Source: Flavobacteriaceae bacterium (GTDB lineage: Bacteria; Bacteroidota; Bacteroidia; Flavobacteriales; Flavobacteriaceae). From it: DNA of 32,000 nt. The DNA is taken from assembly GCA_965224465.1 (NCBI GenBank), contig OZ245049.1:960001-992000 (forward strand). Reading direction: 5' to 3'. Below, one piece after another: positions 1-32,000 of the stretch. How positions within the stretch are numbered: the stretch's first letter is position 1; each line of letters begins with the position of its first letter. The notes under the pieces are model-generated. The model worked only from the letters and a program-made list of their open reading frames with translations, searched no databases and was not told the DNA's origin. The translations under genes were made by a program, and so were the position numbers.

Positions 1-2063
1 AAACGTCCAGAAGCCCCTCCATGACCGGCATCCATGTTGGTATGTAACAATAGTTGATTTTCATCAGTTTTCATATCTCTTAATTTAGCGACCCATTTTG
101 CTGGTTCAAAATACTGTACTTGAGAGTCGTGCAAGCCGGTAGTAACTAATATATTTGGATAGGATTGTACTTTTACATTATCATACGGAGAATAGGATTT
201 CATATATTCATAAGCCTCTTTTTTATTTGGATTCCCCCATTCGTCATATTCTCCTGTTGTCAATGGAATGCTATCATCTAACATGGTTGTAACCACATCT
301 ACAAAAGGCACACTTGCAATAACTCCATTAAATATTTCTGGGTTCATGTTTAATACAGCTCCCATTAACAGTCCGCCCGCAGAACCTCCACTAGCATATA
401 AATGAGATGGAGACGTATAATTATTTGCAATTAAATGTTTTCCACAATCAATAAAATCTGTAAATGTATTTTTCTTTTGCATCATTTTTCCATCTTCATA
501 CCATTGCCTTCCAAGGTATTCCCCTCCACGAATGTGTGCTATTGCAAAAACAAAGCCACGATCTAACAAACTCAATCTTGTAGTACTAAAACTCGGATCA
601 ATGGTATATCCATAAGACCCATAAGCATATAACAACACTGGTGTATCCTTTGTATACTTGGTGTTTTTATGAGCGACTATAGAAATGGCTACTTTTTTTC
701 CGTCTCTGGCTGTTGCCCAAATACGTTCACTTTTATAATTAGATTGCTCAAATTTACCTCCTAAGACTTCTTGTTGTTTTAATAATTTTTTAGATTTATC
801 TACAACATTAAAATCAATTACAGAGCTTGGAGTTGTCATAGAGTTATAGCTATAACGAATGGTATCCGTAACAAATTCTGCATTATAGTATACACCCGCA
901 GCGTATGTTTCCTCCTCAAAAGGCAAATAATAATCAGCGGTATTATCCCATCGAACAATTCTAATTTTATTCAAGCCATTACTACGCTCCTCTAAAACAT
1001 AAAAATCTTTAAATATGGAAATATCTTCTAACAAAACATCTGCACGGTGTGGAATTACATCCTTCCAATTTTCTTTTGAAAGTTTTCCTTCGGGAGTTTT
1101 CATTACTTTAAAGTTCAGTGCCTTGTCCTTATTTGTATGGATGTAAAAATAACCATCATAATGGGCTACATTGTATTCTAAATCGCGTTCACGTTTTTGA
1201 AACAACTCAAATTCACCTAATGGATTATCCGCTGCTAACAATCTACATTCCGTAGAAACTGTACTATAAGATCCAATAATAATAAATTTATTAGATTTGG
1301 TTTTATACACATAGGTCCCAAAAGTATCGTCCAATTCTTCATAAACCAAGACGTCATTTACAGGATCTGTTCCCAATTCATGTCTATACACTTTATCACT
1401 CCTAAGCGTTACTGCATCTTTTAATGTATAAAAAACTGTTTTATTATCATTTCCCCAAGTAGTACCTCCAGTTGTATTTTCTATTTTTTCATCATAGAAC
1501 TTTCCTGTTTCCAAATTTTTAAAATACAACGTATACTGTCGCCTACTTACAGTATCAATTCCATACGCTGCAATATGATTGTTTGGGCTTACAGACAGTC
1601 CTGTAAATTTATAATAGGTATGTCCTTCTGCCATTACATTTACATCAAAAAGCAATTCGTCTTCAGCATTTAACGATCCTTTTTTACGTGAGTGTATAGG
1701 GTATTGATTTCCTTTTTTAAATTTGGATATATAATAATACCCATTTTTTTTAAAAGGTACAGACTCATCATCTTCTTTAATCCTCCCTTTCATTTCTAAA
1801 AATAAGGATTTTTTAAAATCTTTAGTGTGTGCTGTTAGATCATTATAATAATCATTTTCGGCATTTAGATAGTCAATCACCTTACTATCTTCACGGTTGT
1901 TCAACCAATAGTAATTATCAATTCTTACATCACCATGCTTTTCTAATTTTTTTTCGATCTTAGCTGCTATTGGTGCCGTTTTTATTTCATTCTCCATTGT
2001 TCCATTTTTACACGAGGCTGCAAAAATAAGACTTATGAGCAATAATCCCTTATAATGTTTCAT
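1..2063 (-). CDS. ptrB: oligopeptidase B (protease II, peptidase family S9A); C-terminal end runs off the window
   Basis: Absent from the ORF track because it leaves the window. My minus-strand translation from the ATG at 2063-2061 gives MKHYKGLLLISLIFAASCKNG (lipoprotein-type signal), then HGDVRIDNYYWL, the PtrB N-terminal signature. An in-frame GGSAGG nucleophile elbow lies at about 371-395. The window edge reads NMDAGHGGASGR, the catalytic His region. Confidence 0.9.
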   Translation of the reverse strand, partial: MKHYKGLLLISLIFAASCKNGTMENEIKTAPIAAKIEKKLEKHGDVRIDNYYWLNNREDSKVIDYLNAENDYYNDLTAHTKDFKKSLFLEMKGRIKEDDESVPFKKNGYYYISKFKKGNQYPIHSRKKGSLNAEDELLFDVNVMAEGHTYYKFTGLSVSPNNHIAAYGIDTVSRRQYTLYFKNLETGKFYDEKIENTTGGTTWGNDNKTVFYTLKDAVTLRSDKVYRHELGTDPVNDVLVYEELDDTFGTYVYKTKSNKFIIIGSYSTVSTECRLLAADNPLGEFELFQKRERDLEYNVAHYDGYFYIHTNKDKALNFKVMKTPEGKLSKENWKDVIPHRADVLLEDISIFKDFYVLEERSNGLNKIRIVRWDNTADYYLPFEEETYAAGVYYNAEFVTDTIRYSYNSMTTPSSVIDFNVVDKSKKLLKQQEVLGGKFEQSNYKSERIWATARDGKKVAISIVAHKNTKYTKDTPVLLYAYGSYGYTIDPSFSTTRLSLLDRGFVFAIAHIRGGEYLGRQWYEDGKMMQKKNTFTDFIDCGKHLIANNYTSPSHLYASGGSAGGLLMGAVLNMNPEIFNGVIASVPFVDVVTTMLDDSIPLTTGEYDEWGNPNKKEAYEYMKSYSPYDNVKVQSYPNILVTTGLHDSQVQYFEPAKWVAKLRDMKTDENQLLLHTNMDAGHGGASGR

Positions 2064-2591
2064 TAAATTACTATTAACAGTGAATATTTAACTTTTTTAA
2101 CTATCAAATATACTGCTTTTACAATCCATCATAACTAAAATAGCGAAAAATAATTGGTGTTTCACTAAGAGAACTCCTTCATAAATCCATTATTAAAGAA
2201 AATAGCTTAAAAAAATATGAATCTTAGTTGTTTTTTAAAAAACCAATAGAAACATCGTATTCTACCCACTATTTGAGTCTTGAAAATTAAATTTAACTCT
2301 CTAAATCTAAAAGTTGCATTTATGAATTGATATTAAGTTTAAAAAAAAGATTGATTTACAATAATTAGTAAGAGTTGCGTTTGGAATCCTACAATTCCAA
2401 CTAAAACAACGGTACTATTATAAAAGTACAAAACCAGTAGAAGCCGTTCCTTTTTTTTACAAAAGGTTTCGTTAAAATACGCAGGGTCGTTTTAGAATCA
2501 ACAGTCTCAATTTATGAAGACGTTAGATACTTCAATACTGTTTCTGTTTCGAGGTGAGTCCTCTGGGAATTAACCCCTTAATTACTCCTAT

Positions 2592-2735
2592 TACAATCCA
2601 AAATGACAGATATAAATGATTTATTTTAGGTTCTAGCGTTGTTAAAAACAAAACGATAGTTATGGCTATCCTTCTAGTTACCGCCTAGCTAAAACAAAAA
2701 ACAATATCATTTTCACACGAATCACAACACCTGTT
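2592..2735 (+). repeat. dispersed intergenic element, copy A (3' part degenerate)
   Basis: Aligns with copies B-F: acaatccaaaatgacagatataaat...ttctagcgttgttaaaaacaaaacgatagttatggctatcc...ccgcctagctaaaacaaaaaa. Internal hairpin is gatagt-tatg-gctatc. Confidence 0.8.
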
Positions 2736-2745
2736 TCTCCGACTC

Positions 2746-3300
2746 CTAATAGATCTTCTTATTATACGAATTCGGATGTTTCGCTGGAATATCCTTATAA
2801 AAGTCCTGAATGCTTTGCATGTCTTTTTCAAAATCACCTGATAGATGAAATAAAGCACCTATAGCAGCCACCTTCTTGGTGTAATCCAAATAACCTAAAG
2901 CAATGGGTAATTTAGATTTCTGAGCAATATGATAAAAACCTGTCTTCCAACGATTTACTTTGTTACGTGTTCCCTCGGCGGGCACCAATAGCATCATATT
3001 ATTGGACTTTTCCAAAATAGTCACAGCGTAATCTACCAAATTATTATTCTTTGATCTGTCTACACCAATAGCTCCCAAGCTTCTAAAAAAAACACCTAGC
3101 AATCCTTTGGTATAACTATCTTTAATAAAAAAAGCAATAGGCATTTCACATTTCCAAAAAAATGACATTGTGTGAACAAAATCCCAATTTGAAGTATGCG
3201 GTGCAGCGACCATAACACATTTATTAGTTTTATATGCAGCAGGGAACTGATAGGTCCAACCACTAAAAAACATGACAATACTTCCAAAAATCTTTTTCAT
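2746..3300 (-). CDS. 1-acyl-sn-glycerol-3-phosphate acyltransferase family protein (PlsC-like)
   Basis: 184-aa ORF with the HX4D motif (HTSNWD) and a PAEGTR block, both typical of lysophospholipid acyltransferases. Confidence 0.8.
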   Translation of the reverse strand: MKKIFGSIVMFFSGWTYQFPAAYKTNKCVMVAAPHTSNWDFVHTMSFFWKCEMPIAFFIKDSYTKGLLGVFFRSLGAIGVDRSKNNNLVDYAVTILEKSNNMMLLVPAEGTRNKVNRWKTGFYHIAQKSKLPIALGYLDYTKKVAAIGALFHLSGDFEKDMQSIQDFYKDIPAKHPNSYNKKIY

Positions 3301-3373
3301 AAATAATTATTTTATAGTGCTTCTTCCACGTTTAGTAATGACAAAATTACTAAACTTTTTAATACTTACTCGA

Positions 3374-4804
3374 TTAATCCTCTTCAAAATGCTCCTTATT
3401 AAACCCAATCAAATAGAGTTTTTCTTGGGCACGAGTCACCGCAGTGTACAACCATCTTAAATACGATACACTTTGACCATCTGGCAAATATGGCTGCTCA
3501 ATAAAAACAGTTTTCCACTGCCCTCCTTGGGATTTATGACACGTAACGGCGTACGAAAACTTAACTTGCAAAGCATTAAAATAGATATTATTCTTAATTG
3601 CTAGCATGCGTTTGTAATTGGATTTTTCATCCGCATAATCCAACGCAACTTCTTGGTATAATTTATTAGACTCCTCATAGGTAAGCGATGGTGTTTCAGA
3701 AGTCAACGTATCTAGTAAAATAACAGTATCAAAAGGGTTTTGATCTGGATAGTCAATCATTCTAATTTTTACTTCAGCAAATCTAAAACCATACAATTCT
3801 TTACTTCCTCTTATTTCCAATACCTCACAAATATCACCATTCGCAATAAATCCAGCATCACTTGTATCATCGAGCCAATAGTAATTATTTTTAACAACCA
3901 TAATATAATCACCTGTAGAGATCTCACTTTCTTGACCACGAATCTTCCCGCGAATTTGAGCATTGTATTGATTTGCTCGTTTATTAGACCTTACTATAAA
4001 AGTAGTATCCTCAACTCCTTCACTGTCATAAGCAACGTTCAATGCGTCTAAAATATCATAACCGTCCTCCAAACGCACGATGTCTGGAAATCCTAATTGA
4101 AATTTAAAAGGTGCAAATCCTCCAGTATTCAAAATATGGCGTAATTCCGTAGCATTTGTAAGTATTCCAGAATTTTTATGTTGGCGCATCACTTCTGTCA
4201 ATTCCACCTCCACTACATTCTTATCATAGTGCATCGATAAATTATCTTTCACCAATGCAGGACTTATATCTAATTTTACAGGAGGTAACTGGGCCGTATC
4301 ACCAATTAACACGAGTTTGCAATTGACACCTGAATATACATAATCTATAAGATCGTCTAATAAAGAACCCGAACTCATAAACTGATTATTACTTGCTTTA
4401 TCTGGAATCATAGAGGCTTCATCCACAAAAAAGATGGTATTTGTGTGTTTATTTACCTGCCGTACAAATTTAATTCCCCCATTAGATTCTTTTTTCGGGT
4501 GGTACATTTTCTTATGAATAGTAAAAGCCTGAGATTTTGAATACCCAGAAATCACCTTTGCAGCCCTACCAGTAGGGGCTAAAAGGACATATTTCTTCCC
4601 TGCAAGCCATAAATTGTTCACAACAGCACTAATTGTTGTTGTTTTCCCTGTTCCTGCGTAACCTTTTAATAAAAAAAGAGCCTTTTTATCAGTAGAAAAA
4701 ATAAAATCTGACAGCTTATCCAGCAGTTCCTCCTGAGTATCAGTAGGTATAAACGGGAATGACTTAGTAATGTGACTATAAAAATCGTTGGCGGTTTTAA
4801 TCAT
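3374..4804 (-). CDS. RecD-like superfamily-1 DNA helicase (AAA_30 / UvrD_C_2 type)
   Basis: Walker A GYAGTGKTT, Walker B FFVDEASM, LIGDTAQLPPV and C-terminal TCHKSQGGQW. I start at the internal Met (MIKTANDF, ATG 4804-4802); the 29-codon upstream extension in the track ORF looks non-coding and overlaps the divergent promoter region. Confidence 0.85.
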   Translation of the reverse strand: MIKTANDFYSHITKSFPFIPTDTQEELLDKLSDFIFSTDKKALFLLKGYAGTGKTTTISAVVNNLWLAGKKYVLLAPTGRAAKVISGYSKSQAFTIHKKMYHPKKESNGGIKFVRQVNKHTNTIFFVDEASMIPDKASNNQFMSSGSLLDDLIDYVYSGVNCKLVLIGDTAQLPPVKLDISPALVKDNLSMHYDKNVVEVELTEVMRQHKNSGILTNATELRHILNTGGFAPFKFQLGFPDIVRLEDGYDILDALNVAYDSEGVEDTTFIVRSNKRANQYNAQIRGKIRGQESEISTGDYIMVVKNNYYWLDDTSDAGFIANGDICEVLEIRGSKELYGFRFAEVKIRMIDYPDQNPFDTVILLDTLTSETPSLTYEESNKLYQEVALDYADEKSNYKRMLAIKNNIYFNALQVKFSYAVTCHKSQGGQWKTVFIEQPYLPDGQSVSYLRWLYTAVTRAQEKLYLIGFNKEHFEED

Positions 4805-4906
4805 GCTTAAAATAAAATGCAAATATACAAATTGATTTATGCTCAAAAATTTTTCTCGTTGAAAAAAAAATGTAAATTTGCGTGTAATCAATTTAAACTT
4901 AAAAAA

Positions 4907-5635
4907 ATGGTATTTTATATTATTGGAGCTATTATTTTGGTAGGTATTATAGCATATGTTGCTGTAAATTATATCCCAAAAAAATTACATTGGATATTAT
5001 CTATTGCACTACTTGGTGCAGCAGGATATTTATTGTTTTTAATTAATAGCAGCATTATGGAGCCTTTACGCTTCAACAAAGAAAAGCAAATTCGTTATGC
5101 TCAAGTCATCAAAAACCTAAAGGTGATTAGAGATGCTCAAGTTGCCCACAAAACGGTAACTGGAGAGTTCACAAAAAGCGGAGAAGACTTAATCAAGTTT
5201 ATTGACACTGCACAGTTTGCAATTACGCAAACTCGTAACATCGTAGTAAAAGAGAAACGTGGTCTTATTACTGTAGATGTAGAAAAAAGAGTTATTGATA
5301 CGATTGGACATGAACCGGTAAGAGCTAATTTTGCTGGAAAAAATTATAAAAACATGCTTAAAGTAAAAGGCATGGACAAAATAAAATTTATTTTTGCTGT
5401 TGACGAAATTGAAAAATTCGGAAAATTAACCGAGCCTGTATTTGAAGTGAAAGTTGATAAAAAAATAGTTTTAGAAGGAATGACAGACTATTTAATTCGT
5501 CAAGAATTAGAAGCAGCTACCGGAGACGAAGTAAGAGGTAAATTTATCTCTGTAGGATCTCTAAATGAAGTTAGTGAAAACGGAAACTGGCCTCCATATT
5601 ATGACAAAGCAGATAAGCAACTTAATAAACAATAA
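4907..5635 (+). CDS. hypothetical membrane-anchored protein
   Basis: Long ORF. The likely start is MVFYIIGAIILVG (ATG 4907), which gives two N-terminal hydrophobic helices. No recognisable catalytic motif. Confidence 0.7.
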   Translation: MVFYIIGAIILVGIIAYVAVNYIPKKLHWILSIALLGAAGYLLFLINSSIMEPLRFNKEKQIRYAQVIKNLKVIRDAQVAHKTVTGEFTKSGEDLIKFIDTAQFAITQTRNIVVKEKRGLITVDVEKRVIDTIGHEPVRANFAGKNYKNMLKVKGMDKIKFIFAVDEIEKFGKLTEPVFEVKVDKKIVLEGMTDYLIRQELEAATGDEVRGKFISVGSLNEVSENGNWPPYYDKADKQLNKQ

Positions 5636-6455
5636 AGAAAATTATAGCAATTTAAAGCATTGCAATCTATCCATCCAACTAAGTTTGGATGGATTTTCTT
5701 TTTGTATAACTAAGCCACATTCTCAAGAGATTATTTGCTTAGAACGGTATCAATTTAAACAAAAACCAAGCAATCCATTTGAGCATTTAAAGTCTGTAGA
5801 ACAACTTATTAAAACCATAGATGTACTACAACACTCCTTTAATGCTATCAAGGTTTGTCACAGTAATAATTTGGCGAGTTTAGTACCCGTCTCTATTTTC
5901 AAAAAAGAACAAGCAGCCAGTTATTTAGGATATAACATTCGTGTTTTAAAAGATGATTTTATCAGTCATGATGAGATTTCACATACCGATATTGTAAATG
6001 TATATGTACCATTTGTCAACTTTAATAATTTCTTATTTGAAAAATATGGAGATTTTAATTTCAAACATTCGGCAACAATCTTTATTCAAAGCATCTTAAA
6101 ACAAGCTAAAAACACTTCCAACAACCAAGTATATGTAGCATTGGAACATGGATTTATGGAAATAATTGTACTCAAGGATAACAGCCTTCAACTGTACAAT
6201 TCGTTTCAGATTAACAGTAAAGAAGATTTTATCTATTACATCCTGTTTACGACAGAACAGTTGCAATTAAATCCAGAAGTGTTTGAACTTGTACTCATGG
6301 GAACCATTAGCCCTAAAGATGCTTATTTTAAATTAGCAAAAAAATACATTAGACATGTACAATTAATAGACATGACGACCACTTATCAACCCTTATTAGA
6401 TACCGCAACTAAGCAGGCTAACTTTAATTTAATACACTTACACGAATGCGTATAA
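5601..6455 (+). CDS. conserved hypothetical protein, possibly the Bacteroidota DUF3822 family often found upstream of rsmD
   Basis: Long ORF. The start is uncertain: MTKQISNL at 5601 overlaps the previous gene by 35 nt. The family assignment is from memory of gene context only. Confidence 0.6.
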   Translation: MTKQISNLINNKENYSNLKHCNLSIQLSLDGFSFCITKPHSQEIICLERYQFKQKPSNPFEHLKSVEQLIKTIDVLQHSFNAIKVCHSNNLASLVPVSIFKKEQAASYLGYNIRVLKDDFISHDEISHTDIVNVYVPFVNFNNFLFEKYGDFNFKHSATIFIQSILKQAKNTSNNQVYVALEHGFMEIIVLKDNSLQLYNSFQINSKEDFIYYILFTTEQLQLNPEVFELVLMGTISPKDAYFKLAKKYIRHVQLIDMTTTYQPLLDTATKQANFNLIHLHECV

Positions 6456-7012
6456 TATCTGGAATACATAAAAGCAAACGAATTACAGCACCCAAAAAAC
6501 TACCTGTACGTCCAACTACAGACATGGCAAAAGAAGCCTTGTTTAACATCTTAAACAACTTGTACTATTTAGACAGTATAAGTGTTATAGACTTATTTTC
6601 TGGAACAGGAAACATAAGTTACGAGTTTGGATCAAGATCTTGTCAAAATATTGTAGCAGTAGATGCACATTTTGGCTGTGTTAAATTTATTAAAAGTACA
6701 ACAACAGACCTCAATCTTCCAATTGATGTTGTTAAAAGTGATGTTTTTAAATTTCTGAGTAGAACAAAATTAACTGCGGACATTATATTTGCAGATCCAC
6801 CGTATGATTTTAGCCAAGAACAATTTGAGAACATCGTAAACTTAGTCGTAGAAAATCAATTGGTAAAAGAAGATGGGCTTTTAATTATTGAGCATTCTAA
6901 ACAGACCAAGTTTGAAAACCACCCACATTTTAGCTATGCAAAAAAGTATGGAGGCAATGTCTTTAGTTTTTTTGAATTAAATCATTCTGAAACTAAAGAA
7001 GAGGAAGATTAA
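6446..7012 (+). CDS. rsmD: 16S rRNA (guanine966-N2)-methyltransferase
   Basis: MRIISG..K...I..P....RPT.D..KEALFNIL N-terminus, SAM-binding DLFSGTGN, and the DPPY catalytic motif. Confidence 0.88.
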   Translation: MRIISGIHKSKRITAPKKLPVRPTTDMAKEALFNILNNLYYLDSISVIDLFSGTGNISYEFGSRSCQNIVAVDAHFGCVKFIKSTTTDLNLPIDVVKSDVFKFLSRTKLTADIIFADPPYDFSQEQFENIVNLVVENQLVKEDGLLIIEHSKQTKFENHPHFSYAKKYGGNVFSFFELNHSETKEEED

Positions 7013-7018
7013 ATTTTA

Positions 7019-7972
7019 TTAGAGTAAGGCATCAATCAAATGTTCTTCAGATATTCCCTCAGCTTCTGCTTTGTAATTTTTTACAATTCTATGGCGTAAA
7101 ATACCATAGGCCACAGCTTTCACATCTTCTATATCTGGAGCGTATTTTCCATTGATTATAGCATGAGCTTTGGCACCTAAAATAAGGTTTTGAGAAGCTC
7201 TGGGTCCCGCTCCCCAATCCATGTAATCTTTTACAATAGATGGCGCTAAATCACTTCCTGGACGCGTTTTAGAAACCAATCCAACGGCGTATTCAATTAC
7301 ATTATCTGCTACAGGAACTCTCCTGATTAAATGCTGATACCCAATAATATCTTCGGCTGTAAACACCATAGAAATTTGTTCTTTTGTATCTCCCGTAGTT
7401 TTCTTTACTACGGCCACCTCTTCTTCAAAAGTAGGATAATCTAAGTAGATGGAAAACATAAACCTATCCAACTGCGCTTCTGGCAACGGGTATGTTCCTT
7501 CTTGCTCTATCGGATTTTGTGTAGCAAGCACAAAAAATGGAGGTGCTAATTTATGCCCATGTCCCGCAACAGTAACCGAACGCTCTTGCATAGCCTCTAA
7601 CAAGGCTGCCTGCGTTTTTGGAGGCGTCCGATTTATTTCATCTGCTAATATAATATTACTAAAAATAGGTCCTTTTATAAACTTAAAATGATTGTTTTCG
7701 TCCAAAATTTCACTCCCAATAATATCCGAAGGCATTAAATCAGGAGTAAATTGTATGCGTTTAAAATCTAAACCCAATGCGTCTGAAACTGTTTGAACCA
7801 ATAGTGTTTTTGCAAGGCCAGGCACTCCAATTAACAAGGAATGTCCTCCACATAAAATAGACATTAAAACATAATCAATGGCAGATTCTTGCCCGACAAT
7901 TATTTTAGCTATTTCTTTTTTTATTTGACCGTACTTTTCTACTAATTCTTTCGCTTTAGCTACATCAGACAT
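7019..7972 (-). CDS. MoxR-family AAA+ ATPase
   Basis: 317 aa. Walker A GVPGLAKT, Walker B ILADEINR, and the conserved ATQNP..EGTYPLPEAQLDRF block typical of MoxR. Confidence 0.9.
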   Translation of the reverse strand: MSDVAKAKELVEKYGQIKKEIAKIIVGQESAIDYVLMSILCGGHSLLIGVPGLAKTLLVQTVSDALGLDFKRIQFTPDLMPSDIIGSEILDENNHFKFIKGPIFSNIILADEINRTPPKTQAALLEAMQERSVTVAGHGHKLAPPFFVLATQNPIEQEGTYPLPEAQLDRFMFSIYLDYPTFEEEVAVVKKTTGDTKEQISMVFTAEDIIGYQHLIRRVPVADNVIEYAVGLVSKTRPGSDLAPSIVKDYMDWGAGPRASQNLILGAKAHAIINGKYAPDIEDVKAVAYGILRHRIVKNYKAEAEGISEEHLIDALL

Positions 7973-7976
7973 ATAC

Positions 7977-9338
7977 TTAATTTTCTTTTAACCAATTTTT
8001 TTCAAACTCACAATCTTTAAAATCACTATTGATTTTAATATATGTGTCAGCAATTTTCTCTTTTGCCCATTTCTCAATAGATTCTTCTTGTTTCTTTTGA
8101 AGCGTTAAGCGTTGAATTTTTACATAATCATTGATAAAGTTTGCGGTATGCGCATCTTCTTTACTTTTCATTAATATAATTTTAAACATCTTATCCCCTC
8201 CTCTAATCTCATCGTAATAAGCATCTGTAATCTCTGCTGTTTTCAAATTACTTACACGAGCGTATAATGATGGATCCATTCTTGTTAAATCAAAATGTGT
8301 ATCATTCGAATCTGGATTCATTAACACACCTTTGTTCTGCTTTGTCCCTTTATCGTCAGAATATTTCGACACTGCATCTTCAAATGTGATTTTCCCGTCT
8401 AAGATATCCTTTTTTATTGAATTTAAAAGGTCTTCACTTTTCTTTAATTCGACACTTGTAATTTTAGGTTGTATTAAAATATGACGAACATCTCTCTCGC
8501 GACCTTTAATTTTTTCTACAAAAATAATATGATATCCAAATCCAGATTTAAAAGGTTCTGATATTTCACCTTCGTCCAAACTAAAAGCAACTTCCTTAAA
8601 TTCTTTAATAAAACCACTCTGTCTAGTAATGCTATACAAACCACCTCCACCTTGTCCATCCGAAGACACCGCAGGGTCATCCGAATTTAAAATGGCTTTT
8701 AGTTTAAAACTAGAACCATTGGCTATATCCTTTTTTATCTGATTCAAATCGTCAATTACACGCTTCACTTCTTCTGCAGTAGGAACCACGTTTATTACTA
8801 TTTGAGACAATTCTATCTCTGCACCAAACTCAGGTAAATCTCCATCCTTATCCAAGTTTTTAAAATAAGTTCTCACCTCTTCTGGCGTCACATCTATTTT
8901 TTCAATAATGCTTGCGCGTTCTTTTTGAATTAACAATTGTTCTTTTTGAACAGATCCTAATTCTTTACGTAAATCAGCTTCGTCATTAAATCCATAAAAC
9001 TCAATTACTTTATCTAAAGAACCAAGTTGTTGCGTAAAATATTGAATGTTTTGATCTACTTTACTATTCACCTCAGAATCTCCAACAGTTAAACTATCAA
9101 TAACTGCATGATGAGCCAACAATTTTTGGGTCATTATTTCCTCCAACATTTGACAGTCGGAAATTTTAATCTTGCCCTCTGATCTGGTTTCTACATCCGC
9201 TTTAAATTTAGCGATATCGGAATTTAACACAATGTTTTTTCCAATAACAACAGCAACTCCATCTATTTTAATTCTATCCTGAGCCGTTGCTGTAATACCT
9301 AGCATTAACACTCCAAGAATAAGTGTTTTTTTTATCAT
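7977..9338 (-). CDS. SurA-like peptidyl-prolyl cis-trans isomerase (parvulin domain), secreted
   Basis: Signal peptide MIKKTLILGVLMLGITATAQD (start at the internal Met, 9338). Parvulin-type block RHILI...FGYHIIFVE. Confidence 0.8.
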   Translation of the reverse strand: MIKKTLILGVLMLGITATAQDRIKIDGVAVVIGKNIVLNSDIAKFKADVETRSEGKIKISDCQMLEEIMTQKLLAHHAVIDSLTVGDSEVNSKVDQNIQYFTQQLGSLDKVIEFYGFNDEADLRKELGSVQKEQLLIQKERASIIEKIDVTPEEVRTYFKNLDKDGDLPEFGAEIELSQIVINVVPTAEEVKRVIDDLNQIKKDIANGSSFKLKAILNSDDPAVSSDGQGGGGLYSITRQSGFIKEFKEVAFSLDEGEISEPFKSGFGYHIIFVEKIKGRERDVRHILIQPKITSVELKKSEDLLNSIKKDILDGKITFEDAVSKYSDDKGTKQNKGVLMNPDSNDTHFDLTRMDPSLYARVSNLKTAEITDAYYDEIRGGDKMFKIILMKSKEDAHTANFINDYVKIQRLTLQKKQEESIEKWAKEKIADTYIKINSDFKDCEFEKNWLKEN

Positions 9339-9339
9339 T

Positions 9340-10185
9340 TTAATATATTTCAAATTGTTCTTTTTTGCGTGCATCTTCTAATAATGTTTCTTCTATTTTT
9401 CGTAATAACAACAACTTTCGTTGGTGTAAAATCATATTTTTTACAGTAGGTGCAATATAACTTTGCGGAGCTATTTCATTACGTAATAACACCTTTTTTA
9501 CCGAAATCAAATATATACCTAATGAATCTTTTTTTTGTATAAATTTTGATTTTTTTAACAGGTTCTTTTTCGGTATGTTTTTAAGCACTGGAATTCCACG
9601 AATAACATCGCTATATTTCACCCAAATAGAATCATTAAAATGATAAGAATCCAACTGTAAACCACTATCCAATAGGGTCTCAATATCTTCTTTTTTCCTA
9701 GTTTTAAATAAGCGTAACAACTTACTCTCATCTACGTTCCCCTGTCTAATAAATAAAAATCTAAACTGAATCAATGCTTCGTTCAATTTAAAATTTTGAT
9801 TGTTTTTAAGGTAGTATTGATGAATGTCATTATCATTTACCAGGGTGTCCAAATATTGTTTTACAACGGCTTCTTTATAGGAGTTTATGTAAAGTTCTTC
9901 TCTGTATTTTTTAACCAAACGTTCAAATTCGTCCGTTTTATCGGCTAAATTCAATGCTGCTTTACTCAATAACAGCTGCTGTTTTACCCAACTATTAATA
10001 TAACTTTTCACAAATAAGGTACTGTCCTTTTCTCCTAAATCCTTTGGAATGATCCCTCTTATTTCATTTTTGTACAGCGCCACATCCATCACTTTGGCAA
10101 TGGGTATTTTTGTGTCTTGTTTCAAACTTAAATAATCGCAAGAAACAACCATTAACAGACAAACTACTAAACTTAAATTTTTCAT
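9340..10185 (-). CDS. lipoprotein, SurA N-terminal-domain-like putative periplasmic chaperone
   Basis: Lipoprotein signal MKNLSLVVCLLMVVSC. Lies immediately upstream of the PPIase gene, with its stop 1 nt from that gene's start. The functional call is weak. Confidence 0.6.
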   Translation of the reverse strand: MKNLSLVVCLLMVVSCDYLSLKQDTKIPIAKVMDVALYKNEIRGIIPKDLGEKDSTLFVKSYINSWVKQQLLLSKAALNLADKTDEFERLVKKYREELYINSYKEAVVKQYLDTLVNDNDIHQYYLKNNQNFKLNEALIQFRFLFIRQGNVDESKLLRLFKTRKKEDIETLLDSGLQLDSYHFNDSIWVKYSDVIRGIPVLKNIPKKNLLKKSKFIQKKDSLGIYLISVKKVLLRNEIAPQSYIAPTVKNMILHQRKLLLLRKIEETLLEDARKKEQFEIY

Positions 10186-10350
10186 TTTTTTATGCGCTTT
10201 AAACGGTTAAAAAACTTTTCCTTTAGAACAACTCTTTTTCATAAAATCAGTCTCGTTTTTCAGTTTGTTTATTTTCAATATTACCCTTTGAATAACAGTA
10301 AAAATCAGGCGCAATTTATTTTTATTTTTCGGGAAGGGCTGTTAATAATA

Positions 10351-10632
10351 TCACAAAGATATAATCCCTTCAATTTTTTCTGCTTCTAGGTATTTTTCAA
10401 TTACTGCATCGGCACTTTTCATCATTACAATAATTGAAACACTGGTATACTTTCCTGTTTTTGAGTTTTTTTTTGAAATCACAGCGCCCATGTGATTGAA
10501 AATATTTTCTACCTCTTTATATTTATCATCTTGTCCTTTTACAATAAATTTAAATAAGTATTTGGAGGGGAATTTACTATCCGCTTTTAACTTATCCTTT
10601 AAATTTTTATAAAATTCGTTTCTATCTTGCAT
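10351..10632 (-). CDS. DUF493 (YbeD-like) family protein
   Basis: 93 aa. The pattern FPSKYLFKFIVKG...GKYTSVSI...EKYLE...IEGIISL matches the YbeD architecture. Confidence 0.75.
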   Translation of the reverse strand: MQDRNEFYKNLKDKLKADSKFPSKYLFKFIVKGQDDKYKEVENIFNHMGAVISKKNSKTGKYTSVSIIVMMKSADAVIEKYLEAEKIEGIISL

Positions 10633-10753
10633 TTTAATAAAACTTCAAATTAATTATTCGCACAAAAATACATTTTATATTTAAGTTTAGTCTATTTTCG
10701 CAAGCTTTTAAAATATTTACAAATATTACATTTTAAAGACTTAATTTTGCCAA

Positions 10754-11290
10754 ATGCAGAAAAAAATTGTGATTACCGGAGGTCCCGGAACTGGAAAATC
10801 AACCGTAATTGAAGAGTTATGTAGACGGTCGTACACTTGTATGCCAGAAATATCAAGGCAAGTTATCTTAGAAGCAAAGAAAAAAGGCATTGAACAATTG
10901 TTTTTGACCCAACCCTTACTTTTTAGCGAAATGCTTTTAAATGGTAGGATTGAACAATATATAGCTGCCGAAAAATCTACCAAAACTACCGTGTTTTTTG
11001 ACAGAGGAATTCCTGATGTTCATGCGTATATGAATTATGTAAGTGAAAGCTACCCTTCCATCTATAAAGAAAAGAGCCTCCTTCATAATTACGACTATGT
11101 ATTTTTAATGCCACCCTGGAAAACCATTTATGTTACAGACAACGAACGTTACGAAAGTTTTGAACAGTCTTTAGCAATCCATGATCATTTACAACACACT
11201 TACAAAGACCTAGGATATCAGATTATTGAGGTTCCTTTTGGTACAGTATCCGATAGAACTGATTTTATTTTACAACATATCTCATTCTAA
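10754..11290 (+). CDS. P-loop ATPase (AAA_28 / NadR-kinase-like)
   Basis: N-terminal Walker A ITGGPGTGKST. 178 aa. The stop lies 1 nt before the recQ start. Confidence 0.75.
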   Translation: MQKKIVITGGPGTGKSTVIEELCRRSYTCMPEISRQVILEAKKKGIEQLFLTQPLLFSEMLLNGRIEQYIAAEKSTKTTVFFDRGIPDVHAYMNYVSESYPSIYKEKSLLHNYDYVFLMPPWKTIYVTDNERYESFEQSLAIHDHLQHTYKDLGYQIIEVPFGTVSDRTDFILQHISF

Positions 11291-11291
11291 T

Positions 11292-13181
11292 ATGTCTGCC
11301 CTAGCCATCTTAAAAAAATACTGGGCCTACGATACTTTTAGACCACAACAGGCTGAGATTATCCAATCTGTATTGGACAAAAAAGATTGCATTGTATTGC
11401 TACCAACAGGTGGCGGAAAATCCATCTGTTACCAAATACCTGCCTTACTAAACGAAGGAGTATGTTTAGTAATTTCACCATTGATTTCCCTAATGGAAGA
11501 CCAAGTCTTAAATTTAGAACGTAGAGGAATCAAAGCCATTGCACTGAATTCAAAATTTTCTCAAGAAGAAAGTATTACTGCCTTTGACAATCTACAATTT
11601 GGCGGATATAAGTTCTTATACATCGCTCCAGAAAAATTACAGACTCCATTTATTCAAGAAAAAATAAAACAGTTAAATATTTGCCTAATAGCAATCGATG
11701 AAGCACACTGTATTTCACAATGGGGACATGATTTTAGACCTTCTTACTTAGAGTTAAATATTCTTAGAGAACTACAACCCAATATTCCTTTTATTGCATT
11801 AACTGCAACTGCAACCCCTCAAGTACTTGAAGACATCGCTGAACAACTCTCCATGCAGCATGCTCCCCTATTTAAGCAATCTTTTTATAGGTCAAACATA
11901 GCTTACCATGTAATTCATACAGAAAACAACATAGGAAAGTTATTCCAAATTCTAAAAAAGATAAAAGAACCACTCATCATATATTGTAACAGAAGACGCC
12001 TTGTAAAAGACTTACACACGCAAATAACCCATCATAAATACCGAGCTACATACTACCATGGAGGTCTGACTATTTCAGAAAAGGAAGCCTCTTTTAAAAG
12101 CTGGATGGAAGAAAAAACCCCCATTATGATTGCTACCAATTCTTTTGGAATGGGTATAGATAAAGAGAATGTACGCGTTGTAATTCATATAAACACCCCA
12201 GACAGCATAGAAAACTACGTACAAGAATCTGGAAGAGGAGGAAGAGATGGAAGCCAAGCGTACTCTTTTATATTAACAAATACACAAGAACAACTAAATC
12301 AACAGAAATTAATCAACCTAAGCCTTCCAAATATTGAAGAAGTAAAAGACACCTATTTCAAACTGAATCAATACTTCAAGATATCCAATGGAGAACAACC
12401 ACTTAATATCTTCTCCTTTGTTTTGTCTGATTTTTGTAACACCTACAATTTATCATTTCAAAAAACATCACAGTCACTAAAATATTTGGCAGACAATTCT
12501 ATATTGACAATTAGTCAAAGTTTTGGAAAACGATCTTTCCTTTTTTTTAAAGTATCTTCTGAATATTTATTTGACTATATAGATTCCAACCCATCCAAAG
12601 CAACACTTATAAAGCTATTGCTTAGAAACTACGGTGGGATTTTTGAGCACCCTACTTCTATTGACGAAGCATACCTTTCCAAAAAACTATTGCTCACTAG
12701 GGCTGCATTATTAAAAAGTTTACAGGTGTTGCACAGTGATGCTATTATCCACTATAAACAACAGCACAATGTTGCAGAAATCACTTTTTTACAGCCCCGA
12801 GAAGATCAATTTGTGGGATATAAAATGAAACACTTTGTGCAGTTAAAAAACAGCGTAAAACTTCAAAAACTAGAAAACGTATTAAACTATATAAATAATA
12901 AGGAGCAGTGCAGAAATAAAATCATCTTAGAATATTTTAAAGAAAATCCACGTAAAGATTGTGGGAGTTGTGATAATTGTCTCAAAAAGATCAAAAATCC
13001 TATTTCCATTAAAGACCTCAAAAAACAGATTTTACAATTGCTAGAAAAAGGGGAGATTTCCTCTTTTGATATCTCCGAACATTTAAATTGCTCAACAGAG
13101 GTATTGTTAGATAGTATCCAAGAACTCTTAGAAAAAGAAATTATAAAAGTAACTTCGCATAATACTTACCAACTAAACTAA
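11292..13181 (+). CDS. recQ: ATP-dependent DNA helicase RecQ
   Basis: YWAYDTFRPQQAEII, PTGGGKS, DEAHCISQWGHDFRPSY, TATAT, and a Zn-binding Cys cluster (CGSCDNC). Start taken at MSALAILKKYW (ATG 11292), not at the upstream track start. Confidence 0.92.
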   Translation: MSALAILKKYWAYDTFRPQQAEIIQSVLDKKDCIVLLPTGGGKSICYQIPALLNEGVCLVISPLISLMEDQVLNLERRGIKAIALNSKFSQEESITAFDNLQFGGYKFLYIAPEKLQTPFIQEKIKQLNICLIAIDEAHCISQWGHDFRPSYLELNILRELQPNIPFIALTATATPQVLEDIAEQLSMQHAPLFKQSFYRSNIAYHVIHTENNIGKLFQILKKIKEPLIIYCNRRRLVKDLHTQITHHKYRATYYHGGLTISEKEASFKSWMEEKTPIMIATNSFGMGIDKENVRVVIHINTPDSIENYVQESGRGGRDGSQAYSFILTNTQEQLNQQKLINLSLPNIEEVKDTYFKLNQYFKISNGEQPLNIFSFVLSDFCNTYNLSFQKTSQSLKYLADNSILTISQSFGKRSFLFFKVSSEYLFDYIDSNPSKATLIKLLLRNYGGIFEHPTSIDEAYLSKKLLLTRAALLKSLQVLHSDAIIHYKQQHNVAEITFLQPREDQFVGYKMKHFVQLKNSVKLQKLENVLNYINNKEQCRNKIILEYFKENPRKDCGSCDNCLKKIKNPISIKDLKKQILQLLEKGEISSFDISEHLNCSTEVLLDSIQELLEKEIIKVTSHNTYQLN

Positions 13182-13188
13182 ATTATAC

Positions 13189-14133
13189 ATGAACGATATA
13201 CGTATTGTATTTATGGGGACCCCCGATTTTGCTGTGGCCACCTTAAACGAATTAATTACGCAACACTATAATGTAGTAGGTGTAATTACAGCTCCTGACA
13301 AACCTGCAGGTAGGGGTCGGAAAATCAACCAATCAGCAGTTAAAAAATATGCTGTAGAAAAAGGGCTTACTATTTTACAGCCCACCAATCTAAAAAACGA
13401 GGACTTTTTGGCAAACTTAAAGAGTTTGAATGCCAACTTACAAATAATTGTAGCATTTAGAATGCTCCCTAAAGCAGTATGGAACATGCCAGCATACGGA
13501 ACTTTTAATCTACATGCTTCTTTACTCCCAGCATATCGCGGAGCAGCACCTATTAACTGGGCCATTATAAATGGAGAAAACACCACTGGAGTCACCACCT
13601 TTTTCATAGACGACAAAATAGATACTGGAGCTATTATTTTACAAGAAACTGTTGCTATCTCCCCTACTGAAACTGTTGGAGAGCTCCACGATAAATTAAT
13701 GGTAGTGGGATGTAAACTAGTAGCTACTACCGTAGCACAAATACAAAAAGGAAACGTACGTAGCCATATCCAAGCAGATGCAGAAGAAAAACCTGCACCA
13801 AAACTATTTCCTGGGAATTGTAATATAGACTGGAAACAACCAATGGATACCATTTACAATTTAATTAGAGGCTTAAACCCATATCCTGCTGCATGGAGTA
13901 CATTGGAACAAAACGGAACCAAAACTAAGGTTCAATTTTATGATGTAGAAAAACTACCCGCCTCTCATTCTTTAGAAGTAGGAAGTATCCTCACAGATAA
14001 AAAATCCATTAAAATTGCAGTATATAACGGATATATACAAGTAAACGAATTAAAGATTTCAGGAAAAAGAAAAATGGATGCGACCAGTTTGCTAAATGGC
14101 TACAAATTTGAAGAAAACGCGAAGCTGCTTTAA
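13189..14133 (+). CDS. fmt: methionyl-tRNA formyltransferase
   Basis: IVFMGTPDFAV N-terminus, NLHASLLPAYRGAAPINWAIING (SLLP motif), 314 aa. Confidence 0.93.
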   Translation: MNDIRIVFMGTPDFAVATLNELITQHYNVVGVITAPDKPAGRGRKINQSAVKKYAVEKGLTILQPTNLKNEDFLANLKSLNANLQIIVAFRMLPKAVWNMPAYGTFNLHASLLPAYRGAAPINWAIINGENTTGVTTFFIDDKIDTGAIILQETVAISPTETVGELHDKLMVVGCKLVATTVAQIQKGNVRSHIQADAEEKPAPKLFPGNCNIDWKQPMDTIYNLIRGLNPYPAAWSTLEQNGTKTKVQFYDVEKLPASHSLEVGSILTDKKSIKIAVYNGYIQVNELKISGKRKMDATSLLNGYKFEENAKLL

Positions 14134-14237
14134 CCCTTATAAACAAAGGGGTTAGCGATATTTGTTCATTATTTAAGCTAGGTTATCAACAATTATAGCC
14201 ACTTATTAACAAATATGCGCTTTTTTCAGACAAAAAC

Positions 14238-14267
14238 TTGCACAATCCCTTATTCCGTATAACTTTG
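14238..14267 (+). promoter_or_regulatory. Bacteroidota-type promoter for the HU gene (-33 TTG, -7 TAACTTTG)
   Basis: TTG at 14238-14240 and TAACTTTG at 14260-14267 (consensus TAnnTTTG), with a 19-nt spacer, about 55 nt upstream of the ATG. Confidence 0.5.
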
Positions 14268-14322
14268 TTGAGCTTTGAATAAGCAAAGAATGTATAAACC
14301 AAATTAATTTAAAGTTTAAATT

Positions 14323-14595
14323 ATGAACAAATCGGATTTAATTGATGCAATGGCAGCTGATGCAGGCATCTCAAAAGCAGCAGCAAAATTAGCATTAGAA
14401 TCATTAACTGAAAATGTAACCAACACTCTTAAAAAAGGAGACAAAGTTGCATTAGTAGGATGGGGAACTTGGTCAGTATCTAAAAGAGCTGCAAGAACAG
14501 GTAGAAACCCTCAAACAGGAGCTGAAATTAAAATAGCTGCTAAAAATGTTGTTAAGTTTAAAGCTGGTGCTGGATTTAGTAGTGCTGTAAACTAA
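14323..14595 (+). CDS. HU-family DNA-binding protein
   Basis: MNKSDLI...[24 protein letters not shown], the canonical HU/IHF fold sequence. 90 aa. Confidence 0.93.
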
Positions 14596-14625
14596 TATTT
14601 AAGACATTTTTATCTTACATATGAA

Positions 14626-14657
14626 AAAACTCCCTATTTATGGGGAGTTTTTTTTTT
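14626..14657 (+). terminator. intrinsic terminator after the HU gene
   Basis: aactccc-tatttat-gggagtt hairpin followed by a run of about 10 T. Confidence 0.7.
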
Positions 14658-14693
14658 GCTCTAATAATTTTAGTATATTTATAAAAAAAAGCA

Positions 14694-15254
14694 ATGATTG
14701 TTCTAAATCCAACAAAAGGAAGGCTGCTAGTTGCCGAACCTTCAATTTTAAACGACCGGTCTTTTAATCGATCCGTAATATTCTTAGCTGCTCATAACAA
14801 AACCGAAGGTACCGTAGGTTTTATTATGAATAAACCAACAAGCTACAACATCAAAGATCTAGTTCCTGCTGTAGATTGTCATTTTCCAATTTTTGATGGA
14901 GGTCCTGTAGAAAAAGAAAATTTATACTTTCTTCACAGTGTCCCTCAACTAATTCCTAACAGTATAGAAATAGGAAAAGGAATATACTGGGGAGGAAATT
15001 TTAACGTCCTGGTAGACCTGCTTAATAAAAAAAAGGTCATTAATTCTCAAATACGTTTCTTTCTAGGCTATTCTGGATGGGACATCAATCAATTGGGACA
15101 AGAACTGAAAGAATCTTCGTGGGTAGTAGTCGAAAATAAATATGCAAATATTTTTACTGTAGACAATTCTGTAATATGGAAAAACCACCTCTTAGCCATG
15201 GGAGGCGACTATAAAATATGGGCAAATGCCCCTCAAAACCCTTCTCTTAATTAA
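14694..15254 (+). CDS. YqgE/AlgH family protein (UPF0301)
   Basis: LLVAEP...D..F.RSVI.L..H...G..GFI.NKP, the pattern typical of YqgE/AlgH. 186 aa. Confidence 0.85.
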   Translation: MIVLNPTKGRLLVAEPSILNDRSFNRSVIFLAAHNKTEGTVGFIMNKPTSYNIKDLVPAVDCHFPIFDGGPVEKENLYFLHSVPQLIPNSIEIGKGIYWGGNFNVLVDLLNKKKVINSQIRFFLGYSGWDINQLGQELKESSWVVVENKYANIFTVDNSVIWKNHLLAMGGDYKIWANAPQNPSLN

Positions 15255-16068
15255 GTTTTTGCAATTGAATAGCAAACTCTTTAGCCGTTTGAAACGAATA
15301 CGAACTTTTTCTGTATTTTGTTATAGGCTGTACCCCCACAATGGTATTCGTAATAAAAAGCTCATCTGCCTTTTGTAAATCAAAGGGTGATATTTTCCCT
15401 TCAATCAATGTGTAGTCCTTTGACTTTTCAACCAACTCTATTATTTTTTTTCTGATAATACCCTTAATGCACCCATCAGTCAATGGTGGCGTAGTAATAG
15501 TATTGCCCTTTACTAAAAACAAATTACCATTCACAACTTCAACAACATTTTTGTGATCATTTATCAATATACAGTTATCTAAACCATTCTCTTGACGAAA
15601 AATACTCGCCAATGTATTCAACATTCTATTTGTAGTTTTTAAAGTAGACAATAAATTGGCTTGCACATAATAATCCTTGTAAAGATCAACTTCATACACC
15701 GGTTTAAAAACGATATTCAATTCGGACACCTCTACCACAAAACTAACTTGGTTTGTAGCTGGTGTATACAAACCTCCATCCTTTCTAAAAACAGACAAAC
15801 GCACTCTTGCTGAGCCCATATTTTCGTTAGCTTGTACCGTTTTTAAAACTTCATCTTCTAGGAACTGCATGGTAAACGTCATAGGGATTTCCATACGTAA
15901 CATCCTCATGGAAGCCATTAATCGAAAATAATGGTCTTCTAAAAAAACAACATTCCCATCCAACACTTTCATTGTTTCAAAAACAGCATCACCGTATTTG
16001 AAACCTCTATTATCACGTGTAAAAATTGCAGTTTCTTTTTCTAAGAGTCTTCCATTAAAATTAATCAT
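15247..16068 (-). CDS. class IV aminotransferase family protein (aminodeoxychorismate lyase-like)
   Basis: N-terminal FKYGDAVFET, C-terminal ADELFITNT..GVQPI. Start taken at MINFNGRLL (16068). Confidence 0.8.
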   Translation of the reverse strand: MINFNGRLLEKETAIFTRDNRGFKYGDAVFETMKVLDGNVVFLEDHYFRLMASMRMLRMEIPMTFTMQFLEDEVLKTVQANENMGSARVRLSVFRKDGGLYTPATNQVSFVVEVSELNIVFKPVYEVDLYKDYYVQANLLSTLKTTNRMLNTLASIFRQENGLDNCILINDHKNVVEVVNGNLFLVKGNTITTPPLTDGCIKGIIRKKIIELVEKSKDYTLIEGKISPFDLQKADELFITNTIVGVQPITKYRKSSYSFQTAKEFAIQLQKLN

Positions 16069-16097
16069 CCTTGATAGTTTTAGTCGCAAATGTACAT

Positions 16098-16125
16098 AAA
16101 AAAAGCCTTGAAATAATCAAGGCTT
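16098..16125 (-). terminator. intrinsic terminator for the SRPBCC gene
   Basis: aagccttga-aataa-tcaaggctt hairpin, followed on the minus strand by a T-run (A-run 16098-16104 on plus). Confidence 0.65.
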
Positions 16126-16148
16126 TCTATATAATTTTAACACATTAA

Positions 16149-16535
16149 TTATGCACCAATTGTGTGTTTTAACTCGTCTATTTGATTTTCCCAAAACATT
16201 TTTGACTCCTCTACTTCATCCTCTTCTGCAAAATCCGTGATAATCAACGAAACATCTTTGGTTAGCTCGTCTACTTGAATTCTAAATTCAAAAAAAGATT
16301 TTGAATCATCTTCATCTTCCAACCATCTGAATTTTATTTTTTCATTTGGGCGCTCTTGCAATACTCTCGCTTGTTCTTCTGAACCATCCCAAACAAAGGT
16401 GTAAATATCCCCTCGCAAATTCACATTATCTGCAAACCATTCAGAGAGTCCCGACGGTGTTCCAAAATATTGATATAGCATTTGTGGAGAAGCGTGAATA
16501 GGGAATTCTATTTCGAATTTTACTTTTGTAATCAT
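16149..16535 (-). CDS. START-like / SRPBCC (AHSA1-type) domain protein
   Basis: 128 aa. LYQYFGTPSGLSEWFAD... is typical of Bacteroidota START-like domain proteins. Confidence 0.7.
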   Translation of the reverse strand: MITKVKFEIEFPIHASPQMLYQYFGTPSGLSEWFADNVNLRGDIYTFVWDGSEEQARVLQERPNEKIKFRWLEDEDDSKSFFEFRIQVDELTKDVSLIITDFAEEDEVEESKMFWENQIDELKHTIGA

Positions 16536-16691
16536 ACTTAGTTTTTATAGCGCCAATATATGTATTAAATTGAATTAAACAAAATTAATTCCTTTTAAAA
16601 CAGGAATCTTAACAGTACTTTTAGAAAAACCACTTTTTTTGAGCATTGGAGATCCTAAACTATCTATTAATAAACCTATATTTTGGAATAA

Positions 16692-16852
16692 TACCAACCA
16701 CAATCCAAAATAACAGATATAAATAGCGCATTGTACGTTCTTGTGTTGTTGAAAAACAGAACGACATCTAAAGGTGTCCTTCCATTTTCCGCCTAGCTAA
16801 AACAAATAATAATTCCATCTCTAAACCGTCACTTGAAAATGTATTTGGTATA
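16692..16852 (+). repeat. dispersed intergenic element, copy B
   Basis: ataccaaccacaatccaaaataacagatataaatag...gttgttgaaaaacagaacgacatctaaaggtgtcc...ccgcctagctaaaacaaa...cgtcacttgaaaatgtatttggtat. The hairpin gacatc-taaa-ggtgtc carries compensatory changes relative to copies A and E. Confidence 0.85.
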
Positions 16853-16973
16853 ATTTAAGAAAACCAAAATTTAAACTCACAAATTAGAGAACGCTTAATC
16901 TACATACAATGAAGACATTGTAATTAAGCTTAAAAATTAATTCGCTTTTAATGTAAAAAACTTTCAAAACAAG

Positions 16974-17003
16974 TTGGTAGATCTATATAATTGCCTATAT
17001 TTG
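16974..17003 (+). promoter_or_regulatory. Bacteroidota-type promoter for tRNA-Met (-33 TTG, -7 TATATTTG)
   Basis: TTG at 16974-16976, a 19-nt spacer, and TATATTTG at 16996-17003. The tRNA 5' end lies 13 nt downstream. Confidence 0.55.
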
Positions 17004-17015
17004 CACTCGCAAAAA

Positions 17016-17089
17016 GGCGTGGTAGCTCAGTTGGTTAGAGCGTCGGATTCATAACCCGGAGGTCTGCAGTTCAATTCTGCATCACGCTA
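17016..17089 (+). tRNA. tRNA with CAT anticodon (Met elongator; a lysidine-modified Ile2 cannot be excluded)
   Basis: Hand-folded cloverleaf: acceptor ggcgtgg/tcacgct (two G-U pairs), D arm gctc-agttggtta-gagc, anticodon loop ttCATaa, T arm tgcag-ttcaatt-ctgca. It is not initiator-like (no C1-A72 mismatch, no GGG/CCC in the anticodon stem). No CCA is encoded. Confidence 0.85.
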
Positions 17090-17095
17090 CAAGTA

Positions 17096-17128
17096 AAGCG
17101 ATTTAGGAAACTAAATCGCTTTTTTTTG
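17096..17128 (+). terminator. intrinsic terminator after tRNA-Met
   Basis: aagcgatttag-gaaa-ctaaatcgctt hairpin followed by a T8 run. Confidence 0.75.
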
Positions 17129-17572
17129 TTTAAAATTTAGAGAAATCAACTTCTTAAAAACTGATAAAGGCTGGAGGATATACCAGAGATCAGTTGGACT
17201 GCTGATCATTACTTTTACCGTGAAAATAATTCGAATATATGTATTTCCCTTCTTGTTAATTTAACAGGTCATCCCTCTGGGATTCTTATTCTATTAATTT
17301 TTTATTTGCTACGAACAGTTTGTCCCTCTGGGACTTCTACTTTTACCTGCTACAGAAAAGTAATTTGTTTGTGTTTCATCTTTTATAACATCACTTTTGA
17401 AAGTCGATTTCTGTAATTGAGAAAGCAGGATATATTCTAATAATTGTCTCTTATAATATGCTCCGTAGGTGCAAACTGTTTGTTTTGTTATAATACCTGT
17501 GATATATTTGTGCGATTCATCACTGTTTTATTTATGTATTAGGGTTTGCCTGCCTTTTAACGTAAAAACAAT

Positions 17573-17770
17573 TTGAATGTATATTTGCGTATATGTATTT
17601 GCCTTCTTGTTAATTTAACAGGTCATCCCTCTGGGATTCTTATTCTATTAATTTTTTATTTGCTACGAACAGTTTGTCCCTCTGGGACTTCTACTTTTAC
17701 CTGCTACAGAAAAGTAATTTGTTTGTGTTTCATCTTTTATAACATCACTTTTGAAAGTCGATTTCTGTAA
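17573..17770 (+). CDS. questionable 65-codon TTG-start ORF inside array unit 2 (hydrophobic, Cys-rich)
   Basis: Track ORF. The start codon is TTG, not ATG, and there is no in-frame ATG. It is repeated in units 2-5 only because the DNA is repeated. Confidence 0.15.
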   Translation: MNVYLRICICLLVNLTGHPSGILILLIFYLLRTVCPSGTSTFTCYRKVICLCFIFYNITFESRFL

Positions 17771-17924
17771 TTGAGAAAGCAGGATATATTCTAATAATTG
17801 TCTCTTATAATATGCTCCGTAGGAGCAAACTGTTTTTTTGTTATAATTCCTGTAATATATTTGTGCGATTCATCACGGTTTTGTTTATGTATTAGGGTTT
17901 GCCTGCCTTTTACCCTAAAACAAT

Positions 17925-18122
17925 TTGAATGTATATTTGCATATATGTATTTGCCTTCTTGTTAATTTAACAGGTCATCCCTCTGGGATTCTTATTCTAT
18001 TAATTTTTTATTTGCTACGAACAGTTTGTCCCTCTGGGACTTCTACTTTTACCTGCTACAGAAAAGTAATTTGTTTGTGTTTCATCTTTTATAACATCAC
18101 TTTTGAAAGTCGATTTCTGTAA
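17925..18122 (+). CDS. questionable 65-codon TTG-start ORF inside array unit 3
   Basis: Same as 17573..17770, with one R-to-H difference. Confidence 0.15.
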   Translation: MNVYLHICICLLVNLTGHPSGILILLIFYLLRTVCPSGTSTFTCYRKVICLCFIFYNITFESRFL

Positions 18123-18276
18123 TTGAGAAAGCAGGATATATTCTAATAATTGTCTCTTATAATATGCTCCGTAGGTGCAAACTGTTTTTTTGTTATAATT
18201 CCTGTAATATATTTGTACGATTCATCACGGTTTTGTTTATGTATTAGGGTTTGCCTGCCTTTTACCCTAAAACAAT

Positions 18277-18474
18277 TTGAATGTATATTTGCGTATATGT
18301 ATTTGCCTTCTTGTTAATTTAACAGGTCATCCCTCTGGGATTCTTATTCTATTAATTTTTTATTTGCTACGAACAGTTTGTCCCTCTGGGACTTCTACTT
18401 TTACCTGCTACAGAAAAGTAATTTGTTTGTGTTTCATCTTTTATAACATCACTTTTGAAAGTCGATTTCTGTAA
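18277..18474 (+). CDS. questionable 65-codon TTG-start ORF inside array unit 4
   Basis: Identical protein to 17573..17770. Confidence 0.15.
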   Translation: MNVYLRICICLLVNLTGHPSGILILLIFYLLRTVCPSGTSTFTCYRKVICLCFIFYNITFESRFL

Positions 18475-18629
18475 TTGAGAAAGCAGGATATATTCTAATA
18501 ATTGTCTCTTATAATATGCTCCGTAGGTGCAAACTGTTTTTTTGTTATAATTCCTGTAATATATTTGTGCGATTCATCACGGTTTTGTTTATGTATTAGG
18601 GTTTGCCTGCCTTTTAACGTAAAAACAAT

Positions 18630-18827
18630 TTGAATGTATATTTGCGTATATGTATTTGCCTTCTTGTTAATTTAACAGGTCATCTCTCTGGGATTCTTAT
18701 CCTATTAATTTTTTATTTGCTACGAACGGTTTGTACCTCTGGGACTTCTACTTTTACCTGCTACAGAAAAGTAATTTGTTTGTGTTTCATCTTTTATAAC
18801 ATCACTTTTGTAAGCCATTTTTTGTAA
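18630..18827 (+). CDS. questionable 65-codon TTG-start ORF inside diverged array unit 5
   Basis: The ORF length is preserved despite 9 nt differences: 4 codons changed synonymously and 4 non-synonymously. This is not decisive. Confidence 0.15.
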   Translation: MNVYLRICICLLVNLTGHLSGILILLIFYLLRTVCTSGTSTFTCYRKVICLCFIFYNITFVSHFL

Positions 18828-19089
18828 TTGAGAAAGCAGGTTGTTTTCTAATATTTGTTCGGGTTGTGTGGTCATACTTGCCTCTTATAACATGCTCCGT
18901 AGGAGCAAACTGTTTGTAGCACCATAGGTGCGACCTGTTAATCTATCCATTCAAATAATCATTTTTCCCAAATCCTCACTTAAACACCTATAAATGATGC
19001 GTGTGAAACTTTAGTTATTAATGGACAGTCTTGGCTTTTGTGCTATTAATAATTATAATAATGTAGTTTAGTTTCTGCTTCAAAAGTTT

Positions 19090-20004
19090 TTAATTCCACC
19101 CCTTACTCTTAAGTACCCATCCATTATTAAGTTTAATGACAGGAGGTTTCACCTGTAATTTATTATAGTATTTTTCAAATATCTTATCTTCCTTTTCTTT
19201 GTCCTCAGTGGCGTACGAATAAGCGAACATGAATTTGGGTTGGGACGCAAGGATTTTTACGCGTTTGTCAATGAGACCAAAATCTTGCTTTTGAATTAAA
19301 GTTTTTTTCATTTCAGCCATAAAAGATTTCGGATTTCGTTCGATTGAACTTTCATAACATCTTAAATGAGCTTCGAGTCCAGATACACCACCTAGAGCCC
19401 CACTTCCTTTCTTAAGCTCAATAACACAAAGAACTCCTGCTTTATTTACCGCTATGATATCAAATCTAGGTTTTTTTATTTTCCCATTTCTCCCTTTATA
19501 GATACAAGCAAATTTACTTTTCGTACTCACTTGATATTCTATGTCAATAATTGTATAGTCAGATTTTCCATCACGATTTTCAATAGATAATTGATGTTGC
19601 TCTATCCTTTCTGGTTTCTGATTTAGTTTGATCCATTTATCCATAACCCCTTTGGCTTCATCAAAATATTCCTTAAAATTACCTGATTTGAATTTTTGGG
19701 TCAACTCATTTCTTTTCTGTGTCAATCTTTCTATCATCTCGCTACCTAAATCTTTTGCAGCTCCATTTTCTCCTGTATAGAAATAGTTTTTATTAAACAA
19801 TACGCTATTTGCGCTACTAACCATGGCTATATTTCCTCCTTGATAATAGATATTCAAGTAATTGTTTCGAATTTGAACATCTAATTTATTTCTGTCCTTA
19901 TAAATTACATCAAGCATTGGTTTCAACGCACCTGATTTCAATGTCAATGCATCCCACAACTTACCTTTATGAATTCCTCTACCTAAGTATTCCTTATCCA
20001 CCAT
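19090..20004 (-). CDS. PD-(D/E)xK nuclease-fold protein, family unassigned (possibly a Shedu/DUF4263-like or restriction-endonuclease-like orphan)
   Basis: 304 aa with a clean ATG start. The core motif is PRFD(182)IIAVNKAGVLCVIE(196)LK(198)KG, a beta-strand with D, then a hydrophobic strand with ExK, followed by LEAHLRCY. The N-terminal ~130 aa has no motif I recognise. Confidence 0.6.
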   Translation of the reverse strand: MVDKEYLGRGIHKGKLWDALTLKSGALKPMLDVIYKDRNKLDVQIRNNYLNIYYQGGNIAMVSSANSVLFNKNYFYTGENGAAKDLGSEMIERLTQKRNELTQKFKSGNFKEYFDEAKGVMDKWIKLNQKPERIEQHQLSIENRDGKSDYTIIDIEYQVSTKSKFACIYKGRNGKIKKPRFDIIAVNKAGVLCVIELKKGSGALGGVSGLEAHLRCYESSIERNPKSFMAEMKKTLIQKQDFGLIDKRVKILASQPKFMFAYSYATEDKEKEDKIFEKYYNKLQVKPPVIKLNNGWVLKSKGWN

Positions 20005-20129
20005 GATTTCTTAATTTATTTAACTCCCTTTTTAAAAATTTGACAACTAATTAATTACATCTGTATCTTTCCCCAATTCTGGAATAGTTTAGAATCTGCA
20101 AAGCAAAAAAGGTGACACAGATGTATTAT

Positions 20130-20166
20130 GTACTTATCAAAACTTTTCCAAGGATTTGATAAGTAC
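20130..20166. promoter_or_regulatory. perfect 12-bp inverted repeat upstream of the nuclease gene
   Basis: gtacttatcaaa (20130-20141), a 13-nt loop, then tttgataagtac (20155-20166). It lies about 125 nt upstream of the minus-strand start at 20004. No adjacent T-run fits a terminator on either strand. Confidence 0.35.
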
Positions 20167-20193
20167 ATAAAAAAATAAAACGTTCAATGCTGT

Positions 20194-20228
20194 GAAAAAA
20201 TGGCTGATTGTATTTAACAACAGCCATT
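20194..20228 (-). terminator. intrinsic terminator for the 45-aa minus-strand ORF
   Basis: aatggctg (20199-20206) pairs with cagccatt (20221-20228). On the minus strand the hairpin is followed by TTTTTT(C). It starts 6 nt after the stop codon at 20234-20236. Confidence 0.6.
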
Positions 20229-20233
20229 AAAAA

Positions 20234-20371
20234 CTACTTTTTAGAATTTTTAGCACCAGCACTACTTGCTCTTGCAGAGAAAGATGATTTTGAAACTGAT
20301 CCATTTCCTCTTTTTGCAGTTGAACTTTGTATTCTTGCTGCAGCACTTGCAGTCATTTTTGACTTACTCAT
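20234..20371 (-). CDS. small (45 aa) Ser/Ala/Lys-rich protein with an SMP/LEA-like motif; not in the ORF track
   Basis: My translation: MSKSKMTASAAARIQSSTAKRGNGSVSKSSFSARASSAGAKNSKK. It has an ATG start and a TAG stop followed directly by a hairpin plus T-run terminator. The AAxRIQS...K.SF.ARA.SA pattern resembles small stress/seed-maturation-like proteins. Confidence 0.5.
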   Translation of the reverse strand: MSKSKMTASAAARIQSSTAKRGNGSVSKSSFSARASSAGAKNSKK

Positions 20372-20536
20372 ACACTTAATTTATACTGATTATTACACAA
20401 ATTTAAAAGGTAAAAAATAACTGTTACTAGATTTTGATTGACAAGGAGTTTTCTTAAAATCTAATACGATAACTCTTCGAAATACTAAGTACAACTAATT
20501 TAAAAACTTTAAATAAGCGACCCTTTTACTTATAAT

Positions 20537-20690
20537 TGCAATCCAAAATAACCGATATAAATAGTTTATTTTACGTGCTTGCATTGTTTAAAAACAGAAC
20601 GATAACAAAGGCTATACATCCATTTTCCGCCTATCTAAAACAAAAAATAATTCCATTTCTAAACTGTCACTTGGGAATTTAATTGGAATT
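20537..20690 (+). repeat. dispersed intergenic element, copy C
   Basis: tgcaatccaaaataaccgatataaatagtttattttacgtgcttgcattgtttaaaaacagaacgataacaaaggctatac...ccgcctatctaaaacaaaaaataattccatttctaaactgtcacttgggaatttaattggaatt. The internal hairpin is degenerate (4 of 6 pairs). Confidence 0.85.
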
Positions 20691-20831
20691 ACATCCGTTT
20701 TTTGAACAAGTGATTTTCTCGAAAGAACTCACCCAATGGACTGGATGATCATTCGTATTAACTCCACACCCTGTGGTTCCTCCTTTTTGCCCTTTGTGGA
20801 CTTCGTTTGTTGGATAGTGTTTTACTGCCAT
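20679..20831 (-). CDS. small (50 aa) Cys/His/Gly-rich hypothetical protein
   Basis: Track ORF 20679..20867. I prefer the second ATG (MAVKHYPTNEVHKGQKGGTTGCGVNTNDHPVHWVSSFEKITCSKNGCNSN), because the first 12 codons overlap an AT-rich promoter-like stretch. Four Cys and four His suggest metal binding. Confidence 0.4.
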   Translation of the reverse strand: MAVKHYPTNEVHKGQKGGTTGCGVNTNDHPVHWVSSFEKITCSKNGCNSN

Positions 20832-21289
20832 GATAATAGAATTTAGGTTTTGAAAATTATATAACATTAAAACTACACTAACATACGTTATATACTCATG
20901 ATAAATATCATTTCATAATTTAGCGTTAAACCGCACAGGACAAACGCACATTTTATACTCAATACGATTATCCGGCACACTTGATTCCTACTTACTTTAA
21001 GTCTTTTTCCTACAACACTTTATTTTTTGTATTTTTTTCTCCATAAAATAAAAGCGATTTTTAATGGTATTTAATAGCTTTGAATCTCATTTTTATATCT
21101 TTATCTAAAGACATCTTCAGAGAAAGCAACATCTAATGTCTAATGTAATTTATTTGTTACACCCATTGCTCTTCAAACTCCGAAAACCTCAATTATTGTA
21201 TCTTTTTGTTTTTATTAAATCTTTCTTTTTTTTACCTGAGGGATAGTAGTGGCATCCTTTTTTGTTTTTGGGCAAAAAAGATATAACGT

Positions 21290-21313
21290 ATAGCCCGACC
21301 CTTGGGGCAGGCC
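21290..21313 (-). repeat. GC-rich hairpin element, left copy (inverted relative to 21947-21976)
   Basis: The reverse complement gcctgccccaagggtcgggctata matches gcctcgccccaagggtacgaggtata downstream of the YkoF-like gene. On its own strand it is followed by a T-rich tract. Confidence 0.6.
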
Positions 21314-21575
21314 CAAATAATTATTACTTTTCATTTTCCCCACCTTTAAAAGATGTTTGAATTCCTAATTACGAACAAAAGTCCGCTATTTAATCACGTT
21401 TAATAAACAGTCTTCCAAAATCACGAAATCCAATACGCATTATTTGAAATGAATAAGCAATCCTAAAATAACATCCAACTAATTGGAATAATTTCTCTTT
21501 GATAATGATTTTATTTTACTACCTACATTCAACATTTTCACTATCTTTGTCTCTATAACTAATACCCATAAATTA

Positions 21576-21887
21576 ATGTCAGTACTATTAGAATTTGCCA
21601 TATTCCCCCTCGACAAAGGCGAGAGCGTAAGTCCTTATGTGAGTAATGTGGTACGTATGATACGCGAAAGTGGCGTTACGTATCAATTAACACCTATGGG
21701 AACCATCATAGAAACCGAAACCATGGCCGAAGCATTGGCTATTGTACAACAGTCTTATGATGTCCTGGAACCTGATTGTGACCGCGTGTATTCGACGCTT
21801 ACCATTGATATTCGCAAAGGTAAAAGCCAATGCTTGACAGGGAAAATAAAATCGGTAGAAAAAATTATTGGAGAGGTAAACAAATAG
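21576..21887 (+). CDS. MTH1187/YkoF-family (DUF77) thiamine-binding-like protein
   Basis: 103 aa. MSVLLEFAIFPLDKGESVSPYV...YQLTPMGTIIE..., the typical MTH1187 family N-terminus and size. Confidence 0.85.
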   Translation: MSVLLEFAIFPLDKGESVSPYVSNVVRMIRESGVTYQLTPMGTIIETETMAEALAIVQQSYDVLEPDCDRVYSTLTIDIRKGKSQCLTGKIKSVEKIIGEVNK

Positions 21888-21946
21888 TTGTCTTAAGACT
21901 TTTAAATTATTTTTATAATTTCAACTCCTTTAATCGTGTTTAGATC

Positions 21947-21976
21947 AACAGCCTCGCCCCAAGGGTACGAGGTATA
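21947..21976 (+). terminator. GC-rich hairpin element, right copy; probable terminator of the YkoF-like gene
   Basis: AACAG, then cctcgccc-caa-gggtacgagg (8 bp with a 2-nt bulge), followed by tatatttcc...ttttttt. It lies 60 nt after the stop. Confidence 0.4.
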
Positions 21977-22248
21977 TTTCCGGAATGTTTTTTTGTTTCG
22001 AGGAAAACCCTATAAAAATAAAATCACTAACGAGATACTAAACAAGTAGTTAGCTGTAATTAATCATCCTCCTTTGGATGTAATCTACTCGAATTTAGAA
22101 GATGCTTAGAATGGTTTTTTTTATTTTACAGAGTGATAATTCTTTAATGAATTGTGTTATTTCTTTACAGAACCCAGCTAGATGCTCAAAAAAAGCTCTT
22201 ACTAATTTTGGACACAAAATATCATCGCTTGTATTTAGAGTGTTATTT

Positions 22249-22412
22249 ATACCAACTTCAACACAAAATGACCCGTATAAATAGTTTGTTTTACGTACTA
22301 GCGTAGTTAAAAAGCAAACAGAACGATAGCGAAGGTTATCCATCGATTTTTTGAGTCGCTAAAACAAAAAATAGTCTATTTTTAAAACGTCACTTGGAAA
22401 TGTATTGGGATT
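22249..22412 (+). repeat. dispersed intergenic element, copy D
   Basis: ataccaacttcaacacaaaatgacccgtataaatagtttgttttacgtactagcgtagttaaaaagcaaacagaacgatagcgaaggttatcc...cgctaaaacaaaaaa...cgtcacttggaaatgtattgggatt. The hairpin gatagc-gaag-gttatc is intact with one G-U pair. Confidence 0.85.
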
Positions 22413-22642
22413 CGTAATTTTGGAGACTAAATATTATCGTTTATATTCAGAGTGTTATATACTCGAGCGTACACCATGAATTCTTTTCTTTATTTTTTTA
22501 ACCGCCATCTATTATATTATGAGCTAATTCTTGGTTTCCACAACCTTTTATCTTTCTAGAATTCCACTCTTGGACAAGTGCTAAAATACATCTTGTTAAA
22601 TTTTGGGCATTAAAAAAGGCCTGATAAAATCAGACCTTTTAG

Positions 22643-22717
22643 GGTGAAAGACCGGTTTCGAACCGGCGACCTCCTGAACCACAATCAGGCACTCTAACCA
22701 ACTGAGCTACAATCACC
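22643..22717 (-). tRNA. tRNA-His (GTG) with encoded G-1
   Basis: Hand fold of the reverse complement: G-1, acceptor gtgattg, D arm gctc-agttggtta-gagt, anticodon stem cctga/tcagg with loop ttGTGgt, T arm gccgg-ttcgaaa-ccggt, 3' acceptor ctttcac, then C73. G-1:C73 is the His identity element. Positions 5:68 and 6:67 are U-U mismatches. Confidence 0.8.
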
Positions 22718-22768
22718 ATCTCTCTTGCGAGTGCAAATGTACACTATTTTATAGTTCTCACAAACTAT

Positions 22769-23485
22769 TTAGAACAAATTTTCTAAAGAATTTACAGCAA
22801 CAAACCGTTCTACAGTATAGCCTTCAGCGTAATCTACTCCTACTAAGCGACCTAAGTCTTGTGCGCGATAAGAAATACTATCAATAAAATTTTTACTTGT
22901 AATAGGAGACGTAGGTTCTTTACTCTTAGGGTCGTAAAATTGGGATGCATACGCCATCACTGAAGCTATTTTTATATCCATAAATCCCGACACATTCACC
23001 ACAAAATCTGGTTTTATATTTTGCCATTGTATATAATGATAAACTACTTTTGGACGCCAAGCCTCTTGAGGTTCTCCTTCTAAAAACGTTTCGATTTTAC
23101 GAAGCCCCGACAAAAAACAGGCATTAGACACAAGATCACTTCCTTTTGGGTGATCAATATGACGATCGCTAACTGCATTACACAATACAATAGAAGGCCT
23201 ATATTTCCGAATCATTTTTACGACTTCCAATTGGTGTTCTTTATCATTTACAAAAAAACCGTCTGCAAATCCAAGATTCTCTCGAACACTTACCTTTAAT
23301 ATAGCAGCTGCGGCATCTGCTTCTTTTTTTCGGATTTCAGCAGAACCACGTGTCCCCAGTTCTCCTTTTGTTAGATCAATAATTCCAACTCGTTTCCCTA
23401 AAGAAATTTCCTTAGCAATTGTCCCTGAACATCCAATCTCCACATCATCTGGGTGTGCACCAAACGCCAAAATATCTAATTTCAT
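22769..23485 (-). CDS. bshB1: bacillithiol biosynthesis deacetylase BshB1 (LmbE/PIG-L family)
   Basis: MKLDILAFGAHPDDVEIGCSGT...DLTKGELGTRG...HIDHP, the LmbE zinc-deacetylase motifs. 238 aa. Confidence 0.85.
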   Translation of the reverse strand: MKLDILAFGAHPDDVEIGCSGTIAKEISLGKRVGIIDLTKGELGTRGSAEIRKKEADAAAAILKVSVRENLGFADGFFVNDKEHQLEVVKMIRKYRPSIVLCNAVSDRHIDHPKGSDLVSNACFLSGLRKIETFLEGEPQEAWRPKVVYHYIQWQNIKPDFVVNVSGFMDIKIASVMAYASQFYDPKSKEPTSPITSKNFIDSISYRAQDLGRLVGVDYAEGYTVERFVAVNSLENLF

Positions 23486-23606
23486 AAACCTTGTTTATAG
23501 TTAAAAAAACATGCTTCTCATAAATAACATGCAATGGCAACAAAGATAATGCATTGCGTACAATTAATCCATTAATACACTAATTCAAGACTAAAAACAA
23601 CAACTA

Positions 23607-23770
23607 ACACCAACTACAATCCAAAATATCAGATATAAATAGTTTATTTTACGTGCTAGCGTTGTTAAAAACCAGAACGATAGCTATGGCTATCCTTCCA
23701 TTTTTCGTCTAGATACAACAAAAAATAATTCCATTTCTAAACCCTCACTTGGAAAGGTATTTGTTGTAAG
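23607..23770 (+). repeat. dispersed intergenic element, copy E (closest to consensus)
   Basis: acaccaactacaatccaaaatatcagatataaatagtttattttacgtgctagcgttgttaaaaaccagaacgatagctatggctatccttccatttttcgtctagatacaacaaaaaataattccatttctaaaccctcacttggaaaggtatttgttg. Confidence 0.85.
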
Positions 23771-24370
23771 TCAATAACTTAGAAACAAGCCCACAAGGCA
23801 TGAAAAAGAAAAAAAACAGTAATCATTTCGATGCAGGCATCGGGGAATTAATACCTACAATATCGAAAAATATTATTTGATGATTTTAAAGGAGGTCTAT
23901 ACAATCCACATTATTCACATTTTTAGTTACTTATGTTTTTAAAATAATGAGTTATGAAGTACAATCCTATGATATCACAAGGGGTTTCTCTTCAAATTCT
24001 AAAAACCAACTAAGATCATATAAGCTAAAATTTAACTAAGACAGCTAGTTTTCGAAAACGAAACATCAGTGCAGAAATAATATATTTTACTTCTTTTAAA
24101 TGATAAACTACACGAAATATAGTACAAATAGCATTTACAAGAAATTTAATTAAAGTATTTTATATACCTTAGAGCTGAATTAATGTTTTATTACCTCAAC
24201 AAACAGATTTTTTACAATGCTATACATTGAATCAATCAAAGTTTGAATTTAAACTGCAAAAGATGGGAAAATTGCTATATCCGAATGAGTCTAGCCGAGG
24301 TTTAAATTAAACCTTAAGATACGCTCTCCTAATATCAACTATCGTATCTTAAATCGTAATAAAACTTGTA

Positions 24371-24402
24371 AACCACCTAAATAAAATTTAGGTGGTTTTT
24401 TA
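24371..24402 (+). terminator. orphan plus-strand intrinsic terminator with no annotated upstream gene
   Basis: aaccacctaaa-taaaa-tttaggtggtt (11-bp stem) followed by TTTTTTATT. Confidence 0.6.
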
Positions 24403-24412
24403 TTAATACCTC

Positions 24413-24444
24413 ATTTAATTAGTTGCACATGCAACTAATTAAAT
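24413..24444. promoter_or_regulatory. 32-bp near-perfect palindrome, probable MarR operator
   Basis: atttaattagttgca-ca-tgcaactaattaaat, 15-bp arms, ending 21 nt before the marR-family ATG at 24466. Confidence 0.6.
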
Positions 24445-24465
24445 ATTTATTCCTTTATTTGCAGT

Positions 24466-24930
24466 ATGAAACAGATTGAAGATTTTATTGATTTTGAAAA
24501 TTCCATTGGACCATGGTTGGGAAAAACAACAAAAATAATAGACATAAAAATACAAGAACAATTAAAATTACATGCAATAGATTTGACAAAGGAACAGATG
24601 GTAGTGCTAAAAAAATTATCTGAAAAGGATGGATTTAATCAAAATGAATTAGCAATACTAACCTTAAGAAATAAATCTTCACTTACCAGACTTGTGTGTA
24701 AAATGGAAAAAAAAGGGCTTCTTATACGAGAAACATGTAAGAAGGACAAAAGGAATAAACATTTATTTATTACCACATTAGGAAAAACAACATTTAAGAA
24801 AACAAGGCCTATAATCAAACATATATTGGACACAATGCATCAAGGGATATCTATTGAGGACAGAAAACAGATGATACATTTACTTCAAAAAATACAACAA
24901 AACTTTAACGAACAAAGCTCTTCCTTTTAA
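24466..24930 (+). CDS. MarR-family transcriptional regulator
   Basis: 154 aa. Winged-helix region LT.EQMVVLKKL....G.NQNELA......KSSLTRLV..MEKKGLI.R....D.R. It is the first gene of the efflux operon. Confidence 0.85.
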   Translation: MKQIEDFIDFENSIGPWLGKTTKIIDIKIQEQLKLHAIDLTKEQMVVLKKLSEKDGFNQNELAILTLRNKSSLTRLVCKMEKKGLLIRETCKKDKRNKHLFITTLGKTTFKKTRPIIKHILDTMHQGISIEDRKQMIHLLQKIQQNFNEQSSSF

Positions 24931-24939
24931 ACCAAACAT

Positions 24940-26055
24940 ATGAGAAAAATATTTTTTATAAGTATCGGAATACTACTACTAGCTGTCTCTCTTTTTACCT
25001 ATTCATACTTTGTAAAGAACAAGAAAAAGCCAAAAACAAACATTGAAAAAATAGTCAAAACAGTTTATAGTAAACCTGTAAAAAACACAACAATTCCATT
25101 TGTGATCACTTCTAATGGAACTGTTTTTTCCAGTAGAAAAATAGCCTTATTTTCCGAAGTACAGGGTATCTTAAAACTCCACACCAAAGCCTTTAAAGAA
25201 GGAACTAATTACAAAAAACACGAAACAATAATTCGCATTAATAGTGACGAGTTTATCAGTAACTTTAAGTCTCAACAAAGTAATTTCTACAATAAACTGA
25301 TTGCTATTATGCCAGACATTAAGTTGGATTTTCCTAACGAATTTGAAAAATGGAATCAGTATATCTCTTCTTATAAAATTGGTCAAAAACTACGTCCTTT
25401 ACCTACTACAACTTCGGACAAAGAAAAATTCTTTATCTCTGGAAGAGGTATAGACGCTAGCTATTATGCACTAAAAAATTTAGAGGTCAAATTAGCCAAA
25501 TTCACTCTAAAAGCACCCTTTAACGGTATCCTTACAGAAGCTTTAGTCAGCAATGGTTCTTTAGTAAGACCTGGTCAAAAATTGGGGGAATTTATAAACT
25601 TAGACAGGTATGAATTAGAAATAGCCGTTGGTACGGAGAATGCACATTTTTTAACCATAGGAAAACCCGTTTCACTAAATAATTTAGAAAAAACAGTAAA
25701 TTATACAGGGAAAATTATTCGAATCAATGGAAAAATAGATGCGGCTACACAAACGCTAAAAGTATATGTACAAATTTCGGATAAACGTTTAAAAGAAGGA
25801 ATGTATTTAGAAGCAACAATACAGGCAAGTGAAGTAGAAAATGCAGTTGAAATCCCTAGAAAATTACTGCAAAACACCAACCAATTGTATGTTGTAAAAA
25901 ACAACAAACTTGAATTAGTAACTGTATTCCCCGTGTTTTATGGTGAGAACACCGTAATTGTAAAAGGGCTTACCGATGGAAGTAATATCCTTACAAAGTC
26001 ACTCCCAGGAGCATACCCAGGAATGTCTGTTAGATTAAGCTCCGAAACCCCCTAA
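24940..26055 (+). CDS. RND efflux periplasmic adaptor (membrane fusion protein, HlyD-like)
   Basis: N-terminal TM anchor, the beta-barrel/lipoyl-type block LKAPFNGILTE..V..GS.V.PGQ.L, and its position between marR and the RND pump. Confidence 0.85.
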   Translation: MRKIFFISIGILLLAVSLFTYSYFVKNKKKPKTNIEKIVKTVYSKPVKNTTIPFVITSNGTVFSSRKIALFSEVQGILKLHTKAFKEGTNYKKHETIIRINSDEFISNFKSQQSNFYNKLIAIMPDIKLDFPNEFEKWNQYISSYKIGQKLRPLPTTTSDKEKFFISGRGIDASYYALKNLEVKLAKFTLKAPFNGILTEALVSNGSLVRPGQKLGEFINLDRYELEIAVGTENAHFLTIGKPVSLNNLEKTVNYTGKIIRINGKIDAATQTLKVYVQISDKRLKEGMYLEATIQASEVENAVEIPRKLLQNTNQLYVVKNNKLELVTVFPVFYGENTVIVKGLTDGSNILTKSLPGAYPGMSVRLSSETP

Positions 26056-26139
26056 AGTAACCACCTCTACACAAGAGAAGGCGGCAGAATATAAACAAAT
26101 AGTAACTAGCTCTTTAACAAGGTTCCAAAACAAATAAGC

Positions 26140-29100
26140 ATGAAAAAAATAATTAGTCATTTTATAAAGTTTCCTGTTGCGGTAAATGTAATTATTCTCG
26201 CATTTATAGTCTTTGGTGTTATAGGGGCAAAATCTATGTTATCTTCTTTTTTCCCACTTACAGAATCTGAACTCATACGCATAAACATAATATATCCAGG
26301 CGCTTCACCATCAGAAATGGAAGAAGGAATTGTATTAAAAATAGAAGACAATCTAAAAGGAACTGTTGGTATTGACAGGGTGACCTCTATTTCTAAAGAA
26401 AATGCTGCAACTATTAGTATAGAAATAGAAACAAATAAGGACATAGACGTTGTATTGGCTGATGTGAAAAATGCAGTAGATCGAGTGCCTTCATTCCCAA
26501 CAGGTATGGAGCCTCCAATAATCGCAAAAGTAGAAAGCATAAGGCCTACCATAACTTTTAGCATTAGCGGAGAAAATCTCTCCTTAAAAACACTTAAAAA
26601 TTACGCACGTCAGATAGAAAATGATTTACGTGCAATGCAAGGTATTTCACAAATTTTGTTGACAGGATTCCCTTTAGAAGAAATCGCTATTTCTATTCGA
26701 GAACATAAATTGCAAGCGTTTAATTTATCATTTAAAGAAGTTGCAAATGCCGTGAGCAACGCAAATATTTTAATTTCTGGAGGCTCTATTAAAACCAAAC
26801 AAGAAGAATATCTAATAAGAGCCAAGAATCGTTCGTACTACGGAAATGAACTTCACAACCTTATCGTAAGAGCCAATCCAAATGGGACAATTATTCGATT
26901 AAAAGACATCGCACGAATTGAGGATACTTGGTCAGAAACACCAGATCGTATATTTTATAACGGAAAAAAAGCCATCAATATTACCGTTAGTAACACCAAC
27001 AATGAAGATTTAATAACTACGGCAGACAAGGTTAAAAAATATATCTTAAAGTTCAATCAACAACATGACAATGTTTCCCTAAATATATCAAGTGACTCCT
27101 CCACTACCCTAGTACAACGTACAGAATTACTCACTGAAAACGCCATAGCAGGTGTAAGTTTAGTCTTATTCTTTTTAGCACTTTTCTTAAATGCTCGTTT
27201 GGCTTTTTGGGTAGCAGCTGGAATTCCAGTAGCATTTTTCGGAATGTTTATGTTCGCAGCACAATTTGGTGTTACCATTAACGTATTGTCCCTTTTTGGG
27301 ATGATTATAGTAATTGGTATCTTGGTAGATGATGGAATTGTTATTGGAGAAAATATTTATCATCATTACGAAAAAGGAAAAACACCTATCCGTGCAGCTA
27401 TTGATGGAACATTAGAGGTTATGCCTCCCATTGTTTCTGCTATTTTAACCACCATTGTGGCTTTTTCAACCTTCTTTTTTTTAGACGGGCGTATTGGTAA
27501 ATTCTTTAGTGAAGTCGCATTGGTTGTCACACTAACGCTACTTGTCTCATTAATCGAAGCTTTGATAATATTACCTGCACATATTGCACATTCAAAGGCA
27601 TTGCAACGCAAAGGAAAAAAAGACAGTAAAATAGATCTGATATTTAAGAAAGTAAACAACGTCTCCGAAACATATTTGTTCAAATTTAGAGACGGAGTAT
27701 ACGTTCCATTTATGAGGTTCTTTTTAAAACATAAATTTCTCGGATTTGCAATTCCTATAGCCTTACTTATATTGAGTTTTGGTGCTTTAAAAGGAGGTAT
27801 TGTAGGCACTTCTTTTTTTCCTAAAATAGCCAGTGATCGGATTTCTATTCGCTTAAAAATGCCGCAAGGTACAAATGAACAAATAACGGATTCCATTATC
27901 AGTCAAATAGAAAAAAACGTATGGCTCATAAATAAGGAATATAGCAAAAACCAATCAGACAGCCTTCAAATAGTAGAAAACATAATCAAACGGATAGGTC
28001 CTGGAAGCGCGAATGCATCACTCACCGTAAATTTATTACCTGGAGAATCACGTAACTTTTCATCCTTTGAAATAAATAATGCAATCAGAGAGAAAACAGG
28101 AACTATTTATGGCGTAGAAACAGTGTCTTTTGGATCCAATTCTAACTTTGGAGGAAAACCCATTGCTATATCACTTTTGGGAAATAATATAGATGCTTTA
28201 AAAGCAGCAAAAAATGAATTAAAAACCTTTCTATTGAACAATTCTGTTCTAAAAGATGTAGCCGATAATGACCCCGAAGGAATCAAGGAAATTCAAATAA
28301 AATTAAAAGAAAAGGGGACTATTCTTGGGTTGGATTTACGAACAATAATGGAACAAATAAGAGCTGGGTTTTTCGGATTTCAAGTCCAACGATTCCAACG
28401 TGGACAAGACGAAATAAAAGTTTGGGTTCGCTATGAAAAAGAAGACAGGTCCTCTATTAAAAATTTAGAGAAAATGTGGATCCGAACCCCTTCAGGTAAA
28501 AATATTCCATTTTCCGAAATAGCAACCTATACGATTCAACGTGGTGATGTAGCCATCAATCACTTGTCTGGAAAGAGAGAAATTCAACTTTATGCAGACA
28601 TGAAATCTTTTGATGGTAGTGCCGTGGATGTATTGGATGATATCAAAGAAAATGTGATGCCAAAAATTACAGCTAAATACCCAAGTGTATCCGCTGTGTA
28701 TGAAGGTCAAAATAGAGAGAAAGACAAAACCATGGAATCTGCAAAAAAAGTGGGACCCATTATTCTTATGCTCATATACATTATCATCGCTTTTACATTT
28801 AGATCCTATAGCCAACCCTTATTATTAATGCTAATGATTCCTTTTAGCTTGATTGGAGTTATCTGGGGTCATTATTTACATCATTTCCAAATAAATATTT
28901 TGTCATGGCTTGGAATAATTGCCTTGGTCGGAATCATGGTAAACGATGGTCTGGTATTTATTGGTAAATTCAACACCTATTTAAAAGAGGGGATAAAATT
29001 TGAAGAAGCACTAATTCAAGCAGGAAGGTCTAGATTTAGAGCTATTTTTCTTACTTCACTTACAACTGTAGCAGGGCTTGCGCCACTTATGTTGGAAACT

Positions 29101-29319
29101 AGCAGACAAGCGCAATTTTTAATTCCTATGGCTATTTCTATAGCTTACGGAATTGCCATCGCAACGGTATTAACGTTGGTTATGCTTCCTTTACTCCTCG
29201 CCTTTTCTAATGATATTAAAGTGTTTTTAAAATGGATGCGTACTGGAGAAAAAGTAACAAAAGAAGAAGTAGAACGCGCTATTATAGAACTTAAATCTGA
29301 ATCTGATGAATTACACTAA
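26140..29319 (+). CDS. RND efflux permease (AcrB/AcrD/AcrF family)
   Basis: 1059 aa. MKKIISHFIKFPV N-terminus, two large periplasmic loops, and two 6-TM bundles with GIIVIGILVDDGIV and GIIALVGIMVNDGLV motifs. Confidence 0.93.
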   Translation: MKKIISHFIKFPVAVNVIILAFIVFGVIGAKSMLSSFFPLTESELIRINIIYPGASPSEMEEGIVLKIEDNLKGTVGIDRVTSISKENAATISIEIETNKDIDVVLADVKNAVDRVPSFPTGMEPPIIAKVESIRPTITFSISGENLSLKTLKNYARQIENDLRAMQGISQILLTGFPLEEIAISIREHKLQAFNLSFKEVANAVSNANILISGGSIKTKQEEYLIRAKNRSYYGNELHNLIVRANPNGTIIRLKDIARIEDTWSETPDRIFYNGKKAINITVSNTNNEDLITTADKVKKYILKFNQQHDNVSLNISSDSSTTLVQRTELLTENAIAGVSLVLFFLALFLNARLAFWVAAGIPVAFFGMFMFAAQFGVTINVLSLFGMIIVIGILVDDGIVIGENIYHHYEKGKTPIRAAIDGTLEVMPPIVSAILTTIVAFSTFFFLDGRIGKFFSEVALVVTLTLLVSLIEALIILPAHIAHSKALQRKGKKDSKIDLIFKKVNNVSETYLFKFRDGVYVPFMRFFLKHKFLGFAIPIALLILSFGALKGGIVGTSFFPKIASDRISIRLKMPQGTNEQITDSIISQIEKNVWLINKEYSKNQSDSLQIVENIIKRIGPGSANASLTVNLLPGESRNFSSFEINNAIREKTGTIYGVETVSFGSNSNFGGKPIAISLLGNNIDALKAAKNELKTFLLNNSVLKDVADNDPEGIKEIQIKLKEKGTILGLDLRTIMEQIRAGFFGFQVQRFQRGQDEIKVWVRYEKEDRSSIKNLEKMWIRTPSGKNIPFSEIATYTIQRGDVAINHLSGKREIQLYADMKSFDGSAVDVLDDIKENVMPKITAKYPSVSAVYEGQNREKDKTMESAKKVGPIILMLIYIIIAFTFRSYSQPLLLMLMIPFSLIGVIWGHYLHHFQINILSWLGIIALVGIMVNDGLVFIGKFNTYLKEGIKFEEALIQAGRSRFRAIFLTSLTTVAGLAPLMLETSRQAQFLIPMAISIAYGIAIATVLTLVMLPLLLAFSNDIKVFLKWMRTGEKVTKEEVERAIIELKSESDELH

Positions 29320-30619
29320 ACGAATCTTTATAATTTGTTGTTATACGGGATTCTTATCTGCCCAAGAAACATTAACAAAAACAGCCGCAGTGGCATTGAC
29401 ACTAGAACATAATTACGGCATATTATTAGCAAATAATACCACAAAAATTGCCGCAAATAATACGTCCATATACAATACGGGGTATTTGCCAACACTTACA
29501 GGAAATGGAAATGCAACCTATACTAGAAATAATAGTGACTTAGAATTACAAAACGGAAAAAACACCACTATAAACAATGCCGACTCAAAAAATTTCGGCA
29601 TCAGTATTGGACTCAACTATGTGCTATTTGATGGTTTTGGACGTTCCTACAATTTTAAAAAATTACAACATACGCATCACCTTTCAAAACTAGAGACGAA
29701 AGCGGTAATAGAGCGCACTATTATCCAGTTATTTAACAAATACTATTTGGTGGCAGAACTAGCGCAAAGTAAGGATCTAATAGAAACTTCTTTGAATATC
29801 TCAAAGACTAGGTTAAAACGCGAAAAATACATGTACGATTATGGCCAGTCTACAAAACTAGACCTCTTAAATGCCGAAGTAGATGTAAATAACGACCGGA
29901 TTAAGCTGTTAAACAGCATTCAATTATTAAATAATTCTAAACGAGAAATCAACTTAATACTAGGTAGAAATGTAGCTACAAAATTTAACGTAGATCCCCA
30001 TGTAACTTTTGATTTAGTTTTTAATTTATCTTCTTTAATAGAAAGTTCAAAACTTCAAAACATAGCTGTTCAACAGTTAGAAAAAAACATAAAAATAGCA
30101 GCTCTAAATATTAAAATAAACACGGCCACATCTGTACCTAGTCTTCATTTTAACAGCAGTTATAAATGGAACAAAACAGCCAATGACCCTACATATACAT
30201 TTGCCAACCAAACGGTAAAAGGGATCAATGCAGGAGTAAACCTCCGTTGGAATATTTTTGATGGTGGACGCACAAAAACACGTGTTGCAAATAGCAAAAT
30301 ACTTGCTGAAAATCTTAAACTCAAAGAATCGTTATTGGCGAATGAAATAGAATTATTTGTTAGAAATGTGTTTACACAATATCAAAATGCTCTTATTATT
30401 ATAGACGCAGAAAAAAAGAACGTAGAAACCAACAATCACAATTTTAATCGCACAAACGAGCAATATAAACTCGGGCAAATCACCTCTATCGTATTTAGGC
30501 AAGCACAAGTAAATCTAATCAATGCACAAACAAACCTAAATAAAGCCACCTATGCCGCTAAAATAGCAGCCTTAAATTTATTGCAATTATCTGGAGCATT
30601 ATTAGAAAGTAGTTTTTAA
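29306..30619 (+). CDS. TolC-family outer membrane efflux protein
   Basis: 437 aa with a signal peptide and the duplicated OEP repeat pattern (...LFDGFGR..., ...IFDGGRTK...). It overlaps the pump gene by 14 nt. Confidence 0.88.
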   Translation: MNYTKRIFIICCYTGFLSAQETLTKTAAVALTLEHNYGILLANNTTKIAANNTSIYNTGYLPTLTGNGNATYTRNNSDLELQNGKNTTINNADSKNFGISIGLNYVLFDGFGRSYNFKKLQHTHHLSKLETKAVIERTIIQLFNKYYLVAELAQSKDLIETSLNISKTRLKREKYMYDYGQSTKLDLLNAEVDVNNDRIKLLNSIQLLNNSKREINLILGRNVATKFNVDPHVTFDLVFNLSSLIESSKLQNIAVQQLEKNIKIAALNIKINTATSVPSLHFNSSYKWNKTANDPTYTFANQTVKGINAGVNLRWNIFDGGRTKTRVANSKILAENLKLKESLLANEIELFVRNVFTQYQNALIIIDAEKKNVETNNHNFNRTNEQYKLGQITSIVFRQAQVNLINAQTNLNKATYAAKIAALNLLQLSGALLESSF

Positions 30620-30745
30620 CAACAAATTCAATTCCAAATAACGGGTAAAAATCAACTATTCTCTGTTTTTTAACAACGCTAGCACGTAAAACAAACTTTT
30701 TATATCGATCATTTTGAATTGTAGGTTGGTATAAGTTGGTATAAG
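30620..30745 (-). repeat. dispersed intergenic element, copy F (short variant, opposite orientation)
   Basis: The reverse complement reads ataccaacctacaattcaaaatgatcgatataaaaagtttgttttacgtgctagcgttgttaaaaaacagagaatag...cccgttatttggaattgaatttgttg. It starts 1 nt after the tolC-family stop. Confidence 0.8.
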
Positions 30746-30951
30746 AATATCCATCTACTATCCCCCTAGATACAGAAAAGAACAACCTATATATAAACAT
30801 TCTTTTGATAAATCCATTTCAAAACAATGATTACATCCATATTTTCCTTGATCAGTTTCTAAAATTAGGTCAATTTCAAAAAGTGAGGATTTTTTTAAAA
30901 CAATCCAATCAAAATAGCCTTATCTTTGCATATCTGTAAAAAAATCAGACT

Positions 30952-32000
30952 ATGTCATTTAAAAAACTACAGCTTATAAAGCCTATTTATAGAGCGATTG
31001 CTGAAAAAAATTATACAAGCCCTACACCTATTCAAGAAGCAACAATTCCTGTTGTAATTGAAGGTAGAGATTTAATAGCCTCTGCGCAAACAGGAACGGG
31101 AAAAACTGCAGCCTTTGCGTTGCCAATATTACAACGTTTATTTCATAAGCAAGAAACTCCCAAGAAAGGAAAGAAAATTAGAGCTCTAATTGTCAGTCCA
31201 ACACGAGAACTTGCCGTACAAATAGAAGAGAACTTTAGAAGTTACAGTACTTATACAACCTTAACAAGTACCGTTATTTTTGGAGGAACATCCATAGATC
31301 CACAAAAGGAAATATTAAGAAAAGGAATTGATATTCTGATTGCCACTCCCGGTCGTTTGTTAGATTTACACAAGCAAGATTTAGTAAACTTAGACTTTAT
31401 AGAAACATTGGTTCTAGACGAAGCGGACTTAATGTTAGATATGGGATTTATAGATGATGTTCTAAAAATTGATCGTTTGTGTCCAAAAAACAAACAGCTA
31501 TTATTATTTTCTGCAACTATGCCTGCCAAAGTAATAGAATTAGCCAATTCCATTTTAAAAGATCCCGTTCGCATTCAAATTTCAAACACATCATCCGCAG
31601 CTAAGAACATAAATCAAGCACTTTTTTATGTCCCTAAACAATCTAAGATAGAATTGTGTCTGCATCTTTTAAAAAATCAATATACAGGAAGTATCCTTAT
31701 ATTTAGACGTACAAAACACGGTGTTGATAAATTAGAAAATACCTTACTTAAAAACGGTTTTAATGTTGTGAGTCTTCATGGTGATAAAACACAGAGTGAA
31801 CGCCAAAATGCATTGAATCAATTTAAAAACAACGAGGTATCTATCTTAATTGCTACGGATGTTGCAGCAAGAGGGATTGATATTAAAAATTTGGATACTG
31901 TTATTAATTTCGACATTCCAAATATTCCTGAAACCTATGTCCATAGAATTGGTCGTACAGGAAGGGCAGGAGAAAATGGGAGTTCGATCTCTTTTTGCGC
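30952..32000 (+). CDS. DEAD-box ATP-dependent RNA helicase (RhlE-like), 3' end runs off the window
   Basis: My translation gives MSFKKLQL...PTPIQ (Q motif), AQTGTGKT, PTRELA, DEAD (VLDEADLML), SAT, ARGIDI and HRIGRTGRAG. Confidence 0.9.
   Translation, partial: MSFKKLQLIKPIYRAIAEKNYTSPTPIQEATIPVVIEGRDLIASAQTGTGKTAAFALPILQRLFHKQETPKKGKKIRALIVSPTRELAVQIEENFRSYSTYTTLTSTVIFGGTSIDPQKEILRKGIDILIATPGRLLDLHKQDLVNLDFIETLVLDEADLMLDMGFIDDVLKIDRLCPKNKQLLLFSATMPAKVIELANSILKDPVRIQISNTSSAAKNINQALFYVPKQSKIELCLHLLKNQYTGSILIFRRTKHGVDKLENTLLKNGFNVVSLHGDKTQSERQNALNQFKNNEVSILIATDVAARGIDIKNLDTVINFDIPNIPETYVHRIGRTGRAGENGSSISFC

Follow-up and report, generated by a model that had tools for sequence, protein, structure and literature searches.

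The MITEs described in bacteria, such as the Correia/NEMIS elements of Neisseria, the enterobacterial ERIC/IRU elements and MITE239/BrickBuilt of Porphyromonas gingivalis, are AT-rich, non-coding, intergenic sequences of 100-200 bp that occur in tens of copies per genome, have inverted ends and short flanking direct repeats, fold over their whole length as imperfect palindromes into a rod, and show deletion variants and a patchy, lineage-specific distribution. Bacterial MITEs typically number 10-20 per genome, and those of P. gingivalis are mobilised by IS5-family elements (PMC4596501). MITEs are numerous in Bacteroidota and Flavobacterium, where thousands have been defined computationally (PMC11602168). 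TWA (TAA/TTA) is the target-site duplication of PIF/Harbinger elements, and duplications of 3 bp are typical of the related bacterial IS5 (PMC4482050). Two further kinds of feature bear comparison, namely the REP, BIME and REPIN sequences, which are dispersed intergenic palindromic repeats with stem compensation, and the Flavo-1 RNA motif, a non-coding feature specific to Flavobacteria.

The stretch of DNA analysed here (the window; 32,000 nt from a marine-type flavobacterium) contains six copies of a non-coding repeat of about 160 bp, far above chance expectation and at the places where a sequence-only reading had put them. A pattern of 25 invariant positions matched the six sites only, against 0.00 matches expected in the window, and a looser pattern of 19 positions with up to three mismatches gave six matches against 0.09 expected. 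The ends of the element were re-defined by alignment, which gave full copies of 156-161 bp. Pairwise comparison gives 74-89% identity for the 5' block and 76-82% for the rest of the element among copies B to E. Homology is confined to the element and ends at its borders, and the copies are therefore not segmental duplications. The repeat resembles the bacterial MITEs in the traits listed above, its inverted ends being short and imperfect, but none of them proved similar to it in sequence: blastn searches of plasmid and phage collections gave no match, and the literature searched for the element's sequence and for flavobacterial repeats yielded no description of it. In viral contigs the 19-position pattern gave chance matches only, and a second pattern gave none.

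Copy A (2585 to about 2745, plus strand) is well conserved in its 5' two-thirds and strongly diverged in the last 45 nt or so, and is probably a full-length copy whose 3' 45 nt have diverged strongly. It is preceded by TTA (2582-2584), carries a hairpin at 2655-2670 (GATAGT-TATG-GCTATC) and at its 3' end adjoins the stop codon of an acyltransferase gene, CTA at 2746-2748 (TAG on the minus strand). Copy B (16692-16850, plus strand), full length at 159 bp, has the termini TACCAA.../...TTGGTA, is flanked by TAA on both sides (16689-16691 and 16851-16853) and lies between a divergent START_2 gene and a tRNA-Met gene; its hairpin at 16763-16778 (GACATC-TAAA-GGTGTC) bears both of the double substitutions discussed below. 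Copy C (20533-20688, plus strand) is also full length (156 bp), with a mutated 5' terminus, TTA on either side (20530-20532 and 20689-20691) and a hairpin at 20601-20616 that has lost two pairs. Copy D (22250-22410, plus strand; full length, 161 bp) has one G-T wobble in its hairpin (22325-22340) and is flanked by TTA (22247-22249) and TTC (22411-22413), between a convergent thiamine-binding-protein gene and a tRNA-His gene. Copy E (23608-23766, plus strand; full length, 159 bp), with a perfect hairpin at 23679-23694 and TAA on both sides (23605-23607 and 23767-23769), occupies the spacer between bshB1 and marR, which are divergently transcribed. Copy F (30620-30731) is on the minus strand and is a 112-bp internal-deletion form in which the hairpin region is missing and both ends are kept. 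On the plus strand TAA stands on either side of it: the one at 30617-30619 is the stop codon of an outer-membrane efflux (OEP) gene, and the other (30732-30734) is followed by an additional tandem copy of the terminal GTTGGTATAA at 30735-30744. The neighbours of all copies are real, Pfam-supported genes and the ORFs that overlap the copies are spurious only, in agreement with the strictly intergenic location claimed for the repeat. Every arrangement of copy orientation relative to neighbouring genes is seen.

The outermost inverted termini are TACCAAC.../...TTGGTA. The sequence-only reading had noted imperfect inverted ends, fitting either MITE-like termini or a closing helix; inverted ends are present and the MITE alternative is favoured, but the register is shifted outward by a few bases and the statistics for single copies are weak. 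In copy B the perfect match is limited to TACCAA/TTGGTA, and the termini of copies B and E match at 10 of 16 positions without gaps. The terminal inverted match at the consensus level is 13-14 of 20, and the consensus 5' end matches the 3' end of copy B at 14 of 20. Inverted termini of single copies are no better than composition-matched shuffles, the best being copy F (43 of 1000), and are weaker than the at least 10-15 bp that is the usual MITE criterion for terminal inverted repeats. The TACCAAC... ends bear no resemblance to the IS5-type termini cited for P. gingivalis or Neisseria (GAGACCTTTGCA). Judging by the peptide EVGI, a further copy in the same genome, located behind P0257, appears to have as its end GTTGGTAT, which complements ATACCAAC exactly.

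Read in the orientation of the element, the flanking 3-mers are TAA/TAA for copies B and E, TTA/TTA for copies C and F, and TTA/TTC for copy D. The target-site duplications expected of a transposable element are thus visible as identical 3-bp flanks, direct and not inverted, in four of the five copies, with a chance identity of 0.024 per copy. The middle base is concordant between both flanks in all five (p about 0.04-0.1 in a conservative test, the flank register having been picked after the ends had been seen), and its co-variation between the flanks is what a TWA target-site duplication would be expected to give and a fixed end of the element would not. Were TWA part of the element, the duplication would rest solely on this five-of-five concordance and on the stop codon next to copy F. 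The left repeat of copy F is the OEP stop codon, which has the same codon position in relatives without the element, the protein being 437 aa in both; the flanking duplicate of copy F is the pre-existing OEP stop codon. Correia and ERIC elements duplicate TA, whereas the repeat here has the trinucleotide TWA, a 3-bp duplication (TAA/TTA) that it has in common with Tourist-type MITEs and PIF/Harbinger elements, with bacterial IS5 also producing 3 bp (PMC4482050). The Tourist and PIF/Harbinger elements are mostly eukaryotic, and the link to them is the duplication signature alone.

The flanking repeats also bear on whether the repeat is a hairpin-dependent single-strand DNA element, REPIN/BIME-like or derived from IS200/IS605, moved by a Y1 (HUH) transposase or a RAYT. 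This would account for the compensated stem and for the same-strand orientation of five of the six copies, which lie on the strand where GC skew is negative. The weak inverted termini and a further hairpin on the 3' side (CCATTTC/GAAATGG) would be in keeping with it. However, IS200/IS605 and REP elements make no target-site duplications, while identical 3-mers are found here in four of five copies, and the alignment shows no invariant 5' tetranucleotide of the GTAG/CGTC type (PMC3733652). REPs are 20-40 nt long, compared with 160 here, bear a GTAG or CGTC tag, do not duplicate their target and go together with a RAYT gene (PMC3733652), and the element shows none of these features; neither a Y1 nor a RAYT gene is present in the window, and an orientation bias of five in six falls short of significance (two-sided binomial p about 0.2). 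Such an origin is therefore considered quite unlikely.

Copy F had been described as lacking the hairpin section. The hairpin is indeed absent, but the copy has lost more than that and is an internal-deletion form keeping both ends, with its first 73 nt fused to roughly the last 40 nt of the 3' end (shuffles reaching the score: 0 of 500 against copy D and 2 of 500 against copy E). Both termini are retained in the deletion derivatives, that is, in copy F and in the copy behind P0257. Such short forms with both ends may have arisen by recurrent deletions between two internal TAAAACA direct repeats.

Translated searches detected at least five further copies in the same 5.24-Mb genome (P0256, P0257, P0259, P0261 and P0263) and one copy in a third lineage, where it runs into a UPF0158 gene (P0260). 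The source genome thus appears to hold at least 11 copies, and probably tens rather than hundreds. This indirect evidence does not bear out the high genomic copy number that had been extrapolated from six copies in 32 kb; for a genome of 5.24 Mb, such a total makes the window a local cluster. The estimate matches the 10-20 copies per genome typical of bacterial MITEs (PMC4596501). The concentration of six copies, out of perhaps a few tens, inside 32 kb counts against a MITE.

In relatives whose BshB1 is 85-89% identical (L011 and L014-L019), the region from marR through efflux and OEP to the DEAD-box helicase contains no copy. Among 345,645 nt of fetched loci (L011-L033), the sole copy was at one locus that had been fetched twice (L013 and L028), and the remaining 320 kb or so of syntenic or fetched DNA from relatives contained none. 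That copy (63.7 bits), on a metagenome contig of another flavobacterial lineage, sits between the terminators of the convergent hemD and ahcY genes, in a spacer of 446 nt compared with 110 nt and 265 nt in relatives that have the same flanks without the element. It is 77-84% identical to the window copies, which equals the similarity among the window copies. Presence or absence in relatives, compared at genus-level divergence and not between strains, is in line with mobility, the orthologous positions of copies E and F and of the L013 copy being empty. A comparison gave no support for a remnant of the element at the 'empty' L021 site, the score being reached by 56-235 of 500 shuffles. Neither a near-identical young copy nor a clean pair of filled and empty sites with a single TWA was found, which counts against a MITE. 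The relatives available are distant, their intergenic DNA being largely unalignable, and alignment of the bshB1-marR spacer gave no insertion borders for copy E because the spacers are too diverged.

The clustering of copies B to E in one orientation within 7.1 kb, at spacings of 1.4-3.8 kb around small genes, in a region that is non-syntenic with relatives, resembles a cassette array, and the imperfectly palindromic repeats could then be integron-like recombination sites of the attC kind. The intervals, however, hold tRNA genes and the housekeeping gene bshB1 rather than promoterless cassettes; copies A and F and the L013 copy are solitary in conserved housekeeping contexts; the centre of the element is as conserved as its ends, so that conservation runs along the whole of it; the ends TACCAAC / TTGGTA do not match RYYYAAC/GTTRRRY cores; and the window contains no integrase gene. 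This possibility is highly improbable.

The gene map also allows a role in transcription termination to be judged. A mobile or domesticated bidirectional terminator, with the hairpin between an upstream A-run and a downstream T-run, might be retained at gene ends, and hairpin plus T-run were flagged as terminator-like on both strands in copy E and on the plus strand in copy B. Copies A and F directly follow stop codons and copy D lies between convergent genes, whereas copies B and E lie between divergent genes, where no terminator is needed; copy F, the most terminator-like in placement, has no hairpin, and the L013 copy lies beyond the canonical terminators that both of its neighbours have of their own. 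The stem is short (6 bp, three of them G-C). A terminator role is thus inconsistent with the positions of the copies on the gene map and was judged very unlikely.

The element has no coding capacity: stops or frameshifts, placed differently from copy to copy, interrupt all of its reading frames. A small protein or type I toxin was considered for a 14-aa ORF on the bottom strand (MELFFVLARRKMEG) in copies B, C and E, and was rejected: the ORF is truncated, frameshifted or absent in copies A, D and F and in the L013 copy, and its replacements exceed silent changes. The suggestion that the repeat might correspond to Flavo-1 was not confirmed either. Rfam searches at three sensitivities placed no copy at the gathering score or at E<=1; the best Flavo-1 score of any copy was a faint 15.6 bits, obtained on the minus strand of copy E when 201 nt were searched, where 42 bits are needed to reach the gathering threshold, while the one true Flavo-1 (RF01705) in the window, at 21230-21304, scored 62.6 bits. 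The repeat differs from the Flavo-1 motif in sequence, size (76 nt for Flavo-1) and structure.

The 6-bp hairpin is present in copies A, B, D and E and degraded in copy C, for which the loss of two pairs was confirmed. The changes in copy B (T-A to C-G and G-C to U-G) are real, as is the hairpin, but are no more than suggestive. The selection on a folded RNA or single-stranded DNA that the sequence-only reading had drawn from them is too strong a conclusion, since both double changes occur in copy B alone and values as high as those observed (88.9% of cells paired and two double substitutions in the tip stem of five sequences) were obtained in 38-45 of 500 column shuffles. In the whole alifold structure of the same five sequences, 86% of cells are paired, and 3-5 of 500 shuffles reach the pairing or covariation score (5 of 500 for covariation); the four double changes are reached by 32 of 500 shuffles, and the double-change figures fall in the tool's range for unconstrained related sequences, the fold itself having been derived from these five sequences. 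The whole-length palindrome is modest, with z of 2.3-3.4 in copies A, B, D and E and none in copy C or the L013 copy.

These figures are relevant to the possibility that the copies are small structured RNA genes or cis-acting RNA elements, transcribed and kept alike by selection on the long imperfect hairpin. The paired tip stem with its two double substitutions, the rarity of such alifold pairing and covariation in shuffles, three wobble pairs on the top strand and the conservation of the other-lineage copy, which is as high as that of copies within the genome, are all compatible with an RNA. Folding energies, however, are unexceptional (z -1.1 and -2.0), and no consistent strand emerges, as the bottom strand folds better whereas the wobble pairs favour the top. 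The consensus structure collapses (-2.2 kcal/mol) when the L013 copy and copy F are added, and the L013 copy has a different sequence and a 21-nt insertion in place of the tip hairpin. A Bacteroidetes-type promoter (TTG / TAnnTTTG) at a conserved position was sought by inspection on both strands of the element and rejected, while a clear one precedes tRNA-Met. Also against an RNA family are the lack of an Rfam match, the confinement of both double changes to one copy in a structure derived from the same sequences, the copies' every orientation to their neighbours, the place of the L013 copy between two convergent terminators, and the absence from near relatives. An RNA family is accordingly unlikely, if the least so of the alternatives. 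The paired substitutions in the hairpin of copy B are not expected under pure neutral decay, which counts against a MITE. In the MITE reading the hairpin would be a side effect or, at most, something that the element itself requires, and a host RNA function is without support. It is doubtful, to about the same degree as for a single-strand DNA element, that the repeat goes beyond a selfish one and is a mobile hairpin cassette that targets TAA/TTA, including stop codons, with a compensated tip stem and neighbouring A- and T-runs that work on RNA, perhaps as a bidirectional terminator or 3'-UTR stabiliser, and that it thereby spreads a regulatory module to gene ends and has been kept across flavobacterial genera for that.

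We consider it probable, at roughly 60%, that the repeats are copies of a MITE-like, non-autonomous DNA transposon of about 160 bp. The flanking 3-bp TWA repeats, the presence or absence at orthologous sites and the deletion derivatives with both ends favour this interpretation. Full copies of 156-161 bp and a short form of 112 bp fit the size range of MITEs (about 50-800 bp, non-coding), and multiple dispersed copies with empty sites in relatives, at the genus level, also fit. From the copies, their ends, direct repeats, absence from relatives, patchy occurrence among lineages and lack of coding or Rfam identity, all directly observed, we infer a transposition mechanism and a transposase family. 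A DDE transposase encoded elsewhere in the genome, which by analogy would be of the IS5 / PIF-Harbinger type, may bind the short imperfect termini (5' TACCAACTACAAT... / ...ATGTATTTGGTA 3') and insert the element into TWA (TAA/TTA) trinucleotides, with duplication of the target on either side. The surviving insertions would be the harmless ones, either in intergenic DNA or placed precisely at a TAA stop codon, where, as at copy F, an insertion is tolerated because the duplication regenerates the stop. The imperfect long palindrome allows either strand to be folded into a rod, with a tip hairpin of 6-9 bp between an A-run and a T-run. Against the MITE reading, the window contains neither a transposase nor a full-length parent element. 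The window copies, with about 20% mutual divergence, are presumably old and decaying.

The element would be a new family among the MITEs, themselves already common, and is distinct from the Flavo-1 RNA. It opens no new biological question; the abundance of MITEs in Bacteroidota is established. The spurious ORFs called across the copies make the family useful for genome annotation, four such element-spanning ORFs of this genome being present in public protein sets, and the family is a possible strain marker. If the MITE reading is true, marine-type Flavobacteriaceae have a MITE family that had not been described before and that makes TWA target-site duplications, a signature best known from eukaryotic Tourist/PIF-Harbinger elements and IS5 relatives, and the family would point to a transposase elsewhere in this genome.

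Pattern counts and alignment confirmed six copies of one repeat family (the element) in the window (G+C content 32.9%) at the places proposed by the sequence-only reading; with their ends redefined, these are copies A (2585 to ~2745), B (16692–16850), C (20533–20688), D (22250–22410) and E (23608–23766) on the forward strand and copy F (30620–30731) on the reverse strand. The pattern of 25 positions invariant in all six copies matched exactly those six sites (shuffle expectation 0.00), and a 19-position core with up to 3 mismatches gave 6 matches versus 0.09 expected. Pairwise identity was 74–89% across the 5' 82 nt and 76–82% in the remainder (copies B–E). Similarity ended at the element borders, which indicates that the copies are not fragments of larger duplications. 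Flanking genes were ordinary housekeeping genes, encoding a prolyl oligopeptidase, an acyltransferase, a START-like protein, tRNA-Met, a thiamine-binding protein, tRNA-His and BshB1 (bshB1), and also included marR with an RND efflux operon and the outer-membrane efflux (OEP) gene. ORFs overlapping the copies were all spurious.

Copies B, C and D lie inside a stretch (about 16540–22720, from the START-like gene to bshB1) that is island-like and non-syntenic with relatives, in which bshB1 is followed by a FUSC or UvrA-like gene; copy E lies just past bshB1. The stretch contains tRNA-Met, a 352-nt array, a 304-aa ORF without a family (19090–20004), Flavo-1 and tRNA-His. The tandem array (17202–18912; 352-nt unit, 4.6–5 copies, 97% identical) lies directly downstream of tRNA-Met and its terminator and had no Rfam match. 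It contains no convincing ORF, and its period is not a multiple of three; in every unit, three short G+C-rich hairpins precede T-runs. A 50-nt block is common to the regions immediately upstream of tRNA-Met (16963–17012) and tRNA-His (22725–22774), 76% complementary as an inverted pair. The block upstream of tRNA-Met includes a Bacteroidetes-type promoter (TTG ... TATATTTG), and the block may be a promoter module common to the two tRNAs.

The ends of the element were defined by aligning copy ends against one another. Full-length copies measured 159 bp (B), 156 bp (C), 161 bp (D) and 159 bp (E); copy A is probably also full length, with strong divergence in its last ~45 nt. Copy F is a 112-bp internal-deletion form whose 5' 73 nt run directly into a tail alignable to the final ~40 nt of D and E (score reached by 0 of 500 shuffles versus D and 2 of 500 versus E); the deletion falls between two direct repeats inside the element, TAAAAACAG... 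and TAAAACAAA.... The termini are imperfect inverted repeats, with the 5' consensus TACCAACTACAATCCAAAAT matching the reverse complement of the B 3' end, TACCAAATACATTTTCAAGT, at 14 of 20 positions; the repeat is weak, since single-copy terminal matches were no better than shuffles. The whole-length palindrome was likewise modest (z 2.3–3.4 in four copies and absent from two). The tip hairpin of 6 bp can be extended to 9 bp and lies between an A-run and a T-run, and by a simple scan the hairpin and T-run are terminator-like on both strands. Protein P0257 revealed a copy elsewhere in the source genome that, like F, is a short form; its end appears to be GTTGGTAT, exactly complementary to the 5' ATACCAAC. 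In copy F the 5' end (30725–30744) shows a tandem duplication of the terminal 7 nt and the flanking TAA (GTTGGTATAA GTTGGTATAA), which may have arisen by slippage or may be an aberrant end.

When the register is taken from the termini, the trinucleotides flanking each copy form direct repeats, which in element orientation are TAA/TAA (copies B and E), TTA/TTA (C and F) and TTA/TTC (D). The chance identity of two 3-mers this far apart in the window was 0.024. TAA and TTA are reverse complements, and an extended inverted repeat would have TTA as its left flank and TAA as its right flank. The middle base was concordant on both sides in five of five copies and variable between copies, which is what duplication of a TWA (TAA/TTA) target site predicts. 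Both flanks of copy F are TAA on the forward strand, and one of these (30617–30619) serves as the OEP stop codon. Element-free relatives encode the same 437-aa OEP protein with a TAA stop at the same position, so the TAA at 30617–30619 is host sequence and the second TAA its duplicate. If TWA is counted as element sequence, the concordance in all five copies (p about 0.04–0.1) is the only remaining evidence of duplication.

The nearest database relatives of the source genome have BshB1 proteins 85–89% identical to that of the window. No copy was found in their syntenic marR-efflux-OEP-DEAD-box helicase regions (L011 and L014–L019), in which the positions of E and F are covered; spacer divergence is too great for mapping exact insertion borders. 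A strict scan of JGI metagenomes detected one more copy (L013, the same locus in L028; 63.7 bits), and the 345,645 nt of fetched loci L011–L033 contained this one copy, at a locus fetched twice, and none in the other ~320 kb. Its host belongs to a different flavobacterial lineage. The 90%-identity cluster of its PPTase includes a member labelled Kordia sp.; another match, 75% identical, came from Pseudofulvibacter. This copy sits between the canonical terminators of convergent hemD and ahcY, and relatives of that organism (PPTase 85–91% identical) have the same flanks without the element, their spacers measuring 110 and 265 nt versus 446 nt. The duplication model predicts a TTA on the 5' side of the element, and homology to the empty site resumes directly after that trinucleotide. 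In L021, one of these loci, comparison with the element gave no support for a remnant of it at the empty site.

The L013 copy was 77–84% identical to the window copies in the 5' block, the same similarity as that of the window copies among themselves, which fits copies derived from a conserved mobile master and not vertical inheritance of neutral spacer DNA. In a third lineage, a 1.9-kb ENA metagenome contig (P0260) carries a UPF0158-family gene that covers just the first ~97 of 157 profile positions before running straight into a full-length-like copy, suggesting an insertion within a gene. Separately, an (AAAATCT) microsatellite of about 16 units lies between the ahcY stop codon and terminator (L013 500–611; L028 about 8355–8465); relatives L021 (about 8410–8455) and L020 have about 6 units of (AAAATTC) at the same position, and L031 is without it.

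The flanking TWA repeats, the empty sites in relatives and the short forms support the MITE alternative raised by the sequence-only reading, and a non-autonomous DNA transposon is the best-supported reading of the element. A DDE transposase would act in trans, moving the element and duplicating the TWA target, and insertions would survive in spacers, or precisely at TAA stop codons, which the duplication would restore. TWA duplications are the hallmark of PIF/Harbinger and Tourist elements; in the bacterial IS5 family, which is related to them, duplications of 3 bp are typical (PMC4482050), and in Porphyromonas, MITEs are mobilised by IS5-family elements (PMC4596501). The termini of the element are unlike the IS5-type ends listed in the latter study, and no transposase was found among the window genes.

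The hairpin had been described correctly, and selection on a folded RNA had been proposed for it. Across the five full copies, 88.9% of cells in the 9-pair stem were paired, and two of the pairs had changed on both strands of the stem. The compensatory changes are suggestive and selection on a folded RNA is unproven, since both double changes are in copy B alone and 38–45 of 500 column shuffles did equally well. The full alifold structure was 86% paired with four double changes, and 3–5 of 500 shuffles reached its pairing and covariation scores and 32 of 500 its pair count, although the structure was derived from the same sequences on which it was scored and unconstrained related sequences often reach such values. 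The consensus fold was lost once L013, in which a 21-nt insertion replaces the 3' arm of the hairpin, and F were added. Overall folding is stabler on the bottom strand, and the tip wobble pairs favour the top strand. The hairpin gives no good evidence of a host RNA. We interpret it as a DNA palindrome that is maintained, or at most as something that the element itself requires.

The suggested identity with Flavo-1 was rejected. Rfam 15 gave no match on any copy at gathering thresholds or E ≤ 1; a 201-nt search gave a faint 15.6-bit Flavo-1 match on the opposite strand of the element (threshold 42). Flavo-1 (RF01705) occurs once in the window, elsewhere, as a genuine full-length match (21230–21304, forward strand; 62.6 bits) about 270 nt upstream of a small gene of the thiamine-binding protein family (21576–21887; PF01910). 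A coding function was also rejected, as the two frames open over the conserved block are broken at points that differ between copies; a 14-codon bottom-strand ORF is intact in three copies only. No Bacteroidetes-type promoter (TTG ... TAnnTTTG) was present at a conserved position in the element, and a textbook one is visible ahead of tRNA-Met.

Gene callers sometimes call ORFs across repeats, and copy number was estimated by searching public protein sets with the translated conserved block. A word-indexed search of 5.8 billion proteins gave four matches, all on the 5.24-Mb source contig. One was the window ORF over copy D; the others (P0256, P0257 and P0259) shared no more than 77% identity with any window copy and therefore come from other loci. 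An exhaustive search of 1.84 billion representatives added P0260, P0261, P0263 and, weakly, P0262. P0261 and P0263 are 97%-identical ORFs of the source genome (159 aa each) with the 5' block embedded after a 35-aa N-terminus (MLSTLDPMDLKQIITLHRDGESNHSIGSTLG...) of helix-turn-helix-like look. Their identity indicates that a larger unit (480 nt or more), with a truncated copy inside, has itself been duplicated; this unit, which had no Pfam match, could be part of an insertion sequence. P0262, from the MERC marine transcript catalogue (ERR1711953_548193), is a 152-aa ORF of three tandem ~40-aa repeats, each with I-K-S-L-F-Y-V-L-G-L-L-K, resembling the translated block (E = 7e-4). The resemblance may be due to chance, or P0262 may be a distant relative that is tandemly arranged and transcribed.

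Together with the window copies, the five protein matches from other source-genome loci (P0256, P0257, P0259, P0261 and P0263) give at least 11 copies. Since only one of the six window copies was visible in the protein searches, the genome probably carries a few tens of copies, as is usual for bacterial MITEs (PMC4596501). The high copy number proposed earlier is thus unlikely, a few tens being estimated and not the hundreds extrapolated from the window. The window is therefore a local cluster, with six of perhaps a few tens of copies in 32 kb. MITEs abound in Bacteroidota and Flavobacterium (PMC11602168), and the element would therefore be a further family of a familiar kind.

Follow-up and report, generated by a model that had tools for sequence, protein, structure and literature searches.

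REP and BIME sequences of Proteobacteria are short GC-rich hairpins with a conserved unpaired flank, which occur as single copies, inverted pairs and tandem clusters, typically between convergent genes. Together with the TnpA-REP (RAYT) gene they form a REPtron, in which copies of these hairpins stand in inverted orientation on either side of a Y1/HUH gene (PMC3733652, PMC6006769). The REP tag, GTAG or GTGG, stands at the hairpin foot, and class-2 TnpA-REP proteins carry the motif Y---NP. Another group, TnpA-Y1 subclass 1.2 of Bacteroidetes, is marked by WQ, Y---Q--HH, a conserved C-terminal extension and the HUH motif DH[IV]H (Table 1 of PMC6006769), and was described as having no REPs in the one systematic survey found (Quentin et al. 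2018, PMC6006769). In IS200/IS605 elements, subterminal hairpins on the same strand delimit the mobile unit, and the ends of IS608 combine a hairpin with a site at a fixed distance. In the REPIN-RAYT systems of Pseudomonas, two REPs pair together (Bertels and Rainey; bioRxiv 10.1101/2021.07.10.451892). Type III toxin-antitoxin loci carry repeats of ~34-36 nt upstream of a ToxN/AbiE-type gene. Finally, Shyamala, Schneider and Ames reportedly described in 1990 REP-mediated tandem duplications in Salmonella, with join-points in REP, which spanned many kilobases and were unstable under selection.

The locus analysed here lies in a window of 32,000 nt from contig OZ245049.1 (GCA_965224465.1, forward strand, 960,001-992,000), and all coordinates are positions in this window. 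A preliminary description had proposed a head-to-tail array of a ~352-nt unit. This was confirmed by unit alignment and by Tandem Repeats Finder, which called one array (17236-18858, period 352, 4.6 copies, 97% matches, score 3048); over 17212-18939 the copy number is 4.6-4.8. The array is likely to be a 352-bp chimeric relic that was amplified in tandem, probably without a function of its own. Its extent, units and immediate context are as follows.

17016-17122, plus strand: context, tRNA-Met (17016-17090) and a terminator-like hairpin (17095-17122), convergent with the 304-aa gene across the array
17212-18939, no strand: whole tandem array of the 352-bp unit, four full and one partial (Tandem Repeats Finder, unit alignment, identities)
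18539-18914, minus strand: unit A, 376 nt, founder-like, with the hsdR ATG and 23 nt absent elsewhere; junction allele 1, tnpA in frame (alignment, identities)
18187-18538, minus strand: unit B, 352 nt; junction allele 2, a 1-nt deletion, tnpA frameshifted (alignment, HMM)
17835-18186, minus strand: unit C, 352 nt; junction allele 2 (alignment, HMM)
17481-17834, minus strand: unit D, 354 nt; junction allele 1, tnpA fragment with an in-frame stop (alignment, HMM, tblastn)
17212-17480, minus strand: unit E, partial, ~269 nt; tnpA fragment with a 12-nt in-frame deletion, homology gone after ~17 codons (alignment; weak HMM stretch at 17213-17242)
19090-20004, minus strand: 304-aa probable PD-(D/E)xK protein of a defence-island gene pair, whose usual metallo-beta-lactamase-fold partner is missing here (context)

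Interior units are 98-99% identical and edge units are more diverged: pairwise identity is 99.4% between B and C, 97.7% between B/C and D, and 94.9% between the rightmost unit (A) and the others. The near-identity of the interior was thus correctly seen from the start, as were the two junction alleles, which follow the order 1,2,2,1 along the unit alignment, and the leftmost unit, which starts at ~17212 and lacks 12 nt. The distances of 85 nt from the tRNA terminator (hairpin 17095-17122) and 150 nt from the gene stop (ORF stop 19090) are also right. CRISPR had been set aside with good reason, since the entire 352-bp unit repeats with no unique spacers, and the same applies to a repeat protein, no reading frame in the ORF list being open across units. 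The array does not contain an integer number of units, and its left edge requires an additional deletion.

The preliminary description regarded the unit as non-coding DNA that could not be placed. It is in fact a composite of tnpA-Y1 and hsdR fragments and three REP-like hairpins. The fragments of tnpA-Y1 (codons 2-43) and of hsdR (codons 1-31) make up about 60% of its length, and the hairpins lie in the remainder. On the minus strand the order in each unit is hairpin H3, 18 nt, hsdR codons 1-31, inverted H2 and H1, ~20 nt, and tnpA-Y1 codons 2-43, which are fused directly into the next H3. By the refuting condition set in the preliminary description, a unit belonging to a known IS, the novel reading falls. 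The tnpA remnants are listed below.

18534-18659, minus strand: tnpA-Y1 5' fragment, codons 2-43 (ANTYTQIYIQIVFTLKGRQTLIHKQNRDESHKYITGIITKKQ), AAG replacing ATG at 18660-18662 (tblastn E 1.4e-11; HMM i-E 9.6e-18)
18182-18306, minus strand: tnpA-Y1 5' fragment, frameshifted (tblastn, HMM)
17830-17954, minus strand: tnpA-Y1 5' fragment, frameshifted (tblastn, HMM)
17489-17602, minus strand: tnpA-Y1 5' fragment, internal stop (tblastn E 7e-10; HMM i-E 2.2e-17)
18938-18967, minus strand: tnpA-Y1 3' relic, last ~10 codons (EK*LFEWID*), then H4 and H3 as in intact genes (DNA alignment)

A profile HMM built from 80 TnpA sequences matched all four complete junctions, with i-E-values of 9.6e-18 and 2.2e-17 and, for the two frameshifted copies, 3.1e-9 and 1.2e-9. 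The 3' relic is too short to be detected by this profile and was found by DNA alignment with a shuffle control: together with its downstream module, it aligned to four other loci (L068, L097, L047 and L052) with scores of 57-69, whereas the maximum of 200 shuffles was 36. All of these remnants sit in the expected positions and orientation relative to the hairpins. The window holds no intact Y1 transposase gene, only codons 2-43 in each unit and the 10-codon 3' relic.

The restriction gene fragment is, by sequence similarity, the 5' end of an EcoR124-type hsdR; its top PDB match is EcoR124 HsdR residues 31-84 (E 0.016).

18783-18875, minus strand: hsdR 5' fragment with ATG, codons 1-31 (MTTQPEQILENNLLSQLQKMAYKSDVIKDET), the ORF continuing to 18720 (DNA identity, ORF, PDB match)
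18431-18505, minus strand: hsdR 5' fragment without ATG and first codons (unit alignment, identities)
18079-18153, minus strand: the same fragment without ATG and first codons (unit alignment)
17727-17801, minus strand: the same, without ATG and first codons (unit alignment)
17373-17447, minus strand: the same, without ATG and first codons (unit alignment)

Unit A shares 88% DNA identity with the hsdR start of locus L001, and the other units 78%. This bears on the 23 extra nucleotides of unit A (the fifth unit from the left), which had been described as an insertion: the segment is there, but a 23-nt loss from the other units is the better reading, because the segment holds the hsdR ATG and first codons and because this unit is the nearest to a real hsdR.

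The hairpins gave 16 motif matches in the window against 0 expected, and the motif scan found no copy outside the array within the 32 kb.

17263-17283, plus strand: H1 copy (motif scan)
17617-17637, plus strand: H1 copy (motif scan)
17969-17989, plus strand: H1 copy (motif scan)
18321-18341, plus strand: H1, AACAGGTC-ATCCC-TCT-GGGAT, ~20 nt upstream of the start of the minus-strand tnpA fragment (motif scan)
18674-18694, plus strand: H1 copy with one stem mismatch, AACAGGTC-ATCTC-TCT-GGGAT (motif scan)
17309-17334, plus strand: H2 copy (motif scan)
17663-17688, plus strand: H2 copy (motif scan)
18015-18040, plus strand: H2 copy (motif scan)
18367-18392, plus strand: H2, tagged REP unit, CTACGAACAGTTT-GTCCC-TCT-GGGAC (motif scan)
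18720-18745, plus strand: H2 copy, degenerate in unit A, CTACGAACGGTTT-GTACC-TCT-GGGAC (motif scan, unit alignment)
17461-17480, minus strand: H3 copy (motif scan)
17815-17834, minus strand: H3 copy, perfect stem GCTCC/GGAGC (motif scan)
18167-18186, minus strand: H3 copy (motif scan)
18519-18538, minus strand: H3 copy, AACAGTTT-GCACC-TAC-GGAGC, fused tnpA codons in place of the tag (motif scan, join-point comparison)
18894-18919, minus strand: H3 with intact tag, CTACAAACAGTTT-GCTCC-TAC-GGAGC (motif scan, tag-anchored test)
18919-18939, minus strand: H4, gene-proximal type, right end only, AACAGGTC-GCACC-TAT-GGTGC (motif scan, alignment)

Each unit thus carries two hairpins on the plus strand and one on the minus strand, which is the BIME-type organization of both orientations within a tandem unit. 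Among the three guesses made earlier, a giant BIME-like repeat cluster was the best and came near the truth on exactly these features.

The hairpins belong to a family with the consensus CTAYAA-N7-5-bp stem-3/4-nt loop, which is dispersed across many Bacteroidota genomes, with GC-rich variants in soil metagenomes, and has no copy in the viral collection; the genome-collection scan covered genomes other than that of the window. The link between hairpin and tnpA was first recognized at locus L005. There, an intact tnpA-Y1 homologue (PF01797 Y1_Tnp, E 1.4e-24; NCBIfam NF033573, IS200/IS605, 68 bits with a cut-off of 55) has hairpin modules on both sides, and the layout in L025 is identical. Across 80 metagenome loci, a hairpin lies within 140 nt of the intact gene at 62 of 74 upstream and 66 of 78 downstream flanks, and in metagenome loci hairpin density is 12.8 per kb near tnpA-Y1 against 1.09 per kb more than 600 nt away. 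The stem is equally well defined. When sites were anchored by the tag only, with no selection on pairing, a perfect 5-bp stem appeared at offset 13 in 73 of 89 sites and in 0-1 at any other offset. Covariation was also clear: both sides had changed in 85 cells, compared with 17.9±6.1 in shuffled data, and none of 500 shuffles reached as high a value. Hairpin sets are inverted around intact tnpA-Y1 and often multiplied; tandem arrays with a 49-54-nt period and 2-12 copies occur in more than 20 loci, and in L099 an array of 236 nt × 8.1 adjoins tnpA. Dispersed copies are common as well, 31 of 34 genome loci having hairpins without tnpA. Two groups of candidates were rejected for this motif. The Bacteroidetes REPs with a CGTC tag (PMC3733652) differ in that tag and in their stems of 8-9 bp; integron attC, dif/Xer sites, C-protein operators and terminators, weighed on the sequence, were dropped on the grounds that different stems covary within one element and that the motif tracks tnpA.

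The hairpin-tnpA-Y1 arrangement is REPtron-like, with an IS200-like class 1 protein. As in REPtrons, hairpins of one family bracket the Y1/HUH gene in inverted orientation (L005, L025, metagenome loci), hairpins occur singly, inverted or in tandem clusters, and the tag CTAC/CTAT is the complement of GTAG/ATAG. However, the stems are only 5 bp with loops of 3-4 nt, and 9 nt separate the tag from the foot of the hairpin (tag offset 0, stem 13), at which the REP tag stands. The protein differs from class-2 TnpA-REP in having Y---Q--HH in place of Y---NP, and an intact homologue scores 38 bits against NCBIfam REP_Tyr_transpos, below the cut-off of 80. A regular expression for the canonical RAYT signature (NH.H…Y..NP), run over all loci, matched solely a class-1-like gene in L016. 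Intact homologues are instead close to subclass 1.2: they have 148-153 aa, WQ, Y---Q--HH with the Y motif YILNQESHH, and a conserved C-terminal extension, their D-H-x-H motif being DHTH or DHLH where the published one is DH[IV]H. A phylum-wide REP family accompanies TnpA-Y1 subclass 1.2, the subclass being placed by published signature motifs alone. That subclass was published as lacking REPs, whereas here covarying hairpins stand at the majority of upstream and downstream flanks. The best curated matches, NF033573 and Pfam Y1_Tnp, also recall IS200/IS605, and the hairpin with its tag at a fixed distance recalls the ends of IS608; unlike in those elements, the hairpin sets are inverted around the gene, tnpB is absent, hairpins are also dispersed or arrayed without the gene, and the window holds only 43-codon fragments. 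In Lutibacter, a ~235-bp palindromic four-hairpin element present in many copies (L017, 2970-3210) resembles a REPIN, except that each hairpin is self-complementary and forms its own stem. The window unit itself departs both from BIMEs, being 352 bp long and made mostly of gene fragments rather than REPs and short linkers, and from the 49-54-nt arrays typical of the family, which are several times shorter.

Given the tnpA, hairpin and hsdR make-up of the unit, the array would therefore represent the decayed junction of a REPtron with hsdR, multiplied in the manner of a BIME. The proposed history begins with a REPtron that lay immediately upstream of a type I restriction gene, within a defence island in decay that is bounded by tRNA-Met and tRNA-His. 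A rearrangement at a hairpin flank would have brought hsdR codon ~31 next to the hairpin module upstream, and another would have fused tnpA codon ~43 with the downstream hairpin in its tag region, within a shared ACAAA: at this join, in ACAAAAAAACAG, these letters are common to the gene (…CAAAAA…) and to the flank of the tag (CTACAAACAG). The 352-bp segment may then have been multiplied by unequal crossing-over or replication slippage, the interior being kept homogeneous while the edge copies drifted. We infer the order of these rearrangements by reconstruction. The Salmonella duplications reportedly also have their join-points in REP sequences, but here the segment is 352 bp and five-fold, with diverged edges, which are signs of age. 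Look-ups of window proteins by exact sequence matched no record, all tested proteins of this genome formed singleton clusters in the cluster look-up, and the collections hold no close relative; ancestral state and copy-number variation are therefore out of view.

An alternative assigns the amplification to an enzyme. An HUH/Y1 protein would have made the array, and would perhaps still remodel it, by nicking single-stranded DNA at the tag beside the hairpin, with strand transfer or rolling-circle-like synthesis producing head-to-tail multimers that would take with them any DNA located between two hairpins. In vitro, the TnpA-REP of E. coli cuts single strands of REP/BIME and joins them again, and transposition of IS200/IS605 elements passes through circular single-stranded intermediates. 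Both join-points of the unit lie at hairpin flanks, one exactly in the tag region, and the hairpins of the family very often form tandem arrays adjoining an intact tnpA. Nevertheless, this origin appears unlikely. Microhomology of 5-6 nt explains the tnpA join equally well, and a homogeneous interior with diverged edge units is the classical sign of unequal crossing-over. Moreover, an intact tnpA is absent from the window and none was found for the genome with the short 43-aa query, for which a word-indexed protein search returned four short fragments and nothing more. The combined proposal that subclass 1.2 is the cognate enzyme of an overlooked, widespread REP family and that the array is a product of its nicking and strand transfer, capturing host gene fragments, is considered unlikely. 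If true, the array would preserve in nature the trace of a tandem amplification driven by an HUH enzyme and not of passive unequal crossing-over.

The side result may carry more weight than the array: covarying hairpins with a tag at a fixed distance occur in ~85% of the loci examined for an IS200-like HUH group recorded as having no associated repeats. This would represent a second independent lineage with a class-1 (IS200-type) enzyme in a REPtron lifestyle, and the tagged hairpin offers a defined substrate for biochemistry.

The suggestion that the units form an RNA gene array was given no support. In this model, each unit would produce a small or antisense RNA (against tnpA or hsdR) from its own promoter, ending at H1/H2. 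A perfect Bacteroidetes-type TAnnTTTG box (TATATTTG) does lie ~25-30 nt upstream of H1 on the plus strand of each complete unit, having been lost in the leftmost unit (E) with the 12-nt deletion, and T-rich tracts follow H1 and H2, both of which were caught by the terminator scan. However, the box is probably incidental, because it arises from the conserved tnpA codons QIY read in reverse complement and so comes free with the fragment; stems of 5 bp are weak terminators. The Rfam search gave no match of the array at gathering score and, at E <= 10, only chance-level snoRNA matches (E 2.8-8.3). Whole-unit fold z-scores of -0.9 and -1.7 are unremarkable, and a blastn search with one unit had no match in the phage and plasmid collections. 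The unit is a pseudogene patchwork in which frameshift and stop variants are tolerated between copies. A functional RNA is very improbable. Most likely the array has no function, which is an argument from absence; by analogy it would at most provide small hairpins at RNA 3' ends and a recombination-prone spot of variable copy number. The array lies between convergent transcription units, as do other REP/BIME clusters.

The 304-aa neighbour had been called a PD-(D/E)xK protein, which is plausible but weakly supported, the nuclease matches in Foldseek being all sub-threshold; Pfam, NCBIfam and PADLOC gave no match for this protein. It has 317 homologues, and neighbourhoods were read in five loci (L037-L041, three homologues). 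A metallo-beta-lactamase-fold gene follows the homologue in four of the five, with hsdR/YgjP, methyltransferase or restriction-enzyme genes around. That the array might be a target, decoy or regulatory locus for this nuclease-like protein or another defence protein, as also suggested initially, has a minimal likelihood. It is favoured by adjacency alone (the array ends 150 nt from the gene stop) and by the occurrence of the gene family in defence islands. Yet that adjacency results from a deletion, because the 150-nt gap holds the relic end of tnpA, and PADLOC found no match. The homologues in L037-L041 lie among defence and restriction-modification genes, and Tandem Repeats Finder detected no comparable array beside them: L037 and L038 contain only 20-nt micro-repeats, and the 222-nt repeat of L041 is at least 4.5 kb away. 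A type III toxin-antitoxin locus was rejected on unit size (352 bp against ~34-36 nt), on array position, which is downstream of the neighbour, on the strand of that gene, rather than upstream, and on a neighbour with no Pfam, NCBIfam or PADLOC match.

The array itself is of little import, beyond the removal of an apparent mystery locus and the demonstration that multiplying a scrap of two genes with a few hairpins can give a compact genome a "non-coding" repeat that is both long and homogeneous. A mis-assembled dispersed repeat, giving a false repeat number or even the entire array, is highly improbable. The source contig, at 5,241,564 bp, suggests a finished long-read assembly; both array edges grade into unique sequence; and the unit-specific variants are ordered (alleles 1,2,2,1, 23 nt in unit A only, a 12-nt gap in unit E only), unlike those of collapsed or expanded repeats. 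An artefact would nonetheless be in keeping with the behaviour of the family, whose hairpins break short-read metagenome assemblies, many Lutibacter matches lying at contig ends. The motif thus explains contig breaks in Bacteroidota metagenome-assembled genomes, and in one such genome of Lutibacter, seven of the 10 hairpin loci are ended by a contig end.

The 352-bp head-to-tail array is the multiplied remnant of a REPtron-like element, that is, an IS200-like Y1 transposase gene (tnpA) flanked by inverted REP-like hairpins, fused to a stub of hsdR. Only this one array was found in the window by Tandem Repeats Finder (17236-18858, period 352, 4.6 copies, 97% matches). With its G+C content of ~30-35% and a Flavo-1 RNA, the window resembles DNA of the Flavobacteriia. 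The preliminary description of a tandem array is borne out in each point when the five minus-strand units are aligned: a 23-nt extra segment is restricted to the rightmost unit, the leftmost lacks 12 nt, the junction alleles are of two kinds that follow one another as 1,2,2,1, and similarity fades near 17212 and 18916-18939. Identity among interior units is 97.7-99.4%, and that of unit A to the others 94.9%. The features of the region, with unit limits taken from the alignment, are as follows.

17016-17090, plus strand: tRNA-Met followed by a terminator-like hairpin, on one side of the array
17480→~17212, minus strand: unit E
17834→17481, minus strand: unit D
18186→17835, minus strand: unit C
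18538→18187, minus strand: unit B
18914→18539, minus strand: unit A
19090-20004, minus strand: 304-aa ORF, on the other side of the array

A 7-bp hairpin, GATCAGTTGGACTGCTGATC (17188-17207, plus strand), follows the tRNA-Met terminator to the left of the array and is not of the REP family.

The composition of the unit from hairpins, hsdR and tnpA pieces is assigned with high confidence. The window has 16 copies of a short hairpin motif in which AACAG(G/T)T(C/T) precedes a 5-bp stem closed by a 3-nt loop; all lie within the array, and chance would yield none. Each unit carries hairpins H1 and H2 on the plus strand, 51 nt apart, and H3 on the minus strand, while a fourth copy, H4, is limited to the array's right edge. 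From H3 to H2 the minus strand reads MTTQPEQILENNLLSQLQKMAYKSDVIKDET, which is the start of an EcoR124-type HsdR; its top PDB matches are to EcoR124 HsdR residues 31-84 (E 0.016), and similarly truncated ORFs occur in this genome and in others. Unit A is closer to the real hsdR start of comparison locus L001 (88% DNA identity, vs 78% for unit B), and unit B lacks the hsdR ATG; the 23 nt, previously described as an insertion, are therefore better explained as a deletion in the derived units. The window, L001 and a second locus, L002, share an identical 27-nt piece from the start of hsdR, caacccgaacaaatattagaaaacaac. In L002 (4560-4680 and 5020-5110), a 52-aa orphan hsdR 5' fragment lies between ~95-nt direct repeats.

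On the minus strand, the stretch from H1 to the following H3 carries codons 2-43 of a Y1 transposase, ANTYTQIYIQIVFTLKGRQTLIHKQNRDESHKYITGIITKKQ. It is matched by the Y1 protein of locus L005 at E 1.4e-11 (tblastn), and a profile of 80 homologues gives i-E-values of ~1e-17 where the junction is in frame (two cases) and ~1e-9 where it is frameshifted (two cases). AAG occupies the start-codon position, the tnpA frame is shifted in junction allele 2 by a 1-nt deletion, and the unit D fragment contains a stop. The stretch 18967→18938, immediately to the right of H4, reads EK*LFEWID* and aligns with the 3'-terminal 30 nt of intact tnpA genes plus the downstream hairpins (scores 57-69, shuffle maximum 36).

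A scan for the H1/H2 motif, covering one genome per species, returned 34 loci from Lutibacter, Chryseobacterium, Epilithonimonas, Flavobacterium, Roseivirga, Cytophagales, Saprospiraceae, Bacteroidales, Ignavibacteria and one Desulfobacteraceae metagenome-assembled genome. Their common layout is two direct hairpins ~50 nt apart, often opposite an inverted pair. In Lutibacter, this layout forms a ~235-bp palindromic element on many contigs, and because it repeatedly coincides with contig ends it probably breaks short-read assemblies. One of the many copies of this four-hairpin element lies at L017:2970-3210; the Lutibacter C10 metagenome-assembled genome has it at nine further loci and the C8 genome at seven. 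This hairpin family habitually multiplies in tandem: in Roseivirga the hairpins form a 49-nt × 11.6 array, arrays of 49-54 nt occur in more than 20 loci, and L099:3219-5143 holds a 236-nt × 8.1 (or 473-nt × 4.1) array of hairpin-bearing units directly downstream of an intact tnpA-Y1. The L099 array, which is free of tnpA fragments, is the nearest parallel to the long-period array of the window. Given this habit, the earlier label "BIME-like" was a fair one; the array is real but ordinary in kind and belongs to REP/BIME phenomena.

Locus L005 carries inverted hairpin sets on both sides of a 153-aa gene, and L025 has the same layout. The L005 protein matches Pfam Y1_Tnp (E 1.4e-24) and the NCBIfam IS200/IS605 transposase (68 bits, cut-off 55), and falls below the NCBIfam REP_Tyr_transpos cut-off (38 bits vs 80). 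These Y1 proteins, 148-153 aa long, share D-H-x-H (DHTH or DHLH), WQ and Y---Q--HH motifs which, the middle HUH-motif residue aside, agree with the signature published for TnpA-Y1 subclass 1.2 (PMC6006769). Among 80 metagenome loci gathered for encoding homologues (L042-L121), 62 of 74 have a perfect GC-rich 5-bp hairpin at most 140 nt from tnpA on the upstream side and 66 of 78 on the downstream side, with 12.8 hairpins per kb near tnpA vs 1.09 beyond 600 nt. For this IS200-like Y1/HUH group with the Y---Q--HH signature, around 85% of loci have flanking 5-bp hairpins that covary and whose CTAYAA tag stands 13 nt upstream. When sites were anchored on the tag only (CTA[CT]AA), to avoid selection on pairing, a perfect stem stood at exactly offset 13 in 73 of 89, with 0-1 at every other offset; 85 cells were altered on both pair sides, where shuffles gave 17.9±6.1 (0/500 as high), and the signal collapsed in slid controls. 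Because of this fixed stem position and the covariation above shuffles, the motif is a structure-defined element, CTAYAA-N7-stem-loop-stem. Substrates of this kind are read on single-stranded DNA by HUH/Y1 enzymes, with IS608 and E. coli TnpA-REP as the established cases, and by analogy the element would be one of them. A published survey lists subclass 1.2 as lacking REPs (PMC6006769), and a literature search for these hairpin sequences found no paper containing them. The breadth of the hairpin family that goes with subclass-1.2 Y1 proteins is unexpected, and this family is the part worth following up.

On the gene strand, intact loci run from inverted hairpins through ~20 nt to ATG…stop, with direct hairpins from the stop codon on. 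The minus strand of the window has exactly both halves of this order: H2'-H1' and then tnpA codons 2-43 in every unit, and, at the array's upstream edge, the tnpA 3' relic with H4-H3 after it. The order of events is our reconstruction, held with moderate confidence. A REPtron would have stood directly upstream of hsdR; hsdR codon ~31 would then have been joined to the upstream hairpin module, and tnpA codon ~43 to the tag flank of H3, before the resulting 352-bp segment multiplied. The tnpA/H3 join reads ATAACAAAAAAACAGTTTGC; at this point intact genes read …CAAAAA… and the tag flank CTACAAACAG, with ACAAA common to both. Unit A is the founder-like copy, since it is closest to the real hsdR and adjoins the complete downstream module, and near-identical units B-D with diverged edge units are the expected product of unequal crossing-over.

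The array may, with moderate confidence, be regarded as lacking a dedicated function. No Rfam family matched it at any noteworthy threshold, the unit was unmatched in phage, plasmid and viral collections, and whole-unit folding is ordinary (z-scores -0.92 and -1.65). Frameshifts, stops and deletions are tolerated among the copies, and the sole promoter-like box, TATATTTG (plus strand), is the reverse complement of the conserved tnpA codons QIY.

No match to the neighbouring 304-aa protein exists in Pfam, NCBIfam or PADLOC; it has at least 317 homologues, in an unannotated family. Its AlphaFold model is confident (pLDDT 93); Foldseek returned nothing at E ≤ 0.001, and the top-ranked matches are mostly PD-(D/E)xK nucleases (SduA at E 4.5e-3, then MunI, Exo5, NucS and HamA). 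D182, E196 and K198 are invariant. The neighbour is a probable PD-(D/E)xK protein. At the five loci examined (L037-L041), a homologue lies amid restriction-modification or defence genes (hsdR with YgjP, N6_N4 methyltransferases, or a restriction endonuclease), followed in four by a 436-438-aa metallo-beta-lactamase-fold gene (Lactamase_B_2/RMMBL); this gene pair is a candidate defence module that PADLOC does not list. As this partner is absent in the window and the tnpA relic lies within the gap between the 304-aa gene and the array, their adjacency reflects defence-island decay and not functional pairing. The same variable tRNA-Met to tRNA-His interval also contains a Flavo-1 RNA (RF01705, 62.6 bits) at 21230-21304 on the plus strand.

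Follow-up and report, generated by a model that had tools for sequence, protein, structure and literature searches.

The window (the whole 32-kb stretch of DNA that was analysed) contains an intergenic tandem array of small hairpin motifs and gene fragments (Table 1). TRF detected a tandem repeat at 17236-18858 with a period of 352 bp, 4.6 copies and 97% identity, and unit alignment put the boundaries of the array within a stub of a Y1 transposase gene (left, about 17212) and where a copy of motif C ends (right, 18914). Read along the plus strand, each unit consists of a 5' fragment of the Y1 gene, motif A, motif B, a segment designated x, and motif C; the first unit is truncated, and the last one has diverged and carries 23 extra nt. 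The array occupies a gene-poor stretch between tRNA-Met and tRNA-His (22642-22716) of a chromosome that resembles those of Flavobacteriia in its G+C content of 33% and its Flavo-1 RNA. At the Rfam gathering threshold only tRNAs and Flavo-1 were found in the whole window, and the array gave nothing at E<=1.

Table 1. Coordinates of the array, its hairpin motifs, Y1 gene remnants and neighbouring tRNA in the window
Feature	Position	Strand	Evidence or remark
tRNA-Met	17016..17090	+	context feature, ~120 bp upstream of the array
Tandem array, 352-bp unit	17212..18914	.	TRF; homology by unit alignment spans ~17212 to 18914
Y1 stub	~17212-17250		unit alignment
Motif A, inner, adjoins Y1 start: AACAG-GTC-ATCCC-TCT-GGGAT, AACAGGTCATCCCTCTGGGAT	17263-17283, 17617-17637, 17969-17989, 18321-18341	+	folds as ssDNA into a 5-bp/3-nt hairpin
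Motif A, degenerate copy of unit 5	18674-18694	+	one stem mismatch
Motif B, outer: AACAG-TTT-GTCCC-TCT-GGGAC, AACAGTTTGTCCCTCTGGGAC	17314-17334, 17668-17688, 18020-18040, 18372-18392	+	preceded by GCTACG
Motif B, degenerate copy of unit 5	18725-18745	+	AACGG, GTACC/GGGAC
Motif C, outer, other side, perfect: AACAG-TTT-GCTCC-TAC-GGAGC	17814-17834, 18894-18914	-	units 2 and 5
Motif C variant, GCACC-TAC-GGAGC, one A.A mismatch	17460-17480, 18166-18186, 18518-18538	-	units 1, 3 and 4
Motif D, inner, beside Y1 C-terminal remnant: AACAG-GTC-GCACC-TAT-GGTGC, AACAGGTCGCACCTATGGTGC	18919-18939	-	25 nt from C
Y1 (IS200-like, subclass 1.2-type) pseudogene fragment, codons 2-42: ANTYTQIYIQIVFTLKGRQTLIHKQNRDESHKYITGIITKK	18537..18659	-	tblastn, 66% identity, E 2e-14
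Other Y1 fragment copy, internal stop	17480-17602	-	unit alignment
Other Y1 fragment copies, frameshifted	17842-17954, 18194-18306	-	unit alignment
Putative remnant of last 9 Y1 codons, EK*LFEWID (family C-terminus, EKYLFEWID)	18941..18967	-	tblastn, 8/9 identical, E = 2.3 alone
Segment x, between B and C, every unit	18041..18165	.	non-REP DNA caught in the amplification
Segment x of last unit, with 23 extra nt and 51-aa ORF 18720-18875(-)	18746-18893	.	unit alignment, ORFs

Motifs and gene remnants in the array

Four motif types were distinguished, A and B on the plus strand and C and D on the minus strand. Each B lies 51 nt downstream of its A, and the 25-nt spacing of C and D was also seen in three loci from other sequences (L078, L117 and L089). 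The spacer between the AACAG tag and the stem is GTC in the inner copies (A and D) and TTT in the outer ones (B and C). A CTAC prefix precedes B and C, likewise in relatives such as L106; in the consensus of the motif family a CTAYA prefix is typical of outer copies. The positions and sequences of the four types, three of them in each unit plus D at the right end, agree with those given by the original prediction, as does the restriction of perfect C copies to units 2 and 5; the degenerate A and B copies of unit 5 were absent from it. The prediction had also taken the C copies of units 1, 3 and 4 for chimeras (GCTCC-GTA-GGTGC) produced by recombination between C and D, a reading that we abandoned: these copies are one base away from C and retain both its TTT spacer and its TAC loop, while GTC would be expected in the product of a D/C crossover, and the A.A variant (GCACC...GGAGC) recurs in 12 unrelated loci.

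The strict motif had 12 matches in the window versus a mean of 0.10 (maximum 1) in shuffled sequences, and the paired-motif pattern had 5 matches versus 0.00. All copies within the window are confined to the array. Independent instances number four, and 11 of the 12 matches are copies of these made by tandem duplication; window-internal statistics are therefore inflated, and it is other genomes that supply the decisive support. As single-stranded DNA the hairpins are modest (-1.9 to -5.1 kcal/mol); the evidence for stem pairing is covariation (see below), not folding energy.

The gap between C and A is filled exactly, in every unit of the array, by codons 2-42 of a Y1 gene (tblastn and unit alignment). 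In the fragment at 18537-18659 the start codon is replaced by AAG. Next to D, a short stretch resembles the C-terminus of the same protein family; the match is weak when taken alone and becomes credible because its position adjoining D corresponds to the canonical layout of Y1 loci in other genomes. The array is a tandemly amplified, dead copy of a hairpin-flanked Y1 locus, and since the window contains no intact Y1 gene, the array itself is most likely inert debris.

Neither segment x nor the 51-aa ORF had a family or structure match in Pfam, PADLOC and PDB sequence searches, which left the idea that they represent the N-terminus of a type I restriction HsdR unsupported. Weak tblastn matches of segment x to residues in the middle of Y1 were mutually inconsistent in position and were dismissed as noise. 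A 304-aa protein encoded near the array had been put forward as the partner that binds the hairpins. It has no detectable relation to HUH or other families in Pfam, NCBIfam and PADLOC, and with a Y1 pseudogene within the unit as the partner, it is not needed for this role.

The motif family and its partner gene in other genomes

We scanned 185,579 genomes, one per species of GTDB, for two motifs 25-51 nt apart, using a pattern that fixed only AACAG, two inner C:G pairs and the first T of the loop. At least 119 loci were detected, and among the matches listed the paired motif was nearly confined to Bacteroidota and allied phyla, with about 90 loci in Bacteroidota/FCB taxa, including Cytophagales, Chitinophagales, Flavobacteriales, Bacteroidales, Sphingobacteriales, Rhodothermales and Ignavibacteria. 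A scan of viral contigs yielded one convincing relative (L026). Another contig, giant virus-like (L052), carried a 26/50-nt tandem repeat that fitted the pattern, and was set aside as a coincidence because it consisted of one repeated palindrome in a eukaryotic-virus context.

Among the matches listed, the three stem pairs left unconstrained by the pattern were all complementary in 217 of the 260 unique copies in FCB loci, which included 12 different stem types, compared with 7 of 78 copies in other phyla (1/64 is expected by chance). In a covariation count over 117 sequences, 95.9% of cells were paired, and double-sided stem changes numbered 62 versus 12.1+-2.9 in shuffles, none of 500 shuffles being as high. 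This signal collapsed in controls in which the pairing partner was slid. Covariation and its loss in these controls indicate that the hairpin is under selection as a structure.

The extended consensus, ttCTAyA-AACAG-GnC-GCyCC-TAC-GGrGC-T, describes a repeat unit of approximately 29 nt, in which ttCTAyA-AACAG-GnC is followed by a GC-rich 5-bp stem with a 3-nt loop and then by T. This T, present after the stem in 74% of copies, is a single conserved position and not the beginning of a U-tract. Copies are extragenic: only 3 of 236 fell within ORFs of at least 150 aa, though 75% of bases are in such ORFs. They occur in Bacteroidota and allied phyla as doublets with a spacing of about 50 nt, sometimes 25. 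Tandem arrays containing motif copies were present at 25 of 118 loci among the matches listed, with periods of 25, 47-60 and 103-237 bp, and recall BIME arrays.

One ORF family, of about 153 aa, was recurrent beside the motifs (ORF clustering placed it in 20 loci, tblastn in 25). Among the matches listed, this gene was placed between inverted motif doublets in approximately 25 of 82 loci, and 57 of the 82 were without it. At distances of 2-110 bp the gene has minus-strand copies on one flank and plus-strand copies on the other, their AACAG tags turned towards it, such that the order is hairpin-NNN-CTGTT, gene, AACAG-NNN-hairpin; the gene itself may be in either orientation. No recurrent integrase or DDE transposase was found by ORF clustering of the motif loci, and no tnpB adjoined the Y1 gene. 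Y1 pseudogenes and second partial copies also occur, for example in L105, L122 and L172. Cultured carriers of the gene include Amniculibacterium aquaticum KYPW7 (L156), Dyadobacter sediminis Z12 (L100) and Epilithonimonas pallida DSM 18015 (L097).

The encoded protein belongs to Pfam family PF01797 (Y1_Tnp, 1.9e-24). It passes the NCBIfam model of IS200/IS605 transposases (NF033573, 66.4 bits with a cut-off of 55) and fails that of REP_Tyr_transpos (NF047646, 35.1 bits with a cut-off of 80). A profile of the family matched the structures of ISDra2 and IS608 TnpA, and had no match to the E. coli TnpA_REP structure at E<=0.001. The HUH (PDHxH), WQ and Y (KYILNQEEHH) motifs are kept throughout; in 15 sequences P53 and D54 are nearly invariant, and H55, H57, W95, Q96, Y115, Q119, H122 and H123 are invariant. 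Subclass 1.2 of the Y1 proteins, found in Bacteroidetes and Cyanobacteria and about 148 aa long, has the signature DH[IV]H, WQ, Y---Q--HH (Quentin et al. 2018, PMC6006769), and the partner protein matches this subclass when compared by eye with the published motif rather than with the authors' HMM. Subclass 1.2 was described as low in copy number, restricted to Bacteroidetes and Cyanobacteria, lacking IS200 ends, and 'REP: no' (PMC6006769). The AACAG motif is absent from the supplementary REP table of that study (Quentin et al. 2018, PMC6006769), and no description of it was found in the open full-text literature, where matches to the string were primers and unrelated sequences.

Some genomes contain multiple copies of the motif. 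A Cytophagales MAG had at least 6 motif loci and a Rhodothermales MAG at least 13, with the gene in only one of those listed for the latter. The gene-less loci of the Rhodothermales MAG are symmetric quadruplets of about 200 bp that correspond to the flanks of the gene without the gene, in the order outer hairpin-CTGTTTGTAG, inner hairpin-CTGTT, a short centre, AACAG-inner hairpin, CTACAAACAG-outer hairpin. Doublets together with gene-less quadruplets of about 200 bp spread through intergenic DNA are the organisation of a REPtron with REPIN-like satellites. Three expectations of the original prediction were thus borne out in relatives: the motif flanks a PF01797 gene, its copies are intergenic, and the complementarity of the hairpin arms is kept.

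A reciprocal test was made from the protein side with 80 metagenomic loci, selected by similarity of the Y1 protein alone and searched for hairpins of the pattern NNNCC-loop-GGNNN. Within 150 bp of the gene, such hairpins were present upstream in 61 of 75 loci, downstream in 65 of 78 and on both sides in 50 of 73, and about a quarter of the loci had no detectable hairpin on one side. They were dense near the Y1 gene (10.2/kb) and sparse at a distance from it (0.38/kb) or within it (0.03/kb). More distant Y1 proteins had the same architecture with other tags (AACAT, AATAT, ATAAT/ATTAT, AATAG), often preceded by CTAYA. Protein identity was 0.676 for loci with the same tag and 0.610 for those with different tags, a difference not reached in any of 2000 permutations. 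A tag that tracks the protein clade fits cognate recognition, and plain vertical co-inheritance would give the same result.

Origin of the array and alternative explanations

These observations make it probable that the motif is a REP-like repeat (repetitive, extragenic, palindromic) and that the array in the window is a decayed and amplified locus of REPtron/REPIN-like organisation. The ancestral locus would have had the order C (outer), D (inner), Y1 on the minus strand, A (inner), B (outer). In the most economical history that we could reconstruct, this REPtron and the neighbouring segment x would have been duplicated in tandem, a single deletion would then have taken D and Y1 codons 43-153, and the shortened 352-bp unit would have been amplified to 4.6 copies.

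By analogy with IS608/ISDra2 TnpA and E. coli TnpA_REP, an intact Y1 enzyme of this family would bind the hairpin in single-stranded DNA, for instance in the lagging-strand template. The candidate substrate is CTACAAACAGGTC plus the hairpin, with the AACAG tag, 3 nt from the hairpin foot on its 5' side, as a possible recognition or guide element; in TnpA_REP the 5' tetranucleotide acts both in recognition and in the choice of cleavage site (PMC8266576). Cleavage and rejoining of nearby DNA by the enzyme, with CTAYA as a candidate cleavage site, could spread the doublets. Again by analogy, tandem arrays might arise from slippage, from unequal recombination between close direct copies or from breaks made by the enzyme.

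The closest competing explanation is that the motifs are the ends of ordinary autonomous IS200/IS605-type insertion sequences, the array being a pile-up of IS fragments and not a domesticated REPtron-like system. The protein itself speaks for this, as it passes the IS200/IS605 model (66 vs 55 bits), fails the REP one and has ISDra2 and IS608 TnpA as its nearest structures, and so do the Y1 pseudogenes and second partial copies in L105, L122 and L172. Nevertheless, we consider it improbable: its ends should be two different subterminal hairpins on the same strand, whereas the flanks observed here are inverted copies of one motif around a gene that points either way, most clusters are gene-less (among the matches listed, 57 of 82 loci overall and 12 of the 13 from the Rhodothermales MAG), no adjoining tnpB appeared in ORF clustering, and low copy number without IS features was reported for subclass 1.2 (Quentin et al., PMC6006769). 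If the hairpins instead functioned chiefly in RNA, by terminating transcription, stabilising mRNA 3' ends or recruiting a hairpin-binding protein (the last of these was raised in the original prediction), the link to Y1 would be secondary. Extragenic location and the T that follows most stems would suit such a role, and E. coli REPs have secondary functions of this kind (PMC6006769), but a single conserved T is not a U-tract, the hairpins are weak, and the array has no Rfam match at E<=1. Moreover, the copies are arranged in both orientations, in symmetric clusters around the gene of a DNA-processing enzyme, and the conserved part lies 5' of the hairpin as in HUH substrates. We regard a primarily RNA-level function as quite unlikely.

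Still less likely is that the motifs are duplex binding sites of a recombinase or regulator, such as integrase arm-type sites near a tRNA, iterons or the inverted and direct repeats of DDE elements. It is true that the array begins about 120 bp from tRNA-Met, that the motif pair of viral contig L026 is located approximately 570 bp upstream of a tyrosine integrase, at the contig end, and that the 25-/50-nt spacing and the inverted inner/outer pairs recall multi-site transposon ends. However, within and between genomes the stem sequence is free while its complementarity is kept, which points to a folded single strand and not to a duplex read by sequence; Y1 is the only recurrent neighbour, with no recurrent integrase or DDE cluster; and the interval from tRNA-Met to tRNA-His showed no integrase gene, its only ORF of at least 150 aa being that of the family-less 304-aa protein. 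Two specific candidates of this type were rejected. Integrase arm sites would rest on L026 as a single case, no integrase cluster having proved recurrent. A DDE transposon or MITE with TA flanks whose inner and outer sites bind the transposase, in the manner of Tn7, Mu or Sleeping Beauty, was abandoned because the recurrent neighbour is Y1 and the stems covary. Finally, chance palindromes multiplied by tandem duplication might be imagined from the window, which holds only four independent instances, but this is hardly credible for a 21-29-nt architecture with covarying stems that recurs at about 90 independent loci (among the matches listed) and flanks one gene family.

Our preferred reading, a REP-like repeat served by a Y1 enzyme, retains the core of the original prediction, namely that an anchor 5' of a small hairpin is a substrate of HUH/Y1 enzymes as in REP/RAYT systems, although its binding and cleavage part draws on homology; the chimera, the 304-aa partner and the RNA-binding alternative fall away. 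A broader proposal, to which we give even chances, is that doublets of AACAG mini-hairpins are the missing cognate DNA of subclass 1.2, and that Bacteroidota and allied phyla have their own REPtron/REPIN-like system. That system would go back to a class 1 (IS200-type) transposase, independently of the class 2 RAYTs, and its 5-nt tag diversifies with the enzyme, suggesting a re-programmable guide.

Bacteroidota are a dominant phylum in the gut, soil and ocean. To our knowledge, descriptions and tests of REP/RAYT systems come almost exclusively from Proteobacteria, where the palindromes carry GTAG or CGTC tags, and we know of no characterised equivalent in Bacteroidota. If correct, the proposal would provide a function-linked partner for a whole subclass of 'orphan' Y1 proteins and a second, independent route from an IS200-like transposase to a domesticated repeat-handling enzyme. 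It would also explain many unannotated tandem arrays and palindromes in intergenic regions of Bacteroidota, and would offer a compact natural series of tags and enzymes for studying how HUH proteins read their guides, which is relevant to HUH-tag and ssDNA-targeting tools. The window itself is mundane in this respect, a decayed and amplified relic and not an active system.

Comparison with known systems

The closest protein relatives of this Y1 family are the transposases of IS200/IS605 elements (IS608, ISDra2), whose small subterminal hairpins are recognised in single-stranded DNA with the help of a guide located 5' to the foot of the hairpin (PMC8266576, PMC6006769). These elements have distinct left and right ends on one strand, whereas here inverted copies of one motif surround a gene that is found in either orientation, is apparently mostly single and lacks tnpB, and many copies are gene-less. 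A second comparison is with Y1 subclass 2.6 (Bacteroidetes) and class 3 (CnGA foot), which likewise have non-GTAG tags and weak structures (Quentin et al. 2018, PMC6006769). Their REP-like structures were found by manual inspection beside Y1 genes, with copies elsewhere in the genome (PMC6006769). Subclass 2.6 differs in its protein, with NH[LIV]H, YIH[QN]NP and 179 aa compared to PDHxH, YILNQEEHH and about 153 aa here.

The organisation is most similar to that of REPtrons, the REP/BIME sequences and TnpA_REP (RAYT) genes of Proteobacteria (E. coli, Pseudomonas, Stenotrophomonas, Marinomonas). In both, short palindromes outside genes have a conserved tag on the 5' side of the hairpin and form clusters and BIME-like tandem arrays, a lone Y1 HUH gene lies between inverted copies, and tag and hairpin change with the lineage of the enzyme; the high or multiple copy number of REPs was seen here in some relatives. 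Differences are also evident. The tag here is AACAG (or AACAT, AATAT, ATAAT, AATAG) and is positioned 3 nt from the foot, whereas GTAG/CGTC is at the foot in REPs; the 5-bp stem with its 3-nt loop is much shorter and weaker than known REPs; the basic unit is a direct doublet with a spacing of about 50 nt and a CTAYA prefix on the outer copy; and the host range is Bacteroidota/FCB. The enzyme is of class 1 (IS200-like, subclass 1.2) and not a class 2 RAYT; its failure on NF047646 places it nearer to genuine IS200/IS605 transposases than to the RAYTs characterised so far.

REPINs, as reportedly described by Bertels and Rainey in 2011, consist of two REPs in inverted orientation and are mobilised by a RAYT that exists in one copy. 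The gene-less units detected here are similar in being symmetric, inverted, intergenic and about 200 bp long, with the same layout as the flanks of the single Y1 gene; the likeness is one of layout, mobility being a feature of REPINs. Each arm, however, is itself a doublet, which makes the element a quadruplet, and the spacers between hairpins are poorly conserved, so that one long hairpin is not evident. The motif works like a REPtron/REPIN, yet departs from it in two defining features, the GTAG/CGTC tag and the class 2 RAYT.

Repeat nesting in the Rhodothermales MAG

In the Rhodothermales MAG, a genome with at least 13 motif loci, one repeat family is nested inside another: the inner GCTCC hairpin contains, in its loop, a second small palindrome (CTGCCCCCGCGAAGGCGGGGGG; see table).

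Coordinates of features in the window and at motif loci elsewhere
Feature	Location	Strand	Remarks
51-aa ORF	window 18720-18875	-	last array unit
304-aa ORF	window 19090-20004	-	no match in family searches
Flavo-1 RNA (RF01705)	window 21230-21304	+	62.6 bits
Direct repeat, ~135 nt per copy	window 20534-20664 and 22254-22388		copies 75-78% identical
Motif pair at contig end; tyrosine integrase downstream	L026 9-79; 652-1860		provirus contig
26/50-nt tandem repeat, AACAGTCGAGCCCTTTGGGCT	L052 1904-2076		giant-virus-like contig
Nested palindrome, CTGCCCCCGCGAAGGCGGGGGG	L102 ~2925-2955; L116 ~540-575; L167 ~4945-4975; L173 ~5780-5815		Rhodothermales MAG
Tandem array, 68-nt period, 17 copies	L144 1216-2305		Verrucomicrobia MAG

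ORFs, RNA gene and direct repeat near the array

The 51-aa ORF starts within 23 nt that are unique to the last array unit and extends into motif B, the plus-strand outer copy of each unit, which it reads in reverse complement. Its assignment as an HsdR N-terminus was a guess and is unsupported. Searches of the 304-aa ORF against Pfam, NCBIfam and PADLOC gave no match, and no connection with the array was found; a D...ELK motif, seen by eye in its sequence, is suggestive of a PD-(D/E)xK nuclease. The Flavo-1 RNA is located in the gene-poor interval between the array and tRNA-His. The two direct repeat copies are spaced 1.72 kb apart, and a small minus-strand ORF adjoins each.

Motif-like repeats in viral contigs and a Verrucomicrobia MAG

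In the provirus contig, a tyrosine integrase of the Bacteroidetes type follows ~570 bp downstream of the motif pair, with a 60-nt tandem repeat in the interval. The repeat of the giant-virus-like contig shares its tag, its spacing and the geometry of its stem and loop with the motif, a likeness that is probably coincidental. Each repeat of the Verrucomicrobia array carries AACAG-AAT-GCCCC-TGT-GGGGG; this array may be CRISPR-like, or another array matching the search pattern by chance.
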